A stretch of 64,000 nucleotides of DNA. Source: Raillietiella orientalis. Lineage: Eukaryota. The translations under genes and the position numbers were made by a program. Positions 1 through 64,000 of the stretch are shown here, in pieces (position 1 is the stretch's first letter; every line of letters starts with the position of its first letter). The stretch is taken from NCBI GenBank assembly GCA_036172245.1, contig JAYWIR010000127.1, positions 1 through 64,000 of the forward strand. The letters run 5' to 3'. The notes beneath the pieces were generated by a model. The model was not told the origin of the DNA. It saw nothing but the letters and a program-made list of their open reading frames with translations, and searched no databases.

Positions 1-572
1 TGGGGACAGTTCGGCATGCAACGTTCCCAACAGGAACGAAGGTTTCAAAAGGCCCCTTTGGTTGCGCTATGCCGCGGCCATCGGAATCCCCTGCGGCAAC
101 CCCAGGGTCGTTCTGAAAGCCCTTTTCGTTGCCGAGGCCCTTCGTCCAGCGGCCTCGTGAGCAGCCCTGTGCTGCCTTCGCGGGATCGTCGCCGTTTGGT
201 GCAAGGCTACGGGAGGACCACACGACCAGGGTCTATGCAGCCAGCATTTCAGTTACTGAGGAGGACGTTTAGATGATCCCACCTGGATCCAGGAATACAG
301 AAGGAGCTTGCCGTCATCCTGCGAAGGATGCAACGGCCCCACTAGCAACCGTGATCCCTTCCATTACCCTCCCAACGTTACTTTTCTTTTTGCTTTTGTT
401 TTTTGTTTTTCCCCTTCGCCCCTGCTGCCGTGGTGGACCGTACCGTTCTGCGAACCGGTGACGCAGCAGGCTCTGTATTTCATCGTGCGTGGCTGGATCA
501 ATGGTCCAGCCACTGCACATCTTTTTAAATGTTTATTTTAGAATAAACGTTCCGGGAAAATCCGGGTGAAAA
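1..572 (+). mobile_element. 3' end of LINE (subfamily A), with an internal deletion
   Basis: Collinear with the reverse complement of 41855-42380 and 42860-42905. Ends AATAAACGTTCCGGGAAAATCCGGGTGAAAA. Confidence 0.9.
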
Positions 573-1007
573 TCGAATGCCTTATGCAAATTTACTGCTA
601 CTGCAAAGGCTATCGGCCTTTCTCCCGTCCTTCCGCACTGGCGCTTACATTCGACAGAAGGTTCTGCAGCTGTTCGGCTGTCCGTTGCAACGCGCTCTTG
701 CAGCTTCCACCAGGTGCACGCGAAAAGAAGGTTCGCATCCATGGATCTTCCCGGTACAGCGTAAGACTGCTTAAGCTTACCACGGAATCCGCGACTTTTT
801 TTAAACGCCTGATTCACAGTTCCGAAAACAACCTGACGTTCGTATTCACTAATGTGATCGGACGCCAGTTGTTGAGTTGGCGCAGATCCCCTCCTTTCGA
901 AAGGGGATGCACCCTCGCTGAGCGGAAGGAAGAAGGGACATCGCTCGTCATCCTTATCAGCGTCGAGAGTCTGAGCAGCAGTGGGGCGAGTTACGTCTTG
1001 AAGCTCT
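573..1007 (-). pseudogene. LINE ORF2 RT fragment, distal part of the element at 1716-5150
   Basis: Translates to QSYAVPGRSMDANLLF...AVNLHKAFD. The frame continues from GENGLPAEFHQSF at ~1720-1760. Confidence 0.9.
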
Positions 1008-1715
1008 CTGTCACCCGGGTGCGCCGGGACGTTTATTACAAACTATCCGGGAACAGAGTTCCCGGACAAAGAGGAAAACAAGATACGAAGGGGGTGGGAT
1101 CTCCAACACGCATGTCGGTATGCTGAAAGTCCGGAACGGAAGCAAGGGGACTACAAATAAACTACTATAAAAAATAAAAATAAAAATATGGAGGACAGGG
1201 GACAGGGGTCTTTGGTGAGTCCGTTCCTTCCTTTCAAAACCGGCGATGGATGCCGGCGATCTCTCTCCTTACGTCCTGTGGAAGATGGGCCCACTCGGCA
1301 GCCGACCGCATGCTTGCGCTGGCTAATCCGGCGGGCTGACGAACGATGGCCAGCTTTTCCAACTCTCGGTGGGCCTTGTCGATGGCGCGGGTGCAACACA
1401 CAATTGCAACGACAGCACCCAAAGACAGGCCGCCTGGCGTGAAGAAGCGGCGCATCAAGTCCCTCGCGGCGTCCCCCTGGTGCAGGAGAGCTGAGGCCAG
1501 CCTCCGCCAAAGTCCTTAGAGGGCACCGCAGTGCAAAATCAGGTGCAGGAGCGTTTCCACTTCCCCACACCGCTTACAGTTTGGGTAGACAACTCCCCAG
1601 GAAACACGGTTCCTCCGTTGGTTGGAGTGAAAACCCCAATGCACCAGCATGATGACGTCCTGCTTCCACGAAAGGGGGAACATAGAAGTGTTCAAACAGG
1701 AGAAAGGGACCACAA
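1008..1715 (-). mobile_element. 5'-truncated LINE (~0.7 kb) inserted in sense orientation into an RT
   Basis: CKRCGEVETLLHLILHC zinc finger, 3' hairpin at 1012-1037, and flanking TSD GTCTTGAAGCTCT (995-1007) / GTCCTGAAGCTCT (1716-1728). Confidence 0.9.
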
Positions 1716-4700
1716 GTCCTGAAGCTCTGATGGAACTCCGCGGGCAGCCCGTTCTCACCTGGCGTCTTTTGTTTCTTGAGTCCTGCGATGGCGGAAGAAA
1801 CTTCCTTTAACGAGAAGGGCTCGTCGATACGGGCGCATTCCTCCTTGCCGATGCCGTGTGCACCCCGCGACAGAAGCAATTCTGAGAGGATTCTCTCCAT
1901 GATGGATTTGGCGTAGAGCAAGGAGAAGTGACGCCTTAGTGTTCGCCGTACTTCGGCAGGAGCGATGCATTCCCGGCCTTGGTCGTCGAGCAGAATTGCC
2001 GCTCCACACTGCCAGACCTGGCGCTCGGTCCTCGCCTTGTACTCTGCGAGGTGCCGGACTTCCGCACGTCTAGAGAAGGTGCGCGTATGCAGAAATTCTA
2101 AGATAATGGCCACGACTTCTCAAAAGCCGCGCGGTAGGAGCTGCAGAAGGAACCGGTTGCAAAACTCACAAACCGATCTTTTAAGATGGGCCCTGTGTGC
2201 GAGCCGCCGGATGACAAAGCCGCAAAGGAACTAGCGAAAATGTTCCGCCGCCTCCGAATGACTGAGTTATTCCGCCTGCATCCTTTAAACATTGTTCGGA
2301 GGTCCCTTGTTCGATGGGAGTAGCTCGAACTCCAGCCTGTCATACTCCGATAAGTAGGACGGCACCCTGACTCTCCTCCCCACTCGTGAGAGTAGTTGTT
2401 CATGGAGGTAGACGTGATCCACGCTCCCTTCCAGTCGAGTCTCGCCGGCTTCCTAGTTACGCGCTTGCTCTGACGCCGATGCCTCCTTAGCCGCGACCGT
2501 TCCGCCTGGGACCTCGTCGCGTCGGAAAACAGGTGGACGTTGAAGTCCCCTGAGACGAGAGGCGCTACTCTGGCTCCAGAGTTCCTGAGCTATTGGCTCT
2601 CCAGTTCGTCTAAAAACTCGATTCTTTCGTCGCGCCGAAGAAAGCCGCTCGGCGCGTAGACGTTCGTTAGGACGAGGTCGATTGAATCTGACCACTTGAG
2701 TACAAGTTGGCCCATTCGCCCTACCTGGTCGAATCGAACGCTGCGCACCGCTCCTGCCATCCTACTTTTTACGAGAAACCCGACTTTGCACGATTGTGCA
2801 GGACCTTCTTGCCAGTAGAGGGTGACACCCGCGCGCTGTTGAATTTCGGCAACCTCCGCGTGGGAGATGTGATGCATCTGCTGAAGGATCGCCAAGTCGG
2901 AATGTTGCAGGGGGCCTAAGACGCCGCGCCTCTTTCCGTCCCTACGCAGCATGTTCACGTTCCAACAAACTACGCTGAACCGACGAAAAGAGGAGACTTC
3001 CTGAATTAAGGCTAGGAAGGTGAGCACAGGTTTCTCGCCTTGACCGGCGTGTGGTCACGTGACAGAACAACTGATCTTCAAGACTGTACATCTCCATTCG
3101 AATCCGCCTGCTGGTTGGCGGGAGCTCAGAGGTGAGGCTTATCCCCTCCTCTTTGCTCCCCAGCAGCAGTTCCTCATCGGCAACCTCGCGATTACGGGTG
3201 TTCGGGAGGCGATTGTGCGGTTTCGGGCGGTTGTAGCGCTGTGTGCTCTTTCTGTCGGACTCTGGATCAGAATCCGACAGTCGAGGGCTTGCCAGGCGCT
3301 GCTGCTGTCTCCTGGAATTAGGGAAATCGTTCGCTGCCTGTTTCCTAGCGCTTTCTGCAACTGCGGCTGGGACTTTCATCCTCTTAGCCGCAGCAGCAGC
3401 TTTCCGCTCCATCTGCGAGAGGACGACTGCGCAGGAGGGAAGAATCGCAATCTTTTTATGGGAAGGTTTCGCGGCTTTCTTTCGCCCACTCACTTTCACA
3501 CAGAGCTGCGAAGACCTTGATGGTTTTTTTTAATTACCTTTCTCATCTGCATCCAGCCGTCTTCCTTCGCATCGCAGTTATCTTTGCCCTCCTGAGATGA
3601 CGCTGCGTCCGCGAATGTAAGAGGCGCTGCCTTGTCTGCCTGTTGATGTGCTGAATCCGCGCAGGCGTAAGCGACTCCCATAGCGATCGCGGAAGGCGCT
3701 GCCTCTTTCAGAACGGAGGATTGGCGCGTTGCGTTTGCGACCGCTGGAGGCACTGCTCTATTGGTTGTGCTCGCCTTAGCAGTTCCTTCTATGGCCGCAG
3801 TAGGCGCTGAGTCCGCGCGCGAGGACTGCGGGTTTGCCGGCTGTTTCAGCGCGGCACTCAGTGCCTGGGGCACCTTGGCCGCGGTAGCTTCAGACGGCGC
3901 GGTGTTCTTTGCCCGCGGCCGCGTTTCTCCCGTATCGGGCGAACGACCGCATTCCGCGCCGCTCGTCGAGGCCTTGGTACGAGGCTTCGCGGTCGTGATG
4001 CCGACAGTACGAGGCTCTTTGACCTTCGGCACAATGTCTCCTGCATTCAACAATTGGCTGCGAGGTCTTGTAGAAAGGTCGCATTTTTCGCGAGCTCCCT
4101 TCGGCACGGTAGCCTGAGGCTTCGCCGCAACGAGTTTTTTTAGGTTTTTCTCCCCTTCGATGGAGAGGGGAGGAAGAGTTTTCTGCGCATGCGCGCTCGA
4201 GGTTTTCGCAACGCTGTCCGAAGTTTTGAGGTTTCTTTCCCTCGATTCGCGGTGTTTATTTCGCGATGCGAAACGCGCTTCTTTCTTTCACTTTTCGTTT
4301 TTTAAAAAGAGCTCTGGGAACTTTTTTTTTGTGTGTCGGGCTCTTGGCAGTAACGGTCAGTGGCCGAGGGACACTTCGTAATGCGGTGACCCTCCGGCCT
4401 CCATTCCGCGCACAGAAGCGTTTGCCCCGCAAACCAGTCATTCCATTCACCTGCGGTCACGTGGGCATTGCCCGTTGATCCGCCGTCGTCAATCGCACTT
4501 GCGCGATCCCGCTGTGGTGGTCTTCGAAACCCTCAGCAGGGTATGGCAACCTCCGAGGCGCGTGAACGGAGGCGAATTTTTCAAGTGCCTCCATGACCTG
4601 GCGGTCCGTAAGGCACTTGCTCACTCCACTCAGCCGGACAACGAACGATTGATCCGCAGCGGTGGGGAGTATTTCCTGCCCACAAATGAGCAGCAGCGTG

Positions 4701-5150
4701 TGCAGCAAACGCTGCGTAAGGAGAGCGTCCTTACTGGACACCTCACAGTAGCCGCCACCACTTATGGACATGATGCACTCTAGCTGGCCTTTTTGAACTC
4801 CAATCCGTTGGAGTTCCTGGCCAATCTCGCGCCCATCTCGCTCAGGCAAAAGGACACTTACCTTATACCTGAGTAAAGGCGTGTAGTCATTTGCTACATA
4901 CGTTTGCAGCTCCAACGGATATAAAGCGAAGGTCCTATGGTAGCCGCGAGGGCAGCTACCTGGGCGAAGCTCCTCGCCGTCGGCGAGGACATAGCTCCTT
5001 GCTAGCAGCCGAAAACGCCATCTAAGGAACAGGTACCGTTCCTTTCTTGCGGCAGCTGTTCCTCTGCTCCCATTGCAGCACAGAAGCACAGCAGAACCAA
5101 AACACACAAGAGTCACCCTACCGCGGAGCGACGCGAAAGCACGTCCGTAC
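1716..5150 (-). mobile_element. 5' part of LINE: 5' end, degenerate ORF1 (~3000-5050), APE and linker (~1716-2990)
   Basis: VCWNVNMLR, TNVYAPSG and KKQKTPGENGLPAEF. ORF1 has CEVSSKD..SFVVRLSGV. The 5' motif GGACGTGCTTT is at 5136-5146. Confidence 0.9.
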
Positions 5151-6935
5151 GCGTCCGGCGCTGATGCGGGAGGCCGGAGATGTTCCCGCTTGTTTTCGCT
5201 CAGCAAATGTGCGGCTCCTAACGAAAGGCGGGGATTTGCGCAAACTCAGCAACTGGCAACCGATCACCTTGGTGAATTCGGACGTCAAGTTGTTCTTGAA
5301 GCTATAGGTCGCGCGGCTGGGGAGAATCACGGAGTCCTTGGTGAGTCCGGAGCACACGTATGCTGTTCCGTGGCGTTCCATGGACGCGAATCTCTACTTC
5401 GCGCGAACATACTTCGAGTTGCAGCAGCGCGTGGCGCAGCAGAGCCACGCAGCCAAAATCGCCGCTGCCAAAGGTAAGCGGCGGTGTTTAAGGCACGATG
5501 CAACGCCGGGGGCCTTCGCAGTCGCCGTCGATTTCTGCAAAGCATTCGACAGCGTAAACCAGGACCTCCTACTGGAGATTCAGGGACGCCTAGGTCTCCC
5601 GACGCACCTCAACGCCTACTTGCGCTCCTGCTGGCGCCACGAGTTATGTTGTATCTCTTTCAGCAGGCGCCACGTGTACGGCGTTCCCATACGGCGGGGT
5701 ATCAGGCAGGGATACAGCTTAAGGCCCCTGCTCTTCAGCATTATCTCTGAGTTTATGCTTAGGGCGTACAGGCTGATGCTGGCCAACCAGACGAGCTCCT
5801 GCTCAAGAACACCGGCCGTGGCCGCATATGCTGACGACCCTCTCCTGTTGCTGCCCATGTCCACCATGGCGTCCTGGCTCGAAGACTTCTTCGAGCACAT
5901 TCGTCGGAAGACGGGCGTAAGCCTCAAGAGGACCAAGTGCTTCGTTGTACCGGTGAACGCAAAGCGAGGGACTACTTTTGTTGCTGCCCCTCTTTCGGCA
6001 CACCAGGATAGGGTTTGTCTTCCAGCTGAGGCAGCTCTCCTTACTGCTGGAAGCCCAATGTTGGATCTCCTGCCGCCCCATGAACATTAATGCATGGCGG
6101 CAGGAATCTTTTTCATCGTGGGCAGCTTCCAAAGGGACGCCTCTGCAAGATCCTCGACGCCCACGACTACTCCTTAGACATAAATAAGACAAAGTCATGC
6201 AGGACAAGAAGAAGTCGGATCGCCTGGCCGCCACATTACTCGCCGCAGCACTGTGTGCCCTCAGGGCAAGCAACGACAATTGCCTACCTGCGAAATGGGA
6301 GCTCTTCTGCAGAATAGAGGGAGTAAGTAAGCTCCTAGGCAGCTTGAAGACAAAGGAGCTGTTGGAAACTGCCACGCTTCGTAATCGGCCTGAGGGCCTG
6401 CTTCGGTGGAGTGAACATTTAAGTGTACCCCTCGAAGAGATAGTGGTCCCCCCGTTTGTTTGGACAGCTCCGTGTTCCCCTTAAAGTGGAAACAAGATGT
6501 GCTGCTCTTTTTACACTGCGGCTGCTATTGTAATCGGCAGCGAGGCATCGTTTCCAGGGGAGCTGCTCTGCGAAACTGTTCGAGGTGCGGAGAGATCCTG
6601 TGTTTTCCGCACCTCTTATTGGACTGCTGTGACCTCCGTGAACTGTGGCGAAGGCTGATTTGAACCTTCCTACCGCAGGGAGACACTGCCATTGATGTGC
6701 TGCGGCGCTTCATCAGGAGGAATGGATTTTCGGTAGGCGCGGTTGTCGCAACCATGTGTGCATTCGCGCCATCGTGAAGGCCCGCTACGCCCTGGAGGTG
6801 TCAGCGCAGCGAAGGGAGTCTCACCGGTTTGCAGCAGAATTGATGGAACAGGCTGCTAGGTGGCCTCATCTTCGTGACAAGGTCAAAAAGGACATCGACG
6901 GCATTCATCGCCGGTTTACAGACTTCTTCGTATGC
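5151..6935 (+). pseudogene. LINE ORF2 fragment (RT to C-terminal zinc finger)
   Basis: GGDLRKLSNWQPIT, DFCKAFDSVNQ, RRGIRQG, AYADD, CSRCGEILCFPHLLLDC. Similar to 32248-33870. Confidence 0.9.
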
Positions 6936-8527
6936 TCTAGTTGTCGTACTGGGAAGCACCTCTCCAAACCAGGAACCGGGAGATTTCCAAAGACTCTCGA
7001 TAGGAAAGGTAGGAGAGCAGGAAGATCGCCACACAGCGAAGACTTCCAGCTCCAACCCGCAATCCCTTCCTTAATTGGCAAAATCCCAATTGAACGCAGG
7101 GTCCTCTGCGGAGGCTACAAAACCCGTAGCAAGAAGGGGCGCGCCACGTAAAAACACGCTGCAGGCAGCCTCCCCTTCACGGACTCGAAAATTTTCCCCA
7201 AGTCCGACAAGCAGTGGGGTGAATTTATTTTCCATTTTTGAAAACACATTCATTCCACAATCACATTCACACAACATACGCAATTTACATCACTGTGGAG
7301 TCCTTGGGGATATTACAAGTTCTGCTTTCAGGATGGGTTTCCTGACGTTTGGTCCCTGTCGTCGTCTTCAATCCTTTTCAGGATAAGTCGGTAGGTCCAG
7401 GCATGGATTCGTCCACAAATCCTGTAACCGATCTCCTTCTTGATGAGTTTTTGAGGGATCTCCATCGGAGATGCGCCTCTCCTGGCTTTCCTCATCTTCC
7501 ACCACCGCACAAGTATAGCGGTGGTGAAAAGAGCAATGGTCATCCTCACCATGGGATTGTAACAACGACCATTACCATCTCCCTGAAACATTCCCTCGAG
7601 GATCTCCATTGTGGAGCTGGTGGTGAGTAAATTGATCCTTTTACAGGTTGAGCAAGTCGTGTAGCAATCTGTGACACGTTAAGACGTGAAGTCTCGGTGT
7701 CGCCACAAGCCTCGCAGACTCGATCTTCCCGTCTTTTGGTGAAGTACTCAAGTCTGGATCCGCTTTGGTTTCCTCCATGATAAAACATTAGGAGGTTGTC
7801 CTGCGTGTCCGGCAGGAAGGTCACTCCTCCAGATCGGTGCTCCAAACGCTAACAGGTTGATTCGTTCACTTCCGTAGCGATCCGCGGCTTCCTGGAGGGC
7901 ACTGATCTTAACGTGTTTTTTGATGAGTTTTTGAAAGGTTTATTTTGGTTATCCTAGACCACAAGAGGTCGTTGTGGTTGATCCACACCTCGTGGGTCAT
8001 GTGGGTAAACCTTTTTAACATCATCTCTAGATACGTAAGTATACGAGTGTGATGTAGCTACCCTCCTCGCCTCCACTCCTGGATTCGTTTCAGGGTAACA
8101 CTGGACCGCTGGTGGATCCAGCTTATCGTGTCCGGAGGGACTGAAAGCATCCAAGGGATCACCAAATGGACTCGTCCTGCCAGAGTTCCCTACTTCTTGG
8201 CACGATCTTGATTTTGTGCTTTCGCACCAGCCGTTGCTTCCTCGTCCAGGTTGGGTCGATTTTTGTCCATTCGCCTGCTCGGCCTAGCAGCGCAGTCATC
8301 AGGCCTTTCGAGTTGTTCAACAGCAACGCGTAGGCCCTGTGCGCCGCATACGGCCAGTCATCCCAGTGAGTGGCAATGTCCAGGATGTGTCGCGTATCCA
8401 TGATTTCTATGGAGTGTTCAAGCGACTTCATCCCGGAAACGCCTTCTTCCCTAAGACGACACAGGGGTTTCACTCGAACACTTGGACGATAGTGGCCCCA
8501 CAGTGTTTTTCTCTGCAGTCTGTCGAA

Positions 8528-9301
8528 CTACCCCGTGGTGTTCTTGTTTATCGTTGTCGAGGCCGCCCCGAAAAGCACTTTTGAGAGGAGTACTCCGTTG
8601 TATATGTTGGCCTTTCGCTTCATCCCAACGTCAGTTCGGGTGTACTTGGCTGCTTCCTTGGCCGTTCTCCCTAGGATCTCGGTCCACAATAGCTTCGACG
8701 CGGAGTCGTCGCCAACGTAGACACCCAGGTTCTTGGCCGTGTCCACCATTCGGAATCCTCTCCTTGCTAGAGCGGAGAGATCGAGGATACCAACGGGCAA
8801 GAGCTGGCTTTTCTGGGCGTTGATCTTTAGACCCAGGCCTTGATCCATCAGGTCTACCACATCCAGACACGCTCGTTGATTTCTCTCTCCCTTGATAAGG
8901 AAGAGTAGATCATCAGCGTATGCCAGATGGGTAAGACGCTGGCCATCGATTATTATGCCTTGCAATCGTCCGTTCTTCTTGATAAAGGACGACAACGCCT
9001 CCATGTAGATGACGAACAGCATCAGACTTAGCGAATCGCCCTGCCGGACTCCCCATTCCATCCGGATTGCTGATGTCTCCTGGCTGTTGACTTTGATTCG
9101 GCAGTACTGGTTCTTGAGTACCACCCTCACGAAGTTCCTCAAGTGTTCCCGAAGGCCTAGCTTCTCGAGAACCTTCAGCAGCATTCCTTGGTCAATTGAG
9201 TCGAAAGCCTTCTCCATGTCAGAGAACACCAGCGCCAGGTTCTCGTCGACGTATCGGCTGAGTCCCACGGTGGCTTGAACACACTTGACATTGTCCGACA
9301 T
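8528..9301 (-). pseudogene. Reverse transcriptase domain of the divergent LINE ORF2
   Basis: 257-aa ORF with FSDMEKAFDSIDQ, WGVRQGDSLS, LAYADDL and KNLGV. Confidence 0.93.
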
Positions 9302-10857
9302 GTGACGTCCAGGGACTGCACACGTTTGGACCGGAGAGATCAGCTTCGAAATGAACCTGCCTTAGCAGGTAGACCAGATATTCGCCAACAATTGCCATCG
9401 GAGTTCAGGATTCAGATTGGCCTCCATTGAGCGATCTGGGTTGGGTCGCCTCATTTCGGCAACAATCTCATCCTATTCTCATAGAAGGACTGTAAAAGTC
9501 TTCCTTCTTCGCAGATGCACAGGGTCAACTGGTGGAACAAGCGCAGGTAGGCATGCAGGTACCGCTCATAGTGCGTGATGGGTACACTTTGAGGGCCCGC
9601 CGCCACATCCTTACGGGGTTGTCCAAGAGCAGTCTTCACCTCTTCTTCGGAGAATTCCTCCTCCAGTCTGTTCCGCTGGAGGTCGTCGGTCCTGATCTCC
9701 AGATAGCTCAGAAAGGCTTGTTGACTAGAGCGACAGAGATGTTGTCGCCTGAAGTGTTTCGTGTAATGCCTGTGAAAGGCTTCCACGATATCTTCGGACG
9801 ACTGTCGCTCTTGACCGTCGTACTGGATGCAGAAGATATCTGTTGCCAGATTTCTCTTTTCCAGCACGCCGACTTCCCCTTGTATGTTGTTGAGGACGTA
9901 CCGACTCTTGTACTGATCGAAGTACTTTGAGAGTGAGCGATCTTGGATGTTCAGCTCGCGGTACGCCTCCTGCCTCAAGCGCGTATACCCGAATTGCATA
10001 TTTGCAAACAGGTGTATCCTGTGTTTCAAGCTGTCCAAGTCGGCGACTCTTCTGATTTTTGTGGTCTTCAGAATCGTTTCAAGGAACTCCTGATGTCCAG
10101 GATGTGTCTCGAACCAGGCGGGCATGCTAATGAGCGCCGCCCTGATGCCTTGCCTCTGCCGAGGATTCTCCGTTCTTAGGGAAAACCGCACCAAGGGTGA
10201 TCCGACAGAGTGGTCAATGTGTCTCGAAAACCCTGAAAGCAATTCCCTAGTTCTGTGCTGTTGAGTACTTGATGGATCGGCTTGTGACTTGATGTTCGCC
10301 ACACCAGTCCGAACTCGTCGGATAGCCGCCGATACGCAGTCCTTCCCCTGGCATCTTGGGAATGGGTGATCTCATCCGAAATGTTGAGATCGCCAGCAAC
10401 AATCACGACGTCTTTGGGGGCGACCTTTTCACGGAGTGCTGCATGCAGCGCCTCCGCACAACGATGTTTCAGCCTGTGCGGCCCCTACACGTTCACCAGG
10501 ATGGGGTGAACAGTAGCGGACCAGGACAGTCGCACGGCGATGATTCGTCCGGGTTGGGGACAGAACACTTCCAGAATAGTGGGGACCAAGTTGTTCTTGA
10601 TTAGGACCGCCACACCCTGCGTGTTCCGTTCTGCCTCGCTGACGAACATCTGCCTGCTGAATCGCCGTTCCATTTCTTGACTAATCTCGAGACATATCTT
10701 GTGGGTGTCCTGCAGGCACACTATGTCTTGTTGTGCGATGGTCCGCACAATCCTTTTTCTTTTTCCCTGGTCGACCATACCGTTTACATTCCAGGAGGTG
10801 ATGTTCAGCCTCCTGGAGGTCGATAGGAAAGAGGCCATAGGAGGTGTAAGCCTATTT

Positions 10858-12768
10858 CTAGGCCTTACAGAGGTTGTTCCGTCTGAGAGAGCGTGGTCTT
10901 CCAGACGATGAAGAAGCAACGGTCTTCTCACTGCCGGCGTGACTCTCCATTCCGGTGAGGTCAATTACTTTCGCCTCCTCCGTAGAGTGTTCGGCTCGCG
11001 CGATCAATTTTCGGAATAGCGCTTCTATCTCGATCGTGGCGCAGAAGTTTTCCTTTACTTCGAGAAGCTGTTCTTCTAGCGTCTCGCGTTCGGTGACATC
11101 CACAACCTGGTTCAACTTCTCCTGTGCATTGCAGATCTTCTGCAAGATTTGCTCTCGCTGTGGCCCGCTTTGCACGTCCAGCACTTCTCGCGCTAGTGTT
11201 GCGAACTTCTCCGTGGACTGCAGGGCCTCCTGCGACACTGGAATGGCTTCCTGGTTTCCTTCTTCCGCGCCTTCCTGCGCTACCTTTATCTTTTTGCCTT
11301 CCTGCGCTGCTCCTTCTAGGATAAGAGGGGTCTTTTGCTCCTTGACGAGCATCCTCCTGTTTCCTTTCTTCCCTACCTCGATGAAGCCGTTTATCGATAT
11401 CTGGACGGCTTCCTTCTCCTTCTTTGGCCTTTTTGCCAACTTCTGAGGCTGTTAGGCATCCTTGATGTTTCTCTCTCTCACTTGACAGAGTCCTCGAATC
11501 CCTCTGCGATTGGGGAATTATAGACAGCTTCATTTATCGTGTCCGTTCTTCTTGTAGAAGGAGCACACCTCCGGTTGCAAGCAGCTTCGGACTTGATGTC
11601 CTACTTTGCAGCAGCGGAAGCAACGGCATGTTGGGCAAGTACCGGCCCTGTGGCCGAACTGCTTGCACCCGGTGCAGAATATAAGTTTTTGCCGGTAGCG
11701 CATGTTCACTCCCTGGGATTGTTCGTCAATGAACGCCTATCCAGGTATAACAGCTCCGTCCTTCATCTTCATGTTAGCGATCATGTCGCCAGAGAATATA
11801 TTTTTAGAGAAGTTCTTTAATTCAAGGTCCAGAGCCTCCCTAAACTACTCCAATAAGGTCCACACCGTTAGCTGCGGTGTGAGGATGGAAATGCCGTTTA
11901 AGGAGACGGTCGTGTATGGCATCTCGCCAATACCACAAACCGTCCTTCCTTGAATATTGATCCCCTTCTGGATGTATCTCTTTCTGATGTTTTCACAGTC
12001 TGTAAATACTGTGAAACCGTTGCTACTTGGTATAGTCGCCTGTATGCAATCGAAATCGATATCTGTTTTATCCAGGGACAAATACACCTCCCTGATGTTG
12101 TTGAATTTTATTATCCCAGTCTTGAGAATAATGGGCTTTACATTCGGCCCTAGCTCGATTATCCGCCGATCTATCTTTTGAACTTTTTCACATAGCGGCT
12201 TTCCAAATTTTTTAATCGGGTGGACACTCGCTCGTCCAGCCGCCACCGACGGATACGAAAAGGGCTGCGCCGCCTCAGCCGAACAAGATGGCGTCTCGCC
12301 CTGCACCGCGTAGACGCCCGCGAATCCTGCCTGGGATGCCGCCACCGCGAGCGCAACCCTCGACGTCGCCACCGTTGCCGCCGCGGGCGTCACCCTCGGC
12401 ATCTCCGCCGCAGGCGCGACCTTCCCCGCCGCGGGCACGATCCTCGGCGTCGCCGCCGCGGGCACGACCTCCGCCGTCGCCGCCGGGGGCACGACCTCTG
12501 CTGTCGTCGCCGCGGGCACGACCCTTAGCATCGCCGCCGCCGGCGCAGCAAAGCCCGCCGCGGGCGCGATCCTAGGCATGCCTGCCACCACCTCGCCGTT
12601 GCCGCACGCTACCTCCATGGCTTCCATGGGGGACGACGGTCTCTCCACTCCTCCTTCAGGTGCCTGCATCCTGGCAGCTGGTCTTGCTGCACATGACGAC
12701 TGCAGGTCTTCCGCCGTGATCTCCTCGGCGCTTCTTTTGTAGCTGTATGAGGAGATCCTATGCAGCAC
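10858..12768 (-). pseudogene. ORF1 (nucleic-acid binding) of the divergent LINE, frameshifted
   Basis: CTGCKQFGHRAGTC-PTCR-CFRCCKVGHQVRSC at ~11580-11680, an Ala/Pro-rich N-terminus and a Glu/Lys-rich C-terminal part. Confidence 0.85.
12340..12580 (-). repeat. GC-rich ~27-bp coding minisatellite in the ORF1 N-terminus
   Basis: Repeats of GCCGCGGGCACGACC... encoding 9-aa units VVPAATTAE / VVPPAATAE / VVPAAATPR / IVPAAGKVA. Confidence 0.85.
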
Positions 12769-12859
12769 ACTCTAGTCCACACTCACTTTCTTCTGGATAC
12801 TTTCCCTCTCCGGGCACACACGATCACAATCAACTGATAATCGTCGTTGTGCGCGCAAT

Positions 12860-13240
12860 TTCATGAGCCACGAAGCAAGGTCACCGACTCGGCAAGAGAG
12901 AAGGAATCTCCCGACTGCCAAGAATGTGACTGCGCTGCCTCCTTTTAAAGGCGTGGCGAAAGCGAAGCCCCTAAAGGCGGCAGCGAAAACTCCGGAGGTT
13001 TCCGAGATAAAAGTCGCGGAAGCGTCAGAAAATCGTGACGGCTGATGGAAGATTTTTCTGTTCTCCTGTCCGAGAGGAGAAAAGAAAAATCTCCCAAAAA
13101 AGCCTCGCAACCTCCATCCGTTGGCTCTTTAAAGGCCAAAAACATTCGCGTGAACAAGAAATCACGCGCAGAGGGTTCTTCTGCTTGTGGAAGAGATGTA
13201 CGAGTACGTGCACGCCTGCAACTTGTTCGCTAACGATCCT
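12860..13240 (+). pseudogene. Possible remnant of a LINE ORF1 C-terminal region
   Basis: Lys/Ala/Pro-rich low-complexity peptide with 'DG*WK..RRKEK', resembling the 'GWQxV..RK' segment of the other ORF1s. No diagnostic motif. Confidence 0.3.
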
Positions 13241-13483
13241 GTTATGGCGACTTCAGCGGACCATGTTTTCCTCGTTGAACACTTGCTCTCCCGTGTAGGT
13301 CAGAGAGGTCCCATGCTGTCCGTGCTTTCAGACCACAACAGGCTCGAGTTCTAGTTGCTCTTGTTAGGCAAGAGGCCCATAAACTGTGTTTGAAGGATGC
13401 CAGCAAACTGGTTATTTTACCCGGAGGCGGCGGAGCATCTTCGCCAGTACCTCCGCGACTTTGCCATAAGTGAGCTTGCTTCT

Positions 13484-15762
13484 CACCCGTTTGCGCCGGG
13501 GCGTTCATACGTGCAAGTAGAACGATATTATCTTGCTGAACTGGTGGTTTAGCAACCCGGCAGTACACAGCAACAAGCCTGCCGGGTCACCGCTTCGCAG
13601 TCCGGTACGGTCAACCACATCAGCAGAGGGGGCTGGGACAAAACAAAAAGATATGAATAAAAATAAAAACTATATGAAAACAAGATCTGTTGGACACGGG
13701 AGTGGATCGCAGTTTGCTGCGGGGCCGTACCATTCTTTCCAGAATGTCTGCAAGGTGTTCTTTGATAAATGAATCCAGATGGGTCCATCCGGTCGCCGTC
13801 CTCATAAATTCGACTTAGCATTGGACGGCAGCCTTCTTGCGTGGTACTCCCGTTGCCTTGCACAAAGCAACCACGATTCCAAGAAAGCAGCACATGACTG
13901 CTAACGATGCCGCTGACCGAAGTCCGTCGCAAACGAAGATAGACCAAATAGCGTCTCTGGGATTGCTACAGAATTTACCTATTCCCGAGGCAATGCGGTT
14001 CCAAAGGGGCCGAAGAGCAACGCAATCCATAAGGAGGAGGAGGAGGGAATTATTTTTTCCCACCTCACACAATTAGGGTTAAACGCTCCCCAAGTCCAAT
14101 GTTGCCGGCGGGCGTTGCAAGGAGGTCCCCAATGCAGCAACAGTAATTCCGATTCCTGCCAATTTAGGGGGAGGGTGGAGGGTTTTATTAGCACCGGGAG
14201 CCAATTTATTTGTTCCGTCGAAACTTTTAAAAGCTCGCCTTAGCGCGAAAGTTTAATAGAGGCTTTAGTCCAAGAAGAAGTATCGCAAAGAATTCCCGTT
14301 TTCCACTCCCTGATCTTTTTCTTCCTACCGGAGATTTTTATGAACACCTTCTATTTCACTGCAGTGTTGCTATCTAAATGTTCCCCAAGAAAAGACAGCA
14401 TTGCGGCGAGGGGAGTTTTTCTCGCCCACGATCGTTTTTGGGGATGCTCCAGGATCTCACGGAGCGTGAGGCGGTCATTGCGAGCAAACAGTTGCCCTCG
14501 ATCTTGTCCGGCGCGGTGCTCGTTGCTTGTCGTCCACGAGTAAACGGTTTCCTGGAGTCAGGCGGTTCCGTTAACGGGGAGACAGGAAAGCCATCATACG
14601 TTCATGCACATCGCATCAGAAACTCTCCGTAGCTGCAACCCGCAGTGACAGACTTGGCGGCGACGACGAAGCCCAAGGAAGGATGACAGTCCCACCTTGC
14701 CTGTAGCCTTTTCGACGAGAAGACGTGCGGGCTCGCACCAGCTACTATTCCAATATTTCGCCACTAGGGCGAGTAGCCGAAACTGGAGCTGGAGCTCCAG
14801 CCGCTCTGGAGTCAGGATGCCGAGACCGCCGTCCCGACGCGGAGCGCTCAAGTCCTCAAGCGAGACTCGGGCCATCCCATTACCCCACAGGGCAATCCTT
14901 AGGAGGTCCTTTGTCCTCTTTTTAGTCTCTGTGGTGAGGGGACAAACAAAAAGCAGGGAACGGAGGAGGGGGGCCGTGAACCCGTTCCACTCCGCGGCCC
15001 GTTCCGGCAGGAAAAACCTGCGGCCTTGGAACGGGCCGATCGCCGTCTCTACCTTTTGAAGGCAGCTGGATCACGCATTTGAAGGGAGATCATCACCCAT
15101 CGGTACACCGAGGTACTTGCAGTACCGCACCGTGGGGATTTTTAAACGGACCCAGTCCGGCTACCCTTTTCACGCCGCACCAACTGGCACCACCGACGAC
15201 TTCGCCCGTTAACCTGTAATTCAGCCTCACGGCTAAGTAGGTCGAAGAAATCAACATTCATCTACGCCTGGGTGTATATAGGTAACAGGAGCAGAAGATC
15301 GTCGGCATAGGTTGCTACGACAAGGGTGTCAGGGCACGAGCTCGGCAAGGGGGCCAAAGTGACCATGTGCAATCTCAGCACCAACTCAAAGTAGGTGCTA
15401 AAGAGCAGCGGACTCAGGCTATTGCCCTGTCGTATGCCCCGCCGTACCTTACGCCGTCCACGGTGTTTCCTAAAAAAGATCTGTATGATCGCGTCGCGCC
15501 AGCAGGATCGCAGGCAGGTCAGCAAAGAGACCGGGAAGCCCAAGCGTTACAAAAGATCCAGCAGGAGCCTCTGGTCAAAACGGTCGAATGCTTTAAGCAA
15601 ATCGACTGCGACTAAGAGGGCTCCTTCCCCTCCTTAACTATCTTGTTTCTTGGCTTGGACATTTCGGTAGTCCGCTTGCCTATCCTGACCCTTTCCTATT
15701 AGAGCGCAGAAAAGGTGCTGGCGAGGAACAGGTTGGCATCCATGCTCCGCCCGGGAACCCAG
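13484..15762 (-). mobile_element. 3' half of LINE (RT to 3' end), decayed
   Basis: RRGIRQGNSLSP, TYADD, APRRDGGLG and WQESELLLLHWG. 3' UTR motif at ~13577-13630 and degenerate terminal hairpin at 13484-13509. Confidence 0.9.
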
Positions 15763-15764
15763 AA

Positions 15765-18177
15765 GAGTCTCCCTCGCTAGGGAGAAGCTAAAGTTTCGTG
15801 ACTCAGGCGCCAACGCAAGCGGCTGCGGCTGAGTTGAAAGCTTACCTGGAGAAGGGTACAATCCCCCTCTACTCTTCAAAGTAGGCAACCTTTACTCCTT
15901 TCAGAGTGCGCGCGCTTTCTCGAAAGCGATGCACTCCCTCAAAGTACCCCAGGAGGAGCTCTTGGCGATGACCATCAGGAGTAATGGACAGTACGTTGAG
16001 GTGATTTGCAAAGAAGCAAGTCTTGTCCCGCGTCTGCTCCGTACACCTGTTTCTTTGGGGAATCGCCGGCTCCTCCCCATCACGGAGGATAGTTCTATCG
16101 TAATCCATCTCCTTGAAATCACCTTCCGGATGGCCAAAGAGGCTTTCCGAAAATAATTAATTAAATTTAGAACCTACCACACGTTGTGGAAAAAGCCGAC
16201 TTCGTTTTGGGAGCGATTTGCTGAATTGCGGTCAGGCTTCCGCGCGAATCACGGTCCGCGAGGGTTGCTCTTTACAGAAAAAGCTGGAGGTCAACGGCGT
16301 CCCCGTTGACATCTGGTAAGTTCGTAAGCCGCATTTCTGCGGGCATTCCAGCACTTCAGGTCACCTGAAAAAAAGGTGCCCCCACTTGCAGTGCAAGCAA
16401 TGCAAACAACCCGGGCACACTCTTCCGGTGTGCCCGCAAAATGAAGTCCGCGTCGCGTCCTCACGGAATGCGGAGAAGCGCGCGGCCAAAATATAATGGG
16501 TTCAGGCAGCCCAAGAGAGACCCCCGCTAACAAGATAACTATCGTGCCCCAAGTGAAGGTCAGCTCCGAGATCCCGGAAAACTCAAAGAAGGTCAAGGAG
16601 AGCGGCCAGGAACCTGGATGGCAGGTAGTAAAATCCAAGAGGCAGAAAAGCCTCAAGGAACCAAAAAAAAATCTTGCCAAACGCACCGAGAATTTGCCGC
16701 GTCGCGAAAAGATCAAACGCTGCTTTCTCGTCATCAAACGCATTCCTGCGGTCGAAGAGAGCGGCAAAATTACTCTCGTCGCTGCCGACTTTCAGCCCTC
16801 CGGCAAATTAATGCCGGAGGATATCGACCCGGCGGTGGCGTCCGTCGTCTAACGCATGCTCGAAGACGTCGCTTTTGAGCGAGCGGCGGAGCAGCTGGCT
16901 GCGTCCTTGTACTGTCTCCCCAAATCCGCGAAGAAGGCCTTAAGGCCTCGATCAAGAAGTCTTAGATTCGGAACTCTGACGTAGAGGGGGAAAACGCAGC
17001 CTGCGGCATCGCGGCCTCCCGCCCGAAGGCCAGTCGCACGAAGAAGGCTACCTGCAAAATTATTCCGTTCGTGGAAAAGGGAGAGATAATCGAGGGAAGC
17101 GAGCGTGCGAAGAAAGTGGGGAACTTCGGGGACTCTACTCGAGAGGTAACGCTACGCTGCGACCCCGGAGGGAGGGAAATGGTAGAGTCTGTGCCCCAGG
17201 TGCTTCAAGTGCCTGAGATGGCCGCGGTCCCCTTACTCGTTCCTCCCACCTGTCCCTTGACAGGTGCTGCAACGCCACGTTCCCAGCCTTCATGCCGGGA
17301 ATCTCCTGTTGTTGCCGTCTGCGAATTGCCTGTTGGAACGTTAACGGGCTAGGCGACGAAGGCAAGAGACGAGACGTGGCCTCCACCCCGGCATCGTTCG
17401 CCCTGGTAGTGCTGCAAGAGATACACGTGATCTTCGCGCACCAAGCAACGGAGATCGAGCTTATCTCGGGTGGACGGCTGATGTGGCGTTGCCTCGCCGT
17501 GAATTCTTGCGGTGTTCCGTTTCTGCTTCGGAATGCTGTGTAGGCTGCGGCAAAGGGCGTACGGTTCGATAGTGCCGGTTGCGTCGGAAAGTTGACCATC
17601 TGGTGGTCCGACTTCATCGATCCGGTCATTACCATGTGTACGCACCAAGCAGCAGCGACGCGCTAAGAACAAAGGCAAGGAGGGATTTCTTCCTTATCCT
17701 GAGGCGCGAATATCTGGACGAAGCGGGAGTGCGTAAAGCGCACCTAATCGCAGGTGACTTTAACCTTCGCCTGCTGTCAGGTGCGTCCGACACACTTCGG
17801 CACCGCGTGAAGGACCTTTGCGCAGAGATGCACACGCGCAACTGATTCCCAGGAGATTCAGAAATGGCCGACAGCATAGATCACGTCTTTCTTGAGCAGC
17901 ACCTATGCTCACGCGTGAACAAACGCGGCAAGTTACCGTCGGAACTGTCGGACCATTACCGGATCGTATTCGAGGTGCGCTCACGCGATAAAGTTCCCCC
18001 GTCATCTGCGTGGCGCTTACCGGGGGACTGGCTGAAACCTTCGAAAGCCGCGGAGCATCTCTGCGGATTCATACGAGGTTTCAGCTTGCAGACGTTTCAG
18101 GACTGGGGCCGCTTCAAGCGCTTGGTCCGGGAGTTTTGCGACGAGTTTCCTATGAATCTCCTGCCTTCAGGGCTTGG
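15765..18177 (+). mobile_element. 5' half of LINE (ORF1 + APE), subfamily A-like
   Basis: LAMTIRSNGQYVEVIC, GWQVVK, IACWNVNG, LQEIH, AGDFN, DSIDHVF and ELSDH. Ends at LPSGLG. Confidence 0.9.
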
Positions 18178-18792
18178 TGTTGCCACCCGGGTAAGTCCGG
18201 GGCGTTTATTCAAAAAAGCTCTCTATGATTCGTGGTATAAGGCCCCACTTCTGCCTTAGACACGCCACCTGTCAGGGCACCGGGACGCAGCCCCGCGTGG
18301 CACTCCCCGACAGCGAAAGGGGATGGGGTAAAAAACAAAAAGAAAAATAAAAGAGATAAACAAAGAAAAAAAGTTTGGTGGGCAGGCAATGGATCACCGG
18401 AAGCTGTGAGGAATGCCCATCTGTCGAAGGAAGCCTTCGAGGTCTGTCCGCATATTTCCCAGATGGGGCCATCGAACAGCTCACCGCAAGAAGCGTACTG
18501 CGTGCTGGAGGACTTCCCTCTCGTTCCAATCTTCATCTTCGCTGTTGGCATCGCTCCAAGTCGACACGATGCCTTGAACTCAGCACAGGACTGCAAGGGC
18601 TGTTGTTGGCTGCAGGGCGTCCCGCACGAAGAGTGGCGGAAAAAGTCTCTGGGTGCAGTGCCCGTAGGGATTCCTAGGGTCGTCCCGAACCGTTCCCAAA
18701 GTGGCCGGAGGGCATCTCAATCTAATATAAGGTATGGGAGCGACTTTTGCTCCCCGCACCTGGCACACTGAGGCCTCACACTTTCCCGCGTC
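18178..18792 (-). mobile_element. 3' end of LINE (subfamily B); continues at 29765
   Basis: Terminal hairpin at 18184-18210 and CARCGEQKSL. TSD-like TTTCCCGCGTC (18782-18792) matches TTTCCCCGCGTC (29765-29776). Confidence 0.88.
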
Positions 18793-20362
18793 CTCTGCGC
18801 CAACGGCGAGGAGTTGGAGTGCCGTCGTTGCTGCACCATCCCCGGCTGCAGTAGCGGAGCAGACTGCCTACAACGACAGCGGCTACAAACCGTCACTGAT
18901 CTACAAGGTAGGCAGTGTGTACAATGAGAAAATTGCACGCTCCTTTGAAATGGAGCTGCAAAGACTGAATGTGAGGGAGGAAGACCTCGAGGGCCTCTCC
19001 GTCCTTAGTAAGGGGCAGCGAGTTGAGCTGACTTGCAGAGAGGCGAGTCTAGCGCAGCGCCTGCTAAACACCTTTATTACGGTGGAAGGCCGCAGGATCT
19101 TCCCTGTGACGGAGGACCGCTCCGTCGTGGTCCACCTCACGGGCGTATCACTCCGAATGGACAGAACCAGCGTCCATGAGGAGTTGTTAAAACACAGTAG
19201 AGTGCACCCGTATTGGGCCAAACCCAATGTCTTCCGAACGTACAAAGGACAATTCAGTGGGATGGCCGCTGCTCGCGTCACACTACCGGAAAATGGTGGG
19301 TTTACCCACAAACTAAATATCGGCGAAGAAAAAGTCGATGTTTGGTACGTGGGAAAGCTCAAATATTGTGGCCATTGCGATGCTACAGGGCACTTAAATA
19401 AACGGTGCCCTAACATCAAATGCCACTTATGTGGAAACAAGGGCCACATCCGCAAGGTGTGCCCAAGACGAGAAATCCCGGTTTCTCCCGCTGCGAAAAA
19501 GGCAAAGGGGAAACGGGCGGGAGAGACGAATACCATGGAGCAGGCCGTAAGGAGCCAGATGCCAGTCCCTAAGCCATCCCAGCAAACGTCGGTTGAAAGC
19601 ACTGCCGACGACGCTGGCGACGGCGAAGTCTGGCAGACGGTACAGCCCAGAAGAAAGCCCTGGAGTCCCGAACGAAGCGCGGGGAAAACAAAAACGCAGC
19701 GCGAAAAACCGTTCCGCGAAAAACTTCGCGCTTGTTTGGTAAAATTAGAGCGTTTGGCGGCACTAGATGCCGCCACCGGGGGAGCAATCCCCCTATTCTC
19801 GTCCGCCGAAGCTGCGACGGTCGATGGCGAACCCTCTGGGGAAGCAGAGAGGGAACCGCGCGCCGCGCTGGACGCGATCGAGGAGGCCGAATTCCAGCCG
19901 ACGGTGGAAGAACTCGAAACAGAACTGCAAGGCCGTGAGAAGAACTCCCGGAAAAGCTGACGAAGGCCGGCCGCGAGAAAGCCTCCGGATGCAGGTGAGA
20001 CCGAACCGGATGCCGGAAGTGCGTCCTCCTCAACGGATGCGCTACCAAAGTAGACGGGACGCGAGTCCCAGAATCCCAGGAGGCGCACACGGATCAAGAA
20101 GGAGGGGGATGAACTGGCACCCGAGGGGTAAGCCGGCAGCGTGGGAGGCGAGGGTGGGAATCTCTCATTTTCTGACAACGTGCAGCTGGCGACCCCCATG
20201 GAGGAGGAAGTACAGGTGGGTGAAACCCCCCTTCCTCTGCACGGCCATGACGAAGACTCGGCCCCCATGGAGGAAAGAGAAGCGGTGCGCGACGCACCTT
20301 CTCCTCCTAGCGTCCTGCCCAACAAGGTGGCGGGAGCCCCATTGCCACTTTCTCAGGATTAA
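18793..20362 (+). pseudogene. LINE ORF1 (RRM-like region + 2 CCHC), N-terminus truncated, internal stops
   Basis: The 408-aa track ORF 18734-19960 plus in-frame continuation to PLPLSQD* at 20362. Confidence 0.9.
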
Positions 20363-21223
20363 CACCTGGGATCGCCTGTCGCCGTAGGATCTGCATAGCC
20401 TGCTGGAACGTCAACGGGCTGCGCGACGACGGCAACAGGCGGGATACGGCCGACACCCTGCGCGACTTCGACCTGGCGCTCCTGCGAGAGATCCACGTAA
20501 TCACCGCGGAGAACGCCTAGGAGATCGAGAGGATCGCAGGTGGTCGTCTGTTTTACAGATGCGGCGCTCGCAACACCTGTGGCGTCGCCTTTTTTATAAA
20601 GCCAGCAGTCACCGCCTTCGTCAAGGACGTACGCTTCGACAACGACAGTCGTGTTGGCCAGCTCATCCTTAGGTGGTCCGACTCGATCGACCTTGTCGTG
20701 ACCAATGTGTATGCTCCGAGCGGAGGATGCGGGTACGAGGAACGTTCCCGGTTCCTCGAAACCCTGAAGCGCGACTGGATGGTGGATACAAACGTACGCA
20801 AAGTGCATCTGATCGGTGGGGATTTCAACATCCGCCTGCTCTCAGGTGTGCCTTGCGGGCAAACAGACGCAGCCAACGAGCTGTGCGTTGCTATGCGCAC
20901 GCAAAACTTGTTGGGGGACATAACGCACATGTCTTCCTTGATGCCGACCTGTGCCCACGGGTCGGCAGACGAGGGAAACTTCCGTCGACGCTATCGGACC
21001 ATTTGCGGTTGATATTCGAGGTTATGCCTCGCGACAAAGGACCACCATCAAAAGCGTGACGTCTGCCCGGGGACTGGACGCGCATCTCAGATGCGGTGGA
21101 ACTACTCCTCCAAGTACTGGGAGGCGTCATCCTCCGGAATCTTCAAGACTGGGACCGCATAAAGGCCTCGGTCCTCGAGTTCTGTGAGGAGTTCCCTGTA
21201 CACCGCCTGCCCCGGGGATTTAG
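18793..21223 (+). mobile_element. LINE 5' half (ORF1 + APE); continues at 26857
   Basis: Long ORF1 frame with CGHCDATGHLNKRC / CHLCGNKGHIRKVC, then APE CWNVNG..NVYAP..GDFN. Ends at LPRGF. Confidence 0.92.
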
Positions 21224-24200
21224 TGTTGCCACCCGGTTACGCCCGGGGCGTTTATTGAAACTCTACAAAAACGTAGTACGAGGCCCCACTAACGGCCGCA
21301 CAACACCGGACCTGCCGGGACACCGGGACGCAGCCCGGCGTGACGCTCCTCGGCAGTAAAGGGGAGTATGGGAGAAAACAAAAAAAAATTAAATAAAGAA
21401 TAACAAAAGGAGTTTGGAGGGAGGGGAAGGGATCACTATCCACTAGGAGGAGGGTCCATCCTTCGCAGGATTCTCTCTAGGTCCTTCTGCGTATGTCCCA
21501 GATGAGGCCATCTCGCAGCTCTTCGCATGCAGCTCGCAGCATACGGGATGACTTCCCTCTCGTTGGCATCCACTCCTTCATCGCAAATGTCGCTCCAGGC
21601 CGCCACGATGCTCCGGATGCAGCAGAGGGCTGCGGCGGGCTGCAGGGCGTCCCGCGAGAAGAGGGGCCTAAGAACATCTCTGGGCGCGCTGCACAGTGGG
21701 AGCCCGAGGGTCGCCCCGAACCGTTCCCACAGGGGTCGGATGGCAGCACAGTCAACTAGAAGGTTAAGAAGCGATTCCCGCTCTCCACACCTGGCACACT
21801 CAGGGCTTACACTTCCTCGCGTCCAGTGGAAGCGGCGCGCATTGCAGGGAAAACCCCAGTGCAACAGCAGCAGTGCCGACTCTTGCCACTTTAGCGGGAG
21901 AAGCCTGGATCCGATTAATACTATGGGCCACTTGAGGTCATCCGTCGGGATACCGAGCAGCTCGCTCCATCTAACAAGTCCACGCTGAAGGGCACTCGAG
22001 GTCGTGACATCTGCCAGTTCACCCATGGTCCTACCGCTCATTTTCTTTTCCCTGCCTGCGATCCGGCAGGAGACGTGCCACTTCGGCGCCAGGCCGCTGG
22101 TTAGAGCACTTCGTAGGAAGGGCAGCGTCGAAGCCAAAGAACTGGTCTCTGCCCACGTGCTCCTGGCGGGACACTTCATAGTGATCCGTAGGTTGCAGCA
22201 GGCGTTGGGGCCGAGTCCCAGGCGGTTCCATTCACGTCCGGTCTGAAGGTTCAGCTTGGCCCACGTCCCAACGGATTCCTCCAGAAAAGCGGAGGAGTTG
22301 GCGGGGCTGCATACCGTCCAGCCGTTCTCTCTCACCAGGGATTCCATGCGCCCAAGGAGAAGGCCGCATCTCCTGACCTTCCGACCGGGACACAGAAAGA
22401 AAGACGCGAGTAGTTGCTTCCTCGACACACGGCTGGTGATGATGCGGGCCGAAACGCACCAGGGGGTGTTCCACGTCTTTGCTGCGATGGCTAGGGTGCG
22501 TCATCACAGCTGTATGTCCATGCGCTCCAATGTCAGGAGGCCGAGACCACCGTCCCGACGCGGAGCGCATATGTCCTTAAGAGGTGCACGAGGCCTCCCA
22601 CTGCCCCAGAGGGCGATGCGGAGAAGATCTTTAGTCCTCTTCTTTAGGTCACGGGGGACAAGGCACACAAAAAGCAGAGGGCGGAGGATGAAGGCCGCCA
22701 ACGCGTTCCACACCGCGGCCCGTTCCGGCAGAAGAAACCTGCCTTCCAGGAACGGGCCGATTGATAACTCTACCTTTTCGAGACGACCTGACCAGGCTTC
22801 TGCGAGGCAGAATACCCTTAACGGGAAACCAAGTACTTCAGGTACCTGACCTTGGGGATCCATATGCAAATCCAGTCATGCCGTCCATCCCACGTCGCAC
22901 TCACCGGTTCCACCGACGACTTCGCCTTGTTAACCTGCAATCCAGTCCCACGGCTTAGCAGATCGAAGAAATCCTCGACTGCGGTTGCCGGGGCGGACAC
23001 GAACAACATCAGCAGAAGATCGTCGGCGTACGCAGCCACTGCGGGCGGGCTGGGGCACGAACAAGGCAAGGAAGCCAAAGTCACCCTGTACGCTCTCAGC
23101 ACCAACTCAAAGTAGGTGCTGAAGAGCAGGGGACTGAGGCGATAGCCTCAGTCCCCTGCAGTATGCCCTGTCGCAACGGCACGCCGTACGTTGTTTGTCC
23201 GCTAAAGTAGACGTTGATTAGAGCATGCCGCCAGTAAGAGCGCAGATAGGAGAGAAGAGAGGGTGGAAGCCCATGAGACCCAAAAGCTCCAACAGTAGCT
23301 CCTGGTCCACGGAGTCCAACGCCTTGTGGAGATCGACTGCAATCGCTAGGGCCCCCTTCCCTGCCCCGGTGTGCGTTCTCATCCCAGCTGGAGGTCCCAA
23401 ATGTGGGGTTGCCAATCCTTGTCGCTGTTTTATGGTGACATTTTTGCATATGGAACCATGTGCTCGCGAAGAACAGGTTGGCATGCATACTTCGAACGGG
23501 AACAGCGTATGTCGGCTCCGGGCTAATTATGGAGTCTGCTACCTGTCCAAGACGCGAAGCCCACAGTCCAGCAGTCAGCTTGGCGTCCGTGTTCACAATC
23601 GTGACCGGACGCCAATTGTTCAATGTTCTCAGGTCTCCTACCTTAGGGAGTAACCTCACTCTGGCTAACGGAAACGAGGCGGGAACATCACCTTCGTCTC
23701 GGATCAGCCTGGTCAACTGAAGCACCAGGGGTGCCAACTCTGTCGCGAATCACTGGAGAAACTCCGAGGGCAGGCCGTCCTCCCCTAATGCTTTCCTCCT
23801 TTTGAGCCTTTTAATACCGGCGAGAATTTCGCCAGTGGTAAAAGGCTCGTGGAGGCTAATCGTCTCTTCCTCCCCTATTGCCGGAGTTCAGTCAGGAAGC
23901 AGGAGCCGCGAGGCATCACGCTCTGAGGGTGCCTTGACGTAGAGGGAGAAGTAGAATCGTCGCACGAGGTGCCTGATCGCGGGTGGGGCCGAGCGTTCCT
24001 GGCCCTCGTCGTCCAGCAAGCTGGCCGACCCGGATTGCCAGGCTTGGGGCTCGGCCCCGGCTCGGAATTCTGCTAGGCGACGGACGTTGGGGTTCTCTCG
24101 TTCCGGCGCTCCTGTGAATAAGCCGTATGGTTGGGAGCTTCTTCCCCTAATCCGGGGGGCAGGCGGTGCAACGGAAACTCCTCGCAGAACTCGAGAACCG

Positions 24201-26856
24201 ATTCCTTAAAGATGACCCAGTCAGCGAGATTCCGGAGGGTGATGCCTCTCAGGAATTGGCGAACGTGTTCCTTCGCACCTTAGAGCCGCTTCCAGTCCCC
24301 AGGCAGCCGCCAGGCCCTTAAAGGGTGTCCTTTGTAGCGCGGGCATACCTCTGCGATTAACCAAGAATGGTCCGACAGCGTCGACGCAACTCTCCCCCGT
24401 TTGCCGACCCGCGAGCACAGGTCGGCATCCAGGAAGACGTGGTCCATGCTGCGGTCCATTCCCTCCACGTCCGCCAGCAAGTTATGTGTGCGCATGGCAG
24501 TGCACAGCTAGTTGTCCGTGCGTACTTCTTCTTTAAGCTCACCAGACAGCAGACGAAGATTAAAGTTCTCAGCTATCAGGTGTGCCTTCCGCACGTTCGT
24601 ATCGGCCAGCCATTCGCGCATAAGGGTTTCCAGCAGCCTGGTACGGTCGCTGTATCCCTTTTTTCCGCTCGAAGCGTATACATTCGTGACGATCAGGTCG
24701 ATCGAATCGGACCAGCTGAGAATCAGCTGACCGACCCGACCGTCGTCATCGAAGCGCACGCCCTTCACGGCAGCGTCGATGGCCGGCTTCACGAAGAACG
24801 CGACCCCGCAGGAGTTGCGGAGGCCACATCGCCAAAACAGGCGACCCCCCGCGATCGTCTCGATCTCCTGGACGTCTGCCGCGGTGATCAGGTGGATCTC
24901 CTGCAGCAGGGCCAGGTCGAAGTCACGCAGGGTGTCGGCCGTATCTCGTCTGTTGCCGTCGTCGCGCAGCCCGTTGACGTTCCAACTGGCCATGCGGATC
25001 CGAGGCGACAGGCGAGCCCAGGTGTTATTCCTGAGAAATTGGCTCTGCGGCGTCCGCCACCTGTTCGGGCGGGACGCTAGGTGGAGGGGGAGGGTCAGGT
25101 GCTGAAGGCACCTGGTTTCCCTCCTCCATGTGTAACGGCGCGTCGTCCGGTTCACCCTCAGGTGGGGTCGCGCCTCCCTGTTCGCCCTCCTCCATGGAGG
25201 CGGGCTGTTCAGGTTAGGCGACTACAGGGGAGACTTCGCCTCCCTGTTCACCATCCTTCATGGGGGTGGCCTGCTCGACAGCTTCCGTGAGTGGGAATTC
25301 CACCTCCAGGTTTCCCACGCTGGCGTCGGCTTCCAGCTTCTTCTCCTCGCTCGTGGAGGGGAGGCGTGGAGGGTTTTTAGGACTTACGTCCCGTCTACCG
25401 GGGTGGTTCATCCGAGGAGGAGAATGCACTTCCGGCCCCCAGGTCGAACTCACCTTCGGGGGCCTTCTTCGGCGGAGCCGGCCTGCGCACGGCCTTGCGT
25501 GAGGGGTTGTCACCTCGGCCAGAGTGACCGCGAGCTCCTCCGCCGCATTCGCGAAGGCGGCGTCCTCACCGTCGGCGCGCGCATCGCGCGGCTCACCTTC
25601 TGTGTAAACAGAGGGTTCGTCGTCATGAACCTCGAGCGCGGCGGAAACAGCTAGGGGAGGCTCGTCGCCCCAGGTGGCAGCCTCAGGAACGCTTACGCGA
25701 TCCAGTGCTACCGAGCACTCGCGGAGTTTTTCTGACAACGGCGCGGCTTTATTCTTTTTGCCGGCCGTGTTCTTGTTTTCCGTTTTCTTCAGTGGTTCTT
25801 TCATCACTTGTTTCTCCTTCCTGACCTTGACCAGTTGCCTTCCTTCCTCAACTCCCGCGTCTTCCGCGGTTTTATCCTCCGACGCTTGGGTGAGAGGAAG
25901 AGGAGGTGGCGGCTGGGGCCGGCCAGTTTCTCGCTTAGGTCTTTCGACCTTGTTCATTTTTTAAGCCTGCGCCTTTTTGGCAGCAGGTGGCACCAAGGAG
26001 GGGCGTTTAGGGCACACACGACGCACGTGTCCCTTAAACCCGCACAAGTGACAATGTTCGGGCACTGCTTGCGCAAGTGCCCTACTGCATTGCAAAAGCC
26101 ACAATAGCGGGGTTTCCCTACGTACCAGAGGTCGACGGATTCCTTCGTGACCTCGACTTTGTGGGGCAATTCAGCACTCTCATTGACAGTGACACGCGCT
26201 GCAGCCTGGTCTCCGAAATGGCTATGCAAGCCTTCCAAGATGGTGAGCTTTGGCCACAACGCGTGTATCTCTCCGTATTTCATCAACTCGTAATTGACCG
26301 CCGAGCGCGTCATCCGATTTGTTATTCCGGTTAGATGGACCACTACGGAGCGGTCCATGCTAACCGGTAGGATTTTCCGGCCATCCACATTCAGCGGGGT
26401 GTTTATCAGGCGCTGTGCTAAGGCTACGTCTTTGCAGACGACCTCCACGCGCTGCCCCCCGCTGAGTACGGAGAGGCCGTCAATATCCTCTTCTCTTACA
26501 TAAAAGTCCTGTAGCGCCTTACTGAAGGCTTAAGCTGTGCGATTATCAAACAGGGGTCCTACCTTATAAACCAGAGATGGCTTATATCCTGAGGCCCTGT
26601 AAGCCGCTTGCTCCGCCAAGGTTTCCGCGCTCGGCGCGGCCACCATGGCGCTCCACGTCCTTGGCGTTGTCGGGGATGATTCCACGGCGGACCCAGTAGG
26701 CCGTGGGGGGGGACTAGGCTTCCCTTCGCCTACCTCCATCGTGGTGTCCTCTGGCAGCGATGCCATCGGATACCAACGATGTGAAAAAACACACACTTTC
26801 CAAGAAGAAACCACTTCCCGGTACTTGTTGACGGAGCAACGGAAAAACACGTCCTT
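21224..26856 (-). mobile_element. Full-length (~5.6 kb) LINE, subfamily B, inserted antisense into the ORF2 of the + element
   Basis: 5' motif at 26841-26854, ORF1 start MASLPEDTTMEV (~26766), CCHC, APE, RT AYADD, zinc finger CARCGERESL and 3' hairpin at 21230-21256. Confidence 0.93.
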
Positions 26857-29764
26857 CCTTAACGAAAGGGCGTATTTGCACGCCCGTCGTTTCTCGAGGA
26901 CCCCTAACATCCGTCGCTTGGAGGAATACAAACCCGGGGCCGAGCGTCAAGCCTGGCAATCCGGGCCGCCCAGCGTGCTGGACGACCTGCACCAGAAATA
27001 CTCGGACCCGGCATCGATACGTCACCTCGTGCGTGGATTTTACTCCTTCTTTTACGCCAGGGTACCTGCGGAGTGGGACGTCTCGCGACGCTTGCTCCCA
27101 GATGGAGCCCCGGCCACAGGGGAGGAGGAGAAAGAAAGCCTCGACGAGCCCTTTACGACCGGTGAAATCATCCCCGCTATTAAAAGGCTCAAGAAGCGTA
27201 AGGCTCCAGGGGAGGACGGCCTGCCGGCGGAGTTCATTCAGAGCTTCGCGGCAGAGCTGACCCCCTTGGTGCTCCAATTGACACGGCTTATCCGAAACGA
27301 AGGCAGTGTTCCCGCCTCGTTTTGGTCAGCCAGGGTGAGGCTCCTTCCTAAGGGAGGAGACCTCAGAAAATTATGCAACTGGCGTCCGATCACGATTGTG
27401 AACACGGACTCCAAGCCGCTGGCTGGACTGTGAGCTGCGCGACTGGGGCAGGTAGCTGACAGCTTCGTCAGCCCGGAACAGACGTACGCTGTTCCCGGGC
27501 GAAGCATGGAAGCGAACCTATTCTTCGCCAGCACATGGTTCCATGTGCAACGCGAGAAAAATTTGGAAAAAGAACGGAATGTCGACAATCCTGATTTGGA
27601 AGCGCCAGCGCAGCAAGTAAGGGACGACCGGGAAGGGAAGGGGGCTTTAGCGATCGCAGTCGATCTGCACAAATCGTTCGATTGCGTGGACCAGGAACTC
27701 CTTCTGGAGCTCTTGGATTGCATTGGCTTCCCGGACACCTTAACGGTCTACCTGCGCTCCTGCTGGCGCAATGCTAACATCAACTTGTTTTTCAGATGCC
27801 AGCACGGGTTCGGCGTGCCGGTGAGGCGCGGCATCCGGCAGGGCGACAGCCTGAGTCCCCTGCTCTTTAGCACCTATTTCGAACTCGTGATGAGAGCATA
27901 CAGGGTGACATTGGCTGCCCTGCCAAGCTCGTGTCCAGGTACGCCGGCCGTATCGCCTCACGCCGATGATCTTCTGCTCCTTTTGCTAATGTCCGCCCCG
28001 GCAGCCGCAGTCATGGATTTCTTCGATCTGCTAAGCCGCGGGACTGGACTACGGGTAAATAAGGCGAAGTCATCGGTGATAGCGGTTGGTGCGAATTGGG
28101 TCGGACGGCCTGACTGGATCCGCTTGGGGATCCCCACAGAGAGGTACTTGAAGAACCTCGGCGTTCCGTTGGAGGACTTCTGCCAGTCAGAAGCCTGGTC
28201 AGGTCGTCTCCAAAAAGTGGAGTCAGCGATCGGCCCGTTCCTGGAAGGCAAGCTTTACTTGCCGGAACGGGCCGCGGTGTGGAACGCGTTTGCGGCCCCC
28301 CTCCTTCGCCCTCTGCTTTTTGTTTGCCCCGTACCCCGTGAACTGGAAAAAAGAACAAAGGACTTCCTACGCATTGTTGTGTGGGGAGGCGGGAGGCCTC
28401 ATGTGCCTTTAAAGGATTTGTGCGCTCCACGTCGGGAAGGAATTCTTATCGTCCTGACGATGGAGCGAATGGAAAACACAGCTGCGGACGCGCACTCTAG
28501 CCATCGCAGCAAAAATGTGGAACACCCCTTGGTGCGTTCCAGCCCGCCTTCTCGCCAGACGTCTGTCCGGGACTGTAGGACTCGCGTTTTTTCTTCTGTG
28601 CCCCGGCCGGAAAAAAAGATGCGGACTTCTCCTGGGACGCATGGCCACCCTGGCAAAAAGGAACGGGTGGATGGCCTGCAGCCCTGCCAACTCCAGCGTA
28701 TGGCTGAAAGAAACAGTTGGAACGTGGGCAAAGTTGAAACACATCACTGGAGAATCCTGCAACCGCCTGCGCACCGGCATTTACACCCGCTGTACGCTGC
28801 GAAACATGATCATTTGTCCCACCAGAAGCACTTGGGCGGAGACGACCCCACTGGCCACGGCGCTGCCCTTCCTACGAAGGGCGCTTCGAAACAGACGAAA
28901 GCCGAGATGGCAAGTCTCCTGCCGGATAGCGGGCAAAGAGAAGGATCTAAGCGGGTGGACAATGAGGGAACTGGCAGACGCCGCAACCCCAAGCGTTCAC
29001 CCGCATTGAATACGGAGATGGGGCAAGCTGCTTGGCATCCCGGCGGATGACCTAGAGTGGCCCTCGTTATTTACAGACGCATCCACCCTCCTCTTCAAGT
29101 GGCAGGAAACGGGGCTGTTGTTGTTGCACTGAGGTCTTTCCTGCAACGAGCGCCGCCACCACTGGACGTTGGGGAACGTGGGGCAGAACTGTGCAGTGTG
29201 CGGGGAGAAGGAATCCCTCCCCCATCTGTTAGTGGACTGCGGTGCCCTCCGGCCCTTGTTGAAACGTTATGCTACGACCCTCCCTATGCCGGTCGGCAGT
29301 ACCCCCAGAGACGCTGTGAGACTCCTCTTCGTGCGAGACGCCCTGTCACCAGCCTCAACCCTGGCAGCGCTCTGCTGCCTCCGAGGGATTGTGGCCGCCT
29401 GGAGCGAAGCCAACAGAGGAAGCAGCAACCGGGACTTCATCGTACACGCGGGTCGCTACCTGCGAATCGCGATCGGATGGTTCCATCTGGTAGCTATGAC
29501 GAGGGACCTCGAGGGCATCCTGGAAAGAATGGTCCTCTTCTACAGCGGGCTGTGATCCCTTCCCGGCCCTCCAAATAGTTTCTTTTTGTTATTTCATTTA
29601 TTTTTCTTTTTGTTTTACCCCCTATCCCCTCCGTTGCCGAGGAGGACAAGCTGGCCTCAGAACCGGCTTCCTGGCAGGTCCGATGAAATATTGGCCGTAG
29701 CGGGGCCCAGTACCGCAAATGTAAAGTGTTTTTTAATAAACACCATGGCGTGACCGGGTGAAAA
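26857..29764 (+). mobile_element. LINE 3' half (linker, RT, zinc finger, 3' end); continuation of 18793-21223
   Basis: Resumes at NERAYLHARR, then DLHKSFD, GIRQGDSLSP, HADD and CAVCGEKESLPHL. Terminal motif at 29735-29760. Confidence 0.92.
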
Positions 29765-32247
29765 TTTCCCCGCGTCTAGTGGAAGCAGTGCGCGTTGCAG
29801 GGTAGACCTAAGTACAACAGCAGAAGCGCCGTCTCTTGCCAATTTAGAGGAACAAGTCTGGATCCGATGAATACTGGGGGCCACTTCAGGTCATCAGTCG
29901 GAATGCCGAGGAGCTCATTCCATTTCAAAAGTCCGCGCGGGAAAGCACTAGGGGTCGTGGCGTCTGCCAGCTCTCCCATGGTCCAACCGATCATCTTTTT
30001 TTCGTTTCCTGCGATTTGGCAAGAGACTTGCCACTCTGGCAACAGGCCACTTGTTAAATCCCTCCGTAGAAAGGGCAGCGTTGAAGCTAAAGGGGTGATC
30101 TCAGCCCACGTGCTCCTTGCGGGACACTTCAGAGTGCTCCGTCGGGTGCAGCCGGCGTTGGGGCCGAATCGCAAGCGGTTCCAATTTTCGGTTCCTGGGT
30201 TGTTCAGCTAGGCCCACCTCGCAACGGATTCCTCCTGCCGAGCGGAGGAGTTGGCGGGGCTGCATATTGTCCAGCTGTTTTCCTTCACCAGGGCTTCGAT
30301 GCGTCCAAGGAGAAGGCCGCATCTCCTGACTCTCCGGCAGGGGCACAGAAGGAAAGACGCGAGTCCTTGCGTGCTGGATACACGACTGGCGAGGATGCGC
30401 GTCGGAGCGCACCAGGGGGTGTTCCACGTCTTTGCTGCGATGGCGAAGGTGCGCCATTGCAGCTGTCTGTCCAAACGCTCCAACGTCAGGAAGCCAATTC
30501 CTCCGTCACGACGCGGAGCGCATATGTCCTTAAGAGGTGCACGAGACCTCCCACTGCCCCAGAAGGCGGCCTTTAGTCCTCTTCTTTAGGTCACGGGGGA
30601 CAAGGCACAGAAAAAGCAGAGGGCGGAGGATGAAGGCCGCCAACGCGTTCCACACCGCGGCCCGTTCCGGCAGAAGGAACTTGCCTTCCAGGAACGGGCC
30701 GATTGATAACTCTACCTTTTCGAGACGACCTGAGCAGGCTTCTGCGAGGCAGAATACCCCCAACGGGACACCCAGGTACTTCAGGTACCTGACCTTGGGG
30801 ATCCATATGCGGATCCAGTCAGGCCGTCCATCCCACGTCGCACCCACCGGTTCCACCGGCGACTTCGCCTTGTTTAACTGCAGTCCAGTCCCACGGCTTA
30901 GCATGTCGAAGAAATCCTTGACTGTGGCTGCAGGAGCGGGCATGGGCAACATCAGCAGAAGATCGTCGGCGTACGCAGCCACTGCGGCTGCATGCCAGCG
31001 CAAGAGCTCGGTATGGGGGACAAAGTCACCCTGTACGCTCTCAGCACCAACTCAAAGTAGGTGCTAAAGAGAAGAGGACTGAGGCTATCACCCTAATGTA
31101 TGCCTTGCCGCACCGGCATGTTGTGCACCTGTTGACACGAAAAAATGATGTTTACAATAGCGTTGCGCCAGCAGGAGCGCATGTGGGAAATCAGGGAGGG
31201 TTGGAAGCCTATGCGAACCAGGAGCTCTAACAGTAGCTTCTGGTCCACGCTGTCGAACGCCTTATGCAGATCGACCGCGATCGCTTGGGCGCCCTTTCCA
31301 GCCTTGGTATCGGTTCTTAGCCCCGCTGGCGGCAACAAAGTAAGCCTGCCAATCTTGCTCCCTGATTCGTTTGGGTAGCGTCGCACATGGAACCATGTGC
31401 TCGCGAAAAACAGGTTGGCAACCATACTTCGCCCGGGAACAGAGTATGTCTGCTCCGGGCTAATTATGGAGTCTGCCACCTATCCTAGACGCGAAGGCCA
31501 CAGTCTAGCAATTAGCTTGGTGTCCGTGTTAACAATTGTGACCAGACGCTAATTGCTCAGTGATCTCAGGTCTCCTCCCTTTGGAAGCAGCCTCAATTGG
31601 GCTGACCGAAACGAAGCGGGAACGTCACCTTCGTCTCGGATCAGCCTGTTCAACTGAAGCACCAGTGGTGCCAACTCTGTCGCGAAGCATCGGAAAAACT
31701 CCGCGGGCAGGCAGTCCTCCCCTGGTGATTTCCTTTTTTTGAGCCTTTTAATACCGGCGAGAATTTCACCGGTAGACAAAGGCTCGTGGAGGCTAATCGT
31801 CTCTTCCTCCCCTATTGCCGGAGTTCAGTCAGGAAGCAGGAGCCGCGAGGCATCACGCTCTGAGGGTGCCCTGACGTAGAGGGAGTAGTAGAATCGTCGC
31901 ACGAGGTGCCTGATCGCGGGTGGGGCCGAGCGTTCCTGGCCCTCGTCGTCCAGCAAGCTGGCCGACCCGGATTGCCAGGCTTCACGCTCGGCCCCGGCTC
32001 AATATTCGGCCTGGCGACGGACATTGGGGGTCCTCTCTTACCATCAGGCCTGTAAATAGGCCGTATGGTTGCGAGTCCCCTTCCCAAAATGGGGGGGCAG
32101 GCGGTGCAAGGGGAACTCCTCGCAGAACTCGCGGACCGAGGCCTTAAAAGGTCCCTGTCAGCGATATTCCGGAAAGTGACACCTCTCAGGAATTAGCGAA
32201 GGTGTTCTGTCGGCCCTGAAAATCGCGTCCAGTCACCAGGCAGCCGC
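29765..32247 (-). mobile_element. LINE ORF2 central part; continuation of 18178-18792
   Basis: WQETALLLL, AYADD, KYLGV, DLHKAFDSVDQ and KSPGED. Confidence 0.9.
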
Positions 32248-34205
32248 ATTCCTGTTCAGGTACGCCGACAGTGGCAGCCTATGCCGACGACCTGCTTCTT
32301 CGGTTGCCCATGTTCATCCCGGCGGCTTCGCTTGAAGATTTCTTTCAGTTGATCCGTCGCGGTGCGGGCGTGAGCGTCAACAGGAGCAAGTGCATGATTG
32401 TTTCGGTTGGAGCGACGTAGGAGGGGCAGTCCTACTGGATCCGCCTGAGAAACCCCACGGGCAGGTACCTAAGGTAAATTGAAGTGCTTTTGGGCGACTT
32501 CGGCATCTCAGAAGCGTGGTCGGACTGCCTTCGGAAAGCAGAGCGTGCACTTGGCGCGTTCTCAGGAGGCGAGTTCGTCTTGCCGGAACGGGTTAGCATC
32601 CGGAAGAACTTCGTTGCCTTTCTCCTCCGCCCCCTGGTTTTTGTTTGTCCACCTACCCAGGAAGTCAAAGTCTTGGCGCAGCGCCTTCTGCGCAAAACGT
32701 TGTGGGGCGCTGCACGATCCCGCGTAAGACTTAAACACTTGGTGGCGCCGCGTCAGGATGCACGCTTGGGCATCCTAGACTTAAAACCCATCGAGCTGCA
32801 GGTGCAGTTTCGAATGATGCGGCTCTTTTCCAAGCTGTGGTGTACGCCGTGGTGCTTACCCGCACGAATTATTCTAAGGCGCTGCACAAGAAGCGAGAAA
32901 CTGCTTTCGTTGCTGCCTTACATTCGGCACACCAGAATAAGGTTTGGCCTCCCGCTGAGGCAGCTGTCCTCACTGCTGGAAGCCCAATTTTGGAACTTCT
33001 GCCGCCCCATGAACATAAATGCATGACGGCAGAAATCTTTTTCTTCGTGGGCAGCATTCGAATTAACGGCCCTGAAGTTCTTCGACGCCTGCGACTTCTC
33101 CTCGGTCATCAAATGGACGAAGTCATGCAGGACAAAAAGATGTCGGATCGTTTGGCCTCCACACTACTCGCCGCAGCGCTGTGTGCCCTCAGGGCAAGCG
33201 ACGACAGTTGCCTACCGGCAAAATGGGAGTTCTCCTGCTCAAAAGCGGGAGTCTGTAAGCTCCTTGGCTGCTGGACTACAAAGGAGCTGTGGAAACTGCC
33301 ACTCTTCGTAATCGGGCGAAGGGCCTGCTTCGGTGGAGTGAACATTTAATTGTACCCCCCGAAGAGATAGTGGTTCCCCCCGTTTGTTTGGACAGCTCCG
33401 TGTTCCCTTTAAAGTGGAAACAAGATGTTCTGCTCTTTTTACATTGTGCATTACACTGTAATAGGCAGCGAAGCATCGTTTTCGGGGGAGCTGCTTTGCC
33501 AAACTGTTTAAGGTGCGGAGAGATCGAGTCTTTTCCGCACCTCTTGCTGGACTGCGGTGACCTTCGTGAACTGTAACGAAGGCTGATTTCAGCCAAGATG
33601 TTGCAGGGAGGCACTGCCATTGATGTGCTGCGGCGCTTCTTCAGGAGGAATGGATTTTCGGTAGGCGCGAATGTCGCAACCATGTGTTGCATTCGCGCCA
33701 TCGTGAAGGCCCGCTACGCCCTGGAGGTGTCAGCGCAGCAAAGGGAGTTTCACAGGTTTGCAGCAGAATTGATGCAACAGGCTGTTAGGTAACTTTATCT
33801 TCGTGACAAGGTCAAAAAGGACATCGACGGCATCCATCGCCGGTTTACGGACTTCTAGGAACGGCTTAATCCGGTGATCACTTCGTCCTGAAGCTTACCC
33901 ATACCCCTTCTCCGCTCGCTCTGCTAAACTGCAGGTGCGATTACTTTTATCCAAGTGCGAACCATAGCGATCCCAAAGTCCCTTGTCCCGGCGTCCACCA
34001 TTGATTTCTTTTTTTTTTGTTTTTGTTTGTTTGTTTTCTTAGTTCCCACATACCATTCTGTGTTATTCTGTCCTGCGTGCCAACAATATTCTCTTGATAC
34101 TTGTGCCGAGGTCGGTTGGGAGGCATGGTCCCCAACTGGTTTATTTTATATAATTGTGTCTGTTGAATTTTTATGAAATAAACGCCCCGGCGTGACCGGG
34201 TGAGA
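32248..34205 (+). mobile_element. LINE 3' part (from RT YADD to 3' end)
   Basis: Starts at TPTVAAYADD and includes CLRCGEIESFPHL. Ends AATAAACGCCCCGGCGTGACCGGGTG at 34177-34202. Confidence 0.9.
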
Positions 34206-36316
34206 AATCTGGGCGTTCTCCGCAATGATCACGTGGATCTCCTGCAGGAGCGCCAGGTCGAAGTCACGCAGGGTGGCGGCCGTGTCCCGTCTGTTGCCGT
34301 CGTCGCGTAGCCCGTTCACGTTCCAACAGGCCACGCGTAATCGACAGCGACAGGCGAGACCAGGTGTTATTCCTGGGAAAGTGGCAATGGGGTTCCCGTC
34401 ACCTGGTCGGTCGGGACGGATGGAGGAATGGGGTCACAGCTCACCGGTTCTCCCTACTCAATGGGGGCTGAATCCTCGGCGGACTGCTACGGTTGAAGGG
34501 GCAGGTTTCACACACGTGCTCCCCCTCTCCCATGGGGGTCGATTCGTTGGCTGCTCTGGACGGCAGGGGGGAGCGGTGTTGAACACTCTGCTCTTCCTAC
34601 TCCATGGTTTTCTCCTCAGCAGGTCCCACCGTTGGAAGGGGGCGGCAATGACTTACCTTCTCCCTCTCCTCCATAGGGGTGGCCAGCTGCTCGGTAGCGG
34701 AGGGTGGGAAAATCCCTCTCTCCGTTCCTATGCTACCGGCTTCCCCCTCGGCTGCCGGTGCATTACCCTCCTTCTTTGTCGGGATGCGCCTTTTCGGATT
34801 CTTGGACTTCCGTCCAGTATTCTTCGTAAGCGCCTCCGCGGAGGAGAACTCACTTCCGGCATCCGGGTCGTGGTCACCTGTCAGAGGTGCCCTGGTCGCC
34901 GCCGGCCTTCGCAAGGCCTTTCGCGCTTCGTTCTCACGGTCCGCGAGTTCAGCCGCGAGCTCTTCCGCCGCGTGTTGGAAGGCGGCGTCTTCGATTGCGG
35001 GGAGCGCGTCGCTCGTCTCCCCCTCTCTTTGTGCAGAGGGTTCGCCTTCCGCGGTCGCAACTTCGTCGTCAACGAGAAGGGTAATATCTCCCTCGGTGGC
35101 GGTTTCGGAGACATCCACACGCTCAAAAGCGACCGAACATTCGCGGAGTAAAGCGCGGCGTTATCTCCTATTGAATTGAGATGTCGCGGGTTTCGCTGTC
35201 GGGCCTTCGGTTTTCTTGATCTTTTTGCTATTCGGCTTCGCCTTATGCCAGCCCTCGCTGTCTCCAGAGTCGTCGGGAGTATCGTCGATTGGAGCTTGCT
35301 GTACGGGTTCTGGAACTGGCAGTGGGTTCCGCTTCTCGGGTCCCTCCTTAGGCTTTTCCGTTCGCCCCGCGTGTTTCCCTTTGGCTTTTTTCAAGGCAGG
35401 GAGAGCCGGGGTTTCGCGTTTAGGACACACCTTCCGCAGGTGGCCCTTTCCGCCGCAATGGAAGCACTGGATGTGGGGGCATCCTTTTTTAAGGTGCCCT
35501 GGGGCATCGCAGTGTCAACAGTACTTGGACTTTCCCACCTAGAAGATGTCGACGACTTCGTTGCTGACATCTAGTTTGTGAGGTAGCCCAGCGTTTTCGT
35601 TGACGGTCACACGCGCTGCAGCCATGCCACCGAAGAGTCTTCCGTAACTTTGGAAGATGTTCGGCTTGGTCCATACCGCGTGTAACGTACCGAATTTACT
35701 TAATTCCTCCTTCACTCCGCTTTTTGACATGCGGAGGGACACTGCAGTAAGATGCGCTACCACAGAGCGATCCTTGGTAATCGGAAAGACCCTTCTGCCT
35801 TCCAGCATAAGGGGAGTATTCAGCAGGCGCTGAGCCAAGCTTGCAGCTTTGCAAGTTAGCTTCACCCGCTGACCCCCCTGAGCACTGAAAGACATTCCAG
35901 GTCCTCCTCTTTTACATCTACCCGCTGCAACTTCCTCTCGAAGTTGCGGGCAGTTTTCCCCAAAGACAAATTTCTTACTTTCTAAATCAAGGACGGCTCT
36001 TAACCTTCTTTAATGTAGGCGCGCTTTTCTGCTGCATATGCAGGAGATGGCTCTCCAGGACTTCGTCGTTGCCGAAGAAGGTTCTAAGGAGGCGGTCTCT
36101 TCCTTTTTCAAGAAGGCGGTTGCCCTCTCCTCCGTGGGGGCAGTTGCCCTCACCTTAATGTGTTGTGGAGAGGAACAATCCTCTCCCCCGCCGACTTCCA
36201 TCGCGGTGTCTTAAAGAATTTCGGCCATTGGACACCGCCGATGCAACAGACAAAAACACTAACGAAAACAAACGCTTAACAACAGGCGCAAAGGAGCGCG
36301 GAAAAAACACGTCCGC
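34206..36316 (-). mobile_element. LINE 5' part (5' end, ORF1, start of APE)
   Basis: 5' motif at 36301-36314, DRSVVAHLT, CCHC remnants and ACWNVNG..LQEIH. Confidence 0.9.
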
Positions 36317-38655
36317 ACGCAAAGGGGCTAGCCAAGATGTGGGCAGAGCGTCTGGGACGGGTTGCCAACATCTTCATCAACCCGGAACAGACATATGCTG
36401 TTCCCGGGCGGAGCATGGAGGCGAACCTGTTCCACGCTTTCACCTGGCTAGAGCTCCAACATGAAAGGAGCTTGGAGCGCAGCCGGAATTCCGGTGCGTG
36501 CTCCGGCAAGGGGTTGGATGGTCGGGTGGGGGAGGGAGCCCTTGCGGTCGCTGTCGACTTGCGTAAAGCATTCGACAGCGTCGACCAGAATCTCCTGCTG
36601 GAGCTTCTGGAACGCTTGGGCTTCCCGGCCTCTTTGTTGGCCTACCTGCGCTCCAGCTGGCGCGACGCGCTCATTAATGTTCTTTTCAGCGGGCAAACCG
36701 TGCACGGAGTACCGGTGCGACGCGGCATACGGCAGAAAGACAGCCTGAGCCCCCTGCTCTTTAGCGCCTTTTTCGAATTGGTGCTGAGAGCGTACAGGGA
36801 GTCTGGCGCACCTGCCGTGCGATTGCCCCGGTACGCCTGCGGTTTCGGCTTACGCGCACGATCTTCTGCTGCTGCTGCCTATGTCCACCCCGGCCTCGGC
36901 GGTCGAGGACTTCTTCGACCTGCTGAGTCGTGGAACAGGACTGACGGTGAACAGGGCGAAGTCGTCCGTAATGCCAGTCGGAGCGGCGTGGGCAGGGCAG
37001 CAGGACTGGGTCCGTTTGGGGATCCCCAGGGTGAGGTACTTCAAGTACCTTGGTGTGCCGTTGGGGGATTACTCCCCTGCGGAAGCGTTGTCCGGCTGCC
37101 TTCAGAAGGCTCAGGCGGCGATCGGCCCGTTGCAGGACCGCAGGTTCTTCCTGCATGAACGGGCCGCGGCGTGGAACGCGCTCGCTGCTCCTCTCCTCCA
37201 CCCACTGCTTTTTGTTGGCCCCCTTTCAGCGAAGATCAAGAAAAGGACGAAGGACCTTCTTAGGATCGCCGTGTGGAACAGAGGGAAGCCCCGTGTCCGT
37301 CTCGCGGACTTGTGCGCTCTGCGTGGCGACGGCGGACTTGGCCTCTTGACGCTGAAGCGGCTGGTGGTTCAGCTCCAGTTCCAGAGTATTGCCTTCATGG
37401 CGAAGAATTGATGCACCGCCTAATGCATCCCTGCACGTCTCGTGGTCGAGCAAGACACCGGCAATGGGGGACTGTCGTCCTACTTTGTACTTCGCATCCC
37501 CATCTGCAACTGCGGACTTCAGCTTCGGAGGGAGGCCAAGCTCGTGAAGACCAACTCGGCGCGGATGCTGGTACGCCCCGCGAACTGTTCTGCCTGCAGG
37601 CAGGAAACCGTCCGCACTTAAGCGATGACTCAGGAGCAGAGCCCGCAATACGAGCGAACAGCTCTGTTTGGGATGCACGCCCGCCTCACTCTCCGAGAAA
37701 TCATCGAGGATCCCCGTAGGAGAGCGTGGGCACAAAGAACCTCCCTTGCTGCGCAACTGCATACTCTAAGGGAACATCTAGGCAGCCACACCGCGGCGGA
37801 ATGGGAGGTTACTTTCAAGATCGCTGACCGGGTACAGAAGATCGGGTATTGGAGAAAAGGCCAGCTGACCAACGCTGCGACACCGAGGACCACCCCACAC
37901 GGACTCCTGCGCTGAGGCGTGCTACTTGATTTTCCGAAGGAACATCTTGAGTGGCCCCCGGTGCTCATGGGCTCGCACAGCTTTCTATGAAGTGACAACA
38001 GTCAGCACTCCTGATGTTGTATTGAGGCCTCCTCCGCAGCGCCCGCCGAAACCACTGGACGCGGGAGGGTGTCAACCCCTATTGTGTCAGGTGCGGGGAG
38101 AGGGAATACCTCCCTCACCTGTTAGTGGATTGTGTTCCTCTTCGTCGCTTGTGGGAACGCTTTGCCGCGGCCCTTGGTATCCCCGGAGGTAACCCCAGAG
38201 ACGCTTTGCGTCCCCTCTTCGTTCGTGACGCCCTGCCTCCGGCGGCCTCGCTTGCCGCTCTGTGTTACCTACGCGGGATCGTCGTGGCATGCAGCAAAAC
38301 GATGGGAGGATCCAGCGACATGGATTCCACCGTGTACGCGGCTCGCTTCCTAAGGATTGCTACGCGTAGCCCCATCTGAAATCCACCATTCAGAAACAGC
38401 TTGCCGGCATCCTCCAGAGAATGTCGGTCCCTCGCAGCAGACAGTGATCCTTTCCCGCTCCCTCCCCAGTTTTGAATATTGCTTTGTTTTTTATTTGTTT
38501 CGTTCTCCCTCCCCTCTGCTGCCGAGTTTGACCGCGCCAATCTCAGCACCGGTAGCTCAACAGGCTAAAAGATTCTAGGGAGTGGCTCGACTACTGGTCC
38601 AGTCCCATTTTCTAGATGTTTGTTCGAAAGAATAAACTTCACGGCGAACCGGGTT
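36317..38655 (+). mobile_element. LINE 3' half (RT to 3' end), subfamily A-like
   Basis: AKMWAERLG, DLRKAFDSVDQ, RRGIRQ and FKYLGV. Degenerate terminal hairpin at 38631-38654. Confidence 0.9.
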
Positions 38656-41036
38656 CCAATTGAGATTCCGGAAAATGACGCCTCTAAGGAATTGGCAAAG
38701 GTGTTCTTTAGCACCGGAGAGCAGCGTCCAGTCTCCAGGCAGCCGCCACGCCCTGGAAGGGGGTCCTTTGTCGCGCAGGCATACCTTTACGATTAACCGG
38801 GAATGGTCCGACAGCGTCGACGCAACTCTCCCCCGTTTGCCGACCCCTGAGCACAGGTCTGCATCCAGGAAGACGTGGTCTTTGCTGCGGTCCATTCCCT
38901 CCACGTCCGCCAACAAGTTGCACGTGCGCATTGGAGCGCACAACTCGTTTGCCGTGCGTTCATCCGCTTCGGGCTCAGCTGACAGCAGACGGAGATTAAA
39001 GTCCCCAGCTTTCAGGTGTGCCTTCCGCACGTTCGTATCGGCCAGCCAGTCGCGCTTCACGGTTCTCAGCAACCTAATACAGTCACTGTATCCCTTTTTT
39101 CCTTTGGGGGTGTACACATTCGTGACGATCAGAACGATAGAATCAGACAAGCTGAGAATCATCTGACCGACCCGACCGTCGTCATGGAAGCGCATTTTCT
39201 TCACGGCAGCGTCGATAGCCGGCTCTACGAAGAACGCCACTCCGCAGGTGTTGCGGGCACCGCATCGCTTATACATCTGATCCCCGCGATCGACTTGATC
39301 TCCTCGACGTCTGCCGCGGAGATCACGAGGATCTCTTGCAGCAGGGCGAGGTCGAGCTCAGGCAGGGTGTCGTCTGTATCTCGCCTGTTACCGTCGCCGC
39401 GCAGTTTGTTGACATTCCGACAGGCCGCGCGAATCCGACGGCGACTTCCTAGCCCAGGTGTTACTCCTGGGAAAGTGACAGTGCGGCGTCTGCTACCTGC
39501 TGGGGCGGGACGCAAGGTGGAGGAAGAGGGTCAGGTGCTGAAGACAACTGGTTCCCCTCCACCGTGGGTAACTGCGCGTCGAGCGGGTCACCCACAGGTG
39601 GGGTCGCGCTTACCTGGTCGCCCTCCTCCATGGGGGCGGGCTGTTCAGGTTCGGCTACGGCAGGGAGAACTTCGCGCCCTGCTCACGCTCCTCCTTGGGG
39701 GTGGCCGGCTCGACGGCTTCCGGGCGTGGGAGTACCCCCTCCGCAATTCCCACGTCGTTGACGGCTTCCGTCTTCTCCTCCTCGCTGGGGAAGGGGAGGC
39801 GCCTCCTGGGCTTCTGAAACTTGCGTCTTGGCTTCCTGGTGGGTGCCTCCAAGAAGGAAGATGCACTTCCACCCCCTTGGGCGCACTCTCTTTCGGAGAC
39901 CTTCTTCGGCGGACCCGGCATCTGCATGGGCTTGCGTGAGGGGTTCTCACGCTCCACCAGCGTGGCCGTGAGCTTCTCCGCCGCCTTCGTGAAGAAGGCG
40001 TCCTCGCCGGCGGCGAGCGTGTCGCGCGTCTCACCCTATCAGTAAACAGACGGTCCGCAGTCGCGAACCTCGGGCTCGACGGAAACGGCGATGGAAGGCT
40101 CGTCGCCCCGGGTGGCAGCCTCAGGAACGCTGACGCGCTCCAGTGCCACCGCGCACTCGCGGAGGGTTTTTGAGAGCGGCCCGGGCTTTTTCGCCTTCCC
40201 GGCCGTCTTCTTTTCCGCATTTCTCCCCTTTTGTTCTTTAGGCCCCTTTTTGAGGCTCTTTCCTGGGCTTAACCAGTTGCCATCTTTCCTCCACTTCTGC
40301 TCTTTTGGGAGTGTTTTCCTCCGACGCCTGTGCGGCAGGGAGGGAGGCTGGCGGCTGGGAGCAGCCAATTTCAGATTTGGGCCTTCCGGTCAGCTTTCCT
40401 CGTTTTCCCTGGGCCTTTTTGGCAGCAAAGGGCACCGGGATGGGGCGCTTAGGGCACACGCGGCGAACGTGTATCTTCTATTCGCATAGTCGGCATACAA
40501 TATTTGGGCACCGCTTGCGCAAGTGCCTTACTACATTGCAGTAGCCACAGTAACGGGGTTTTTTAACCGACCAGAGGTCCACCGGTTCTTAGCAGACCTC
40601 CGGTTTGTGAGTTAGCGCACCAATATTTTTCTCGGTGACACGCGCTGCGTCCTGGCCTCCCAAAAGTGTATAATAGCCGTTAAAAATGGTATGCTTCGGA
40701 ACGTGCAGTCTTTCCATCTAACAGGTTGCCTTCCTTGTGGACAAATGAAGGCTTTTACCCGCCGGCCCTGTATGCAGCATTTTATGCCATGGTTTCCGCC
40801 CTAGACGCGGGCACCATGGTGCTCCTACTTCTCGCAATAGGCGACGAGGGTGATTCTTGGGCGGATGCCCCTAATTCTGTATGCCGTGAGAACGAACTAG
40901 CCTACCCTACGCCTACCGCCTTCGTGGTGTCCTCTGGCCGAGATGCCTTCGGACACCAACGATGTGAAAGACACACACTTCACAAACGAATCTGCTTTCC
41001 GGGACTCGTCGAAGGAGCACCGGAAAAACACGTCCT
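38656..41036 (-). mobile_element. LINE 5' half (5' end, internally deleted ORF1, APE), subfamily B
   Basis: 5' motif at 41022-41035, LQEI, TNVYTP, AGDFN, DHVF and TLSDH. Confidence 0.9.
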
Positions 41037-41854
41037 TCCGTAACGAAAGGGCGTACTTGTATGCCCGTCGTTACGCAAGCACCCTCAGTGTGCGTCGCCT
41101 TGCAGAGTAACGAGCCAAGGTAGATCGCCAAGCCGGGCAATCCGGATCGGCCAGCTTGCTGGACGACCAGGGCCGGGAGCACTCGGCTCCGGCTAGAATA
41201 CGGCACCTCGTGCGGCGTTATTATTCCTCCCTTTACGCCAGGGCGCCCCCGTACCAAGATGCTTCTTGGCGCTTGCTTCCGGATGGTGCCGCGGCAATAG
41301 GGGAGGAGGAGTCGTTAAGCCTCGATGAGCCTTTTACCACCGGCGAAATTCTCGCCGGTATCAAAAGGCTCAAGAGGCGGAAAGCTCCAGGGGAAGACGG
41401 CTTGCCCTCGGAGTTCTATCAGAGCTTCGCGGAAGAGCTGGCACCCCTGCTGCCTCAGCTGAAAAGGCTGATTTGAGACGAAGGCGATGTTCCCGCCTCG
41501 TTTCGGTCAGCCAGAGTGAGGCTCCTTCCGAAAGGGGCAGACCTTAGGAATTTGAAAAACTGGCGTCCGATCACGATTGTGAATACGGACGCCAAGCTGA
41601 TCGCTACTGTGGCCTTCGCGTCTGGGGCAGGTAACCAATTCTATGAATAGCCCGGAGCAGACTTACGCTGTTCCCAGGCGAAGTATGGTGGACAACCTGT
41701 TCTTCACGAGCACATGGTTTCATGTGCAGAGTAGTAATGAGAAAGAGGGAATGATTGGCAGCCCCACTTCGGAAGCATCAGTCGGGCAGGCATGGGACAC
41801 CCAGGTAGGGAAGGGGGCCCTAGCGATCGAGGTCGATCTGCATTAAGCGTTCGA
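41037..41854 (+). pseudogene. LINE ORF2 fragment (linker to RT 'DLH-AFD'); continues at 53048
   Basis: RNERAYL, KAPGEDGLP, EQTYAVP and ALAIEVDLH*AFD. Confidence 0.9.
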
Positions 41855-43530
41855 TTTTCACCCGGATTTCGCCAGGGCATTTATTGTAAAATAAACTTTT
41901 ACAAAGATGTGCGGTGGCTAAACCATTGCTCCAGCCACGCACGAAGAAACACAGAGCCTGCCGGGTCACCGGTTCGCAGACCGGTACGGTCCACCACGGC
42001 AGCAGGGGGGAGCGGTAAAAACAAAAAACAGAACAAAAAAGAAAAGAAAAGTTGGGAGGGTAAGGGAAGGGATCACAGTTGCAGGTGGGGCCGTTCCATC
42101 CTTTGCAGGATGCCGGCAAGCTCCTTCTGTATACCTGGATCCAGGTGGGGCCATCGGGACGCCCTCTTCAGGAACTAGGAGGCTGGCTGGATGGCATCCT
42201 GGTCGCGTTGTCCTCCCGTAGCCTTGCTCCAAGCGGTGACGATCCCGCGTAGGCAGCACAAAGCTGCTAACGAGGCCGCTAGCCGAAGGGCGTCGGCAAC
42301 GAAGAGGGCTTTCAGTGCGTCCCTGGGGTTGCCGCAGGGGATTCCAATGGCCGCGGCGAAGCGAAACCGAAGGGGCCGAAGGGCAACACAATCCACTAGC
42401 AGGTAAGGGAGGGACTTCCGTTCCCCACACCTGACGCAATTGTGGTCCACCGCTCCCCAGGTCCAATGGTGTCGGCGGACGTTGCAGGGGAGTCCCCAGT
42501 GCTGCAGCAGGAGAGCCGACTCCTGCCATTTTAAGGACAGGGCGGAAGTGTTCATGAGCACCGGGGGCCACTTCAGATGTTCAATGGGAACATCGAGCAG
42601 CGCGCCCCAGCGCAGAAGTCCATTGGGAGGCGTACTCGGGGTCGCAGCGTTTGTTAACTGGCCCGTCCTCCACTCTCCTATCTTCTTCTCCTTTCCGGAG
42701 ATTGTTACTGTAACCACCCACTTCGATGCAGCATCGCTGTCCAGATCTTCCATCAGGGAGGGCAGCGCAGCAGCGAGGGGGGTTCTTCCTGCCCACGCTC
42801 TCTAATTTGGATCCTCCAGTATCTCGAGGAGCGTGCAACTTCTGTAACCCCCAAACAGGAACCTTCGTTCCTGTTGGGAGCGTTGCATGCCGAACTGTCC
42901 CCACGTTGGAACGGTTTCCTGCAACCAGGCACTACCGTTCAACGGAAGACAGGTGAGCAATCCTGGGTTTTTTTGATACACCGCAGCCACCCTCCGTAGC
43001 TGGAGTCCGCATCGGTTGACGCGGCGACGGAGTGCAAGAAACGACGTCAGTCCCGTCTTGCCGGAGGCTTGCTGGAGTAGGAGACGTGCAGGGACGCACC
43101 AACAGGTGCACCACAACTCTGGAACGAGTGCCGACAAGCAAAACTGGAGCTGAAGCTCCAGCCGCTCCAGCGTCAGGAGGCTCAGACCACCATCCCTGCG
43201 AGGAGCGCACAAGTCCTTTAGGCGGACTCGGGCCCTCCCGTTGCCCCAAAGGGCGATACGGAGGAGGTCCTTCGTCCGCTTTTTGATCCTCTCTGTGATG
43301 GTACAAACAAAAAGCAGGGAGCGGAGGAGAGGAGCCGCGAACGTGTTGCAAACCGCGGCCCGTGCAGGCAGGAAAAACCTTCCGCCTCGAAACGGGCCGA
43401 TAGCCGTCTCTACTTTTTGGAGGCAGCCGGACCACGCTTCCCCAGGGGAGTAGTCCCCCAACGGCACACCAAGGTACTTGAAGTACCTTTCCGTGGGGAT
43501 CCTCAAACGGACCCAGTCCTGCTGTCCTGC

Positions 43531-44280
43531 TCACGCTGCACCAACTGGCTTCACGGACGACTTCGCCCTGTTCACCGTAAGTCCGGTTCCCCGATGCAGC
43601 AGGTCGAAGAACTCCTCGACCGCCGCAGCCGGGGTGGACTTAGCGAGCAGCAGCAGAAGGTCGTCCGCGTATGCTGAAACGGCCGGCGTACCGGCACAGT
43701 CGTGCGGCAGGTGCGCCAGAGTTCCCCTGTACGCTCTCAGTACCAACTCAAAGTAGGTACTGAAGAGCAAAAGGCTCAGGCTGTCTCCCTGCCGGATCCC
43801 ACGCCGCACCGGCACGCCGTGCACGGTCTGCCCCCTGAAAGTAACATTGATGAGCGCGTCGCGCCAGCAGGAGCGCAGATAGGCCATTAATGAGACCGGG
43901 AAGCCCAAGCGTTCCAGAAGCTCCAGAAGGAGATTCTGGTCGACGCAATCGAATGCTTTTCGCAAGTCGATTGCGACCGCAAGGGCTCCCTCCCCCACAC
44001 GACCATCCAACCCCTTGCCGGCGCACGCACCGGAATTCGGGCTGCGCACCAAGCTCCTTTCATGTTGGAGCTCTAGCCAGGTGGAAGCATGGAACAGGTT
44101 CGCCTCCATGCTTCCCCCGGGAACAGCATATGTCTGTTCCGCGCTGATGAAGATGTTGGCGACCCGTCTTAGACGCTCTGCCCACATCTTGGCTATCAAC
44201 TTGGCGTCCGCATTCACTATTGTGATGGGACGCCAGTTGTTCATGCTCCTCAGATCTCCTCCCTTAGGGAGCAGCCGCAC
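43531..44280 (-). pseudogene. Reverse transcriptase domain
   Basis: NNWRPIT, DLRKAFD, GIRQGDSLS and AYADD. Confidence 0.95.
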
Positions 44281-44675
44281 CTTCCCGAACGAAACGAGGC
44301 GAGGACGTCACCTGTTTCGCGTATCAGCAAGGTGAGATGCTGTACCAGGGGGGTAAGCTCAGCCGCGAAAGTCTGATAAAACCCGGCGGGCAGGCCGTCC
44401 TTCCCTGAAACCTTTCGCCTCTTGAGCTTTCCGATGGCCGAGAGGATCTCGTCCTACGTGAAAGGCGCGTCGAGGGTCTTTCTCTGCTTCTCCCCGATCG
44501 CTGGAGCGCCTTCCGGAAGCAGGAGTCGTGAGACGTTCCTCTCCGGAGGTGCCCTGGCATACAGAGAGGAGTAGTAACTCCGCAGCTGGCCGCGGATTTC
44601 GGCAGGTGCCGAGTGCTCCTGGCCCTGATAGTCCAGTAAGCTGGCCGATCCGGACTGCCAGGCTTGCCTCTCGGC

Positions 44676-45653
44676 TCACGCTTTGTATTCCGCCAGCCTC
44701 TGGATGTCGGGGGTCCTGGCGTAACGACGATCCCGCAGGTAGGCTCGTTCGTTACGGACCCCGGTCTTAAAACCCGTTGGTAGGCGGTGCAGAGGGAACA
44801 GGTCTAGAAACTCCTGGACCGACCGCTTGAAGCGATCCCAATCCTGGAGTGTCCGCAGCCTTAAGCTCTGTATGAACGTGCCGAGATGTTCCGCCGCGTC
44901 CGGGAGCTTCAGCCAGTCCCCTGGGAGACGCCACGCTGACGAGGGGAAGCCCCTGTCGCGCGGATGGATCTCGAGGACTAGCGGGCGATGGTCGGACAGC
45001 TCGCACGGTAACTTGCCGCGCCTGCCCACGCGAGGCCACAGGTGCTCGTCAAGAAACACGTGGTCAATGCTGTCTTTCATCCCCGGTGCACTGGCCAACA
45101 GATTACAGGTGTGCATCGCCATACACACCTCGTTGACCTGGTCACGCTCGGCATTCTGCCCATCTGGTTTCAGGCGAACGTTGAAATCGCCTGCAACCAG
45201 ATGGGCATTCCGCACGCCTGTTTCGGTCAGCCAGTCTCGCCGGAGGGCAAGGAAAAACTCTTTCCTCGCCCTCCTGTTCATCAGGTCCTTGCCGCTCGGT
45301 GCGTACACGTTTGTGACGATCAGATCGATCGAGTCGGAACACCTGAGAGTCAGCTGGCCGACACGACCGTGATCGTCGAACCGTACGCCCCGAGCCGCGG
45401 CCTCGACGGCTAGCCTAAGCACGTAGGCAACACCGCAACTTTTCCCTCTTCCACACCTGTACCATAGCCGCCCTCCGGAGATCCGTTCGATCTCTTGCGC
45501 TTGTTCTGCAGAGACCACGTGGATCTCCTGCAGGAGCGCAAGGTCGTAGGACTCGAGAAGGGCGGCCATGTCTCGTCTCCTGCCGGCGTCTGTCATGCCG
45601 TTCACGTTCCAAACGGCGATGCGCAGACGACGGCGGGTGTAAATTCCCGGCAT
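44676..45653 (-). pseudogene. APE-type endonuclease domain (start of ORF2), intact domain frame
   Basis: 325 aa: MPG..AVWNVNG, LQEIH, TNVYAP, AGDFN, DSIDHVF, ELSDH. Confidence 0.95.
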
Positions 45654-46038
45654 TACTGTTGGGAAGATTAAAGTGTGGGGAAGCCCTCCTCTTGCGAGGC
45701 GGGTGGGATGTCCATGGGGGTTTCGGCCTTCTCAGGCACCTGAGGCACCTGTTCGGCCTCCACTTTTTCTATCCCCTCCGTGTCCGCGCGTGGGAGTCTC
45801 TCGGGCGACGGGTCCCGAGAGTTTCCCACGCTCATGGCACCCTCGTTTGCGGAAGGCATCTCTTCCCCTTCGACGGGGGAGACGAGCTTCCTTGGCTTTG
45901 TGGACTTACGTCCAGCCTTCTTGCGCGGTGCCGTGGAAACGGAGGTAGCGCTCCCGGCCTCCACCGCGGGGTCGGAAGTGGGGGACTCCTCAGGGGAGGC
46001 CGGACGCCTTACGGCCTTCTTGCCAGCCTTGGAGGTTT

Positions 46039-49000
46039 ACACCCGGGTACGCCCGGGGCGTTTATTTTTTAAAAAAAAACAACTCTACATCCGCGGTACA
46101 AGGCCCCGCTCACGGTCATATGCACTGGACCTGCCGGGACGCCGGGACGCAGCCCAGCGTAGCGTTCCTCAGCAGCGAAGGGGGATGGGGATAAAACAAA
46201 AAGAAAAATAAAAAACATAAACAGACAAAAAGAAGTTGGAGGGCAGGGAAGGGATCTCTGAACGCTGTGAGGAGGGCCCATCCGTTGAAGGAAGCCCTTG
46301 AGGTCCGTCCGTATATTCCCCAGTTGGGGCCATCCGGCAGCTCTCCGCATGAAGCGTTGGGCGTATGGGACGACATCCCTCGCGTGTGGACCCACTCCTT
46401 TGTTATTGGCGTCGCTCCATGCCGCCACGATGCCACGGACACAGCACAAGGCTGCAATGGCTGCGGCTGGCTGCAGTGCGTCCTTCACGAAGAGGGGCCG
46501 AAGAACGTCTCTGGGGGTGCTGCCCGTAGGGAGCCCTAGGGTCGCTTCGAACCGTTCCCAGAGGGGTCGGATGGCAGCACAATCCACAATAAGGTGGGGA
46601 AGCGGCTTTCGCTCCCCGCACCTGGCACACGCAGGATTCACAGCTCCCCTCGTCCAGTGGAAGCGGCGCGCGTTGCAGGGTAGACCCCAGTGCAACAAAA
46701 GCAACGCCGACTCTTGCCACTTAAGGGGCAGGATCCTGGATTCCTTTAATACCGGGGGCCACTTCAGCACATCCGTAGGGATGGCGAGCAGCTCGCCCCA
46801 TCTCATTAGTCCACGCGGTTGGACGCTCGGGGTCGTGGCGTCCGCCAGTTCTCCTGTGGTCCAGCCGATTAACATCTTCTCCCTAACTGCGATCTGGCAG
46901 GTGACTTGCCACCTCGGCTTCTGGCAATCCTGAAGCGCCCTCAGGAGGTAGGGCATCGCCGTAGCAAGGGGGGTCATCAACGCCCACCTGCGACTCCGAG
47001 GAAATTCCAGTATTTCCCGCAGGGTGCGGTTGGCGTATGGGCCGATTCGCAGGCAGTTCATGTGGTTTTCGCTCCTCCGGTTCAGCTTAGCCCATATGCC
47101 AGCAGACTCCTCTAACCAGGCGGAGGAGTTGGCGGGGCCACAAACCATCCAACCGTTTGTCTTCGCAGAGGTTGCTATGCGTCCGAGCATAAGGCCGCAT
47201 CTTCGGATCTTCCGGCCAGGGCACAGAAGAAACGACGCGAGTCCTTCGCATCGGGACACACGCCTGGCGAGGTGGCGGGCCGGAACGCACCAAGGGGTGC
47301 TCCACATCTTTGCTGCGATGGCGAGGGTTCGCCACCGCAGCTGGATTTCCACGTGCTCCAGCGTCAGGAGGCCAAGGCCGCCGTCCCGACGCGGAGCGCA
47401 CAAGTCCTGCAGAGAGACTCGGGGCCTCCCCTTGCCCCAAAGGGCGATGCGGAGGAGGTCCTTCGTCCTCTTTTTGCATTCTCTGGGGGCAAGGCAAACA
47501 AAGCAAGGGGCGGAGGATGGGGGCCGCAAAAGCGTTCCAAACCGCGGCCCGTTCCGGCAATTGAAACTTCCCTTCCAGGAACGGGCCGATCGCCGTCTCG
47601 ACTTTTTGAAAACAGCTAAACCACGCTTCCGCAGGGGAGTAGTCACCGAACGGCACACCAAGGTACTTGAGGCACCTCGCCGTGGGGATCCCCAGACGGA
47701 CCCAGTCCTGCTGCCCTGCCCACGCCGCACCTACTGGCACCACCGACGACTTCGCCCTGTTGACCTGCAGTCCGGTCCCACGGCTGAGCAGATCGAAGAA
47801 GTCTCCGACCGCCTTCGCCGGGGTGGACATAGGTAACAGGAGCAGAAGGTCGTCGGCATAGGCTGCTACGGCGGGCGTGCCGGGACACGAGCTAGGCAAG
47901 GAGGCCAAAGTCACCCTGTAGGCTCTCAGCACCAACTCAAAGTAGGTGCTGAAGAGCAGGGGACTCAGGCTATCTCCCTGCCTGATGCCCCACCGCACCG
48001 GCACGCCATGCACCTTCTGACCGCTGAAAGAGACGGAAATTATCGCATGGCGCCAGCAGGAGCGCAGGTAGTTGATCAAGGAGGGTGGGAAGCCCATGCG
48101 ACCCAGGAGCTCCAACAAAAGCCCCTGGTCAACACAGTCGAACGCCTTATGGAGATCGACTGTGAGCGCTAAGGCCCCCTTCCCCGCCCGGGAGTCCATT
48201 CCCTGCGCTGCTGGCGGCCCCAAAGTGGGGTTGCCGATTTTTCCTTTTCCTTCCTTTTGACACCTCTGCGCGTGCATCCACGTGCTCGCGAAGAAGAGGT
48301 TGGCATCCATACCTCGCCCGGGAACACCATATGTCTGCTCCGGGCTAATTATGGATTCTGCCACCTGCCTCAGACGCGAAGCCCATAGCCCGGCAATCAA
48401 CTTGGTGTCCGTATTCACAATCGTGATCCGACGCCAGTTGTTCAAATTCCTAAGGTCTCCCCCTTTCGGAAGGAGCCTCACTCTGGCTGACCGAAACGAG
48501 GCGGGAACATCGCCTTCGTCTCGGATCAGCCTTGTCAGCTGAAGCAGCAGGGGTGCCAGCTCTTCCGCGAAGCTCTGATAGAACTCCGCGGGCAAGCCGT
48601 CTTCCCCTGGAGCTTTCCGCCTCTTGAGCCTTTTGATACTGGCGAGAATTTCGCCGGTGGTAAAAGGCTCATCGAGGCTTAACGACTCCTCCTCCCCTAT
48701 TGCCGGGGCACCATCCGGAAGCAAGAGCCGAGAGGCATCTTGATCCGGGGGCGCCCTGGCGTAAAGGGAGGAATAATAACTCCGCACGAGATGCCGTACC
48801 GACGCCGGGGACGAACATTCCCGGTCCTGGTCGTCCAGCAAGCTGGCCGACCCGGATTGCAGGCTTGGCGTTCGGCCCCGGCGCGGTACTCGGCCAGGCG
48901 ACGGACATTAGGGGTTCGCTCGTACCTACGGGTCTGTAAATAGGCCCGATGGTTGCGAGGACCCTCGCCGAATCCGGAGGGCAGGCGGTATAGGGGGAAC

Positions 49001-51690
49001 TGCTCGCAGAACTCGCGGACCGATTCCTTAAAAAGGTCCCAGTCTTGGAGATTCCGGAGCGTGACGCCTCTCAGGTATTCGCGAAGGTGTTCCTTCGCAC
49101 CTGAGAGTCGCGTCCAGTCCCCCGGCAGACGCCAGTCTCTGGATGGCGGTCCTTTGTCGCGAGGCCGCATCTCGAAAATTAACCGGGAATGGTCCGACAA
49201 CGTTGACGCAACCCTCTTCCGTTTGCCGACCCGTGAACACAGGTCAGCGTCGAGGAAGACGTGGTCGATGCTGCGGACCATTCCCCTCTCACCCGCGAAC
49301 AAGTTGCGCGCACGCATGGCGGCGCACAACTCGTTCATCGCGTTCACCTGTGTTTCCGGCTCACCTGTTAGCAGGCGGAGATTGAAATCTCCCGCTATCA
49401 GGTGAGCCTTCCGCACGCTCGTGTTCGCCAGCCAGTCGCGCTTCAAGGATTCAAGCAGCCTAGTACGGTTGCTGTATCCCTTTTGACCGGTTGGGGCGTA
49501 CACATTCGTGACGATCAGATCGATCGAGTCGGACCAGCCGAGAGTCAGCTGACCGACCCGACCGTCGTCATCGAAGCGCACGCCCTTCACGGCAGCGTCG
49601 ATGGCCGGCTTCACGAAGAACGCGACCCCGCAGGTGTTGCGGATGCCGCATTGCCAGTACAGCCGATCCCCTGCGATCATCTCGATCTCCTGGACGTCTG
49701 CCGCGGTGATCACGTGGATCTCCTGCAACAGGGCCAGGTCGAACTCCCGCAGGGTGTCGGCTGTATCTCGCCTGTTACCGTCGTCGCGCACCCCGTTGAC
49801 ATTCCAACAGGCCGCGCGAAACCGACGGCGACTGGCGAGCCCAGGTGTTACTCCTGGGAAGATGGCAGTGCGGCGTCCGCCACCTGCTGGGGCGAGACGC
49901 TAGGTGGAGCAGGGGGGTCAGGTGCTGAAGGCACCTGGTCCCCCTCCTCCATCGGTGCCGGCGCGTCGGCCGGATCACCCGCAGGTGGAGTCGCGCCTAC
50001 CTGTTCGCCCTCCTCCATGGGGGCGGGCTGTTCAGGGTCGGCGCCTGCAGGGGGGACTTCACCCCCTGTTCACCCTCCTCCATGGGGGTGGCCGCATCGA
50101 CGGCTTCCGAGCGTGGGAATTCCTCCTCCGAATTTCCCACGCTGGCGACGGCTTCCGTCTTCTCCTCCTCGCTGGTGGAGGGGAGGCGCCTCCTGGGCTT
50201 CTGGGACTTGCGTCCCGACTTCCTGGGGGGTGCCTCCGAGGAGGAGGATGTGCTTCCGGCCTTCAGGTCTAACTCACCTTTGGGGGCCTTCCTCGCCGGA
50301 GCCGGCCTTCGCACGACCTTGCGCGAGGGGTTCTCACGCTCGGCCAGCGTGACCGCGAGCTCCTCCGCCGCCTGCGCGAACGCGGCGTCCGCGGCTTCGA
50401 CCGCCGCTATGTCGCGCGGCTCACCCTCTGTGTAAACAGAGGGTTCGCCGTCGCGAGCCTCGGGCGCAGCCGAAACGGCAAGGGGAGGATCGACGCTCCG
50501 GGTGGCAATCTCGGGAACGACGATTCGTTCCAGTGCCACCGTGCACTCGCGCAAAGTTTTCGAGCGCGGACCGGGTTTTTTCGGCTAACCGGCCGTCTTG
50601 CGCTCTTAGCTTTCCGCGGGTGGGAGTTTCCTCGGCTTTCTGGCCTCTACAAGCTGCCATCCCTCTTCGCCTTCCACCGTTTCAGAAGGTTTATCCTCCG
50701 GCTTACGCGCCGGAGGTTGAGGTGTTGGCAGCTTGTGCTGGCCCTTTTCTACTTTAGGTCTAGAGACCTTCGAAGCACGTTTCGCCTGCGCTTTTTTCGC
50801 GGCAGGGGGAACCGGGGTGGGGCGTTTGGGACACACGCGCCGAACGTGGCCCCGCTCCCCGCACAAATGGCATTGTATATTGGGACACCTTTTACGTAAG
50901 TGTTTCACGGTATCACAATGCCCGCAATACCGGGGCTTCCCTACATACCACAGGTCGACGTTTTCTTGCGCCACCTGTAGTTTGTGGGGAAGCCCACAAT
51001 TCTCCCGTACGGTGACCCGCGCTGCAGCCTGCCCACCAAAAAGGCTATCGAAGCCGTCGAAAATGGAAGGTTTCGGCCACAGTGCGTGCACCTCACCGTA
51101 CTTTCTCAGTTCCTCACCAACCGCTGACCGCGTCATGCGGCTGGTGATGCCAGTCATGTGGACCACCACGGAGCGGTCCATGGATACTGGCAGGATCTTG
51201 CGGCCGTCTACGTTTAGCGGCGCATGGATTAGGAGTTGAGCCAAGGTGACATCTTTGCAGACCACCTCGACCCGCTGCCCGCCGCTGAGGACGGAGAGGC
51301 CGTCCAGATCCTTCTCTGTAACATTCGCGTCCTTCAACGCTTTGTTGAAGGCGCGCGCTGTCCGGCCGTCGAACAAGTTGCCTACCTGGTATACAAGCGA
51401 TGGCTTGTACCCGGAGGCCTTGTATGCGGCCATCTCCGCCATGGGTTCTGCGCTGGGCGCGGCCACCATGGCGCTCCATGTCCTCGGCGTGGCCGGGGAT
51501 GATTCCGGGGCGGCTGACCCTGCTCCAGTAGGCTGTGGGGGCGAACTAGCCTCCCCCACTCCCACCTCCATCGCGGTGTCCTCTGGCGTCGTGGCCATTG
51601 GACACCGACGATGTACACAAAACACCACACGGAAGAAAAAGCGCTTTCCTACTACTCTTTGGGGAGTGAAGGAAAAACACGTCCTCCATC
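46039..51690 (-). mobile_element. Full-length (~5.65 kb) LINE, subfamily B; best-preserved copy, inserted in sense orientation into ORF1 of a subfamily A element
   Basis: 5' motif at 51671-51684, ORF1 MATTPEDTAMEV, ORF2 in three long overlapping frames and a perfect hairpin CCCGGG-CGTA-CCCGGG. TSD-like 46026-46038 / 51693-51705. Confidence 0.94.
46250..49850 (-). pseudogene. ORF2 (APE-RT-CCHC), broken by about two frameshifts
   Basis: Track ORFs 48697-49791 (APE), 47087-48841 (RT, AYADD, KYLGV) and 46069-47730 (CARCGERKPLPHLIVDC). Confidence 0.94.
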
Positions 51691-51692
51691 TG

Positions 51693-53047
51693 GCCGCGGA
51701 GGGTTCTGGCTGCAACGAAGCTGCCAGCTCCTCCGCGGCTCGCGCGAAGGCTACGTCATCGATGGTGGTGTCCATGACGGGCGCCGCCGCCGGCTCGCTC
51801 CTCTCGCTGTTGACTGTGTCAACAGAGGGGAGGTCGTCGGTAGGGGCGAGTTCCTTCCGGCAACGTTCGGCCACATCGAGAACGCGTTCGACAACGTCGC
51901 TGCACTCTTTAATGATCGCGCTACATTGCTCTTTCTTCTTCTGTTGGTAGGCGATTCTCCTTTCCATCCTCCTCTCCTTCTTTGATTTTTTGGCCGCTGC
52001 CACTTGCCAATAAGTCTCCTGGCCGGCTCCCCTAACTTTTTCGGCGTTGTTCGCCGGGGTCTCGGGTGCGGCCTGGTTCTTAGGCGCGGGTGGCACAGCC
52101 TTCGCGGCAGCTTTCGCCGCCAGCCTTTTCTGCAGAAGCCGGGCGCGTTTTTTAATGTTTCTCTTGGAAACCACCCGCACTGCTGCTTTTGGGCACACCT
52201 TTCTCCTGTGGCCCATTGTGCCGCATACTTGGCACTGCACGTTGAGACACCTCTTTTTGAGGTGGCCCGACGTATTGCAGAAGCCACAGTATTTCGGCTT
52301 CCCCACATACCAGAGGTCGTCGGTTTCGCCTTCGACCACCAGTTTGTGGGTAAGAGTGCAGCCCTCCCGAACGGTCACGCGCGCAGCAGTGAAGCCGTGT
52401 TGCAGCTCTGTGTAGTCCTCGAAAGGACTAACTTTCGTCCACTGCGCGTGGACCGTTCCAAACTGTTCCAAAGCGGCGCGAACCTGTTCTTTGCGCATTC
52501 GCGCGGTCACGCCTAACAGGTGGACCACCATGCTGTGGTCCGCTGTAGTGGGGAGAAGCCTGAGCGTCCCCATCACAACGGGGGTTTCAAGCAGTCTTCG
52601 GGCGAGCTCTGCATGTTTGCAGATGACCTCAATGTAGTGACCCCCGCTACGGATGGTCATAGCGCTAAGCTCCTCCTCTATCACATCGAAAGCGCGCATG
52701 CCCTTCAAGAAGGCGCGCGCGCTCTCTAAAGAATATAAATTGCCTACCTTGTAGAACAATGAGGGGTTGTACCCCTCCTTAACATAGGTCGACAATTCCG
52801 CCGCGGCTGCAGGCGATGGCGCCGACACAACGGCGCTCCACGCTCGCGCTGCTGCGGGGACCGATTCTGTGGGGGCGGATGCCCTCACCTCCATCGCCTC
52901 TGGGGGCGACGTTGCCGCTTCCCCCGGGCCATCCCTGGTGGTCGCGTCAGGCATCGCTGCCTGATCGACCACCGAACCACACGACGCTTGCACTGGGGGA
53001 GACTTCCTGGCACGAGGAGCACCGAGAAAACACGTCCACCCTAAAGC
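51693..53047 (-). mobile_element. 5' end and ORF1 N-terminal part of the subfamily A element at 41855-46038
   Basis: 5' motif at 53024-53037, MPDATTRDG and CGFCNTSGHLKKRC / CQVCGTMGHRRKVC. Confidence 0.92.
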
Positions 53048-55138
53048 GCACAAGGCGGTCGACTGCGTGGACCAGGATCTTCTTCTGGAGTTCCTGGGAC
53101 GCATGGGCTTCCGTCTCTCCGTACTGACCTACCTGCGCTGTTGCTAACGCAGCTCGCTAATTAATATCTCTTTAAGAGGTGAAATGGCGTACGGCGTGCC
53201 GCTACGGCTGGGTATACGGCAGGGCGACAGCTTCAGTCCCCTGCTCTTTAGCACCTACTTCGAGTTTGTGCTGAGAGCTTATAGGGTGACTTTGTAACCG
53301 TTGCCGAGCTCGTGCACCAGCACGCCCGCCGTAGCAGCGTACGCCAACGATCTTCTGCTCCTGATGCCGATGTCCACCCCGAAGGAGGCGGTCGGGAATT
53401 TTTTCGATCGGCTCAGCCGCAGGAACAGACTGCAGGTTAACAGATCGAAGTCTTCGGTGGTGCCAGTTGGTGCGTCGAGGACTGGGCAACAGGATTGGGT
53501 TTGCTTGGGGATCCCCACGGCCAAGTGCCTGAAATACCTGAATTTGCGCTGGGATACTATTCATCTTCGGATGCGTAATCCGGCTGCCTCCAAAAAGTGA
53601 AAACGGCGATCCGCCAGTTCCTGGAAGACAAGTTTCTCCTTCAGGAACGGGCTGCGGTGTGAAACACGTTCGCGGCTCCCATCCTCCGTTTCCTGCTTTT
53701 TGTTTGCCCCGTCCCCAGAGAGTTGAAAAAACGGACGAAGGACCTCCTGAGAATTGCCCTCTGGGAAGAGGGAGGCCCCGAGTCCCATTGAAGGACATGT
53801 GTGCTCCACGTCGGGGTGGCGGTCTCTGCCTCTTGACGATGGAGCGAGTACAGATTCAGCTCGATGGCGAACTCTCACCATGGCAGCGAAGTTATGGAGC
53901 ACCCCTTGGTGCGTTTCGGCTCAACTCGTTGCCAGCCGTGTATCCGGGACGGAGGGTCTCGCGTCTCATCTTCTGTGCCGTGGCAAGAAGATCAAGAGAT
54001 GCGACCTTCTCCTGGGACGCATGGTAACTCTGGCTAAGGAAAACGGCTACTTGGTATGCAGCCCCGCCAACTCCTTACCATGGCTGGAGGGGACAGCTGG
54101 CACGTGGGCGAAGACCAATGAGAATGATGAAGAGATGTGGAACTGCCTGCGACGCGGCGCCTATTCCCGCTGCTCTGTGCGGAAAATACTCCAATGTTCC
54201 GCGAGAAGAACGTGGGCAGGGACAACCTCCTAGCTACGGCGATGCCTTTCTTGAGAAGGGCGCTCTCCAGCAGTTGCAAGCCTAGGTCGCATGTCTCCTG
54301 CCGTATCGCATGCAGAGAGAAGAAGATCGGATGGACCACGGGAGAACTGTCAGACGCCACGACCCCGAGTGCCTTCTTGAGAGGACTTCTAAGATGGGAC
54401 GATCTGCTCGGCATCTAGCCGGATGACCTGAAGTTGCCCCCGGTATTCATTAATTCGAAGATCCTCCCCTGGTGTGCGAGTAGTCGGCTCTTCTGTTGTT
54501 GCATTGGGGCCTACGCTGCAACCCACGCCGCCACCACTGCACCAGAGGTCGAGTAGATCCTGACTGCATCAGGTGTGGGGAGCGGGTAACCCTCCCCCTC
54601 CTCCTGCTTTATTGTGCTGCACTCCGAACCCTGTGGAAACGTCTTCGTGCATCCCTACGGATCCAGGAGGGCAGCCAGCCCAGAGACGTTTTCCGGCTTC
54701 TGTTCGTGAAGGATGCAATGCGACCAGGCGCTGCCCTGGCTGCACTTTGCTGCGTCCGTGGGATCGTGACGTGCTGGAGCGACGCAAGAAGACCGAGCCA
54801 CGACAGGGATGCCGTCGTACTTGGAGTCCCCTACCTGCGGATTACGACCAGATGGTCCCACCTGCGAATTATGCGGACGGACCTGGAGGGCATCCTGCAA
54901 AGGATGGACCCTCCTCCCAGTGGTCAGTGATCCCTCCCCAACCTTCCGAAATCTTATTGTTTGTTATGTTGTATTTTTCCTTTTGTTTTTCCTTCCACCC
55001 CATTTGCTGCTGAGGAGAGTCGCGTCGGTCTGCGTACTGGCATCCCGGAAGGTCCTGTTGAGTCTACCGTAGTGGGGCCTCGTACCACTTATTGTAGAGA
55101 ATTTATAATAAACGCCTCGGCGTGACCGGCTGGCAACT
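53048..55138 (+). mobile_element. LINE 3' half; continuation of 41037-41854
   Basis: Resumes at HKAVDCVDQ, then AYAND and CIRCGERVTL. Terminal motif at 55107-55133. Confidence 0.9.
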
Positions 55139-55400
55139 GGCAACTTGGCGTCCGTATTGACGATCGTGATCGGACTCCAGTTCTTTGAATCTCTGAGATC
55201 TCCCCCTTTCGGAAGGAGCCTCACTCTGGCTAAGCGAAACGAGGCGGGAACATCGCCGTCGTCTCGGATCAGCCTTATCAACTGAAGCAGCAGGGATGCC
55301 AGCTCTTCCGCGAAGCTCTGAAAGAACTCCGCGGAAAAGCCGTCTTCCCCTGGAGCTTTACGCCTCTTGAGCGTTCTGGTACCGGCGAGAATTTCGTTGT
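55139..55400 (-). pseudogene. LINE ORF2 pre-RT fragment
   Basis: IRDDGDVPASFRLARVRLLPKGGDLR..NWSPITIVNTDAKL. Confidence 0.88.
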
Positions 55401-55402
55401 TG

Positions 55403-57410
55403 GTGTGCCATCCGGATATGCCGTAGCATTTATTAATCTAATCTTTACAGAATTAGTTCATAAATTCAATGAACAGTTTGTTGGGGAAAACACTTGGCTT
55501 TCCCACGCTAGCAGGCGTGTCGGGAGCCGGTGCCTGGACCGGCAAGGTCCTCTCCCGAGGCGTAGGGGAATGGGAAACTGGAACAAAAAGAAACAACAAG
55601 AGAAATAATGGGGAGGGAAACAGTTTTATGATGGAGTGAGGGGCAGGGAAGAGATCACTGTTCACCTGGGTTGGGCCTCGGATTCCTATTCAGGATGCAG
55701 ACAAGTTCTGTTCTTTTAGTGGGAAGTAGACGCCAGCATTTCGCCGTCTCCTAAGAGATCGTCGTCCAGTAAATGGCGTACCTGCATCTTGGGCCTCTTC
55801 ATATTGCGTGCCAGCTTTGCACGATGCTGCGCACCCATCAGACGATTCGTAGAGATGTAGCGGGGCGCAGACCGTCACGCAGAAAGAGGCGAAGGAAAAC
55901 TTCCTTCGGGTCGCCTACTGGAAGATTAAGGATTGGTCGATTCGACTCCAGAGTCCAACCAGGGCGACACACTCGAGGGTGAGATGCGGGAAGGTTTTCC
56001 TTACAGAGCACTCGACACAGCGGGCATCCACATTCCCCAGTGTCCAGTGAGACAGGCATGCTCTGCTTAACAGTCCTCAGTGCAGAAATAGCAACGCCGT
56101 CTCCTGCCACTTTAACGGAAGAGTGCCGCAATCCAAACACGCTGAGGGCCACTTCACCTCCTCCGAAAGTATACCTAGCAGCTCTTCCAAGCGCACAAGT
56201 CCGTGAAGCGGGACGTTCGGGTGACGGCTTCCGTTAGCTCCCGATTCGTCCACGCCTTTAAAGGTCTTCTCCTGCCTCGGATGAAGCATGATAGTTTCCA
56301 CGATGCTTCCTCGTTGCTGCTCCCAATGTTCTCCAGGGAGCAAAGAACGGGGGCAATTGGAGTGAACGGAGCCCACAGAAGCATCCTGGGCGTGTAGATA
56401 TTCTCCTTCAGCGGCTGTCGAGCGTACGTTCGTCGACGTACGCAGCTGTATTCCGCTCCGCTCGTGCCGTTCATCTAAGCCCACGTTGACACTGACTCCT
56501 AAAGCCAGGTAGTGCAGTTCTCGGGGAGGAATGAGATCCAAATGTTCTCCCTCATCAGGACGATCATCTGGCGCGGATGGAAGCCACAGTTTTTGCTGAC
56601 GTTGCGCTGGTAGGCCACGAGGATGGAGGACAATCCTCCGATGGCGGTCCCTTATCTGGCGAGAGGCCATGCCGGTTCGCACGTAGGCGTCATCCATAAG
56701 CTACTTGGAAGTGCTTGCTTCCGAAGGTTGATTTGTTTTTCCATGCGCTCCATCGTCAGGAGGCCCAGACCACCGTCCCTGCGTGGAGCGCACAAGTCTT
56801 TCATTCGGACTCGCGAAATCGCAGTGCCTTAAAGAGCAGTCCTCAAGAGGGCTCTGGCCCGTCTCTGTATGATGGGAGGGGCGGGGCAAACAGAAAGTAA
56901 GGGGCAAAGAAGGGGGGCCGCGAACGCGTTCAGCACTGCAGCCCGCTCCTGCAATTAAAACTTGCAGTTACAGAACGGGCCGATCGCCAACACCATCTTT
57001 TGGAGACGGTCGGAGCAGGCTTCTTCTTGATAGAAGACGCCCAACAAAACGCCAAGGTACTTGAAGCACCTGCCCATAGGGATCCCCAAGCGGAACCATT
57101 CCGACCGCTCGGCTTGAGCCGTAGTCGAAGATGTCGGAACAATCATAAATTTTTCCCTGTTCAACTCGAGGCCCGTCCCGCGCCGCAGCAACTCAAATCA
57201 ATCTTCGAGAGCCGACGCCGAGGTGGACCCGGGGAGCAGGAGCAGAAGGTCATTGGCGCAGGCCGACACGGCAGTTGTGCCGGCACACGAGCTCGCCAGA
57301 TTTGCCAGAGTCTGCCTGTATGCCCTTAGCACCAGCTCGATGTAGAAGCTAAAGTGACCAAGTGTCGCAGACGAACGCTTTACGCAGATCGACTGCGACA
57401 GCAAGGGTTA
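55403..57410 (-). mobile_element. Decayed LINE 3' half with an internal RT deletion
   Basis: AVDLRKAF is joined almost directly to FSFYIELVLRAYR. Also ACAND, FKYLGV and WQETALLFLH, with a degenerate terminal hairpin at 55409-55434. Confidence 0.85.
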
Positions 57411-57790
57411 CGGGCGTGGCTCTTCCACCTCTTTCCACTGCTTTCTTGCCCTCGTCAGAGAAGCGATATTTAAAAATGTGCCGTGATTCATGTGTCGAGG
57501 CGTAAGCCCAACCGTTTCGGGGTCAGGGCCGTTTTCAGTGGGCGTGTCGCTAAACGCGTGATTTCGCGCAATGGTTTCCAACTTTCCCACAAACTCCATA
57601 TCGGAGGCGAGTTCGTCGACGTCAGGTGAGTGGGTAAACCAAAGTTTTGCGGAATTTGTAAGTCGTTCGGGCATCTCAAAAAGAGATGCCTGGACGCACT
57701 ATGCCCAACTTGTGGCGAGAAGGGTCATACCAAAGTGGTGTGCCCAAAGAACGCCGCTCCGCCACCGTCGAAATCTCCCCTAGGAAATAA
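57411..57790 (+). pseudogene. LINE ORF1 fragment (double CCHC knuckle); right edge of the cluster
   Basis: GKPKFCGICKSFGHLKKRCLDALCPTCGEKGHTKVVCPK. Confidence 0.9.
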
Positions 57791-60700
57791 GGAATTCTTA
57801 CTTTGCCCTGAAGTTGGCATTGAAGAATGTTCAAAAGAAAGAAAAAATAAAAGTTTTCTTTACAGAATGGATTCGAACATTTCAAGTTGAAATGCATTTT
57901 TTATTTTCGCAAGGATACCCAGAAATTCAGACACCTGTTCTCCTGGATTAATCTACCCAAAATTTTGACTTTGCAGAGGAGTGTGTTCATGTCTCTGTGA
58001 AGATAAGTGAATGGGTTTTCGGAGGTTATCAGAAAGTAATTAAAGTTATCGGTGGCCTGGTATTGGTTGCGAGGATGAAAAATAAACAGTTGGTGTATTG
58101 ATATCAAACGCATTTTTGTACATGAAGAGGTTTGGGTAGGAAAGCTGTAAGCTTAAATAAGTCCTACAGTTACTTCCATGGCAACAAGTGGAAATTAGGG
58201 TATGAGGATGATGGGACCATTTTAGAATGCCAAGGCGAGAATTTTTACCGTGGTGGTGATGATGAAACCATGTGGGTTGAATTTTGAGATTTGTGCTTCT
58301 ATGAGTGAAGGGAGAGGAAATGATGTGTTTCGTTTCCACGTTGCGTGCATTGGATTAGCCAGATTCAAGAAATGTGATAAATGGAGATAGTTGTATGGAA
58401 GGTCGCAATGGGATGGTGAATCAGGAAGGTTCGGAGAGGAGAGTAGCTGCCGAGAATGTCTATGGTGCAGGTGACTGGACACAAGAGGGTCAAAAACAGA
58501 GCAATGAAGACATTGGGAGATACTTCAGAGAAGTCATCGGAAAGAAGAACCTCTAACAGATTGCCTCTGCTCACCTGAGTGGTGTACGCAAGGCGCACGA
58601 AAACTTGCCATCGCCCCTTGAATCCCGAGATGGCAATAACTTGGTGAGAAGGAGTGGGTTTATGCCGTCATGATCCATCAAAAATTTTTCCAAACTACTT
58701 CCTCCAGAAGCACATTCGTTTCGAGAATTCTTTCAATTCATCGTGAAAACGCCTACGTTGCATCATCTGTAGGAAGTATGGAAACTCGAGCAGACATGCT
58801 TGCAATGTCTTAGCTGCATGATCTGTAGAAAAGCTTGCAAGTTTCAAGTAAAAACTCGCATCTGGAGCATATCATTGCAAGAACTGAGGTGCCTGCTGCA
58901 GAAGCCTGGCTCAGCCGTCGTCATTTCCCGAGTGTTGTCTTCAAACCTGGCTCCGAACACATGAGATTACTTGAAATGCATCCTGAAGTTTATATTCACC
59001 CACAGTTCTGAGAGTACAAGTCTGAGAGTACACTTCTGAGACACAAGTTGCAACATTAGCGTTTCTCGTATCAGTTAACTTAATTTCGGAGATTCTCGGC
59101 AGCAGTGGAGAGACTTCAGTGCTTCTGCATTGCGGATGTTATTCTAGCTTGTCGGTTTCTCTCCCTTCCATTCATTCATTCTTCGTTATTGGGTTGCTTG
59201 CCACAGGTTGCAGATTCTGGAAACTCACCCATCGCCGCGTGTGCTTTACAACGGCGAAGCCTCGAGTTCGCTCACCATTCATCGAGCAATGCGCTGTGCT
59301 TCTGCCGAGTAATATCCTTCTAGGGAGCTATCAGTTAAATCCATCTGCATAGCATTCAGTAACAGTACTGATTTCTGTGCATGAACAGGTCAGATGATCA
59401 GATGACATTTGACTCGCACGCACCGCGCTTGCGACCTGGCTGCATGGTGTGCACTGCAGTTCGTGAGGACAAGAAACGAAAGACACGGACCTGGTGGTCT
59501 TACGTTTGAAAGCTCTGCGGATGGATGGGCGTCTTTGATGGTTCCTCTATTTTAGGAAATGAGAATAAATGAGAACGCAAAACTGTTTATTTCTTCACTA
59601 CAAAGAAAAAAATGATAAGTCTTTCTCTTATTATCAGTTGCTTGCATGGTATTCTTCGGGAGCGTATTATACGAGGTCGACACGAAAGGAAGCACCTGGC
59701 GTGAATTCCAGCCAGCATGAGGAGTGTTTATTGAAATTGCACGTTACACTGAAAGGAGTTAATATTGACATGTGATCGTCCAACTCCATGTCGGAACTGA
59801 AATAAATAAAGTTAGGGTTATAATAAAAAACATGCTCTTTGAAAGAGAAGGCTCTCTCTGAATGGTAGTTTGGGTGCTTTCATTCCATGAATTCTGTAAA
59901 CGCAATGGATGATTCTCATGAGAAGTTTGGATTTGGGCTTTGGCATTTGGATTTATGAAACTATGTTGAAATCGAGAAAAATTGTAATATGCAGTTTGCC
60001 ACCCCGTGTCACGCAATCAGGTTGATAATCGTTGCGAGGCTCCATTGCCTTGCGAGTTTATCAAAGGTGATATAAAAATCACGAAAAGACAGCATCGTTG
60101 ATCATCAACATTCTTTAATGGCTTTCAAAATGCGGAACATGGAAAGCTTTGAGTTGCGCATTCATCCTGTGATGAAAATCGCATGCAGACGCAGGACAGA
60201 AGTTCCCATTCGGATTGCATCTCGTATTTGTGAGGAAATATCAATGCAAATAAGGTAAAGCAAAGTCCATGTTTCGATGCTGAAATGGAGAGGTCTCTTA
60301 CCCATTTTCAGGTGACAATATGCAAGAAGTGTAACAGGGAGTTCCCATTAAGGAGACTTCAACATACTGCGGGAATCCGTCGTCAGTCTGAGAAATCCGA
60401 TATGGCATTTCTCAGAGCGTATTGTCATCTTACCGTGAAATCGATCGAGCATTGTTCGTTACGGTATGTCCTCCATACATTAGGTCCCCAACGTAGCGTG
60501 CAAGCATCCATAGACTTATTTCGTGTTTCGTGGATTCTCATTGCACAGTTTCCAGTGAACTTCCGAAATTTCAAGTGATCCCAGTTCTCGTTGGCTTTTA
60601 GACTGTTTGCGGCAGACATGCTGATTGCCAAGAAAAGAACTACGGCCTGCAGAAGCAGCTGAAACGCATCATTTATCTCTTTGCATAGTCTTCCAACATG

Positions 60701-63700
60701 TTGCATGAACCATGGAAGGATTTACGATTCGGGATATCAGAAGAACCCAATTGCCATGCACCCACTTCGAATCCCTACGCGCATGGGAGTCTTCTACGGA
60801 GACGAAGAACCTTCATTCGCATTGTAGACCAGCGGTTGCACCTCAGCAACGCAAGGATTTTAGCTAAGACATCCACTTTTTCGTCCCTGCACTTCCGAGT
60901 TTTCTACGACCCCATCCCGGGATGCACCTTCCTAACAGAAGACTTCCGATGTTTTGCGTTTCACCGGTAAGGCGTCCCGAGCATCAAGTTGCTTTGCTAT
61001 GAGTCTGCTGCTCGTGATGGCTTGATGACGTGATGGCTTCTTCAGCATTGGTCCCGCAAGCGCACCTTCCGCATTAGGCACAGAGTTCAACAAGAAACGC
61101 CCTTAAACACACTTCTAGCTCATGGTGATGCAAGGGAGGAACAAAGATGAGGTCAGCTCGCATCTCACGATGCTTTTTCTGAGTAGGTGCAACGCGCGTG
61201 CCGCGGTTCGAGAAACGGTTAGAAAAACCAATCCAAAAATAAGGAGCGAGCTGTCACCTGTCGCGAATCGCGCTTGGCAACCCTGAAAGTAAGAGCCTCC
61301 GACTGCGCAAGCATCCCAAGTTGCAGGCCGAGGAGCAAAGATTTTCCCTCATTGTGTCGTGAAGCAGGGAAGGAGGAGGACAACCAGTCGATCAGCCGAA
61401 GCTGCGCTTTCATGCGCTTGTTGCTCTGAAGAGTGGCCAGGAGGGTTTTTCCCGTCCGCCCGACTGAAGAGTAAGGAATACGAAAGACTCTCACCATGTG
61501 CATCCTCGGAAGAAACATTTCGTTTGATTTCTTGTGCACTGCCGTCAGATGCCTACTGAAGACTCCGATGAAGCAGCAAGACGCCACGTACACTGGAAAG
61601 GTGAACTGAGAGGTGAGAGCTCCTCCCAGAAAATAAATAAAGATTCCGCCGATGTACAAGTGTTTCTGGCTACACGACTAGGTCATCTCATATGCAATTA
61701 TTTTGAAATGCATAAGCCTGGTCGCAAGTGCTGAAAAAGAAAACCGGCGTCATCTTGACAGATGTCAATCACATTTTCTAAGATGTGTTTGTTCTTTGCT
61801 GGAGAGAATTGTCGCAAATGTTCCAGGTCCACAGCTGCATTTTGCTGCGCAGTTGGTGAACATTTATCTTAGCGTGGTCTAGGCACAGCACTGTTCCGTG
61901 AAAGCAGCACCTCATTCACAGCACCCCCGAATAGAAGGTGAGCAGCGAACGAGGGGATTTCTCCCTTACGTAGAGAGCACATATGTTTGCCAGATATGCG
62001 TATTTTGTGGTGCATCACATAGATTTTAAAGATTCTACTGTTTCGGAATTACTTTAGCAGATTTGCTTTGCTGAATGAGATTCCGAGGAAAGAATCTAAT
62101 CACCCCGTATTGGGATTCGCTTCCTTTGTGCCCACATGCAGTTTCTTCAAAGACATCGAAATGTTCTTCAAAGCATACAGTGTAACAAGCAAGTCAATCT
62201 ACTGTGAGGCCTTACGTTCAAAGGAGTCCTTCGTACTTCTAGCTCTTGCTGAGCCAGGTCTTCTCCTTTCAACAGGAGCAGACCAAGTGTTGCACAGACC
62301 GAAGTGATAAACAGCTTCTCCGTCGGGACTTCCGTCGATGGATTGATGATTCTTCTCGATGACCAGCAACCTCTCGAGTTTGTTTGTTTTTTCTTCCATT
62401 ACTTAGGCAAAAGCTTATCACAGCCCGGCCTGCGCTAAGAGGAAGACGTTCAGCCGGTGGGGTAGTGGTTCTTCCGAATGATGGGAGGTGCGGAAGCAGC
62501 TCAGGGCCGAGGAGCGAGCGAGCTGGCGAACGCTGCAACTCCACATTCTCGGGCAATGGGATCCGCTGTGGTGGTTGGGAATGTTGGGTCGTGCCCTCTA
62601 AGGAGCGCCTTTTCACCAGGTTGTGCCTGAGCCTCCAGCGTGTTTCTCGCCCTCCCTGTGGCCGATACCACAGGATGAGCGACGGCTTTTAATTCCAAGA
62701 GTGACCTCGATGTCGGGGAGAGGTTTCACATTACGGATGACCCTTGAACGTGAATAGACACTAATGCAAATTTCAACAGTTGGGCCTGACGGATTCCCTG
62801 TGGCAAAAATCGTATCGGAGACGTCTCCAGGAGCAGAGGTTGCTACGCCGAGCAGGGATAAAAACATAAGCTCGCTGATAAGAAGTTTTTTGTCCATGGG
62901 TGCAGCAGTTGCCCATAAATACAAGTAGATATGATTTCTAAATCCTTTCTTATTTTGTTCCTTCAGAAAATTCAACGTTTCCGTGTGCGCTTGACGAATG
63001 CTGGTAACGCCTGCAATAGGCAGCTGGGAAGAGCTATGCAGTGCAAATGTAGTGTTGGTCCACCGCGTACTGAAGAAGCCAATGTGTGTGGAAAGGAGAG
63101 ATGTTAGCTATCCTATCCTTAAGGGCGAATCCGTGTGGATCCATCCGAATGGGGTTTGCTGCCTATGTGCGCAAGGTTGCGGACTATCGAAGTGTGCTGC
63201 TGTTCATGCTGTTTTGCGGAAAACAGGTGCTGTACCAGCCTTTCACCACATTTAGTGGGCTGGAAGGAACACGTACGCGTATAGCAATTAGGACGTTCAT
63301 CTTAAAAGAAGTAGGCAGCAATGACGGAATCGGAGAGACGTGGTAGGTAATCAGGCCTAATGTTGTACATTCTCCAGGGTCACGGGAAACGAACATCAGG
63401 CGTACTCGCTGCGGTGAGTCTGTGATAATCTAACATTTGCAGGCAAACTCTTGCAAGAAAAAAGGGTGCACACGTACAGCCACAACTTTCCGCAAAAAGA
63501 ACGCGGGCACAAAAAAGAGACTCGCCCTCACATCGACCAAAGAATCGAATATGCAACGGAGGCTTCCGGGCTTACCTAGGAGCCAAACACACTTCGGGAT
63601 GCGAACTGCTTGAAGAAAGTGACGCAGCAAATTCTGAAATACAGAAGCCTTCCAGAAAGAGCATTGCATACGAAGGAAATGGTGCTGCAAAGGTGACAAA

Positions 63701-64000
63701 GGAATAAAGTGAACTGCGTGCAATGAGAGCAGAAACGGTCAACACAATGGCTAGGCAGGAAAACAAACAACGACACTACTGATATATTTCTCCTTGCACG
63801 CGACCTTCTTTGAGCTGGCTCTGCCGAAGGGAGAAACATTACATCGAAAAGGCCCTTACGGGCTCTGGAGCATCAAGTAGCCTCTCGCGACTCCGAAATG
63901 AAATACTTCAGCGCGACAAAATCGCTTGGACCGGACCGGGGAGGGCACCTCGAAGCTCCTAGGGGGAAAGTGGTTTTCAGTGAGGAAGAGTTGGGAAGGG
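57790..64000. other. AT-richer, apparently non-repetitive flank; no confident gene call
   Basis: No LINE motifs, only short ORFs, and an abrupt compositional change. Confidence 0.6.

Follow-up and report, generated by a model that had tools for sequence, protein, structure and literature searches.

An old, nested LINE island with recurrent insertion positions points to probable sequence-level self-targeting

How does a lineage of LINEs come to lie almost entirely within copies of itself? The locus studied here, a stretch of 64,000 nucleotides (the window), raises this question because its first 57,790 positions are filled with LINE pieces that interrupt one another. Nested LINE clusters form the centromere DNA of several green algae, and the accessible text of the papers describing them leaves unexplained how such elements find their own copies (PMC8226300, PMC3446292, PMC11005252); the present island offers a testable clue. 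We give a probability of roughly 0.6 to the reading that this is an old, decayed, Zepp-like self-targeting LINE island of at least 57.8 kb, with a site preference that operates at the level of sequence. What is new here is that insertion into relatives is not random, and recurs at defined positions.

An island consisting of LINEs

Three routes (blastn with the innermost element, tblastn with its ORFs, and an nhmmer family profile) agreed on a map of about 20 elements on both strands within positions 1-57790 (Table 1), bearing out an earlier sequence-only reading of about 20 LINE pieces abutting with virtually no host DNA. LINEs account for about 99% of this stretch, the main L1-superfamily lineage covering 49790 of the 57790 bases (86%, by the nhmmer family profile) and a separate LINE lineage, X, which was identified by Pfam and phmmer, another 11%. 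The complete list of main-family gaps of 30 nt or more in the nhmmer map is 1-50, 3024-4487, 6915-13190, 57408-57453 and 57769-57790. Of these, 3024-4487 is the ORF1 region of one element (host1), too diverged for detection by the profile, and 6915-13190 is lineage X, which carries a 27/48-nt tandem repeat at 12378-12544 (TRF).

The sequence-only reading also implied that other transposon classes should not be equally enriched here. No integrase, transposase, protease or helicase domain was found by Pfam in the 16 and 40 ORFs scanned, the latter comprising 30 ORFs from gaps inside the island and 10 from the flank; the only hits were RVT_1, Exo_endo_phos and CCHC, with RVT_1 and Exo_endo_phos present in 6 of the 16 long ORFs. 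Searches of the island with TRF found no satellite DNA, and no Rfam families were found.

Table 1. Features of the window. Model positions are coordinates on the nhmmer family profile, on which the main-family 3' end is 5621; S1 to S4 are the recurrent insertion sites.
Feature	Coordinates	Strand	Description
f1	1..568	+	beta-subfamily LINE 3' part, model 5092-5621; 3' end (..CCGGGTGAAAA) adjoins host1 at S2
host1	571..5148	-	LINE reaching 5' end, model 3-3522; interrupted by ins, cut at S2 by f1
ins	1012..1716	-	5'-truncated LINE 3' end, model 4914-5621; sense in host1 at model ~3085, TSD ~14 nt
K	5160..6914	+	gamma-subfamily fragment, model 3128-5378, internal deletion; start adjoined by host1 5' end
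X	6915..13190	-	separate LINE lineage: CCHC-knuckle ORF1 ~11620-11680; APE endonuclease 10488-10964; RT 8531-9361
N	13191..13483	+	short fragment of the endonuclease region, model 2323-~2620; broken at S4 by H2 3' end
H2	13484..15763	-	beta-like LINE 3' part, model ~3340-5621; possibly the 3' half of H
G1	15764..18183	+	LINE G, 5' part, model 176-2700; D 3' end breaks it at S1
D, 3' piece	18184..18794	-	model ~5026-5621; terminates ..CCGGGTG + GCAACAC
C, 5' piece	18796..21229	+	model 187-2699; broken at S1 by B
B	21230..26856	-	full-length LINE of the alpha subfamily, model 3-5621; lies antisense in C at S1
C, 3' piece	26857..29764	+	model 2698-5621; AAAA tail
D, 5'-truncated body	29766..32247	-	model 2525-5026; contains C, TSD ~12-13 nt
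G2	32248..34202	+	gamma LINE 3' part, model 3761-5621; probably belongs with G1 to one element, 1061 nt missing
H	34207..36317	-	LINE 5' part, model 2-1969; cut by G 3' end; 5' end adjoins I at S3
I	36314..38653	+	beta LINE, model 3247-5619; 3' end adjoins J at S4
J	38654..41036	-	alpha LINE 5' part, model 3-2622; 5' end adjoins F exactly at S1
F, first piece	41037..41856	+	model 2698-3522; broken by E at S2, directly after KAFD codons
E, 3' piece	41859..46038	-	model 1366-5621; beta subfamily; AAAA tail
A	46039..51690	-	innermost, most intact element, 5652 nt
E, 5' piece	51691..53047	-	model 2-1367
F, second piece	53048..55132	+	model 3506-5621; restarts with 14-nt TSD; 3' GCAACT tail adjoins M at S3
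M	55136..55404	-	short RT fragment, model 2997-3265; shares 88-89% identity with A
O	55409..57407	-	5'-truncated LINE, model 3484-5621, ~175-nt internal gap
P	57454..57790	+	ORF1 fragment, CCHC knuckles, model 568-~900, 3' side cut off; island edge
flank	57791..64000	.	GC 0.43-0.49; neither LINE homology nor self-similarity; no Pfam match reaching the cut-off

The sharp stop of the array near 57790, also described before, is real in that LINE homology ends at ~57770-57790 and GC falls beyond it from 0.53-0.62 to 0.43-0.49 (the overall range in the island is 0.52-0.62). The last fragment, P, is truncated on its 3' side, which is impossible by reverse transcription, so the edge reflects a secondary break or the insertion of other DNA, and need not be where the island truly ends. 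When all 85 ORFs of at least 45 aa in the flank (57.8-64 kb) were scanned with Pfam, the only match was a sub-threshold one to DUF6520.

Within the island, all five nestings named in the sequence-only reading were rebuilt to within a few bases by blastn, tblastn and nhmmer, with small coordinate corrections. Two-sided nestings number six, one of them with a 1061-nt gap, and are joined by about nine one-sided junctions. They include B within C within D, A within E within F, and the insert in RT-coding host1, where the host resumes at model 3082 versus 3089. F, J, I and M each lack the second half that would be expected in the window, and gaps of 1.06 kb and ~1.37 kb mark the junctions of D into G and of G into H/H2, respectively, indicating that the array has been reshaped by deletions or rearrangements, with several junctions one-sided. 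The idea that N is the 5' half of I was rejected, N being closest to host1 (70%) and not to E (61%).

Architecture, ends and decay of the elements

The elements have the architecture of the L1 superfamily: a gag-like ORF1 bearing two CCHC knuckles, and an ORF2 that combines an APE endonuclease and RT with a C-terminal CX2CX7HX4C motif, all of which are seen in A. The nearest full-length relatives contain zf-RVT. Named relatives are plant and charophyte L1-type proteins of 24-30% identity, and no named green-algal Zepp protein appeared among the matches of the protein searches. The RT is isolated, the best 150 matches from 1.84 billion representative proteins reaching at most 39% identity, bar two metagenomic fragments at 70%.

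All 12 readable 3' ends share a conserved 27-nt motif (AATAAACGCCCCGGGCGTACCCGGGTG), which lies 20 nt past AATAAA. They finish in ..CCGGGTG plus 0-7 nt with a maximum of four A, and none of the 12 has a poly(A) tail. A structured hairpin in this motif was considered and dropped for want of covariation, which supported 0 of 7 pairs, and the sole metagenome match to the motif (L001) was a chance match without LINE homology. A conserved 5' end (GGACGTG..) is present in six elements. A, B, E, H, J and host1 reach model position 2-3, and C and G1 start at ~176-187; clear 5' truncation is confined to D, ins and O.

All copies are decayed and none is intact. At least two frameshifts and two stops lie downstream of ORF1 in A, and the longest ORF of B has 354 aa; a frameshift common to A, B and D was rejected once the alignment showed a 1-nt deletion private to A. 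Overall identity between copies is 50-89%, no two exceed 93% even locally, and the main lineage comprises at least four diverged subfamilies, with G1 equally distant (60-66%) from all other copies. Identity is mosaic in two pairs: E and I are 93% identical at model 3280-3500 versus 63-72% further 3', and A and F 89% identical at model 2705-3240 versus 70-74% elsewhere, a pattern which suggests that recombination or conversion may have acted between copies.

Two explanations of the island itself can be weighed at this point. One is an assembly artefact, in which collapsed or chimeric dispersed repeats mimic nesting. The analysis covers a single assembly, and the short contigs of a public sequencing run, X1, give no verifiable bridging of junctions; however, the copies are far too diverged for assembler mis-joins, hosts resume to the base and the TSD copies have diverged, and the window contains no N, so we consider an artefact extremely improbable. 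The other is a passive graveyard, where elements would have inserted at random across the genome, surviving and piling up only in a gene-poor, low-recombination region. The age and decay of all copies, the diverged TSD copies (at E into F they differ at 4 of 14 positions) and the unresolved deletions and rearrangements agree with it. Such a graveyard should nevertheless hold several transposon classes, whereas only LINE domains were found in 57.8 kb that are about 99% LINE, and it does not predict the recurrent positions and hot zone described below; we regard it as distinctly improbable.

Insertions recur at four positions

The sample is small, 12 readable 3' junctions in a single window, and six of these 12 make up three pairs whose members lie no more than 5 nt apart (P=0.0008). 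A zone of 902 nt, covering the endonuclease-RT linker and the sequence that encodes the N-terminal part of the RT, holds nine of the 12 (scan P=0.0011), and when all 15 junction events are counted there are six coincident pairs (P=1e-5 to 6e-4). The events define four sites with two or three events each, and at these sites every insert is antisense to its host. By alignment, S1 received D into G1, B into C, and the 5' end of J on F; S3 received F into M and the 5' end of H on I; and S4 received I into J and H2 into N. At S2, the junctions of E into F, which has a 14-nt TSD, and of f1 into host1 lie just after ..GCGTTCGA, the codons of the RT motif KAFD. Two further assignments were discarded: I into J as an S1 event, which a longer-context alignment moved to S4, and a third S2 event at 57366, where the break is better read as an internal gap of O.

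The sites appear to be used according to subfamily, alpha at S1/S3 and beta at S2/S4. The remaining 6 of the 12 3' junctions lie at positions used once, three of them in sense orientation, and the overall antisense bias (9/12) is not significant (P=0.15). No common nick motif was found across S1-S4, where the primer ends are loosely T-rich and then purine.

Coincident junctions could also arise if they were not independent, a composite segment of host plus insert having been duplicated or gene-converted within the array before diverging. The mosaic identities of E-I and A-F are in line with this, and in two comparisons insert and host identities are similar (63.8 versus 58.2% at S4, and 77.7 versus 76.5% for B/C2 versus J/F1), so that by the divergence criterion alone these may each represent an ancient duplicated junction. 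At S2, in contrast, the inserts E and f1 are 86.4% identical and the hosts F and host1 66.5%, and at S1 the inserts B and D are 74.7-89% identical and the hosts C and G1 60-67%; hosts more diverged than their inserts at these two sites argue for independent hits. Duplication also fits poorly with the equidistance of G1 from all copies, with F being nearer to A (89%) than to C (76%), with D containing C containing B, which places one junction inside the other element, and with insert lengths that differ (D is 5'-truncated, B full-length). We judge it very unlikely.

The earlier proposal of a self-targeting system is supported, and taken further, by the nesting, the lack of other transposon classes among the domains found, and independent insertions at the same positions in different hosts. 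We propose that the island arose as one L1-superfamily lineage inserted, through target-primed reverse transcription, into earlier copies of itself. The RNA probably ends within the conserved terminal motif ~20 nt past AATAAA, and this motif would be copied without poly(A), or with no more than four A. In the resident copy, nicks in the sense strand would concentrate at a few places within the endonuclease-RT linker and the earliest RT motifs, which would leave the newcomer antisense to its host, with alpha favouring S1/S3 and beta S2/S4. The recurrent sites may be recognised by the endonuclease or the ORF2 protein, and the terminal motif by the RT. As the sequence-only reading suggested, the array as a whole may serve as a chromosomal domain, with a centromere as one candidate and a small-RNA locus as another. 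Guidance by homology of the insert's own RNA was rejected, since insert-host identity in the target zone (~55-69%) is too low to sustain RNA-DNA pairing. A preference for the best-conserved nucleotides was likewise rejected, the 24-nt window at S1 lying at the 13th percentile and those at S2-S4 at the 72nd-80th.

The same observations have to be set against regional targeting, in which integration follows chromatin state (centromeric CENH3 chromatin or heterochromatin) without sequence recognition. Relatives would then be landed in only because the region consists of them, and repeated positions would reflect a weak local endonuclease preference or accessible transcribed copies, for instance a sense strand displaced in R-loops. 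The presence of lineage X in the same island fits this view and is a point against sequence targeting, as are the missing shared nick motif across S1-S4 and the half of the 3' junctions that lie at unique positions; centromere-specific LINE clusters are, moreover, documented in green algae in the accessible text of PMC8226300, PMC3446292 and PMC11005252. Chromatin alone, however, would not be expected to give three pairs within 5 nt among 12 junctions together with a 0.9-kb hot zone, nor site use that appears to follow the subfamily of the insert, and we think regional targeting unlikely.

Sequence-level site preference, if true genome-wide, would separate recognition of an element's own sequence from recognition of centromeric chromatin, add the element's own RT gene as a new kind of target among site-specific LINEs, and suggest a simple way in which TE-based centromeres could grow and remain pure. 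A more specific version, which we hold tentatively and at somewhat less than even odds, is that the lineage homes to set positions in its relatives' coding sequence (among them the codons of the catalytic RT motif KAFD and of the NxDxKL motif), in antisense and at subfamily-specific sites. The family would then be its own safe harbour, each new copy disabling a competitor, and self-homing by sequence, not chromatin targeting, could build pure-LINE, Zepp-like and possibly centromeric islands.

Relation to other LINEs

The analogy with Zepp drawn in the sequence-only reading would be one of behaviour (nested self-insertion) only, and two traits differ: Zepp has a poly(A) tail at its 3' end, the island elements are without one, and many of them reach the 5' end. 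According to the accessible text of PMC3446292 and PMC8226300, Zepp (Chlorella vulgaris / Coccomyxa subellipsoidea C-169) is, like the island elements, of L1 type with a gag-like ORF and an RT ORF, and in both nested clusters arise through insertion into existing copies. In the same sources, Zepp shares with the island a GC content above its surroundings (61% vs 53%, against 0.52-0.62 vs 0.43-0.49 here) and the absence of satellite DNA, and the C-169 clusters span 1.5-42.3 kb, compared with at least 57.8 kb for the island. Zepp arrays consist mostly of 3' ends, with frequent 5' truncation, in the accessible part of PMC8226300, whereas six island elements extend to the 5' end and two start from ~180. 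Recurrent positions and antisense orientation, both found in the island, go unreported for Zepp in the accessible text of these two papers (PMC3446292, PMC8226300).

ZeppL-1_cRei and its relatives in Chlamydomonas and other core-Reinhardtinia likewise sit in highly localised clusters of nested L1 copies, which measure tens to hundreds of kb and are poor in satellite DNA, as far as the available text goes (PMC8226300; bioRxiv 10.1101/2022.06.16.496473). About 60% of these clusters is ZeppL and the rest mostly other TEs, versus ~99% LINE in the island, and ZeppL clusters bind CENH3, according to the portion available of bioRxiv 10.1101/2025.03.28.645958.

Same-nucleotide recurrence and fixed orientation are features that the island shares with target-specific APE LINEs, with four sites, all antisense, and P=0.0008 for the 3' junctions. 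Such LINEs include R1 in 28S rDNA, the Tx1 group (among them Tx1L in the Tx1D transposon) and TRAS/SART in telomeric repeats; in all of these, separate insertions hit one and the same nucleotide of a repeated target in fixed orientation, and the target of Tx1L is another mobile element. The island differs in that its elements insert into the coding sequence of their relatives, at several sites and not one, and the near-exclusive target use of R1, the Tx1 group and TRAS/SART is unmatched, 6 of the 12 3' junctions here lying at recurrent sites.

Related sequences also occur in the public sequencing run X1 (word share 0.16 with the window), in which short contigs are 90-99% alike over 44000-63900. 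Its summed word depth is 8-40 over the ORF2 region of A versus 0-3.3 over the flank, a hint that a relative carries many copies.

Composition and nesting of the LINE island

The window is eukaryotic DNA without a single N, and its GC content runs at 0.51-0.62 from base 1 to ~57790, where the island ends, and at 0.43-0.49 beyond. Both strands carry long stop-to-stop ORFs, with Pfam matches to RVT_1 in 4 of 16 and to Exo_endo_phos in 2 of 16. With the minus-strand element A as reference and a family nhmmer profile derived from 16 pieces of elements, a single consistent map of about 20 elements was obtained from blastn, tblastn (using the ORFs of A) and the profile. The main family, whose pieces are lettered below, accounts for 49790 of the 57790 island bases (86%), and the sizeable gaps in its coverage are listed in the table, one of them being a second LINE, X. 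No Pfam domain of another transposon class was found in the 16 long ORFs or in 40 further ORFs (30 from island gaps, 10 from the flank), the sole match among these 40 being the endonuclease of X. Tandem Repeats Finder reported one small array, within X, and no Rfam family matched in the window. The flank to 64000 has lower GC and no detectable coding domain or repeat. Since the piece at the right edge, P, is an ORF1 fragment truncated 3', the edge at ~57790 reflects either a secondary break or inserted unrelated DNA, and need not mark where the island really stops.

Features of the array, in window coordinates or, for S1-S4, in positions of the family profile (model)
Feature	Coordinates	Strand	Description
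ins	1012-1716		nested insert within host1
Gap in main-family coverage	3024-4487		diverged ORF1 region of one element, flanked on either side by ORF1 and endonuclease matches of that element
Gap in main-family coverage (X)	6915-13190	minus	second LINE: CCHC-knuckle ORF1, APE endonuclease, RT
X tandem repeat	12378-12544		27/48-nt, in ORF1 region of X
A	46039-51690	minus	reference element, 5652 nt
P	57454-57790		right edge of the island
S1	model ~2699		endonuclease-RT linker
S2	model 3522		codons of RT motif KAFD
S3	model ~3250-3265		codons of NTDxKL
S4	model ~2620		

The five nestings that the sequence-only reading had rebuilt all hold, with coordinates moved by a few bases: ins in host1, B in C in D, and A in E in F. 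Target site duplications (TSDs) accompany the insertion of E into F (14 nt, with 4 differences), of C into D (~12-13 nt) and of ins into host1 (~14 nt), while B entered C with a small target deletion in place of a TSD and the junction of A with E is blunt. The probable host of D is G, of which 1061 nt are missing. One-sided junctions suggest a far deeper chain (F in M, J in F, I in J, H in I, G in H), although we do not claim it in full. The other halves expected for F, J, I and M are absent from the window, and in model coordinates ~1.37 kb separates the junction of G with H from that with H2; the array has thus also been remodelled by deletion or rearrangement. The offsets between 5' and 3' junctions in host coordinates, ~1.06 kb for D in G (18184/32247) and ~1.37 kb for G in H/H2 (15763/34202), would fit large target-site deletions, provided that the pieces on either side come from a single element.

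Structure, 3' ends and age of the copies

The ORF1 of element A has two CCHC knuckles; A also encodes an APE-type endonuclease and a reverse transcriptase (both by Pfam), and a C-terminal CX2CX7HX4C motif. A is a damaged copy, with two stops after ORF1, a private 1-nt deletion that puts the endonuclease and RT in separate frames, and an additional frameshift near nt 4190. An 840-aa stop-free frame on the minus strand (50606-53128) spans the A/E junction at 51690 without a Pfam hit, and we attribute it to fortuitous read-through, the DNA being GC-rich, and not to a fusion gene.

A 5' end of the form ..GGACGTG(T/C)TTT.. is common to six elements. All 12 readable 3' ends carry AATAAA followed ~20 nt on by ..CCGGGTG, and poly(A) is absent at every one of these 12. 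The terminal motif is followed by 0-7 bases, which are AAAA in C, E and f1 and GCAAC(A/T) in B, D and F. These last three are alpha-type copies (alpha and beta being main-family subfamilies), whose short non-A tail after the terminal ..CCGG(G/C)TG reads GCAAC(A/T)(C) at 18184, 21230 and 55132; the tail of F duplicates neighbouring host bases (GCAACT GGCAACT), and O (3' end 55409) has a GCACACC tail. TGTA(A/G)AG is conserved ~20-25 nt upstream of AATAAA in most copies (for example at 29715-29730, 41890-41900 and 46080-46090). Palindromic CCCGGG arms at the 3' end could form a hairpin; compensatory change was seen in 0 of 7 pairs of this predicted structure.

The island is old, with pairwise identities between copies of at most 89% overall and 93% locally, diverged TSD copies and no intact element, and there is no sign of current activity within the window. 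Observed/expected CpG amounts to 0.94-1.01 within the island, against 0.85 in the flank, and this lack of CpG depletion in old copies argues against long-term CpG methylation decay.

Recurrent insertion sites in resident copies

The main new result is that insertion positions recur: several junctions coincide across different host copies, each checked by nucleotide alignment. At S1 the 3' ends of D and B adjoin G1 and C in the same column, as do the 5' ends of B and J with C and F. At S2 the 3' ends of E and f1 adjoin F and host1 immediately past ..AAGGCGTTCGA. At S3 the 3' end of F adjoins M, and the 5' end of H adjoins I ~18 nt upstream, a TSD-like spacing, and at S4 the 3' ends of I and H2 adjoin J and N within ~4 nt. 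Every insert at S1-S4 is antisense to its host, which makes the host's sense strand the one nicked to serve as primer. Alpha-subfamily inserts (B, D, J, F) occupy S1 and S3 and beta-type inserts (E, f1, I, H2) S2 and S4, with H, the second S3 event, not counted in either group. No nick motif common to S1-S4 was found, the primer ends being loosely T-rich and then purine.

All junction counts come from one 64-kb window. Against random positions weighted by the presence of each model column in the window, the 12 3' junctions include three pairs at most 5 nt apart (P=0.0008), and the smallest span holding 9 of them is 902 nt (model 2620-3522; P=0.0011). Among all 15 junction events there are 6 coincident pairs, with P from 1e-5 to 6e-4 by tolerance under a uniform model. 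Target sequence is most abundant for the 3' half of the element (depth 10-12 versus 7-9.5), yet only 1 of the 12 junctions falls there. Passive accumulation of copies is a less likely explanation of the array. The orientation bias across the 12 (9 antisense) is not significant (P=0.15).

Duplication of junctions already formed is also less likely. E and f1 are 86.4% identical versus 66.5% for their hosts, and B and D 74.7-89% versus 60-67%; G1 is equidistant from all copies, and F is nearer A (89%) than C (76%). Inserts and hosts have diverged to a similar degree at S4 and in the comparison of B/C2 with J/F1, and on the divergence criterion alone an old duplicated junction is compatible with both. 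Identity is also mosaic, E and I sharing 93% over the initial ~250 nt of I (model 3280-3500) and 63-72% further 3', and A and F 89% just past S1 and 70-74% elsewhere (A/F/M, model 2705-3240). Some recombination or conversion therefore took place, and the pattern points to exchange between subfamilies by gene conversion, recombination or template switching, possibly near junctions. Misassembly, too, is a less likely source of the coincidences.

Our preferred reading, to which we give a probability of roughly 60%, is that an L1-type LINE inserted by target-primed reverse transcription, with an ORF2 protein that would favour a small number of sites within the part of resident copies that codes for the linker and the N-terminal RT. 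The cue for the RT of this LINE is probably the conserved terminal motif and not a poly(A) tail. The low identity of insert and host in the target zone (55-69%) makes it unlikely that base pairing by the insert's own RNA guides insertion. The main rival, which we regard as improbable, is regional or chromatin targeting in which local accessibility makes hot spots, and it draws on the presence of lineage X in the island and on the six 3' junctions at unique positions.

Relatives and comparison with Zepp

Zepp, an L1-type LINE of Chlorella and Coccomyxa, forms nested clusters by inserting into its own copies, one per chromosome, and has 61% GC versus 53% for the genome (PMC3446292). Equivalent clusters of ZeppL are reported in Chlamydomonas and relatives (PMC8226300) and bind CENH3 (bioRxiv 10.1101/2025.03.28.645958), and Chlorella centromeres are likewise TE-built (PMC11005252). 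The Zepp-like behaviour proposed from sequence stands as a likeness of behaviour only: the island too is a nested cluster of L1-type LINEs inserted into their own copies, but its elements lack poly(A), many copies extend to the 5' end, and insertion positions recur, antisense. In full-text literature other than the original Zepp papers, a search found no description of recurrent self-insertion sites.

When 1.84 billion representative proteins were searched exhaustively, two metagenomic fragments proved close (70% identity), and none of the remaining matches among the 150 best exceeded 39%. The nearest full-length relatives combine Exo_endo_phos, RVT_1 and zf-RVT, and those few that bear names are L1-type proteins of charophytes and plants (24-30% identity). 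These zf-RVT relatives, L1-type matches and low identities place the main family, as judged from protein comparison, within the L1 superfamily, and isolated there. The second-best database match, P0011 (1555 aa), contains at least three same-orientation RT copies of a distant relative at 29-31% identity and is probably a gene mis-predicted across tandem LINE copies in another organism. The RT of X scores higher against database proteins (P0014, P0011, P0012) than against the main family, and X is a distinct lineage.

Follow-up and report, generated by a model that had tools for sequence, protein, structure and literature searches.

Two L1-like LINE insertions at the same base of the reverse transcriptase KAFD motif of sister elements in a nested cluster

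A nest of L1-like LINEs

The window, by which we mean the whole 64,000 nt stretch of DNA analysed here, is filled from base 1 to approximately base 57,900 by a dense nest of non-LTR retrotransposon copies with a G+C content of 51–62 %. The last ~6 kb is AT-richer and has no homology to element B, the best-preserved copy (46040–51684, minus strand, ~5.65 kb), which was used to define the reference ('ref') coordinates given throughout. All of the nest elements are old and degenerate. Full-length copies begin with GGACGTGTTTTT, and at least five such 5′ ends lie in the window. The insertions are of the TPRT type, with defined 5′ and 3′ ends; TSDs of ~12–15 bp were found for elements A2, B, E and M, and none for D.

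Element B encodes an APE domain upstream of an RT domain (Pfam Exo_endo_phos and RVT_1), with E-values of 1.1e-12 in B and 9.9e-14 in A2 for the former, and of 7e-21 and 1.9e-20, respectively, for the latter. Compared with solved structures, the RT of the nest was closest to human L1 ORF2p (E 4.5e-42), with R2 proteins at 1e-11 to 1e-13, and the endonuclease matched L1-EN-type chains alone at E ≤0.01 (~3e-7). Among longer homologues, the best show the plant-type L1 layout of APE, RVT_1 and zf-RVT, at an identity of no more than 31 %, and the few that carry names are streptophyte L1s from Closterium, Corylus and Trifolium. On this sequence evidence the nest elements are classed as L1-like LINEs (APE and RT), an assignment made from domain and homologue matches. 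A 553 aa frame of B holds a C-x2-C...H-x4-C string (CARCGERKPLPHLIVDC), for which Pfam gave no family at E ≤0.01. Rfam matched no family in the window, and the ESM Atlas returned generic RVT_1 clusters only.

Twelve 3′ ends were recognizable in the window, 11 of them by motif search and the twelfth, that of element K, by reading the sequence; a profile search recovered the same 12 and no more. All 12 have the form AATAAA–(short GC-rich palindrome)–CCGGGTG, or a near variant, followed by 0–4 A (up to five purines), and a poly(A) tail is absent from every one. The absence of poly(A) does not exclude membership of the L1 clade, because 5 of the 15 green-algal L1 families in Table 3 of PMC3747384 are listed without a 3′ repeat. 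A possible 3′ stem–loop was unsupported, as RNAalifold predicted seven pairs, none of them with a compensatory change.

The elements that bear on the two insertions of lineage A are as follows.

1..572, plus strand: A1, an A-lineage LINE seen in its 3′ part and continuing off the window start; ends ...AATAAACGTTCCGGGAAAATCCGGGTGAAAA
573..1011, minus strand: host 1, part of the RT of a LINE from a divergent subfamily; ref 3584–3144; cut after ...VNLHKAF-D(GA)
1012..1715, minus strand: M, a 5′-truncated LINE lying sense in host 1 at ref ~3141–3144; 3′ end at 1012
41036..41854, plus strand: host 2 (element G), left part; ref 2759–3583; ends ...VDLH*AF-D(GA)
41840..41854, plus strand: left TSD copy, GCATTAAGCGTTCGA, which agrees with the right copy at 11 of 15 positions
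41855..46039, minus strand: A2, 3′ portion, with the 3′ UTR, C-terminal region, RT (43531–44307) and APE (44676–45731)
46040..51684, minus strand: B, a full-length LINE of ~5.65 kb lying sense in A2; 5′ end GGACGTGTTTTTCC at 51684
51685..53037, minus strand: A2, 5′ portion; 5′ end GGACGTGTTTTCTC at 53037; ORF1 with an RRM-like region and two CCHC knuckles
53038..53047, no strand: ten extra bases, ACCCTAAAGC, between the A2 5′ end and the TSD
53048..53062, plus strand: right copy of the TSD, GCACAAGGCGGTCGA; HKAVDCVDQ...
53048..55137, plus strand: host 2 (element G), right part; ref 3570–5638; own 3′ end ...CCGGCTG at 55132

Three points of structure correct the preliminary description. A1 is not truncated at position 51: bases 51–572 align to A2 42377–41855 at 86 %, and bases 1–44 match A2 42903–42860 at 43 of 44 positions. 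A1 therefore has an internal deletion of ~480 bp and runs past the window start, and a 5′ truncation at 51 with a TSD in bases 1–25 is ruled out, as bases 1–44 are A-element sequence. The 11.2 kb between the two TSD copies is, rather than one element, a full-length A2 into which a second full-length element, B, has inserted, with the CCGGGTG 3′ end of B at 46040. An 840 aa reading frame here corresponds to two tandem ORF1s, those of A2 and B. In sequencing run X1, the only run found, which holds 21 % of sampled words and is represented by contigs only, one contig joins 46032 to 51708 without B. The third point is the presence of the ten extra bases next to the A2 5′ end; the telomere-like CCCTAAA within them is at chance level in the window (5 found versus 5.9 expected).

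Host 1 continues beyond M from 1716 onward, and M is flanked by a TSD of ~14 bp, CAGAGCTTCA(G/A)GAC. The left part of host 2 is bounded on its left by the 5′ end of a further element, H, at 41035.

Insertion sites at the KAFD codon and across the nest

The A1 and A2 junctions read as first described, and fall at the same KAFD position in both hosts. On the insert strand, the A1 junction (plus strand, 572/573) runs from ...CCGGGTGAAAA into TCGAATGCCTTATGC, and the A2 junction (minus strand, 41855/41854) from ...CCGGGTGAAAA into TCGAACGCTTAATGC. Both flanks map to ref 3583–3584, antisense to the insert. Host 1 (minus strand) translates as ...VNLHKAFD at the junction (longer peptide ...AFAVAVNLHKAFD) and host 2 (plus strand) as ...ALAIEVDLH*AFD, the host reading frames continuing right up to both junctions; the two host peptides quoted previously, NLLFACTWWKLQERV and NLFFTSTWFHVQSS, are both present. 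Each host ends in TTCGA, the final GA supplying codon positions 1 and 2 of the Asp in KAFD (RT motif A), and TTCGA is followed directly by the insert end in reverse complement, TTTTCACCCGG. The sequence around the KAFD nick is ...GCATAAGGCGTTCGA^CTGCGTGGACC....

On the far side of A2, host 2 resumes at 53048 (HKAVDCVDQ...) with a degenerate 15 bp TSD, again in agreement with the preliminary description. The duplication is real, because uninterrupted copies align across both host 2 flanks with an overlap of 14–17 nt (ref 3570–3583; 27667–27683).

Run X1 contains 749 contigs resembling 40001–56000, of which 38 are ≥99 % identical, 106 are 95–99 %, 177 are 90–95 % and 428 are <90 %, so the LINE family is abundant in this run. 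One contig bridges the host across the A2 and B insert (41848 to 53060), and represents an uninterrupted paralogue. In a single short-read contig of low depth (2.7), A-like sequence at 42350 is connected with position 53051 in the host, which falls 3 nt within the right-hand TSD copy. Such a join would be produced by a third A copy, 5′-truncated, at the KAFD site, and we treat it as a lead. At least six loose ends were seen in the run, all of those listed lying in the low-complexity stretch 42016–42070. Metagenome contigs were also scanned for the A-type 3′ end, AATAAAN{8,14}AAATCCGGGTGAAAA; the 11 loci returned have no BLAST similarity to the window, and are therefore regarded as chance matches.

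All 12 of the 3′ ends in the window adjoin another LINE copy. Nine distinct target positions are used, and six of the 12 ends fall in three sites that were each used twice.

A1, A2: target ref 3583, antisense to host
D, F: target ref ~2759, antisense to host
I, K: target ref ~2679, antisense to host
E: target ref 5078, antisense to host
N: target ref ~2037, antisense to host
G: target ref ~3331, antisense to host
M: target ref ~3141, sense to host
B: target ref ~1380, sense to host
O: target ref ~3056, sense to host

Two more events are known by their 5′ junctions only. The junction of H, ...CGTTA(A/C)GGAA joined to GGACGTG, is identical to that of D, which makes H a third event at ref 2759, and J adjoins element I. 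The resulting 14 events include five coincident pairs in three groups. In 200,000 simulations that placed 14 events uniformly on 2 × 5650 oriented positions, one or more exact coincidences arose in 0.8 % of runs, two or more in 0.0015 % (1.5e-5), and three or more in none. The I/K coincidence is uncertain by up to 5 nt, because the AGAAG of K could belong to either tail or host. Antisense orientation was seen at 9 of the 12 3′ junctions and, with the two 5′-only events included, at 11 of 14 (one-sided p=0.03, a value to be read with the caveat that same-site events are not independent).

Several observations limit the preliminary reading that the endonuclease prefers the conserved RT-coding sequence. 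Eleven KAFD sites were recognizable in the window, of which eight are intact, two are occupied and one (57393–57371) is followed by an internal deletion; one of the intact sites, 31275–31240, has just four mismatches in 36 bases to the site in B. Element I, with an RT 84.5 % identical to that of A2, nevertheless inserted at ref ~2679. The nick contexts are ...GTTCGA^CTGCG for A, ...GTGTTGC^TTCC for D, F and H, ...GGGGAAA^GTGTG for E, ...GGTTTA^ for B, ...CTCTGT^ for M and ...CAGTTGC^ for G, and no common nick motif is visible across the readable junctions. At ref 2679, the two targets share 11 of the 30 bases upstream of the junction, a low match that speaks against simple recognition of sequence at this position, although the host proteins can be aligned gap-free over the 28 residues leading to it. 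At ref 2759, the sequence GTGTTGC^TTCC(T/G)TAACGAAAGG is present on the readable side of all three occupied hosts, whereas four unoccupied copies (B, A2, F-right and D) have unrelated sequence on that side, a pattern of bases that suggests a longer recognized sequence.

Independent insertion and its alternatives

The preliminary description had held that the two hosts look like different subfamilies and that independent insertions are favoured, and had proposed that insert–insert divergence be compared with host–host divergence. The comparison bore this out. A1 and A2 are identical at 451 of 522 positions (86.4 %), versus 276 of 422 (65.4 %, with 31 gap columns) for the ~440 host bases beside the junction (Fisher p=3.6e-14). 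In the RT segment, host 2 shares 83.2 % identity with B, 78.5 % with D, 77.4 % with E and 77.1 % with F-right, each of which has an intact KAFD, and it is thus nearer to these uninterrupted copies than to host 1; host 1 is 64–68 % identical to every copy and ~65–66 % to host 2. A single ancestral insertion that was later duplicated is rejected, because the inserts have diverged less than the hosts and because the four uninterrupted copies are nearer to host 2; had the insertion been shared, these four closer relatives would have had to lose the insert cleanly. In 46 gapless codons, the hosts differ at 16, 6 and 18 first, second and third codon positions, respectively, which is modest evidence, from the pattern of substitutions, that the hosts may have diverged as active lineages before insertion rather than by decay in place. 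The sequence comparisons therefore give good support to independent insertions, in which the A copies are close relatives and the hosts distant ones.

A more elaborate form of copying would have the host and its insert duplicated together, by unequal exchange or segmental duplication, with the A parts later homogenized by gene conversion from a younger A copy, so that the inserts would look younger than the hosts. We consider this improbable for A1 and A2. For the ZeppL centromere arrays of Chlamydomonas, change is reported to be driven by unequal exchange and not by transposition (PMC9977147), and within the nest itself D+E and H+G are collinear across the junction (26545–27683 versus 40716–41856). 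The D and H inserts are 80.1 % identical and their hosts 76.0 % and 70.3 %, divergences that are not very different, so that part of the wider pattern could stem from copied composites. Against this, A1/A2 identity falls from 86 to 65 % exactly at the junction, copying would call for precise loss of the insert from the four uninterrupted copies that are much closer to host 2, and in-place decay of a duplicate would not have spared second codon positions between the hosts. The inserts are also the more alike in all four comparisons, at 86 versus 65 % (A1/A2), 80 versus 70–76 % (D/H), 75.2 versus 66.6 % (D/F) and ~72 % versus a weak host match (I/K). Still less probable, to the point that we give it very little weight, is a repeat-induced misjoin in which an A 3′ end was assembled onto the wrong flank: the region is a dense repeat nest and run X1, the only public run found, covers the sampled words as short contigs at the 21 % given above, but sequence differences on both sides of the two junctions (14 % between the inserts and 35 % between the hosts) show that they do not stem from collapse of a single repeat, a TSD and a defined 5′ end are present for A2, and the host reading frames reach both junctions. 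Template switching and twin priming were rejected by inference, because the products of those mechanisms have either an inverted segment 5′ of the sense portion or a sense–sense join, whereas the 3′ end here adjoins antisense host sequence with a TSD.

A further alternative is regional targeting combined with a very short nick requirement. Insertion at any point of the nest, as a domain of centromere-like chromatin for instance, which has been proposed for Zepp/ZeppL, together with a primer that need only end in TTCGA for lineage A, would make the A1/A2 pair a moderately lucky coincidence and not a case of RT motif recognition. The reference element has 14 occurrences of TTCGA on its two strands together, and a five-base requirement alone thus makes a same-site A/A pair a roughly 1-in-14 event. 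The location of all 12 3′ junctions in LINE DNA, the recurrence of GTTGC^ at two non-homologous positions (D and F at ref 2759, G at ref 3331) and the lack of any long motif common to the sites are all in keeping with regional targeting. What makes this explanation unlikely, in our view, is that three same-site groups in one window would be improbable even with ~14 candidate positions per lineage, and that the difference between occupied and unoccupied copies at ref 2759 suggests a longer recognized sequence.

A model of insertion into sister elements, and known systems

We favour, as the likely explanation, that A1 and A2 are separate TPRT insertions of one LINE lineage, and that the repeated hit reflects a preference of the insertion machinery of the family for particular positions in sister elements. 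Lineage A is L1-like, with APE and RT domains and a defined 3′ end, ...CCGGGTGAAAA, that lacks poly(A). As read from the junctions, each resident sister LINE was nicked on its sense strand after ...TTCGA^C, within the Asp codon of KAFD, and the 3′-OH at TTCGA primed cDNA synthesis from A RNA, such that the cDNA began TTTTCACCCGG and the new copy came to lie antisense to its host. A second nick, 15 bp upstream in host 2, gave rise to the TSD. The exact four A's at the ends of A1, A2 and E suggest that the terminus is templated and that the RT initiates at a fixed 3′ end, perhaps through the conserved 3′ sequence.

The wider claim, that the family prefers set positions in sister elements, is plausible, and is based on the two A junctions and one low-depth contig. 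KAFD would be counted among three or more sites used recurrently in the nest, and the preference would be a bias and not an absolute specificity. Its source could be recognition by the APE endonuclease, pairing between the RNA end and the primer, or local features of the DNA or chromatin. Breakage of the host RT is a consequence of insertion at this site, rather than a demonstrated function.

More tentatively, the L1-like lineages of the nest might each home, with base precision and mostly in antisense orientation, on their own ORF2 position of sister LINEs. The sites in such a scheme, which we regard as possible though rather doubtful, would be KAFD for A, the APE–RT linker GF.VA^S.NERAYL for B-like elements and ...RNL.W^ for I and K. 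If true, this would amount to hyperparasitism of LINEs on LINEs, disabling competitors while growing a self-contained, possibly centromeric, safe harbour. We speculate that the antisense bias and the host sense-strand primer would fit nicking of the strand displaced by pairing of LINE RNA with homologous LINE DNA. Base-precise recurrent sites would turn self-targeting into a testable problem of target recognition, with a defined DNA substrate for the APE endonuclease; they would also help to date and order insertions in centromere-like nests, and exemplify competition between transposon lineages. If the preference is regional with a short motif only, it would be an ordinary feature of a nested LINE cluster.

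The closest counterparts that we found are Zepp of Coccomyxa/Chlorella and ZeppL-1_cRei of Chlamydomonas, L1-clade LINEs that form nested clusters at putative centromeres, according to PMC8226300, PMC3446292, PMC9940879, PMC11005252 and bioRxiv 10.1101/2025.03.28.645958. Zepp clusters are given as 1.5–42 kb in size and one per chromosome (PMC3446292). As in those systems, the elements described here have L1-like APE and RT domains and insert into their own copies in GC-rich nests of tens of kilobases, a likeness drawn from descriptions; here too the nested copies form a localized cluster, ≥57 kb long, in which every one of the 12 3′ junctions falls in LINE DNA. The 3′ ends differ, since Zepp and L1-1_CR carry (A)n tails (Table 3 of PMC3747384) and the nest elements end in CCGGGTG with 0–4 A. 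Zepp arrays are described as consisting mostly of 5′-truncated 3′ ends, in contrast to the at least five GGACGTGTTTTT-type 5′ ends found here. Zepp/ZeppL clusters make up green-algal centromeres, and on target choice the portions of this literature available say only that the elements 'target existing copies'. Leaving aside the original Zepp descriptions, those same portions contained no base-precise ORF2 sites, antisense bias or targeting of RT motifs.

Among the accessible parts of the literature on self-targeting or site-specific nested non-LTR elements, Cnl1 of Cryptococcus neoformans was the only second self-inserting element. It is reported to prefer insertion into its own copies in arrays, is placed near R2/MoTeR, lies beside telomeres and has one ORF, with a precise specificity described as undefined (PMC12810828). 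Unlike Cnl1, with its R2/MoTeR affinity, the nest elements are L1-like with an APE endonuclease. Human L1, the best solved relative, resembles them in its use of TPRT, which in the nest is accompanied by TSDs of 12–15 bp. Human L1 nicks loosely at TTTT/AA genome-wide and primes on poly(A), and the nest elements differ from it in having neither poly(A) nor T-rich nick sites.

R1 and R2 in 28S rDNA are familiar cases of a multicopy target that is hit repeatedly at a single nucleotide position, and the L1-clade element Tx1L has another transposon, Tx1D, as its target. In these strictly site-specific LINEs (R1, R2 and Tx1L), nearly all copies lie at one site. The LINEs of the nest are not concentrated at one target position in this way: six of the 12 3′ ends are at three sites and six are elsewhere, and eight KAFD sites stand empty. 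The target also differs from those of R1/R2 and Tx1L in being the coding sequence of sister LINEs.

Recurrent insertion sites outside the KAFD motif

On the coordinates of element B, the best-preserved copy in the nest (ref), a second recurrently used insertion site maps to ref ~2759. It falls within the linker between APE and RT, at GF(S/G)VA^S(L/R)NERAYL, where a caret marks the junction. Three elements (D, F and H) are inserted antisense here, with joins reading ...GTGTTGC^CACCCGG and ...GGAA^GGACGTG, and the insertion of D is without a target-site duplication. A third recurrently used site, at ref ~2679, holds the 3' ends of elements I and K.

Junctions at the second and third recurrently used sites
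21229/21230: 3' end of D, in element E, antisense to host; ref ~2759
26854/26855: 5' end of D, antisense to host; ref ~2759
18183/18184: 3' end of F, in element X, antisense to host; ref ~2759
41035/41036: 5' end of H, in element G, antisense to host; ref ~2759
38655: 3' end of I, in element H; ref ~2679
13484: 3' end of K, in the host segment 13250-13483; ref ~2679

The target sequence at ref ~2759 is common to the occupied hosts and differs in four unoccupied copies. Over the RT segment, element G (host 2, which is interrupted by the A-lineage insert A2) is 84.5% identical to B, whereas at the ref ~2759 site it carries the sequence of E, TTCCGTAACGAAAGG, and not that of B. On this comparison of 41036-41854 with 48138-48962 and 26855-27681, host 2 looks mosaic.

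At ref ~2679, the hosts of I and K align at the protein level without gaps over the 28 residues up to the junctions (...RNLNW^ and ...SELAS^), and their target DNA is identical at only 11 of 30 positions. The coincidence of the I and K junctions carries an uncertainty of up to 5 nt, because the AGAAG of K is possibly tail.

Organization and edge of the nest

A further RVT_1 reading frame was found at 8528-9361 on the minus strand (E 1.9e-20), in a stretch, from about 7 to 13 kb in the window, that shows no DNA-level alignment to the reference element; the LINE here is a more divergent member of the same nest. At 12378-12544 lies a GC-rich tandem repeat of three to four copies, whose period is 27 or 48 bases.

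At 32247-32250 and 36243-36340, oppositely oriented elements abut 5' end to 5' end, with ~550 bp of expected host absent. These meetings may represent target deletions or further nesting; the layout of the nest from 13 to 41 kb was worked out in part.

Within the A-lineage insert A1, bases 1-44 of the window match A2 (42860-42903) at 43 of 44 positions, against 86% identity over the following 522 bases. An extra KAFD half-site lies at 57371-57393 (...GTAAAGCGTTCGT), a few bases before a ~170 bp internal deletion in the same copy. The nest boundary falls near 57.9 kb, past which G+C drops to 43-49%; a search of ~57900-64000 for long reading frames and Rfam matches found none.

A shared pentamer ahead of three inserts

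The pentamer GTTGC^ precedes the insert at the 3' end of G (55132-55145), as it does for D (21225-21229) and F (18179-18183). The host position of G (ref ~3331, motif TDAKL..VA) is non-homologous to that of D and F. At the junction of element O (55409), the end reads ...GTGC^. The tail-less lineages may prefer GTTGC^ at the primer end.

What the first reader, a model, noticed from the sequence alone, without database searches (positions are those of the whole stretch)
18160..21260. Hotspot 2: subfamily B inserted antisense at the same post-endonuclease site (3' junctions 18178 and 21224; 5' junctions 26856 and 41036)
The left junctions are CCTTCAGGGCTTGG|TGTTGCCACCCGG and CCCCGGGGATTTAG|TGTTGCCACCCGG (host LPSGLG| and LPRGFS|). 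The right junctions are CACGTCC|TTCCTTAACGAAAGGGCG and CACGTCC|TTCCGTAACGAAAGGGCG (host resumes NERAYL). Uninterrupted copies read LPTGFKTGVRNERAYL (~44740-44790). The APE sequences of the two left hosts belong to different subfamilies. I see no TSD; a few host bases appear to be missing instead, which would be a reproducible, atypical junction geometry.
Basis: partly seen in the sequence, partly recalled or inferred. Interest (0 to 1): 0.8.

Follow-up and report, generated by a model that had tools for sequence, protein, structure and literature searches.

The report
Recurrent antisense LINE-in-LINE insertion site
In a dense pile of nested jumping genes (LINE retrotransposons), two copies of one lineage sit backwards at exactly the same codon of two different host LINEs, which points to a preferred landing site rather than a copied block, although two cases cannot prove it.

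Summary
Most of the window (about 1 to 57.8 kb) is a nest of APE+RT non-LTR retrotransposons from an unidentified GC-rich eukaryote.

**The two junctions**
- Two full-length B-lineage elements lie antisense in two 5'-truncated host LINEs. B#2 is 21224-26854. B#1 is 18178...41035 and is itself interrupted.
- In both hosts the left arm ends after the 2nd base of the same codon. In both, the right arm resumes at TTCC(G/T)TAACGAAAGG.
- There is no target-site duplication. About 7 host bases are missing.

**Not one composite copied twice**
- The host arms are not sister sequences (AU p=0.00096 and 0.0024). They are 62% and 75% identical, against about 80-86% for the inserts over the homologous regions.
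- The nesting order is H1 < B#1 < H2 < B#2.

**Best reading (0.55):** independent target-primed insertions by a lineage with a strong preference for this linker site.

**Limits**
- n=2.
- The third B-lineage copy (46035-51684) sits elsewhere.
- Mosaic high-identity patches show recombination or gene conversion among copies.
- No genome, sequencing reads or close relatives could be found, so no genome-wide census was possible.

A second recurrent antisense site lies about 80 nt upstream. This would be a new variant of target-specific LINEs. Interest is moderate.

The parts
17274..18177 (+). Host 1 (H1), left arm. This is the APE-coding part, ending ...LPSGLG after the 2nd base of the codon. H1 is 5'-truncated; its ORF1 remnant lies at 15854-16493.
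18178..18793 (-). B#1, 3' segment (C coordinates about 6406-7021). It ends AATAAA + hairpin + CCGGGTG + tail GCAACA, directly against H1.
18794..21223 (+). Host 2 (H2), left arm. It holds ORF1 with two CCHC knuckles and the APE domain, and ends ...LPRGFS after the 2nd base of the codon. H2 is inserted antisense in B#1 with a 12-nt TSD (18782-18793 and 29766-29777, 10 of 12 bases identical).
21224..26854 (-). B#2, a full-length (5631 nt) B-lineage LINE lying antisense in H2. Its 5' end is GGACGTGTTTTTCC at 26841-26854. Its reading frames are broken into pieces of 217-354 aa.
26855..29765 (+). H2, right arm. It resumes TTCCTTAACGAAAGG (..LNERAYL), runs through the RT domain and C-terminal region, and ends in its own 3' module with tail AAAAT.
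29766..32247 (-). B#1, middle segment (C coordinates about 3929-6416). It holds B#1's own uninterrupted linker site at 32056-32100.
32248..38661 (.). Block of other nested LINE pieces that splits B#1: e34177(+), x36(-) and G(+). It is flanked by an 85-nt overlap of B#1 sequence that is 81% identical between its two copies.
38662..41035 (-). B#1, 5' segment (C coordinates about 1376-4013). Its 5' end is GGACGTGTTTTTCC at 41022-41035.
41036..41854 (+). H1, right arm. It resumes TTCCGTAACGAAAGG (..RNERAYL) and covers the RT N-terminal part. It probably continues at 53049-55144 beyond another nested element.
44739..44783 (-). Empty site of the NERAYL type in element D (LPTGFKTGVRNERAYL).
46035..51684 (-). 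Element C, the third B-lineage full-length copy. It is inserted in sense orientation in ORF1 of element D/F, not at the hotspot. Its own linker site at 48940-48984 is empty.
24118..24162 (-). B#2's own linker site (LPPGLGEEAPNHTAYS type), empty.

Best explanation
Two separate target-primed reverse transcription events placed B-lineage LINEs into the same position, and in antisense orientation, within the short linker that joins the endonuclease (APE) and reverse-transcriptase coding regions of two unrelated, already dead (5'-truncated) host LINEs.

Inferred steps:
1. The B-lineage ORF2 endonuclease nicks the host-sense strand after ...CTTGG or ...TTTAG.
2. The 3'-OH primes cDNA synthesis on the B RNA, whose 3' end is ...CCGGGUGGCAACA.
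3. The second strand is cut about 7 nt away on the side that loses sequence rather than duplicating it.
4. The full-length cDNA, whose 5' end is GGACGTG..., is joined next to TTCC(G/T)TAACGAAAGGGCGTA.

The reproducibility implies recognition of more than a 4-5 nt nick motif. The most likely determinant is the conserved sequence to the right of the nick, which the two occupied hosts share and which the B lineage's own copies lack.

What is shown: the termini, the geometry, the nesting order, and the non-congruence of hosts and inserts. What is inferred: the nick position, the order of cleavages, and what the endonuclease recognises.
For: 1. The borders are identical in both cases and lie at true element ends.

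2. The hosts differ.
- The APE arms are 61.9% identical and the RT arms 75.2%. The inserts are 85.6% identical over the homologous RT N-terminal segment and 78-84% over the APE-coding windows 24091-25289.
- Path lengths are 0.73 and 0.36 for the hosts, against about 0.20 and 0.17 for the inserts.
- An H1+H2 clade is rejected, with p-AU 0.00096 and 0.0024.

3. Nesting gives the order H1, B#1, H2, B#2. H2 has its own 12-nt TSD inside B#1.

4. B#1 and B#2 are not uniformly diverged.
- Identity is 65-72% at both ends and 78-97% inside.
- In the 3' 600 nt, B#1 groups with C rather than with B#2 (84/88). A B1+B2 clade there has p-AU 0.044.
- This suggests different source elements.

5. Other family members make ordinary TSDs: H2 12 nt and P about 14 nt. 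The geometry without a TSD is therefore particular to these insertions.

6. Site types differ.
- The two occupied hosts and the empty D carry ..NERAYL.. .
- The three B-lineage copies carry ..NH(R/T)AY.. and are only 54-65% identical to the hosts over the 50 nt to the right of the site.
- So 0 of 3 B-type sites and 2 of 3 NERAYL-type sites are occupied.

7. A second same-position pair of antisense insertions, by another lineage, lies about 80 nt upstream.
Against: - There are only two events.
- The third B-lineage copy (C, whose APE is 83% identical to B#2's) sits in ORF1 of another element, in sense orientation, with unrelated flanks except a shared CCAAG next to its 3' end. Specificity is therefore not strict.
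- The left flanks of the two hosts share only 12 of the last 20 nt (my count) and 63% of the last 50 nt.
- The apparent block of H1-H2 similarity to the right of the site is not backed by shared derived characters. In the first 40 columns the quartet counts are 2, 1 and 0, with 1 uniquely shared site.
- If the endonuclease needs YTTRG, there are only about 22-34 such sites per element on both strands. Under that motif-limited model a coincidence among 3 B-lineage copies is roughly 1 in 10 (my arithmetic).
- Mosaic patches show that recombination or gene conversion has acted on these copies. B1-B2 is 97% identical where B-C is about 75%, and H1R-C is 91-96% identical over C coordinates 4251-4700. 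This weakens arguments based on divergence.
- Codon-position differences between B#1 and B#2 are nearly flat (97, 66 and 94 differences at positions 1, 2 and 3).
Confidence: 0.55

Rival explanations
1. Spread at the DNA level. One ancient insertion into this site was later copied into other host LINEs by gene conversion or double-strand-break repair, using an occupied copy as template (homing-like). Each transfer reproduces the same junctions.
For: - Identical junctions without a TSD are what copying by repair would give.
- Mosaic patches of 91-97% identity between physically neighbouring copies show that sequence has been exchanged among elements of this nest.
- H2 switches affinity at the site. 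It is like C and B on the left (78-82% in the last 50 nt) and like H1 and D on the right (81% and 73% in the first 50 nt).
Against: - B#1 and B#2 are only 65-72% identical at both termini.
- There is no co-converted left flank: H1 and H2 are 63% identical in the last 50 nt.
- The right-flank similarity lacks shared derived characters.
- B#1 cannot itself have been the donor, because it already carried H2.
Confidence: 0.15
2. Weak nick-site preference plus chance. The B endonuclease only prefers a short motif (about YTTRG), LINE DNA is the main target available in this region, and two of three copies happened to use the homologous motif.
For: - The primer ends are CTTGG (B#1), TTTAG (B#2) and CTTGG(AG) (C).
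- Only about 22-34 YTTRG sites exist per element.
- 9 of the 11 breakpoints I read in the nest fall in C coordinates 3371-4923. Insertions cluster there in any case.
Against: - The second junction also coincides to the base, with the same ~7-nt loss. Other family members show TSDs of 12-16 nt.
- A second same-position pair exists about 80 nt upstream.
Confidence: 0.15
3. One composite (a host carrying antisense B) was copied as a unit, by retrotransposition in trans or by segmental duplication.
For: H2 and B#2 together are bounded by one TSD inside B#1. A unit insertion of H2+B#2 is therefore not excluded by the anatomy alone.
Against: - Host and insert trees are incongruent, and an H1+H2 clade is rejected.
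- The hosts are two to nearly four times as distant from each other as the inserts are.
- The left arms are 61.9% identical, against 78-84% for the inserts in the APE-coding windows.
Confidence: 0.05
4. The composite formed during the host's own reverse transcription. The RT paused at the APE-RT boundary of the host RNA, switched to a free full-length B first-strand cDNA, copied it end to end, and switched back. This would force antisense orientation, exact B termini and the absence of a TSD.
For: It would explain the antisense orientation, the full-length termini and the small host loss. It is also compatible with H2+B#2 sharing one TSD.
Against: - It needs two precise template switches.
- No stable structure was predicted at the site: DNA folds of -4.4 to -6.7 kcal/mol with no common hairpin in 4 of 4 empty sites.
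- The element G at the neighbouring hotspot is 5'-truncated, as expected of ordinary insertion.
Confidence: 0.05

Closest known systems
Target-specific APE-type LINEs of the R1 and Tx1 clades (targets: rDNA, telomeric repeats, snRNA genes, microsatellites, transposons)
   Same: - The element encodes an APE endonuclease.
- It inserts at one nucleotide position, in one orientation, in a multicopy and dispensable sequence.
- Passages of the Introduction of PMC4640811 list transposons among known targets and name the early-branched, Tx1 and R1 groups as the main target-specific LINEs.
- That Tx1L inserts into the DNA transposon Tx1D is my recollection, not a call.
   Different: - The target here is the coding linker of sister LINE lineages.
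- Only 2 of 3 B-lineage copies in the window use it.
- The clade of this family could not be determined: there is no reference library and no close relatives.
- About 7 bp of target is lost.
R2 and Utopia (site-specific LINEs with a restriction-like endonuclease)
   Same: - The 3' junction is precise, and the target is altered without a TSD.
- A passage of PMC4640811 says arthropod Utopia families make no TSD and that 3' boundaries are precise.
- That R2 leaves a small target deletion is my recollection.
   Different: - Those elements carry a restriction-like endonuclease and target rRNA or U2 genes.
- This family has an APE domain (PF03372, E=1e-12 to 1e-13).
- Its 5' junction is also precise.
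ingi/RIME insertions at one position of RHS genes in Trypanosoma brucei (recalled, no call)
   Same: An APE LINE with loose specificity that repeatedly occupies the same nucleotide of a multigene family.
   Different: - The hosts there are cellular (pseudo)genes, not other LINEs.
- Those insertions have TSDs, as I recall.
Nested LINE clusters such as Zepp (Chlorella) or Cnl1 (Cryptococcus) (recalled, no call)
   Same: LINEs pile up almost only inside older copies of their own family, giving multi-level nests like the ~57 kb seen here.
   Different: As I recall, those nests are not described as reusing one internal codon in antisense orientation.

Membership tests
APE-type non-LTR retrotransposon (LINE) | Apurinic-like endonuclease domain upstream of a reverse transcriptase in ORF2 | tested here: met
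   PF03372 matched with E=1.1e-12 and 9.9e-14. PF00078 matched with E=7e-21 and 5.9e-11. Both are above the curated cut-offs. The domain order is shown.
APE-type non-LTR retrotransposon (LINE) | Insertion by TPRT: variable 5' truncation, a fixed 3' end, and target-site duplications | tested here: met
   - H1, H2, G, P and e34177 are 5'-truncated at different points.
- The 3' module is shared by 8 pattern matches plus B#2, which was read directly.
- H2 has a 12-nt TSD and P one of about 14 nt.
APE-type non-LTR retrotransposon (LINE) | ORF1 with CCHC zinc knuckles (present in some clades) | tested here: inconclusive
   Two CX2CX4HX4C motifs are visible in the translations. The Pfam zf-CCHC matches have E=0.006-0.05, which is below the gathering score.
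Strictly target-specific LINE (R1/Tx1-like behaviour) | Nearly all copies of the lineage sit at the same target position and in the same orientation | tested here: inconclusive
   2 of 3 B-lineage copies in the window do so, and copy C does not. No genome was available for a census.
Strictly target-specific LINE (R1/Tx1-like behaviour) | 3' junction at the same nucleotide of the target in independent copies | tested here: met
   Both hosts end after the 2nd base of the homologous codon, followed by the same tail GCAACA.
Strictly target-specific LINE (R1/Tx1-like behaviour) | RT phylogeny places the element in the R1 or Tx1 clade | not testable with these tools
   - No reference LINE library is on hand.
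- The RT search gave one relative at 70% identity and 9 further hits at 31% or less, none with an informative name.
- The Atlas hits are generic RVT_1 clusters.
Composite element copied as a unit | Host arms and inserts give congruent trees with equal divergence | tested here: not met
   the trees are incongruent, and an H1+H2 clade is rejected with p-AU 0.00096 and 0.0024.

The most novel reading that the evidence does not exclude
LINE lineages in this genome carry distinct, heritable 'addresses' inside rival LINEs.
- The B lineage recognises the NERAYL-type APE-RT linker of competitor lineages. It spares its own NH(R/T)AY-type linker. It inserts antisense and splits the rival's ORF2.
- The K/G lineage does the same about 80 nt upstream.

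These would be hyperparasitic LINEs with self/non-self discrimination. They would use other LINEs both as safe havens and as victims.
Probability: 0.17. Interest if true: 0.8.

Novelty: new variant of a known kind. Interest (0 to 1): 0.5.

Why it matters
Known target-specific LINEs home to rDNA, telomeres, small RNA genes, microsatellites or DNA transposons. A lineage that homes to a fixed codon of competing LINEs, in antisense orientation and with a reproducible small deletion, would have three consequences:
- It would show that target specificity can evolve against sister elements.
- It would give a simple route to multi-level LINE nests, that is, heterochromatin-like islands.
- It would offer a natural pair of related APE endonucleases with different addresses for studying how APE specificity is encoded.

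If a census shows no excess at this site, the finding reduces to an ordinary nest with a coincidence.

Tried and rejected
- **Whole genome:** none is held.
- **Public sequencing runs:** none was listed for 18000-27500. No RNA holder was listed.
- **Metagenome scan with the 3' module pattern:** 0 matches.
- **Metagenome scan with an RT alignment:** 177 of 527 candidate stretches encode relatives. The 80 kept are all distant (19-37% identity), and none belongs to this family.
- **Genome-contig scan:** 1 match. It is a chance terminator-like hairpin next to a bacterial gene in a MAG contig.
- **Viral-contig scan:** 0 matches.
- **Protein search with the RT:** 10 hits among 8000 scored candidates, of which only P0001 is close at 70%.
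- **Protein search with the APE-plus-site ORF:** no hit at E<=1e-5.
- **Atlas:** only generic RVT_1 clusters.
- **Earlier notes of this scan:** nothing by place, by sequence or by words.
- **Rfam:** 0 families. Tandem repeats were unrelated to the finding.
- **Idea that the site is a conserved hairpin or palindrome:** rejected. DNA folds of 4 of 4 empty sites are weak and dissimilar.
- **Idea that GCAACA is host sequence, which would give a blunt insertion:** rejected. The two left arms are only 62% identical yet share all 6 bases. H1's own tail is GCAACTGGCAAC. All 5 full-length 5' ends start GGACGTG.
- **Idea that about 40 nt of right flank travelled with B (5' transduction or co-conversion):** not supported by shared derived characters.
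- **Resemblance between the lost host bases (GACCGGGG in D) and the arms of the 3' hairpin:** noted by eye only. It was not tested and is not used.
- **Whether the 85-nt overlap inside B#1 is a long TSD:** unresolved. The two copies are 81% identical, no closer to each other than to C or B#2.
- **Whether C has a TSD:** unresolved.
- **Organism and LINE clade:** not identified.
- **Literature:** three searches listed no paper describing a LINE that reuses one internal codon of other LINEs in antisense orientation. I read only the listings, plus passages of PMC4640811.


Full report
**What the window is.**
- GC content is 51-62% up to about 58 kb and 43-49% after that.
- Self-comparison shows dozens of related segments at 70-90% identity on both strands.
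- Long frames carry Exo_endo_phos (E=1e-12 to 1e-13) and RVT_1 (E=7e-21 and 6e-11).
- ORF1 shows two CCHC knuckles by eye. The Pfam matches for them fall below the cut-off.

The region is therefore a nest of APE-type non-LTR retrotransposons in a eukaryote that I could not identify. No genome is held.

The most complete copy, here called C, lies on the minus strand at 46035-51684. I used the minus strand of 46030-53060 as a ruler ('C coordinates'). On that ruler a full-length element runs from C1376 to about C7025, roughly 5.65 kb.

**Element ends.**
- Five full-length copies start with GGACGTGTTTTTCC (5 matches against 0.49 expected).
- Eight pattern matches, plus B#2 read directly, end with AATAAA, a short GC hairpin, CCGGGTG and a 5-12 nt variable tail (8 matches against 0.08 expected).
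- There is no poly(A) tail.
- B#1 and B#2 share the tail GCAACA. H1 has GCAACTGGCAAC, H2 has AAAAT and C has TAAAC.

**The observation.**
- The exact borders are 18177|18178 and 41035|41036 for B#1 in host H1, and 21223|21224 and 26854|26855 for B#2 in host H2.
- The hosts are on the plus strand and the inserts on the minus strand.
- In 5 of 5 uninterrupted copies (D, C, B#1, B#2, Q) the linker from L-P to Y-L is 16 codons.
- Both occupied hosts keep 17 nt on the left and 24 nt on the right. So 7 nt are missing, or 10 nt if the TTC is not host sequence. Nothing is duplicated.

**Nest anatomy** (my reading; inferred).
- H1(+) is 5'-truncated. It lies at about 15854-18177, 41036-41854 and probably 53049-55144.
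- B#1(-) sits in H1 at the linker.
- H2(+), also 5'-truncated, sits in B#1 at about C6410. Its 12-nt TSD has 10 of 12 bases identical.
- B#2(-) sits in H2 at the linker.
- A further block (32248-38661) splits B#1.
- D/F(-) sits in H1 at C4910-4923.
- C(-) sits in ORF1 of D/F in sense orientation.
- The order of arrival is therefore H1, B#1, H2, B#2, unless H2 and B#2 arrived together as a unit.

**Is it one composite copied twice?**
- *Identities.* The host APE arms are 61.9% identical and the host RT arms 75.2%. The inserts are 85.6% identical over the homologous RT N-terminal segment, and 78-84% over the APE-coding windows.
- *Trees.* In the APE segment H1L groups with D (96/93) and H2L with the C/B clade (100/99). 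In the RT N-terminal segment H1R groups with C (98/97), B1 with B2 (100/100), and H2R falls outside.
- *AU tests.* Holding H1 and H2 together costs 63.6 and 25.9 log-likelihood units, with p-AU 0.00096 and 0.0024.
- *The inserts are not uniformly diverged.* B1-B2 identity is 65-72% at the ends and 78-97% inside. In the 3' 600 nt B#1 groups with C (84/88), and a B1+B2 clade there has p-AU 0.044.

A dead composite that decayed neutrally would not look like this.

In several scripts I placed the borders 1-2 nt off (21224/21225, 26856/26857, 41036/41037). That does not affect these numbers.

**Results that cut the other way.**
- Codon-position differences between B#1 and B#2 are almost flat: 97, 66 and 94 differences out of about 603 sites at each position.
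- Some pairs of neighbouring copies have patches of very high identity that other pairs do not share. B1-B2 is 97% identical at C4251-4400 and at C5436-5583, where B-C is about 75%. H1R-C is 91-96% identical at C4251-4700. D-C is 87% identical at C5286-5435.
- Recombination between lineages, or gene conversion within the nest, has therefore happened, and arguments from divergence are softer than they look.
- The two halves of B#1 overlap by 85 nt at 81% identity. That is no closer than either half is to C or to B#2. I cannot tell whether the overlap is a long, decayed TSD.
- Copy C belongs to the B lineage. It is in the ORF1 clade at 100/100, and its APE is 83% identical to B#2's. Yet it is not at the hotspot.
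- C's flanks resemble the hotspot only in a CCAAG next to the 3' end.

**What might be recognised.**
- The primer-strand ends are CTTGG (B#1), TTTAG (B#2) and CTTGG(AG) (C).
- YTTRG occurs 22-34 times per element on both strands. A nick motif alone would therefore make a coincidence among three copies roughly 1 in 10 (my arithmetic).
- The second junction, however, also coincides to the base.
- To the right of the site the two hosts share 32 of the first 40 aligned bases, including an identical TAACGAAAGGGCGTA.
- D differs from that 15-mer at 3 positions.
- The B-lineage copies are only 54-65% identical to the hosts over the first 50 nt.
- The left 50 nt are only 63% identical between the hosts.
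- Shared derived characters are too few to show that the right flank moved together with B.
- No common hairpin is predicted at empty sites.

**Second hotspot (noticed in passing).**
- About 80 nt upstream, after the Leu codon that precedes Q/A-D-W, two elements of another 3' clade abut hosts in antisense orientation. The clade is (G,(D/F,K)), with support 92/88 and 94/93.
- K(-) abuts host N(+) at about 13477|13478. G(+) abuts B#1(-) at about 38661|38662.
- K and G are 64.6% identical. The hosts N and B#1 are only 51% identical.
- The borders are uncertain by 1-2 nt because of the variable tails.
- By my reading, 8 of 11 insertions in the nest are antisense, and 9 of 11 breakpoints fall in C3371-4923.

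**External evidence.** None could be obtained.
- No sequencing run was listed.
- Neither metagenome scan found close relatives.
- The genome-contig scan gave one chance hit in a bacterial contig. The viral scan gave nothing.
- One protein is 70% identical to the RT, and nothing matches the APE-plus-site frame.

**Comparison with known systems.**
- The same passages state that the APE-bearing specific lineages are in the Tx1 and R1 clades, and that some Utopia families make no TSD while keeping precise 3' borders.
- The behaviour seen here fits that kind of element.
- The differences are the target (the coding linker of sister LINEs, in antisense), the incomplete specificity (2 of 3 copies) and the unknown clade.
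- Three literature searches (listings only) showed no description of such a case.
- The parallels with R2, ingi/RHS, Zepp, Cnl1 and Tx1L/Tx1D are recalled, not checked.

**Verdict.**
- Copying of a single composite is rejected.
- Independent insertion at a preferred site is the best reading (0.55).
- The live rivals are DNA-level spread by repair (0.15) and a weak nick motif plus chance (0.15).
- Novelty: a new variant of a known kind.
- Interest: 0.5.

Noticed in passing
window 13400-13530 and 38610-38740: A second recurrent antisense site lies about 80 nt upstream of the finding, after the Leu codon that precedes Q/A-D-W. The 3' end of K(-) abuts host N(+) at about 13477|13478. The 3' end of G(+) abuts B#1(-) at about 38661|38662. 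K and G fall in one 3' clade together with D/F. The two hosts are only 51% identical.
   Followed up: partly
window 21224-32247, 41036-41854 and 46035-51684 (C coordinates 4251-4700 and 5286-5583): Mosaic patches of 87-97% identity occur between particular neighbouring copies (B#1-B#2, H1R-C, D-C), where other pairs are about 75% identical. This points to gene conversion within the nest or to recombinant source lineages.
   Followed up: partly
window 32163-32247 and 38662-38747: An 85-nt stretch of B#1 is present on both sides of the 6.4-kb block 32248-38661. The two copies are 81% identical. It could be a long decayed TSD, or the two halves could be different elements.
   Followed up: partly
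window 34209-38661: x36(-) has a full-length 5' end at 36314. It lies head to head with the 5'-truncated G(+), which starts at about 36319. x36 lacks its 3' part, which is replaced by e34177(+) (32244-34208). This could be an inversion of the twin-priming type or a deletion at insertion.
   Followed up: no
whole nest, window 1-57800: By my reading of the BLAST maps, 8 of 11 insertions are antisense to their host. 9 of 11 breakpoints fall in C3371-4923, the region from the APE domain to the RT N-terminus, although the 3' halves of elements are the more abundant target.
   Followed up: partly
window 8528-12771 (minus strand): A much more divergent LINE lies here. Its RT and APE are 27-39% identical at the protein level to C. 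It carries a 27/48-nt tandem repeat at 12378-12544.
   Followed up: no
window 58000-64000: The nest ends near 57.8 kb. Beyond it GC drops to 43-49%. There is no frame longer than 164 aa and no LINE similarity.
   Followed up: no
window 47087-48907 and 48697-49899 (minus strand): The family is almost absent from public protein collections. One protein (P0001) is 70% identical to the RT. The other 9 hits are 31% identical or less. Nothing matches the APE frame.
   Followed up: yes
window 41820-41900 and 53010-53090: D/F(-) appears to be inserted in H1 with a duplication of about 16 nt (HKAFD / HKAVD). The two copies share only about 11 of 16 bases. Either the nest is old or the two H1 pieces are not one element.
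   Followed up: partly

Follow-up and report, generated by a model that had tools for sequence, protein, structure and literature searches.

Most LINE clades select their own RNA template through structured 3′ tails; the textbook exception is the L1 clade, whose elements recognise poly(A) instead. As outlined in PMC4176376, LINEs of the stringent type require a cognate 3′ stem-loop, which is bound by the part of ORF2 that lies between its endonuclease and reverse transcriptase (RT) domains, and the tail stem-loop of eel UnaL2 and zebrafish ZfL2-1/ZfL2-2 is essential for retrotransposition. Previous work also showed that conserved 3′ ends occur in some LINEs of the L1 clade, from monocots and from a green alga (PMC3472496): the end of the monocot element LINE1-1_ZM forms a hairpin with compensatory changes (Ohshima 2012), the Chlamydomonas element L1-1_CR shares its end with a SINE, and both ends were interpreted as stringent recognition. 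In addition, 13 of 15 green-algal L1 families were without an (A)n ending, and an (A)n end was assigned to Zepp and L1-1_CR (PMC3472496, Table 1). Zepp clusters of green algae are sketched as nested, self-targeting and centromeric L1-type copies (PMC8226300, PMC3446292), and in the R2 elements of Bombyx and others a structured 3′ UTR is needed for RT binding and for a precise start of target-primed reverse transcription, according to the account in PMC11194090.

Here, we analysed a window of 64,000 nt (the whole stretch of DNA under study), in which positions 1 to ~57.5 kb consist of clustered, nested and diverged copies of a single LINE with an endonuclease and a reverse transcriptase. The cluster (> 55 kb) is GC-rich, the copies of this single L1-like family are inserted into each other and mostly 5′-truncated, and no clear host gene was found at 57.5–64 kb. 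Pfam detected RVT_1 and Exo_endo_phos in the ORFs upstream of the tail. Among PDB chains, the RT best matched human L1 ORF2p (E 4.5e-42), while R2 reached only about 1e-12; R2, a site-specific non-LTR element, resembles this family in its structured 3′ UTR but comes from another clade, in which the endonuclease is restriction-like. The nearest named proteins were plant and streptophyte L1-type ORF2s (27–30% identity), and the Atlas look-alikes of the RT were generic RVT_1 clusters only. Furthermore, a C-x2-C-x7-H-x4-C motif at the ORF2 C-terminus was kept in all three aligned C-termini. Placed by these similarity searches and the C-terminal motif, the element is an L1-like LINE with an apurinic-type endonuclease and an L1-type RT. 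The poly(A) tail that is typical, if not universal, in the L1 clade was absent from every copy of the family. When metagenomes were scanned with the alignment of ORF2 C-termini, 525 pattern matches were obtained and none was confirmed by tblastn, and a second scan, for AAUAAA and the terminal hairpin as a degenerate pattern, gave no matches.

An earlier note on this DNA had placed a structured RNA in a 3′ UTR at 21270–21360, and this location was borne out: the interval directly follows the conserved stop of ORF2 in a non-LTR retrotransposon, copy c21 (26855 to 21226), of which 5688 nt aligned with the most complete copy at 76.8% identity. The A-rich run at 21375–21409 is the complement of a U-rich tract, because the sense strand here is the minus strand of the window. 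All nine copies that had been named proved to be real homologues by BLAST and MAFFT, and a covariance model added three more diverged ones, giving 12 copies of the tail module in the window (Table 1). Their common order is ORF2 stop, C-rich stretch, U-rich tract (~35–50 nt), C-rich stretch, a two-tier stem-loop (SL1), a second hairpin (HP2), AAUAAA, a terminal hairpin and the end ...GGGUG(G/A)(C/A)AA, without poly(A). The TGA stands in a conserved GTGATCC context in 7 of 9 copies, and the U-rich tract occurs in 12 of 12, with varying sequence and conserved composition. The whole module measures ~130 nt and holds two to three hairpins. The interval first flagged does not reach AAUAAA and the terminal hairpin (21226–21256), which form the best-conserved block of the tail. 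Two diverged copies depart from this layout and are without a recognisable SL1: c34 retains the U-rich tract, AAUAAA, the terminal hairpin and a hairpin 2 of different sequence, and c1 has one 8-bp hairpin (CCGGGAAC/GUUCCCGG) plus AAUAAA and the terminal hairpin. The third diverged copy, c55b, has an SL1 of different sequence, with UCGGGA/UCCCGA as the outer and GCCGGU/ACCGGC as the inner stem.

Table 1. Parts of the tail in copy c21 and the other copies of the module in the window.
Feature	Position	Strand	Detail
ORF2 C-terminal part, c21	21436..22500	-	ORF list: 354 aa stop-to-stop frame
TAG that ends this frame	21436..21438	-	family's conserved TGA next, in frame, 21433-21435
C-rich stretch, then U-rich tract	21375..21432	-	C-rich about 21412-21432, U-rich 21375-21409; plus strand G-rich, A-rich
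SL1, two-tier stem-loop	21312..21356	-	RNAalifold consensus and pair counts
SL1 outer stem	21347..21356 paired with 21312..21320	-	9 bp, one bulge
SL1 inner hairpin	21321..21340	-	7 bp; loop CUGCGU 21328-21333
HP2, second hairpin, GUGG-GGCCUCGUA-CUAC	21273..21289	-	
AAUAAA hexamer	21251..21256	-	23-25 nt upstream of element end
Terminal hairpin CCCGG-GCGUAA-CCGGG and element end ...UGGCAA	21226..21247	-	hairpin 21232-21247; last base 21226, then no poly(A)
c46 module (SL1 to element end)	46035..46191	-	covariance model 142.5 bits
c46, most complete copy	about 53048 to 46035	-	
c18 module	18179..18329	-	covariance model 131 bits; copy 5′-truncated, about 610 nt
c29 module	29618..29765	+	covariance model 123.9 bits
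c55 module	54991..55137	+	covariance model 119.4 bits; duplicated UGGCAAC at end
c42 module, subfamily B	41854..42018	-	covariance model 138 bits
c13 module, subfamily B	13479..13639	-	covariance model 96 bits
c0 module, subfamily B	409..573	+	covariance model 133.7 bits
c38 module, subfamily B	38503..38660	+	covariance model 93.4 bits
c34, diverged	34045..34207	+	covariance model 32.9 bits; SL1 not aligned
c55b, diverged	55404..55576	-	covariance model 31 bits
c1, diverged	1007..1101	-	covariance model 24.4 bits

The RNAalifold consensus recovered SL1. Its outer stem was found as proposed (CTGCCG at 21312–21317 and CGGCAG at 21351–21356), with homologous stems near 18267–18315, 41956–42004 and 423–471, and the stem encloses, as claimed, the hairpin CCGG(K)-CUGCG(W)-(M)CCGG. 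The CTGCG loop had been called conserved but is not invariant: 2 of 9 copies have CUCAG there, and c55b has CCAGGC. The internal loop also differs among copies, and some unpaired nucleotides are invariant, such as the AGG after the SL1 stem. In the nine-copy alignment, 88.2% of the 144 pair cells of SL1 held standard pairs, compared with 25.7–48.6% when the 3′ partners were slid by 1–3 columns, and in 1 of 500 column shuffles the percentage paired, the count of double-change cells or the covariation score was as high as observed; related sequences are known to exceed this control even when they have no structure. When all 12 copies were aligned to the covariance model, in an alignment that leans toward the structure, 88.6% of cells were paired versus 30.8–47.9% after sliding, and none of 500 shuffles reached the observed values. 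Among these 9–12 related copies, all from one window, both sides had changed with pairing kept in 5 of 16 SL1 pairs (nine copies) and in 6 of 21 pairs (12-copy alignment); the independent covariation events are few (about 5), because most double changes separate the subfamilies. A tree of the final 600 nt of ORF2 placed the double changes in SL1 on separate branches, with AU to UA on the branch of subfamily B and CG to UA in c18; further changes ran stepwise from GC through GU to AU within subfamily B, and UA/GC changes lay on the c46/c18/c21 side. No SL1 pair (0 of 16) was broken in c42, c46 and c21, whose terminal branches are the shortest (0.025, 0.083 and 0.17), whereas 2–5 pairs were broken in the older copies c38, c13, c0 and c18; selection in lineages while they were active, and neutral decay once copies had inserted, would produce this pattern. 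The pair cells held 18 G.U versus 9 A.C or C.A combinations, an excess that weakly favours a sense-strand RNA. Taken together, the aligned copies give good support to the view that pairing in the predicted SL1 stem has been maintained through sequence change.

The second hairpin (GYGG-N9-CCRC, 21273–21289) and its counterparts were likewise present, so that each motif listed in the earlier note was found at the coordinates given there. In the five copies of subfamily A, all 20 HP2 cells were paired, and one pair was UA in three copies and CG in two. The compensatory changes claimed for the stems were supported. The position of HP2 is constant while its stem sequence is unrelated between the subfamilies, and the remaining copies carry longer hairpins there. 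The AAUAAA hexamer was found at constant spacing in 11 of 12 copies, with AUGAAC in c13. About 90% of the cells of the terminal hairpin were paired; its only changes were C to U, which gave G.U pairs, and the nine-copy alignment contained no double changes in it. Between the subfamilies, identity was 65% in the block of AAUAAA and terminal hairpin and 61% in SL1, and lower in the last 76 nt of ORF2 (53%), HP2 (41%) and the linker (35%). The pseudoknot GGGCC:GGUCC that the earlier note had suggested showed no covariation and is unsupported, because its sole variant, GGUGG in c18, breaks 2 of 5 pairs; it also overlaps both stems and is absent from subfamily B. A third hairpin, between AAUAAA and the upstream U-run, is not claimed here, with mean pairing probabilities of 0.22–0.99 among the 12 copies. 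An ARAGORN search for a tRNA-like tail returned 0 genes.

The last letters of all 12 copies are ...GGGUGNNAA; no more than 4 A's separate them from foreign sequence, and the same terminal position is used by the 5′-truncated c18. Past the last base of c21, the sequence belongs to another copy in antisense orientation, at ~4435 in the coordinates of the reference copy. The terminal UGGCAAC is duplicated in c55 alone and is a single unit in the other 11 copies. Every one of the 12 element 3′ ends abuts another family copy, and the flanks are antisense in 9 of 12 (not significant; two-sided binomial p about 0.15). Additionally, the covariance-model search of the 64 kb window yielded neither a partner SINE with the tail nor a short non-autonomous copy carrying it; the 12 hits all lie behind LINE ORF2 ends.

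These features suggest that the flagged stretch is probably the cis-acting, "stringent-type" 3′ tail of a poly(A)-independent, L1-like LINE, serving the start of target-primed reverse transcription at a fixed terminal nucleotide, a reading drawn from sequence comparison. The ORF2 protein of the element would recognise the folded tail via SL1 and/or the terminal hairpin, and target-primed reverse transcription would start at the last tail nucleotides, as in stringent-type LINEs. AAUAAA probably sets the 3′ end of the RNA, and the unstructured U-rich tract probably acts as a spacer, keeping the terminating ribosome at a distance so that the module can fold. AAUAAA normally predicts a poly(A) tail, and the copies are without one, which counts against this reading, as do the ordinary MFE z-scores of the tail, the terminal hairpin without double changes, the variable SL1 loop, the lack of a tail-sharing SINE in the window and the two diverged copies in which SL1 is not recognisable. 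Of the three functions offered beforehand, ORF2p binding fits best, and self-cleavage is unsupported, with no Rfam family at its gathering score and a loop that varies. The tail is an ordinary feature for such an element and opens no new mechanism.

A module for 3′-end formation or RNA stability, instead of template recognition, seems rather unlikely. AAUAAA and the downstream hairpin would then set the cleavage site, and the stem-loops and U-rich tract would bind stabilising or exporting host factors. The presence of AAUAAA in nearly every copy, at the canonical and fixed distance of 23–25 nt from the element end, fits this role, as does the rank of AAUAAA and the terminal hairpin as the most conserved block; however, the constant nucleotide at which reverse transcription starts and the uncopied A-tail would be left unexplained, and the pairing of AAUAAA with upstream U-runs is inconsistent. 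Such a role is compatible with a tail for target-primed reverse transcription and does not exclude it. In ENE-type stabilisers, a U-rich internal loop in a stem clamps a downstream A-rich tract or poly(A). An ENE-type triple helix was rejected here: the U-rich run is single, 35–50 nt long, upstream of SL1 and not flanked by helix halves, there is no Rfam hit for it, and the copies are without an A-tail.

That the module represents an undescribed class of self-cleaving ribozyme, cutting the transcript back to a 3′ end without poly(A), is highly improbable. The precise 3′ end and the compact nested helix, followed by the invariant AGG, would suit a ribozyme, but SL1 lies about 85 nt away from the element end, the loop and internal loop differ among copies, and the pseudoknot is unsupported. 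Furthermore, no Rfam family reached the gathering score in the window, and the tail showed no sequence similarity to any Rfam family. The 12 weak Rfam hits at E up to 10 included none in SL1, HP2 or the terminal hairpin and no ribozyme families (hammerhead, HDV-like, twister, pistol, hatchet or others); a Clostridiales-2 hit (20.3 bits, E 3.5) on the opposite strand, overlapping the U-rich tract of c46, is at chance level. We also consider it improbable that no RNA structure is selected at all and that the stems are inherited GC-rich palindromes or a DNA-level feature, e.g. a protein-binding inverted repeat. The MFE z-scores of the whole tail are indeed ordinary for GC-rich sequence (–4.7 to +0.6; 9 of 12 above –2), the sense and antisense strands of the tail fold about equally, and the sample is small and phylogenetically structured. 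Against this, SL1 pairs were kept despite changes on both sides, the slid controls paired in only 26–49% of cells, the least decayed copies had no broken pairs, and HP2 was kept with unrelated sequences.

As a putative tail of the stringent type, the module resembles those of UnaL2 and ZfL2-1/ZfL2-2 in its stem-loop late in the 3′ UTR, the missing poly(A) and the defined start of reverse transcription, and a short terminal duplication occurs here in one copy, c55. However, UnaL2 and ZfL2 belong to the L2 clade and the RT here is L1-like; the module is also larger, with two to three hairpins in about 130 nt, a preceding U-rich tract and AAUAAA, and neither a regular terminal microsatellite nor a SINE partner was seen in the window. 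LINE1-1_ZM and L1-1_CR, compared by description, share with this family the L1 clade and a conserved 3′ end, but they end in poly(A) and have a single hairpin within about 45–50 nt, and the family here has neither. Zepp/ZeppL clusters, also compared by description and as far as the sources cited above portray them, are likewise nested by insertion into existing, mostly 5′-truncated copies; unlike Zepp, the copies here are without (A)n. Being composed of several hairpins and lacking poly(A), the tail of this L1-like family would add a case for the ancestral stringent recognition discussed for the L1 clade of the green lineage (PMC3472496). In addition, the compact RNA of about 130 nt is a candidate for ORF2p binding, and for annotation the module marks element ends where copies are nested and truncated.

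A further link, in which tail recognition and insertion-site choice are coupled in the family's own ORF2, is quite unlikely; it would make the element a self-homing LINE whose RNA module and target co-evolve, and the match between ORF2p and tail would then set where reverse transcription starts and also help to choose target sites. No shared target motif was evident at the 11 mapped insertion sites, and tail subfamily was not strictly linked to insertion site. Of the 12 insertions, two pairs each share a site, and in one of these pairs the inserted copies are 86% identical and the targets 68% identical.

The interval 21270-21360 was found to belong to a LINE copy (c21) whose sense strand is the minus strand of the window, and it lies directly 3′ of the ORF2 stop, which identifies it as a LINE 3′ UTR, as the earlier note had assumed. 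The nine copies listed in that note are all homologous 3′ UTRs, and the motifs it quoted were found at the positions given for them. A covariance model was built from these nine copies and the window was searched with filters off; the source copies scored 93-143 bits, and three further diverged copies were detected (c34, c55b and c1; see table). All 12 copies share a common layout: ORF2 stop, C-rich stretch, U-rich tract (about 35-50 nt), second C-rich stretch, SL1 (a two-tier stem-loop), HP2 (a second hairpin), a linker rich in U and A, AAUAAA (in 11 of 12 copies), a terminal hairpin of the form CCCGG-N6-CCGGG, and the end ...UG(G/A)(C/A)AA. The conserved stop is the TGA within GTGATCC, retained in 7/9 copies. 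The complement of the C-rich stretches bordering the U-rich tract consists of G-runs, so first-strand cDNA could carry G-quadruplex-forming tracts on each side of an A-rich run.

Coordinates of the LINE copies, their tails and the surrounding features
Feature	Position	Strand	Remark
Reference copy (c46)	about 53048 to 46035	-	most complete copy; BLAST query against the window
c21, alignment to reference copy	26855 down to 21230	-	5688 nt, 76.8%
c34	34045-34207	+	covariance model, 32.9 bits
c55b	55404-55576	-	covariance model, 31 bits
c1	1007-1101	-	covariance model, 24.4 bits
G-runs	21412-21432; 21357-21374	+	GGAGGGAGGGGAAGGG
AGA in place of ORF2 stop	46255-46257		reference copy
ORF2 frames	48697-49899; 47087-48907; 46069-47730		reference copy
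840-aa upstream frame	50606-53128	-	reference copy; presumed ORF1
Internal repeats of 840-aa frame	1012-1105; 2374-2467		reference-copy positions; ~94 nt
Doubled terminal heptamer	55131-55144		UGGCAAC, end of c55, before flank
Element 3′ junctions	21226; 18180; 41855; 572; 29764; 55136; 38659; 34206; 13481; 46036; 55405; 1008
Antisense-copy/sense-copy junctions	26830-26850; 41005-41032		nearly identical across junction
Tandem repeat within cluster	12378-12544		GC-rich, period 27/48, 3-4 copies
Short frame, two CCHC zinc knuckles	57630-57890		resembles gag of another retroelement

SL1 comprises an outer stem of 9 bp, interrupted by a single bulge, and an inner hairpin of 7 bp capped by a 6-nt loop. 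Both SL1 and the terminal hairpin were predicted by RNAalifold from the nine full tails, a check that the earlier note had named. The compensatory stem changes claimed there were borne out in SL1: in the nine-copy alignment, 5 of 16 pairs (12 cells) were altered on both sides, 88.2% of 144 pair cells held standard pairs compared to 25.7-48.6% when the partners were slid by 1-3 columns, and 1/500 shuffles matched the observed values. The corresponding values for all 12 copies, from a model-fitted alignment that is biased toward structure, were 6/21 pairs, 88.6%, 30.8-47.9% and 0/500. On a tree based on the final 600 nt of ORF2, which is independent of the UTR, the double changes lie on separate branches: AU to UA on the branch leading to subfamily B (c42, c13, c0, c38), a stepwise GC, GU, AU series within subfamily B, UA versus GC setting c46/c18/c21 apart from the other copies, CG to UA in c18, and CG to AU in c29. 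This covariation comes from 9-12 related sequences at a single locus, and most double changes divide subfamilies. Broken SL1 pairs track copy age, with 0/16 in c42, c46 and c21, the three shortest terminal branches, and 2-5 in c38, c13, c0 and c18; this is the pattern expected if selection acted while lineages were active and the copies then decayed neutrally. G.U cells outnumbered A.C/C.A cells (18 vs 9), which weakly supports a sense-strand RNA. The loop, described earlier as conserved, varies between copies.

HP2 was paired in 20/20 cells in the five subfamily-A copies, with one UA/CG exchange. The remaining copies carry a longer hairpin at this position with unrelated stem sequences (GUGGCUGGA/UCCAGCCAC, UUGCUAAAC/GUUCAGCAA, GUUGGG/CCCAAC, GGGAAA/UUUCCC and CCGGGAAC/GUUCCCGG). 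The terminal hairpin was ~90% paired in the nine-copy alignment and C to U was its sole type of change, so the data are compatible with this structure without demonstrating it. The proposed GGUCC:GGGCC pseudoknot was rejected: it lacked covariation, shares positions with both stems and is disrupted in c18. Pairing of AAUAAA with an upstream U-run was inconsistent, and the folding energy of the whole tail was ordinary for its composition (z -4.7 to +0.6). Rfam returned no family at its gathering score; none of the 12 weak matches of a permissive scan fell within SL1, HP2 or the terminal hairpin, and one chance-level match on the opposite strand overlaps the c46 U-rich tract.

All copies, including one truncated to about 610 nt, stop at a single terminal position, followed by no more than 4 A's and no poly(A); this argues that one defined tail nucleotide is where reverse transcription begins. 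Identity between subfamilies was 61% in SL1 and 65% in the AAUAAA and terminal hairpin block, compared to 53% at the ORF2 end and 35% in the linker. Because the end is fixed and both blocks are conserved above the ORF2 end and linker, these sequence comparisons point to template recognition rather than RNA stability alone. For stringent-type LINEs, one account describes a 3′ stem-loop that is bound by the cognate ORF2 protein region between the endonuclease and RT domains, and loss of retrotransposition without it (PMC4176376). L1-clade LINEs of monocots and a green alga have conserved 3′ ends, interpreted as stringent recognition; the monocot end forms a hairpin with compensatory changes, and most green-algal L1 families lack an (A)n ending (PMC3472496). 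The present tail fits the stringent type; by analogy, ORF2p would be the partner that binds it, AAUAAA would set the RNA end and the U-rich tract may act as a spacer. UnaL2/ZfL2 tails are functionally alike; however, those elements are L2 whereas the present one is L1-like, and the present module is larger, with a U-rich tract upstream and AAUAAA inside. The partial literature covered on LINE 3′ stem-loops and green-algal non-LTR hairpins, without Repbase, yielded general papers only and no description of this module. Only the doubled heptamer in c55 hints at terminal tandem repetition or at template slippage during initiation.

BLAST with the reference copy revealed dozens of diverged pieces (65-89% identity) in either orientation, mutually nested. 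GC content was 0.51-0.62 across the cluster block (1 to about 57.5 kb) and 0.43-0.49 past 58 kb, the cluster end near 57.5 kb coinciding with the drop; no clear host gene was seen in 57500-64000, where the zinc-knuckle frame lies. A Pfam scan of fourteen long frames detected RVT_1 in two and Exo_endo_phos in two. Of the solved structures, human L1 ORF2p (E 4.5e-42) matches the RT far better than do R2 proteins (about 1e-12), and the closest named proteins (27-30% identity) were L1-type ORF2s from a streptophyte alga and flowering plants. The 840-aa frame, presumed to be ORF1, had no Pfam match at E 0.001. In the reference copy, AGA replaces the stop, so that the frame continues through the U-rich tract to 46069, and ORF2 is broken over at least three frames; thus none of the copies in the window seems intact.

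Each of the 12 element 3′ ends adjoins another member of the family (9 antisense, 3 sense), and no common target motif was seen at the insertion sites. The green-algal Zepp/ZeppL clusters have a similar architecture (PMC8226300, PMC3446292), but Zepp is listed with an (A)n ending (PMC3472496, Table 1) and the present copies have no poly(A). Two reference-copy positions were hit twice, about 4435 (c18, c21) and 5263 (c42, c0). For c42/c0, identity was 86% on the inserted sides and 68% on the target sides, a difference that speaks for separate insertion events into one site; in the c18/c21 pair it was 74% versus 69%, and their shared site may stem from segmental duplication. At the two antisense-copy/sense-copy junctions, antisense homology stops near reference position 1716-1790 and sense homology resumes near 4436; their near identity suggests that composite cluster units were also duplicated as blocks.

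Follow-up and report, generated by a model that had tools for sequence, protein, structure and literature searches.

How is the ORF2 enzyme of a LINE made when its start codon has been lost? LINE ORF2 translation is called a long-standing open question in a passage of PMC3894237, and it is raised again by the window analysed here, a stretch of 64,000 nucleotides from Raillietiella orientalis (contig JAYWIR010000127.1, positions 1 to 64,000). The window lies on one contig of the 210-Mb assembly (GCA_036172245.1) that was searched for related copies, and contains nested two-ORF LINEs, among which there are nine ORF2 starts. The element with its junction at 49840 (subfamily B1) is inserted in ORF1 of a family A element, whose own junction is at 45644. 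The reading frames and junctions are listed below; D1 and D2 are donor-like sites in ORF1.

49848..51598, minus strand: ORF1 of the B1 element; 583 codons in intact copies, with zinc knuckles; interrupted in the 49840 copy
46069..49848, minus strand: ORF2 of the B1 element; encodes an APE endonuclease, an RT and a zinc domain at the C-terminus; 1198 codons long in the subfamily, with a frameshift in the 49840 copy
49848..49850, minus strand: ORF1 stop (TAA) of the B1 copy; 90 of 92 B copies have TAA, the other two TAG
49846..49848, minus strand: ACA (Thr) in the place of the sister-family ORF2 ATG, 14 codons before WNVNG
20352..20370, plus strand: B2 junction; D2 at 19995, D1 at 18908
25017..25035, minus strand: B-type junction belonging to another sub-lineage; D2 at 25453, D1 at 26562; this copy has lost 1 nt ahead of WNVNG
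34359..34377, minus strand: B3 junction; D2 at 34877
39453..39471, minus strand: decayed B1-like junction; D2 mutated at 39890
45644..45670, minus strand: A-family junction; ORF1 stop at 45668-45670, then TAATG; host copy of the B1 insertion
17280..17301, plus strand: C-family junction; TCATG, a decayed TAATG
2997..3018, minus strand: D-family junction; ATT, a decayed ATG (ATG in 14 of 15 copies); D1 at 4861

Elements and families

Pfam matches in a 1195-aa ORF2 are Exo_endo_phos, RVT_1 and a weak zf-RVT, corresponding to an APE endonuclease, an RT and a C-terminal zinc domain. The endonuclease matches structures of L1 and related endonucleases, with the match to solved APE/L1 enzymes beginning at ORF2 residue 10. 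Separate ORF1s comprise 572–673 codons and have two visible CCHC knuckles; their zf-CCHC match is weak and below cut-off. By these features the elements are APE-type two-ORF non-LTR retrotransposons with L1/Tx1 architecture. Their homologues are 21–35% identical and nearly all lack element names. An Rfam scan of the window gave zero matches at gathering scores.

Searches with the five window junctions, extended by longer fetches, returned 256 junction matches, or 194 without duplicates and short ones. Of these, 178 were sorted into 12 families, eight with ATG and four B subfamilies (B1–B4), and the family tallies given here are best matches to the queries rather than a random sample.

Loss of the ORF2 start codon

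The motifs on which the sequence-only reading was built are all present at their places and strands: five B motifs in which the ORF1 stop sits in a hairpin loop and ORF2 (T-P-G…WNVNG) lies in the −1 frame, and two motifs assigned to an A type (45644 and 17280). In 92 best-hit copies of B1–B4, the codon at the start position is ACA in 81, ACC in 8, GCA in 2 and AAA in 1, and never ATG (0/92). The eight sister families have ATG 14 codons before WNVNG in 85 of 86 sampled copies. Young copies were expected to carry ACA in their consensus, and they do: it is present in 30/30 closest copies of the 49840 element, and 222 of 240 exact B-context junction matches genome-wide read TAA-CA. Among the first 100 listed of these 240 matches there are 88 CA, 9 CC, 2 AA and 1 TA. 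A looser genome-wide pattern for TG or CG at the B junction recovered one ACG and zero ATG. ACC is fixed in B4, which it marks as a genuine subfamily, and GCA occurs in two B2 copies, so ACA is not a specific, dedicated start codon.

The ORF1 stop is kept at the overlap in all 92 B copies. The first in-frame Met of the B1–B4 majority sequences is at codon 170, 78, 63 and 100, respectively, inside the endonuclease fold, and in 29 of the 30 closest B1 copies the frame of ORF2 closes 17 codons upstream. In 10 of the 30, ORF2 is open through all 549 codons examined. No conserved in-frame AUG was found upstream of or near the B junction, and the claim that none precedes WNVNG in B survived; a private ATG occurs at −5 in one of 30 B1 copies, and another at codon 11 in the 25017 copy. 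Nucleotide and protein trees, both unrooted, split B from all ATG families with 100% support. ATG is probably the ancestral state, judging from the deep D/F/G/H/I branch and a distant family at 10793.

ORF2 has stayed under selection in spite of this loss. Over codons 0–62, dN/dS is 0.06–0.14 in 6/6 B subfamily pairs (p≤6e-5, dS 0.29–0.52), with B4 resting on few copies in this comparison, and codons 0–13 are likewise kept at the protein level (dN/dS 0–0.57). Among 14 long B1 copies, one of them without an alignment above cut-off, shared ORF2 changes are 48 silent to 26 replacement and private ones 148 to 285 (p=1e-6), a pattern that would fit ORF2 acting in cis. One copy (L179) has an intact 1195-codon ORF2 beginning at ACA. 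It could be argued that B elements are non-autonomous, with ORF2 evolving neutrally, or that ACA is mutational decay such as CpG decay of ACG, and most individual copies do have stops or frameshifts. However, the lesions among the long B1 copies are private, purifying selection is seen both between and within B subfamilies, and one ACG and no ATG against 222 ACA rejects CpG decay. Such a reading is already largely refuted, and we give it hardly any weight. The loss of the ORF2 AUG in the B clade is real, lineage-wide and under selection, not decay. Having lost the AUG yet kept ORF2 under selection, the B lineage must make its enzyme by a route other than a normal AUG start.

Stop–start layout and RNA structure

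A UAAUG/UGAUG overlap that includes the true ORF1 stop is present in families C, C2, D, F, H and I, and absent in A, G and, for want of an AUG, B. The TAATG of family A had been taken for its ORF1 stop, but in 29 of 30 copies ORF1 has already ended 15 nt earlier. The ORF1 stop of family G is a TAG 6 nt before its ATG. The TCATG at 17280, earlier taken for an A-type variant, turned out to be a single decayed TAATG of another family, in which 25 of 26 copies have TAA. Two structures are found around the B1 junction.

49840..49858, minus strand: B1 junction hairpin, 6 bp with a 7-nt loop; present in the sequence, with covariation absent
49784..49819, minus strand: downstream stem-loop spanning the codons for R-x-A-C-W-N-V-N-G-L-R; 16 bp in the majority sequence of B1, with one extra mismatch in the 49840 copy

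The junction hairpin forms in four of the five B copies of the window as folded. Taken alone it is modest, since a perfect 6-bp stem encloses 2–3% of codon positions in these elements and the folding energy at the junction falls in the top 3–29% of like-sized windows (seven copies). The hairpin of the five B copies was inherited from a single ancestor. The A and B stems are not compensatory forms of a single helix: their registers are one base apart, and neither register covaries across the 12 families. The junction loop of A, F, G and H is a GNRA tetraloop.

The downstream stem has 14–17 bp, starts about 30 nt past the stop and spans the A-C-W-N-V-N-G-L codons. It is stabler than synonymous resampling predicts in 9 of 12 families (p≤0.02; not A, C2 or I), with energies of −18.6 to −29.3 kcal/mol in B1–B4, and ranks in the top 0.3% of windows in B1, 1.3% in B3 and 9% in a B2 copy. 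Its cells are paired in 77% of cases versus 35–43% when slid, a test in which kinship among sequences can beat shuffles even without structure; covariation of the stem is weak to moderate. ATG families D, G and H have an equally strong stem. This stem is the more notable of the two structures. The sequence-only reading overlooked the option of splicing. The majority sequences of all 12 families lack a TURBS-type UGGGA within 120 nt upstream of the stop, and no family has an X XXY YYZ slippery heptamer in the last 60 nt of ORF1.

Splice-like signals

Three candidate splice signals were located in the B1 element.

49854..49868, minus strand: candidate 3′ splice acceptor (pyrimidine tract plus CAG); the would-be intron ends at 49854; in phase 0 relative to ORF1 and phase 1 relative to ORF2
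50272..50280, minus strand: D2, a donor-like site specific to B, in ORF1 phase 1; the would-be intron begins at 50277, with the acceptor 424 nt away
51380..51388, minus strand: D1, a phase-0 donor-like site that falls on the ORF1 Y-[K/Q]-V-[G/S] motif; the would-be intron begins at 51385; common to all families seen

The candidate acceptor coincides with the 5′ arm of the junction hairpin. The A and G of its YAG are invariant in 12/12 family representatives; the A does not vary even though it pairs with nothing in the ATG families and could change silently in the ORF2 frame. With simple, home-made splice-site scores, the junction AG ranks first of 89–100 AGs in B1–B4 (with 1–2 ties), and none of the 140–149 AGs from D1 to 600 nt into ORF2 outscores it. 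In A, D, F, H and C2 it comes second or third, and in C seventh. Host actin genes look animal-like and have GT–AG introns, most with pyrimidine-rich acceptors.

D2 is found at the homologous place in all four B subfamilies, and A and C2 have no donor-like site there. It reads AG/GTGA in 87 of the 91 B copies whose region could be aligned (8 of 99 had no such region), and the codon before it is variable, encoding K, T, A or E. Across 25 B clusters, D2 shares first place for conservation among 295 6-nt windows and takes first place among the 98 in its phase. At D1, a G precedes GT in 15/15 lineages, and GTA or GTG follows in all 15 (GTA in 13); GTA makes up 12% of ORF1 Val codons overall. Four-fold sites agree in just 34–50% across the D1 lineages, whose divergence is near-saturated. 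Genome-wide, 430 of 433 matching sites have GTR and 3 have GTY, by a pattern that leaves out the G-type clade, where the +3 position of D1 is free and AGT comes next in 17 of 21 copies. D1 and D2 resemble E-box/Zelda-type motifs.

Six pattern searches for spliced genomic copies, on the donor and acceptor sides and each covering only part of the possible joins, gave seven matches, none of them spliced, versus at least 240 unspliced copies. The seven (L211, L212, L225–L228, L229) are decayed copies, one insertion and one 21-nt microhomology deletion. A donor at the ORF1 M-E-V motif was dropped as not conserved, and a long-range pairing between D2 and the junction loop is, by inspection, broken by the ACC of B4. 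In a check for trans-splicing, Rfam SL1 was unmatched in the genome, as was the control of the same search.

Possible ways to make ORF2 without its AUG

The best explanation, which we put at about even odds (roughly 0.5), is AUG-independent termination–reinitiation on unspliced RNA. In the ancestral elements, ORF2 would have been coupled to ORF1 by a UAAUG/UGAUG stop–start and a stem-loop about 30 nt downstream. The AUG would have been lost once in the B clade, giving ACA and later ACC or GCA. B ORF2 would then be made from the full-length bicistronic RNA: a ribosome terminating at the ORF1 UAA would stay on the message, held by local structure, and restart in the −1 frame, either at the stop or directly behind it, with no need for AUG. 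Several things favour restart: the ancestral overlap, the downstream stem, the absence of spliced copies, selection acting in cis and the L1 precedent. The stem is not a B-specific compensation, as it is just as strong in the ATG families named above. The odds attached to this and the competing mechanisms are a matter of judgement rather than computation. Restart does not account for the nucleotide-level conservation of D1, D2 and the junction YAG and has to do without a TURBS motif; ACC departs from AUG at two positions and GCA at all three. The stem distance of about 30 nt also exceeds the spacing best for aiding weak starts.

Two variants would keep translation on the unspliced RNA. A post-termination 40S could scan a few codons and start at a near-cognate codon before the first beta-strand, and ATT or ATC does occur at codon 9 in B1, B2 and B4, and GTG at codon 11 in B3 and B4. 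However, no such codon is common to all four subfamilies, the candidates lie at the foot of a strong stem, and the protein-level constraint already begins at codons 0–13, so that a start of this kind seems improbable. About equally improbable is a −1 ribosomal frameshift, in the last 12–17 ORF1 codons or at the stop, that would yield an ORF1–ORF2 fusion. ORF2 is in the −1 frame and open for 12–17 codons before the stop in most B copies, and the stems lie downstream as such a shift would have them. But canonical slippery heptamers are absent from the last 60 nt of ORF1 in every family, the last ORF1 codon varies (GAG, GAT, GAA) with −1 re-pairing probably poor for two of the three, and the strong stem is too distant from any site in the overlap, the usual frameshift spacer being 5–9 nt. 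Of the two interpretations offered by the sequence-only reading, non-AUG termination–reinitiation thus still stands as the best single explanation, whereas −1 recoding finds little support.

Splicing offers a new rival mechanism beside restart for an AUG-less LINE. A minor fraction of B RNA may be spliced from D2 to the junction CAG, so that ORF2 is read from the ORF1 AUG as a fusion. The donor would follow about ORF1 codon 440 (in B1), and the intron would remove 360–505 nt together with the ORF1 stop frame; ACA would be an ordinary internal Thr, and unspliced RNA would give free ORF1p and the template. The phase-1 donor had been predicted ahead of its discovery, and the two consensus sites are in productive phase, with D2 joining ORF1 to ORF2. 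The AG/GTGA of D2 is kept though the preceding residue varies, and its top rank among 6-nt windows and absence from the homologous place in A and C2 point the same way, as do a junction AG that is the best-scoring acceptor in B and resembles host actin acceptors, and an ACA to ACC change that is silent in the ORF2 frame. Against this, no spliced retrocopy was recovered beside the unspliced ones, a yUnAy branch point is absent within 60 nt in B2–B4 and found only at −64 in B1 (A and D have one at −9), and donor-like sites in phase 0 are found closer to the acceptor, at about 150 nt from the stop. The donors of B3 and B4 score weakly (2.7 and 3.1) on what are home-made scores. When just four lineages are compared, the conservation of D2 is unremarkable (14/78 and 24/43 third positions invariant). 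D2 was also chosen from among shared GT sites, and phase-1 donor-like sites occur in A, F and H too. Selection on ORF2 in cis is also harder to explain if the RNA that makes ORF2p differs from the template. Human SpIREs do make up about 2% of full-length L1s, but spliced RNAs without working ORF1p retrotranspose poorly in cis (as reported in parts of PMC5860796), so that the missing spliced copies count for less. We regard D2 splicing as a tentative, minority reading. By the same measure it is possible, if doubtful, that the clade replaced its ORF2 start codon by a spliceosomal intron, with the B-specific donor joined to an older acceptor within the junction hairpin and unspliced RNA as the sole RNA that is copied. 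If so, splicing would set the ORF1p:ORF2p ratio, and splice signals (D1 and the acceptor) would have been used family-wide long before the AUG was lost.

A phase-0 splice from D1 to the junction would instead leave a uORF of 70–140 codons ending at the natural stop, where ORF2 would restart, at AUG in the sister families and without one in B. G-GTR is kept at D1 in all 15 lineages despite the diverged four-fold sites, only 3 of 433 genome-wide sites are GTY, and the phase-0 join ends at TAA or TGA in 11 of 12 families; one of the 11 is A, where the full-length ORF1 has its stop within the would-be intron. Family G, however, keeps a donor-like D1 and has lost the stop, so that the joined frame runs about 150 codons over the ORF2 AUG; a prediction that G had lost D1 was wrong. 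There are no D1-spliced genomic copies against 433 unspliced ones, and the join brings an exon-1 AUG in frame with ORF2 only in B1 and part of B3. By analogy with the conserved donor of human L1, D1 may be a promoter or U1-binding element; that donor, according to a portion of PMC5860796, is rarely used and is kept because it overlaps a RUNX3 site. We consider D1 splicing a long shot.

Comparison with known systems

In SART1, a telomeric LINE of Bombyx mori, UAAUG translational coupling (Kojima et al., 2005, as cited in passages of PMC5972666, PMC10275272, PMC3894237 and PMC2881922) needs downstream structure, as described in sections of PMC5972666 and PMC10275272. The present elements are likewise two-ORF APE–RT LINEs, with RNA structure past the ORF1 stop and, in the sister families, a stop–start overlap. 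SART1 retains its AUG, whereas the whole B clade lost it and then diverged to dS 0.3–0.8; also unlike SART1, the true stop has moved 15 nt upstream in A and 6 nt in G. Caliciviral restart tolerates start-codon changes, according to a passage of PMC5972666. The TURBS systems of caliciviruses and influenza B similarly restart next to a stop and tolerate start-codon change, and differ from all 12 families in their upstream UGGGA.

Human L1 ORF2 translation is described as AUG-independent in a section of PMC11485995, and its unconventional nature is credited to Alisch et al. (2006) in passages of PMC11485995, PMC5972666 and PMC2881922. As in L1, ORF2 of the B elements lies downstream of a long ORF1 and would not strictly need an AUG. 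The L1 case reportedly comes from engineered mutants. L1 has a 63-nt spacer and an AUG in nature, whereas the loss in B is natural and fixed, and there is no spacer. No report of a naturally fixed AUG-less ORF2, or of a splicing-dependent ORF2 in a LINE, was found in the literature searched, to which subscription papers and Repbase notes did not belong; either outcome would be unusual. The families form a natural experiment, with eight ATG sister families (stop overlapping, or 6 or 15 nt away) beside a successful AUG-less clade at the same short junction.

Spliced human L1 RNAs are described in parts of PMC2896524 (SpORF2) and PMC5860796 (SpIREs), and they resemble the candidate B splice in that an ORF2-producing RNA can arise through splice sites within a LINE. 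SpIREs exist as genomic copies, whereas a spliced B copy was not found. SpORF2, a by-product, is spliced from a donor in the 5′ UTR and starts ORF2 at its own AUG, whereas in B a candidate donor within ORF1 would supply the start codon itself.

Recurrent insertion sites in B elements and their hosts

The B1 element of the window lies within the ORF1 of an A element, which it divides into two flanking pieces:

46069–51685, (−) strand, B1 element inside ORF1 of the A element
53128–51690 and 46036–45668, two pieces of the ORF1 of the A host element, flanking B1

The same arrangement recurs at LINE loci elsewhere in the genome (L151, L152, L153, L160, L162, and L163), where, as in the window, the A-type ORF1 carries B1 at one site and in the sense orientation. 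The distance from the B1 to the A ORF1/ORF2 junction is 4187–4200 nt across these loci and the window copy. B1 itself hosts an insertion of family F at one place in its endonuclease (ORF2 base 469 in L154 and L164; also in L002, L015, and L029), and this accounts for the recurring 187-codon open length. Several B copies end at about ORF2 codon 63 with the same foreign sequence beyond (L011, L213, L215, L216, L217, and L219); this break is another fixed insertion site. At locus L211 (contig G000:C40), a B3 copy starts exactly within the junction hairpin and adjoins an antisense ORF2 fragment; the copy is either 5′-truncated or inserted at the hairpin.

Junction structure and ORF2 start position

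The C family has a perfect hairpin immediately 5′ of its junction, and a related stem is predicted upstream of the B1 junction:

~17245–17265, (+) strand, perfect 8-bp hairpin, C family

In a single copy of another family, L157, whose junction lies on the minus strand at about position 2464 (minus-strand numbering), the start position reads ACG and the shared junction motif is absent; its family is possibly a second AUG-less lineage. Families G and H have an additional in-frame ATG that overlaps the end of ORF1, five codons upstream of the usual ATG (L182, L185, and L188).

5′ ends and the right end of the window

Elements of different families (B1, B3, and F) share a short motif at their 5′ ends, with a T run after it (window ~51684, L178, L180, and L164). 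Their 5′ UTRs are only ~80–90 nt long, and promoter elements may therefore reach into ORF1. The last LINE matches in the window lie near 57800, and GC content drops to 43–49% over 58000–64000, a region with ORFs such as the following:

62613–63107, (−) strand, ORF
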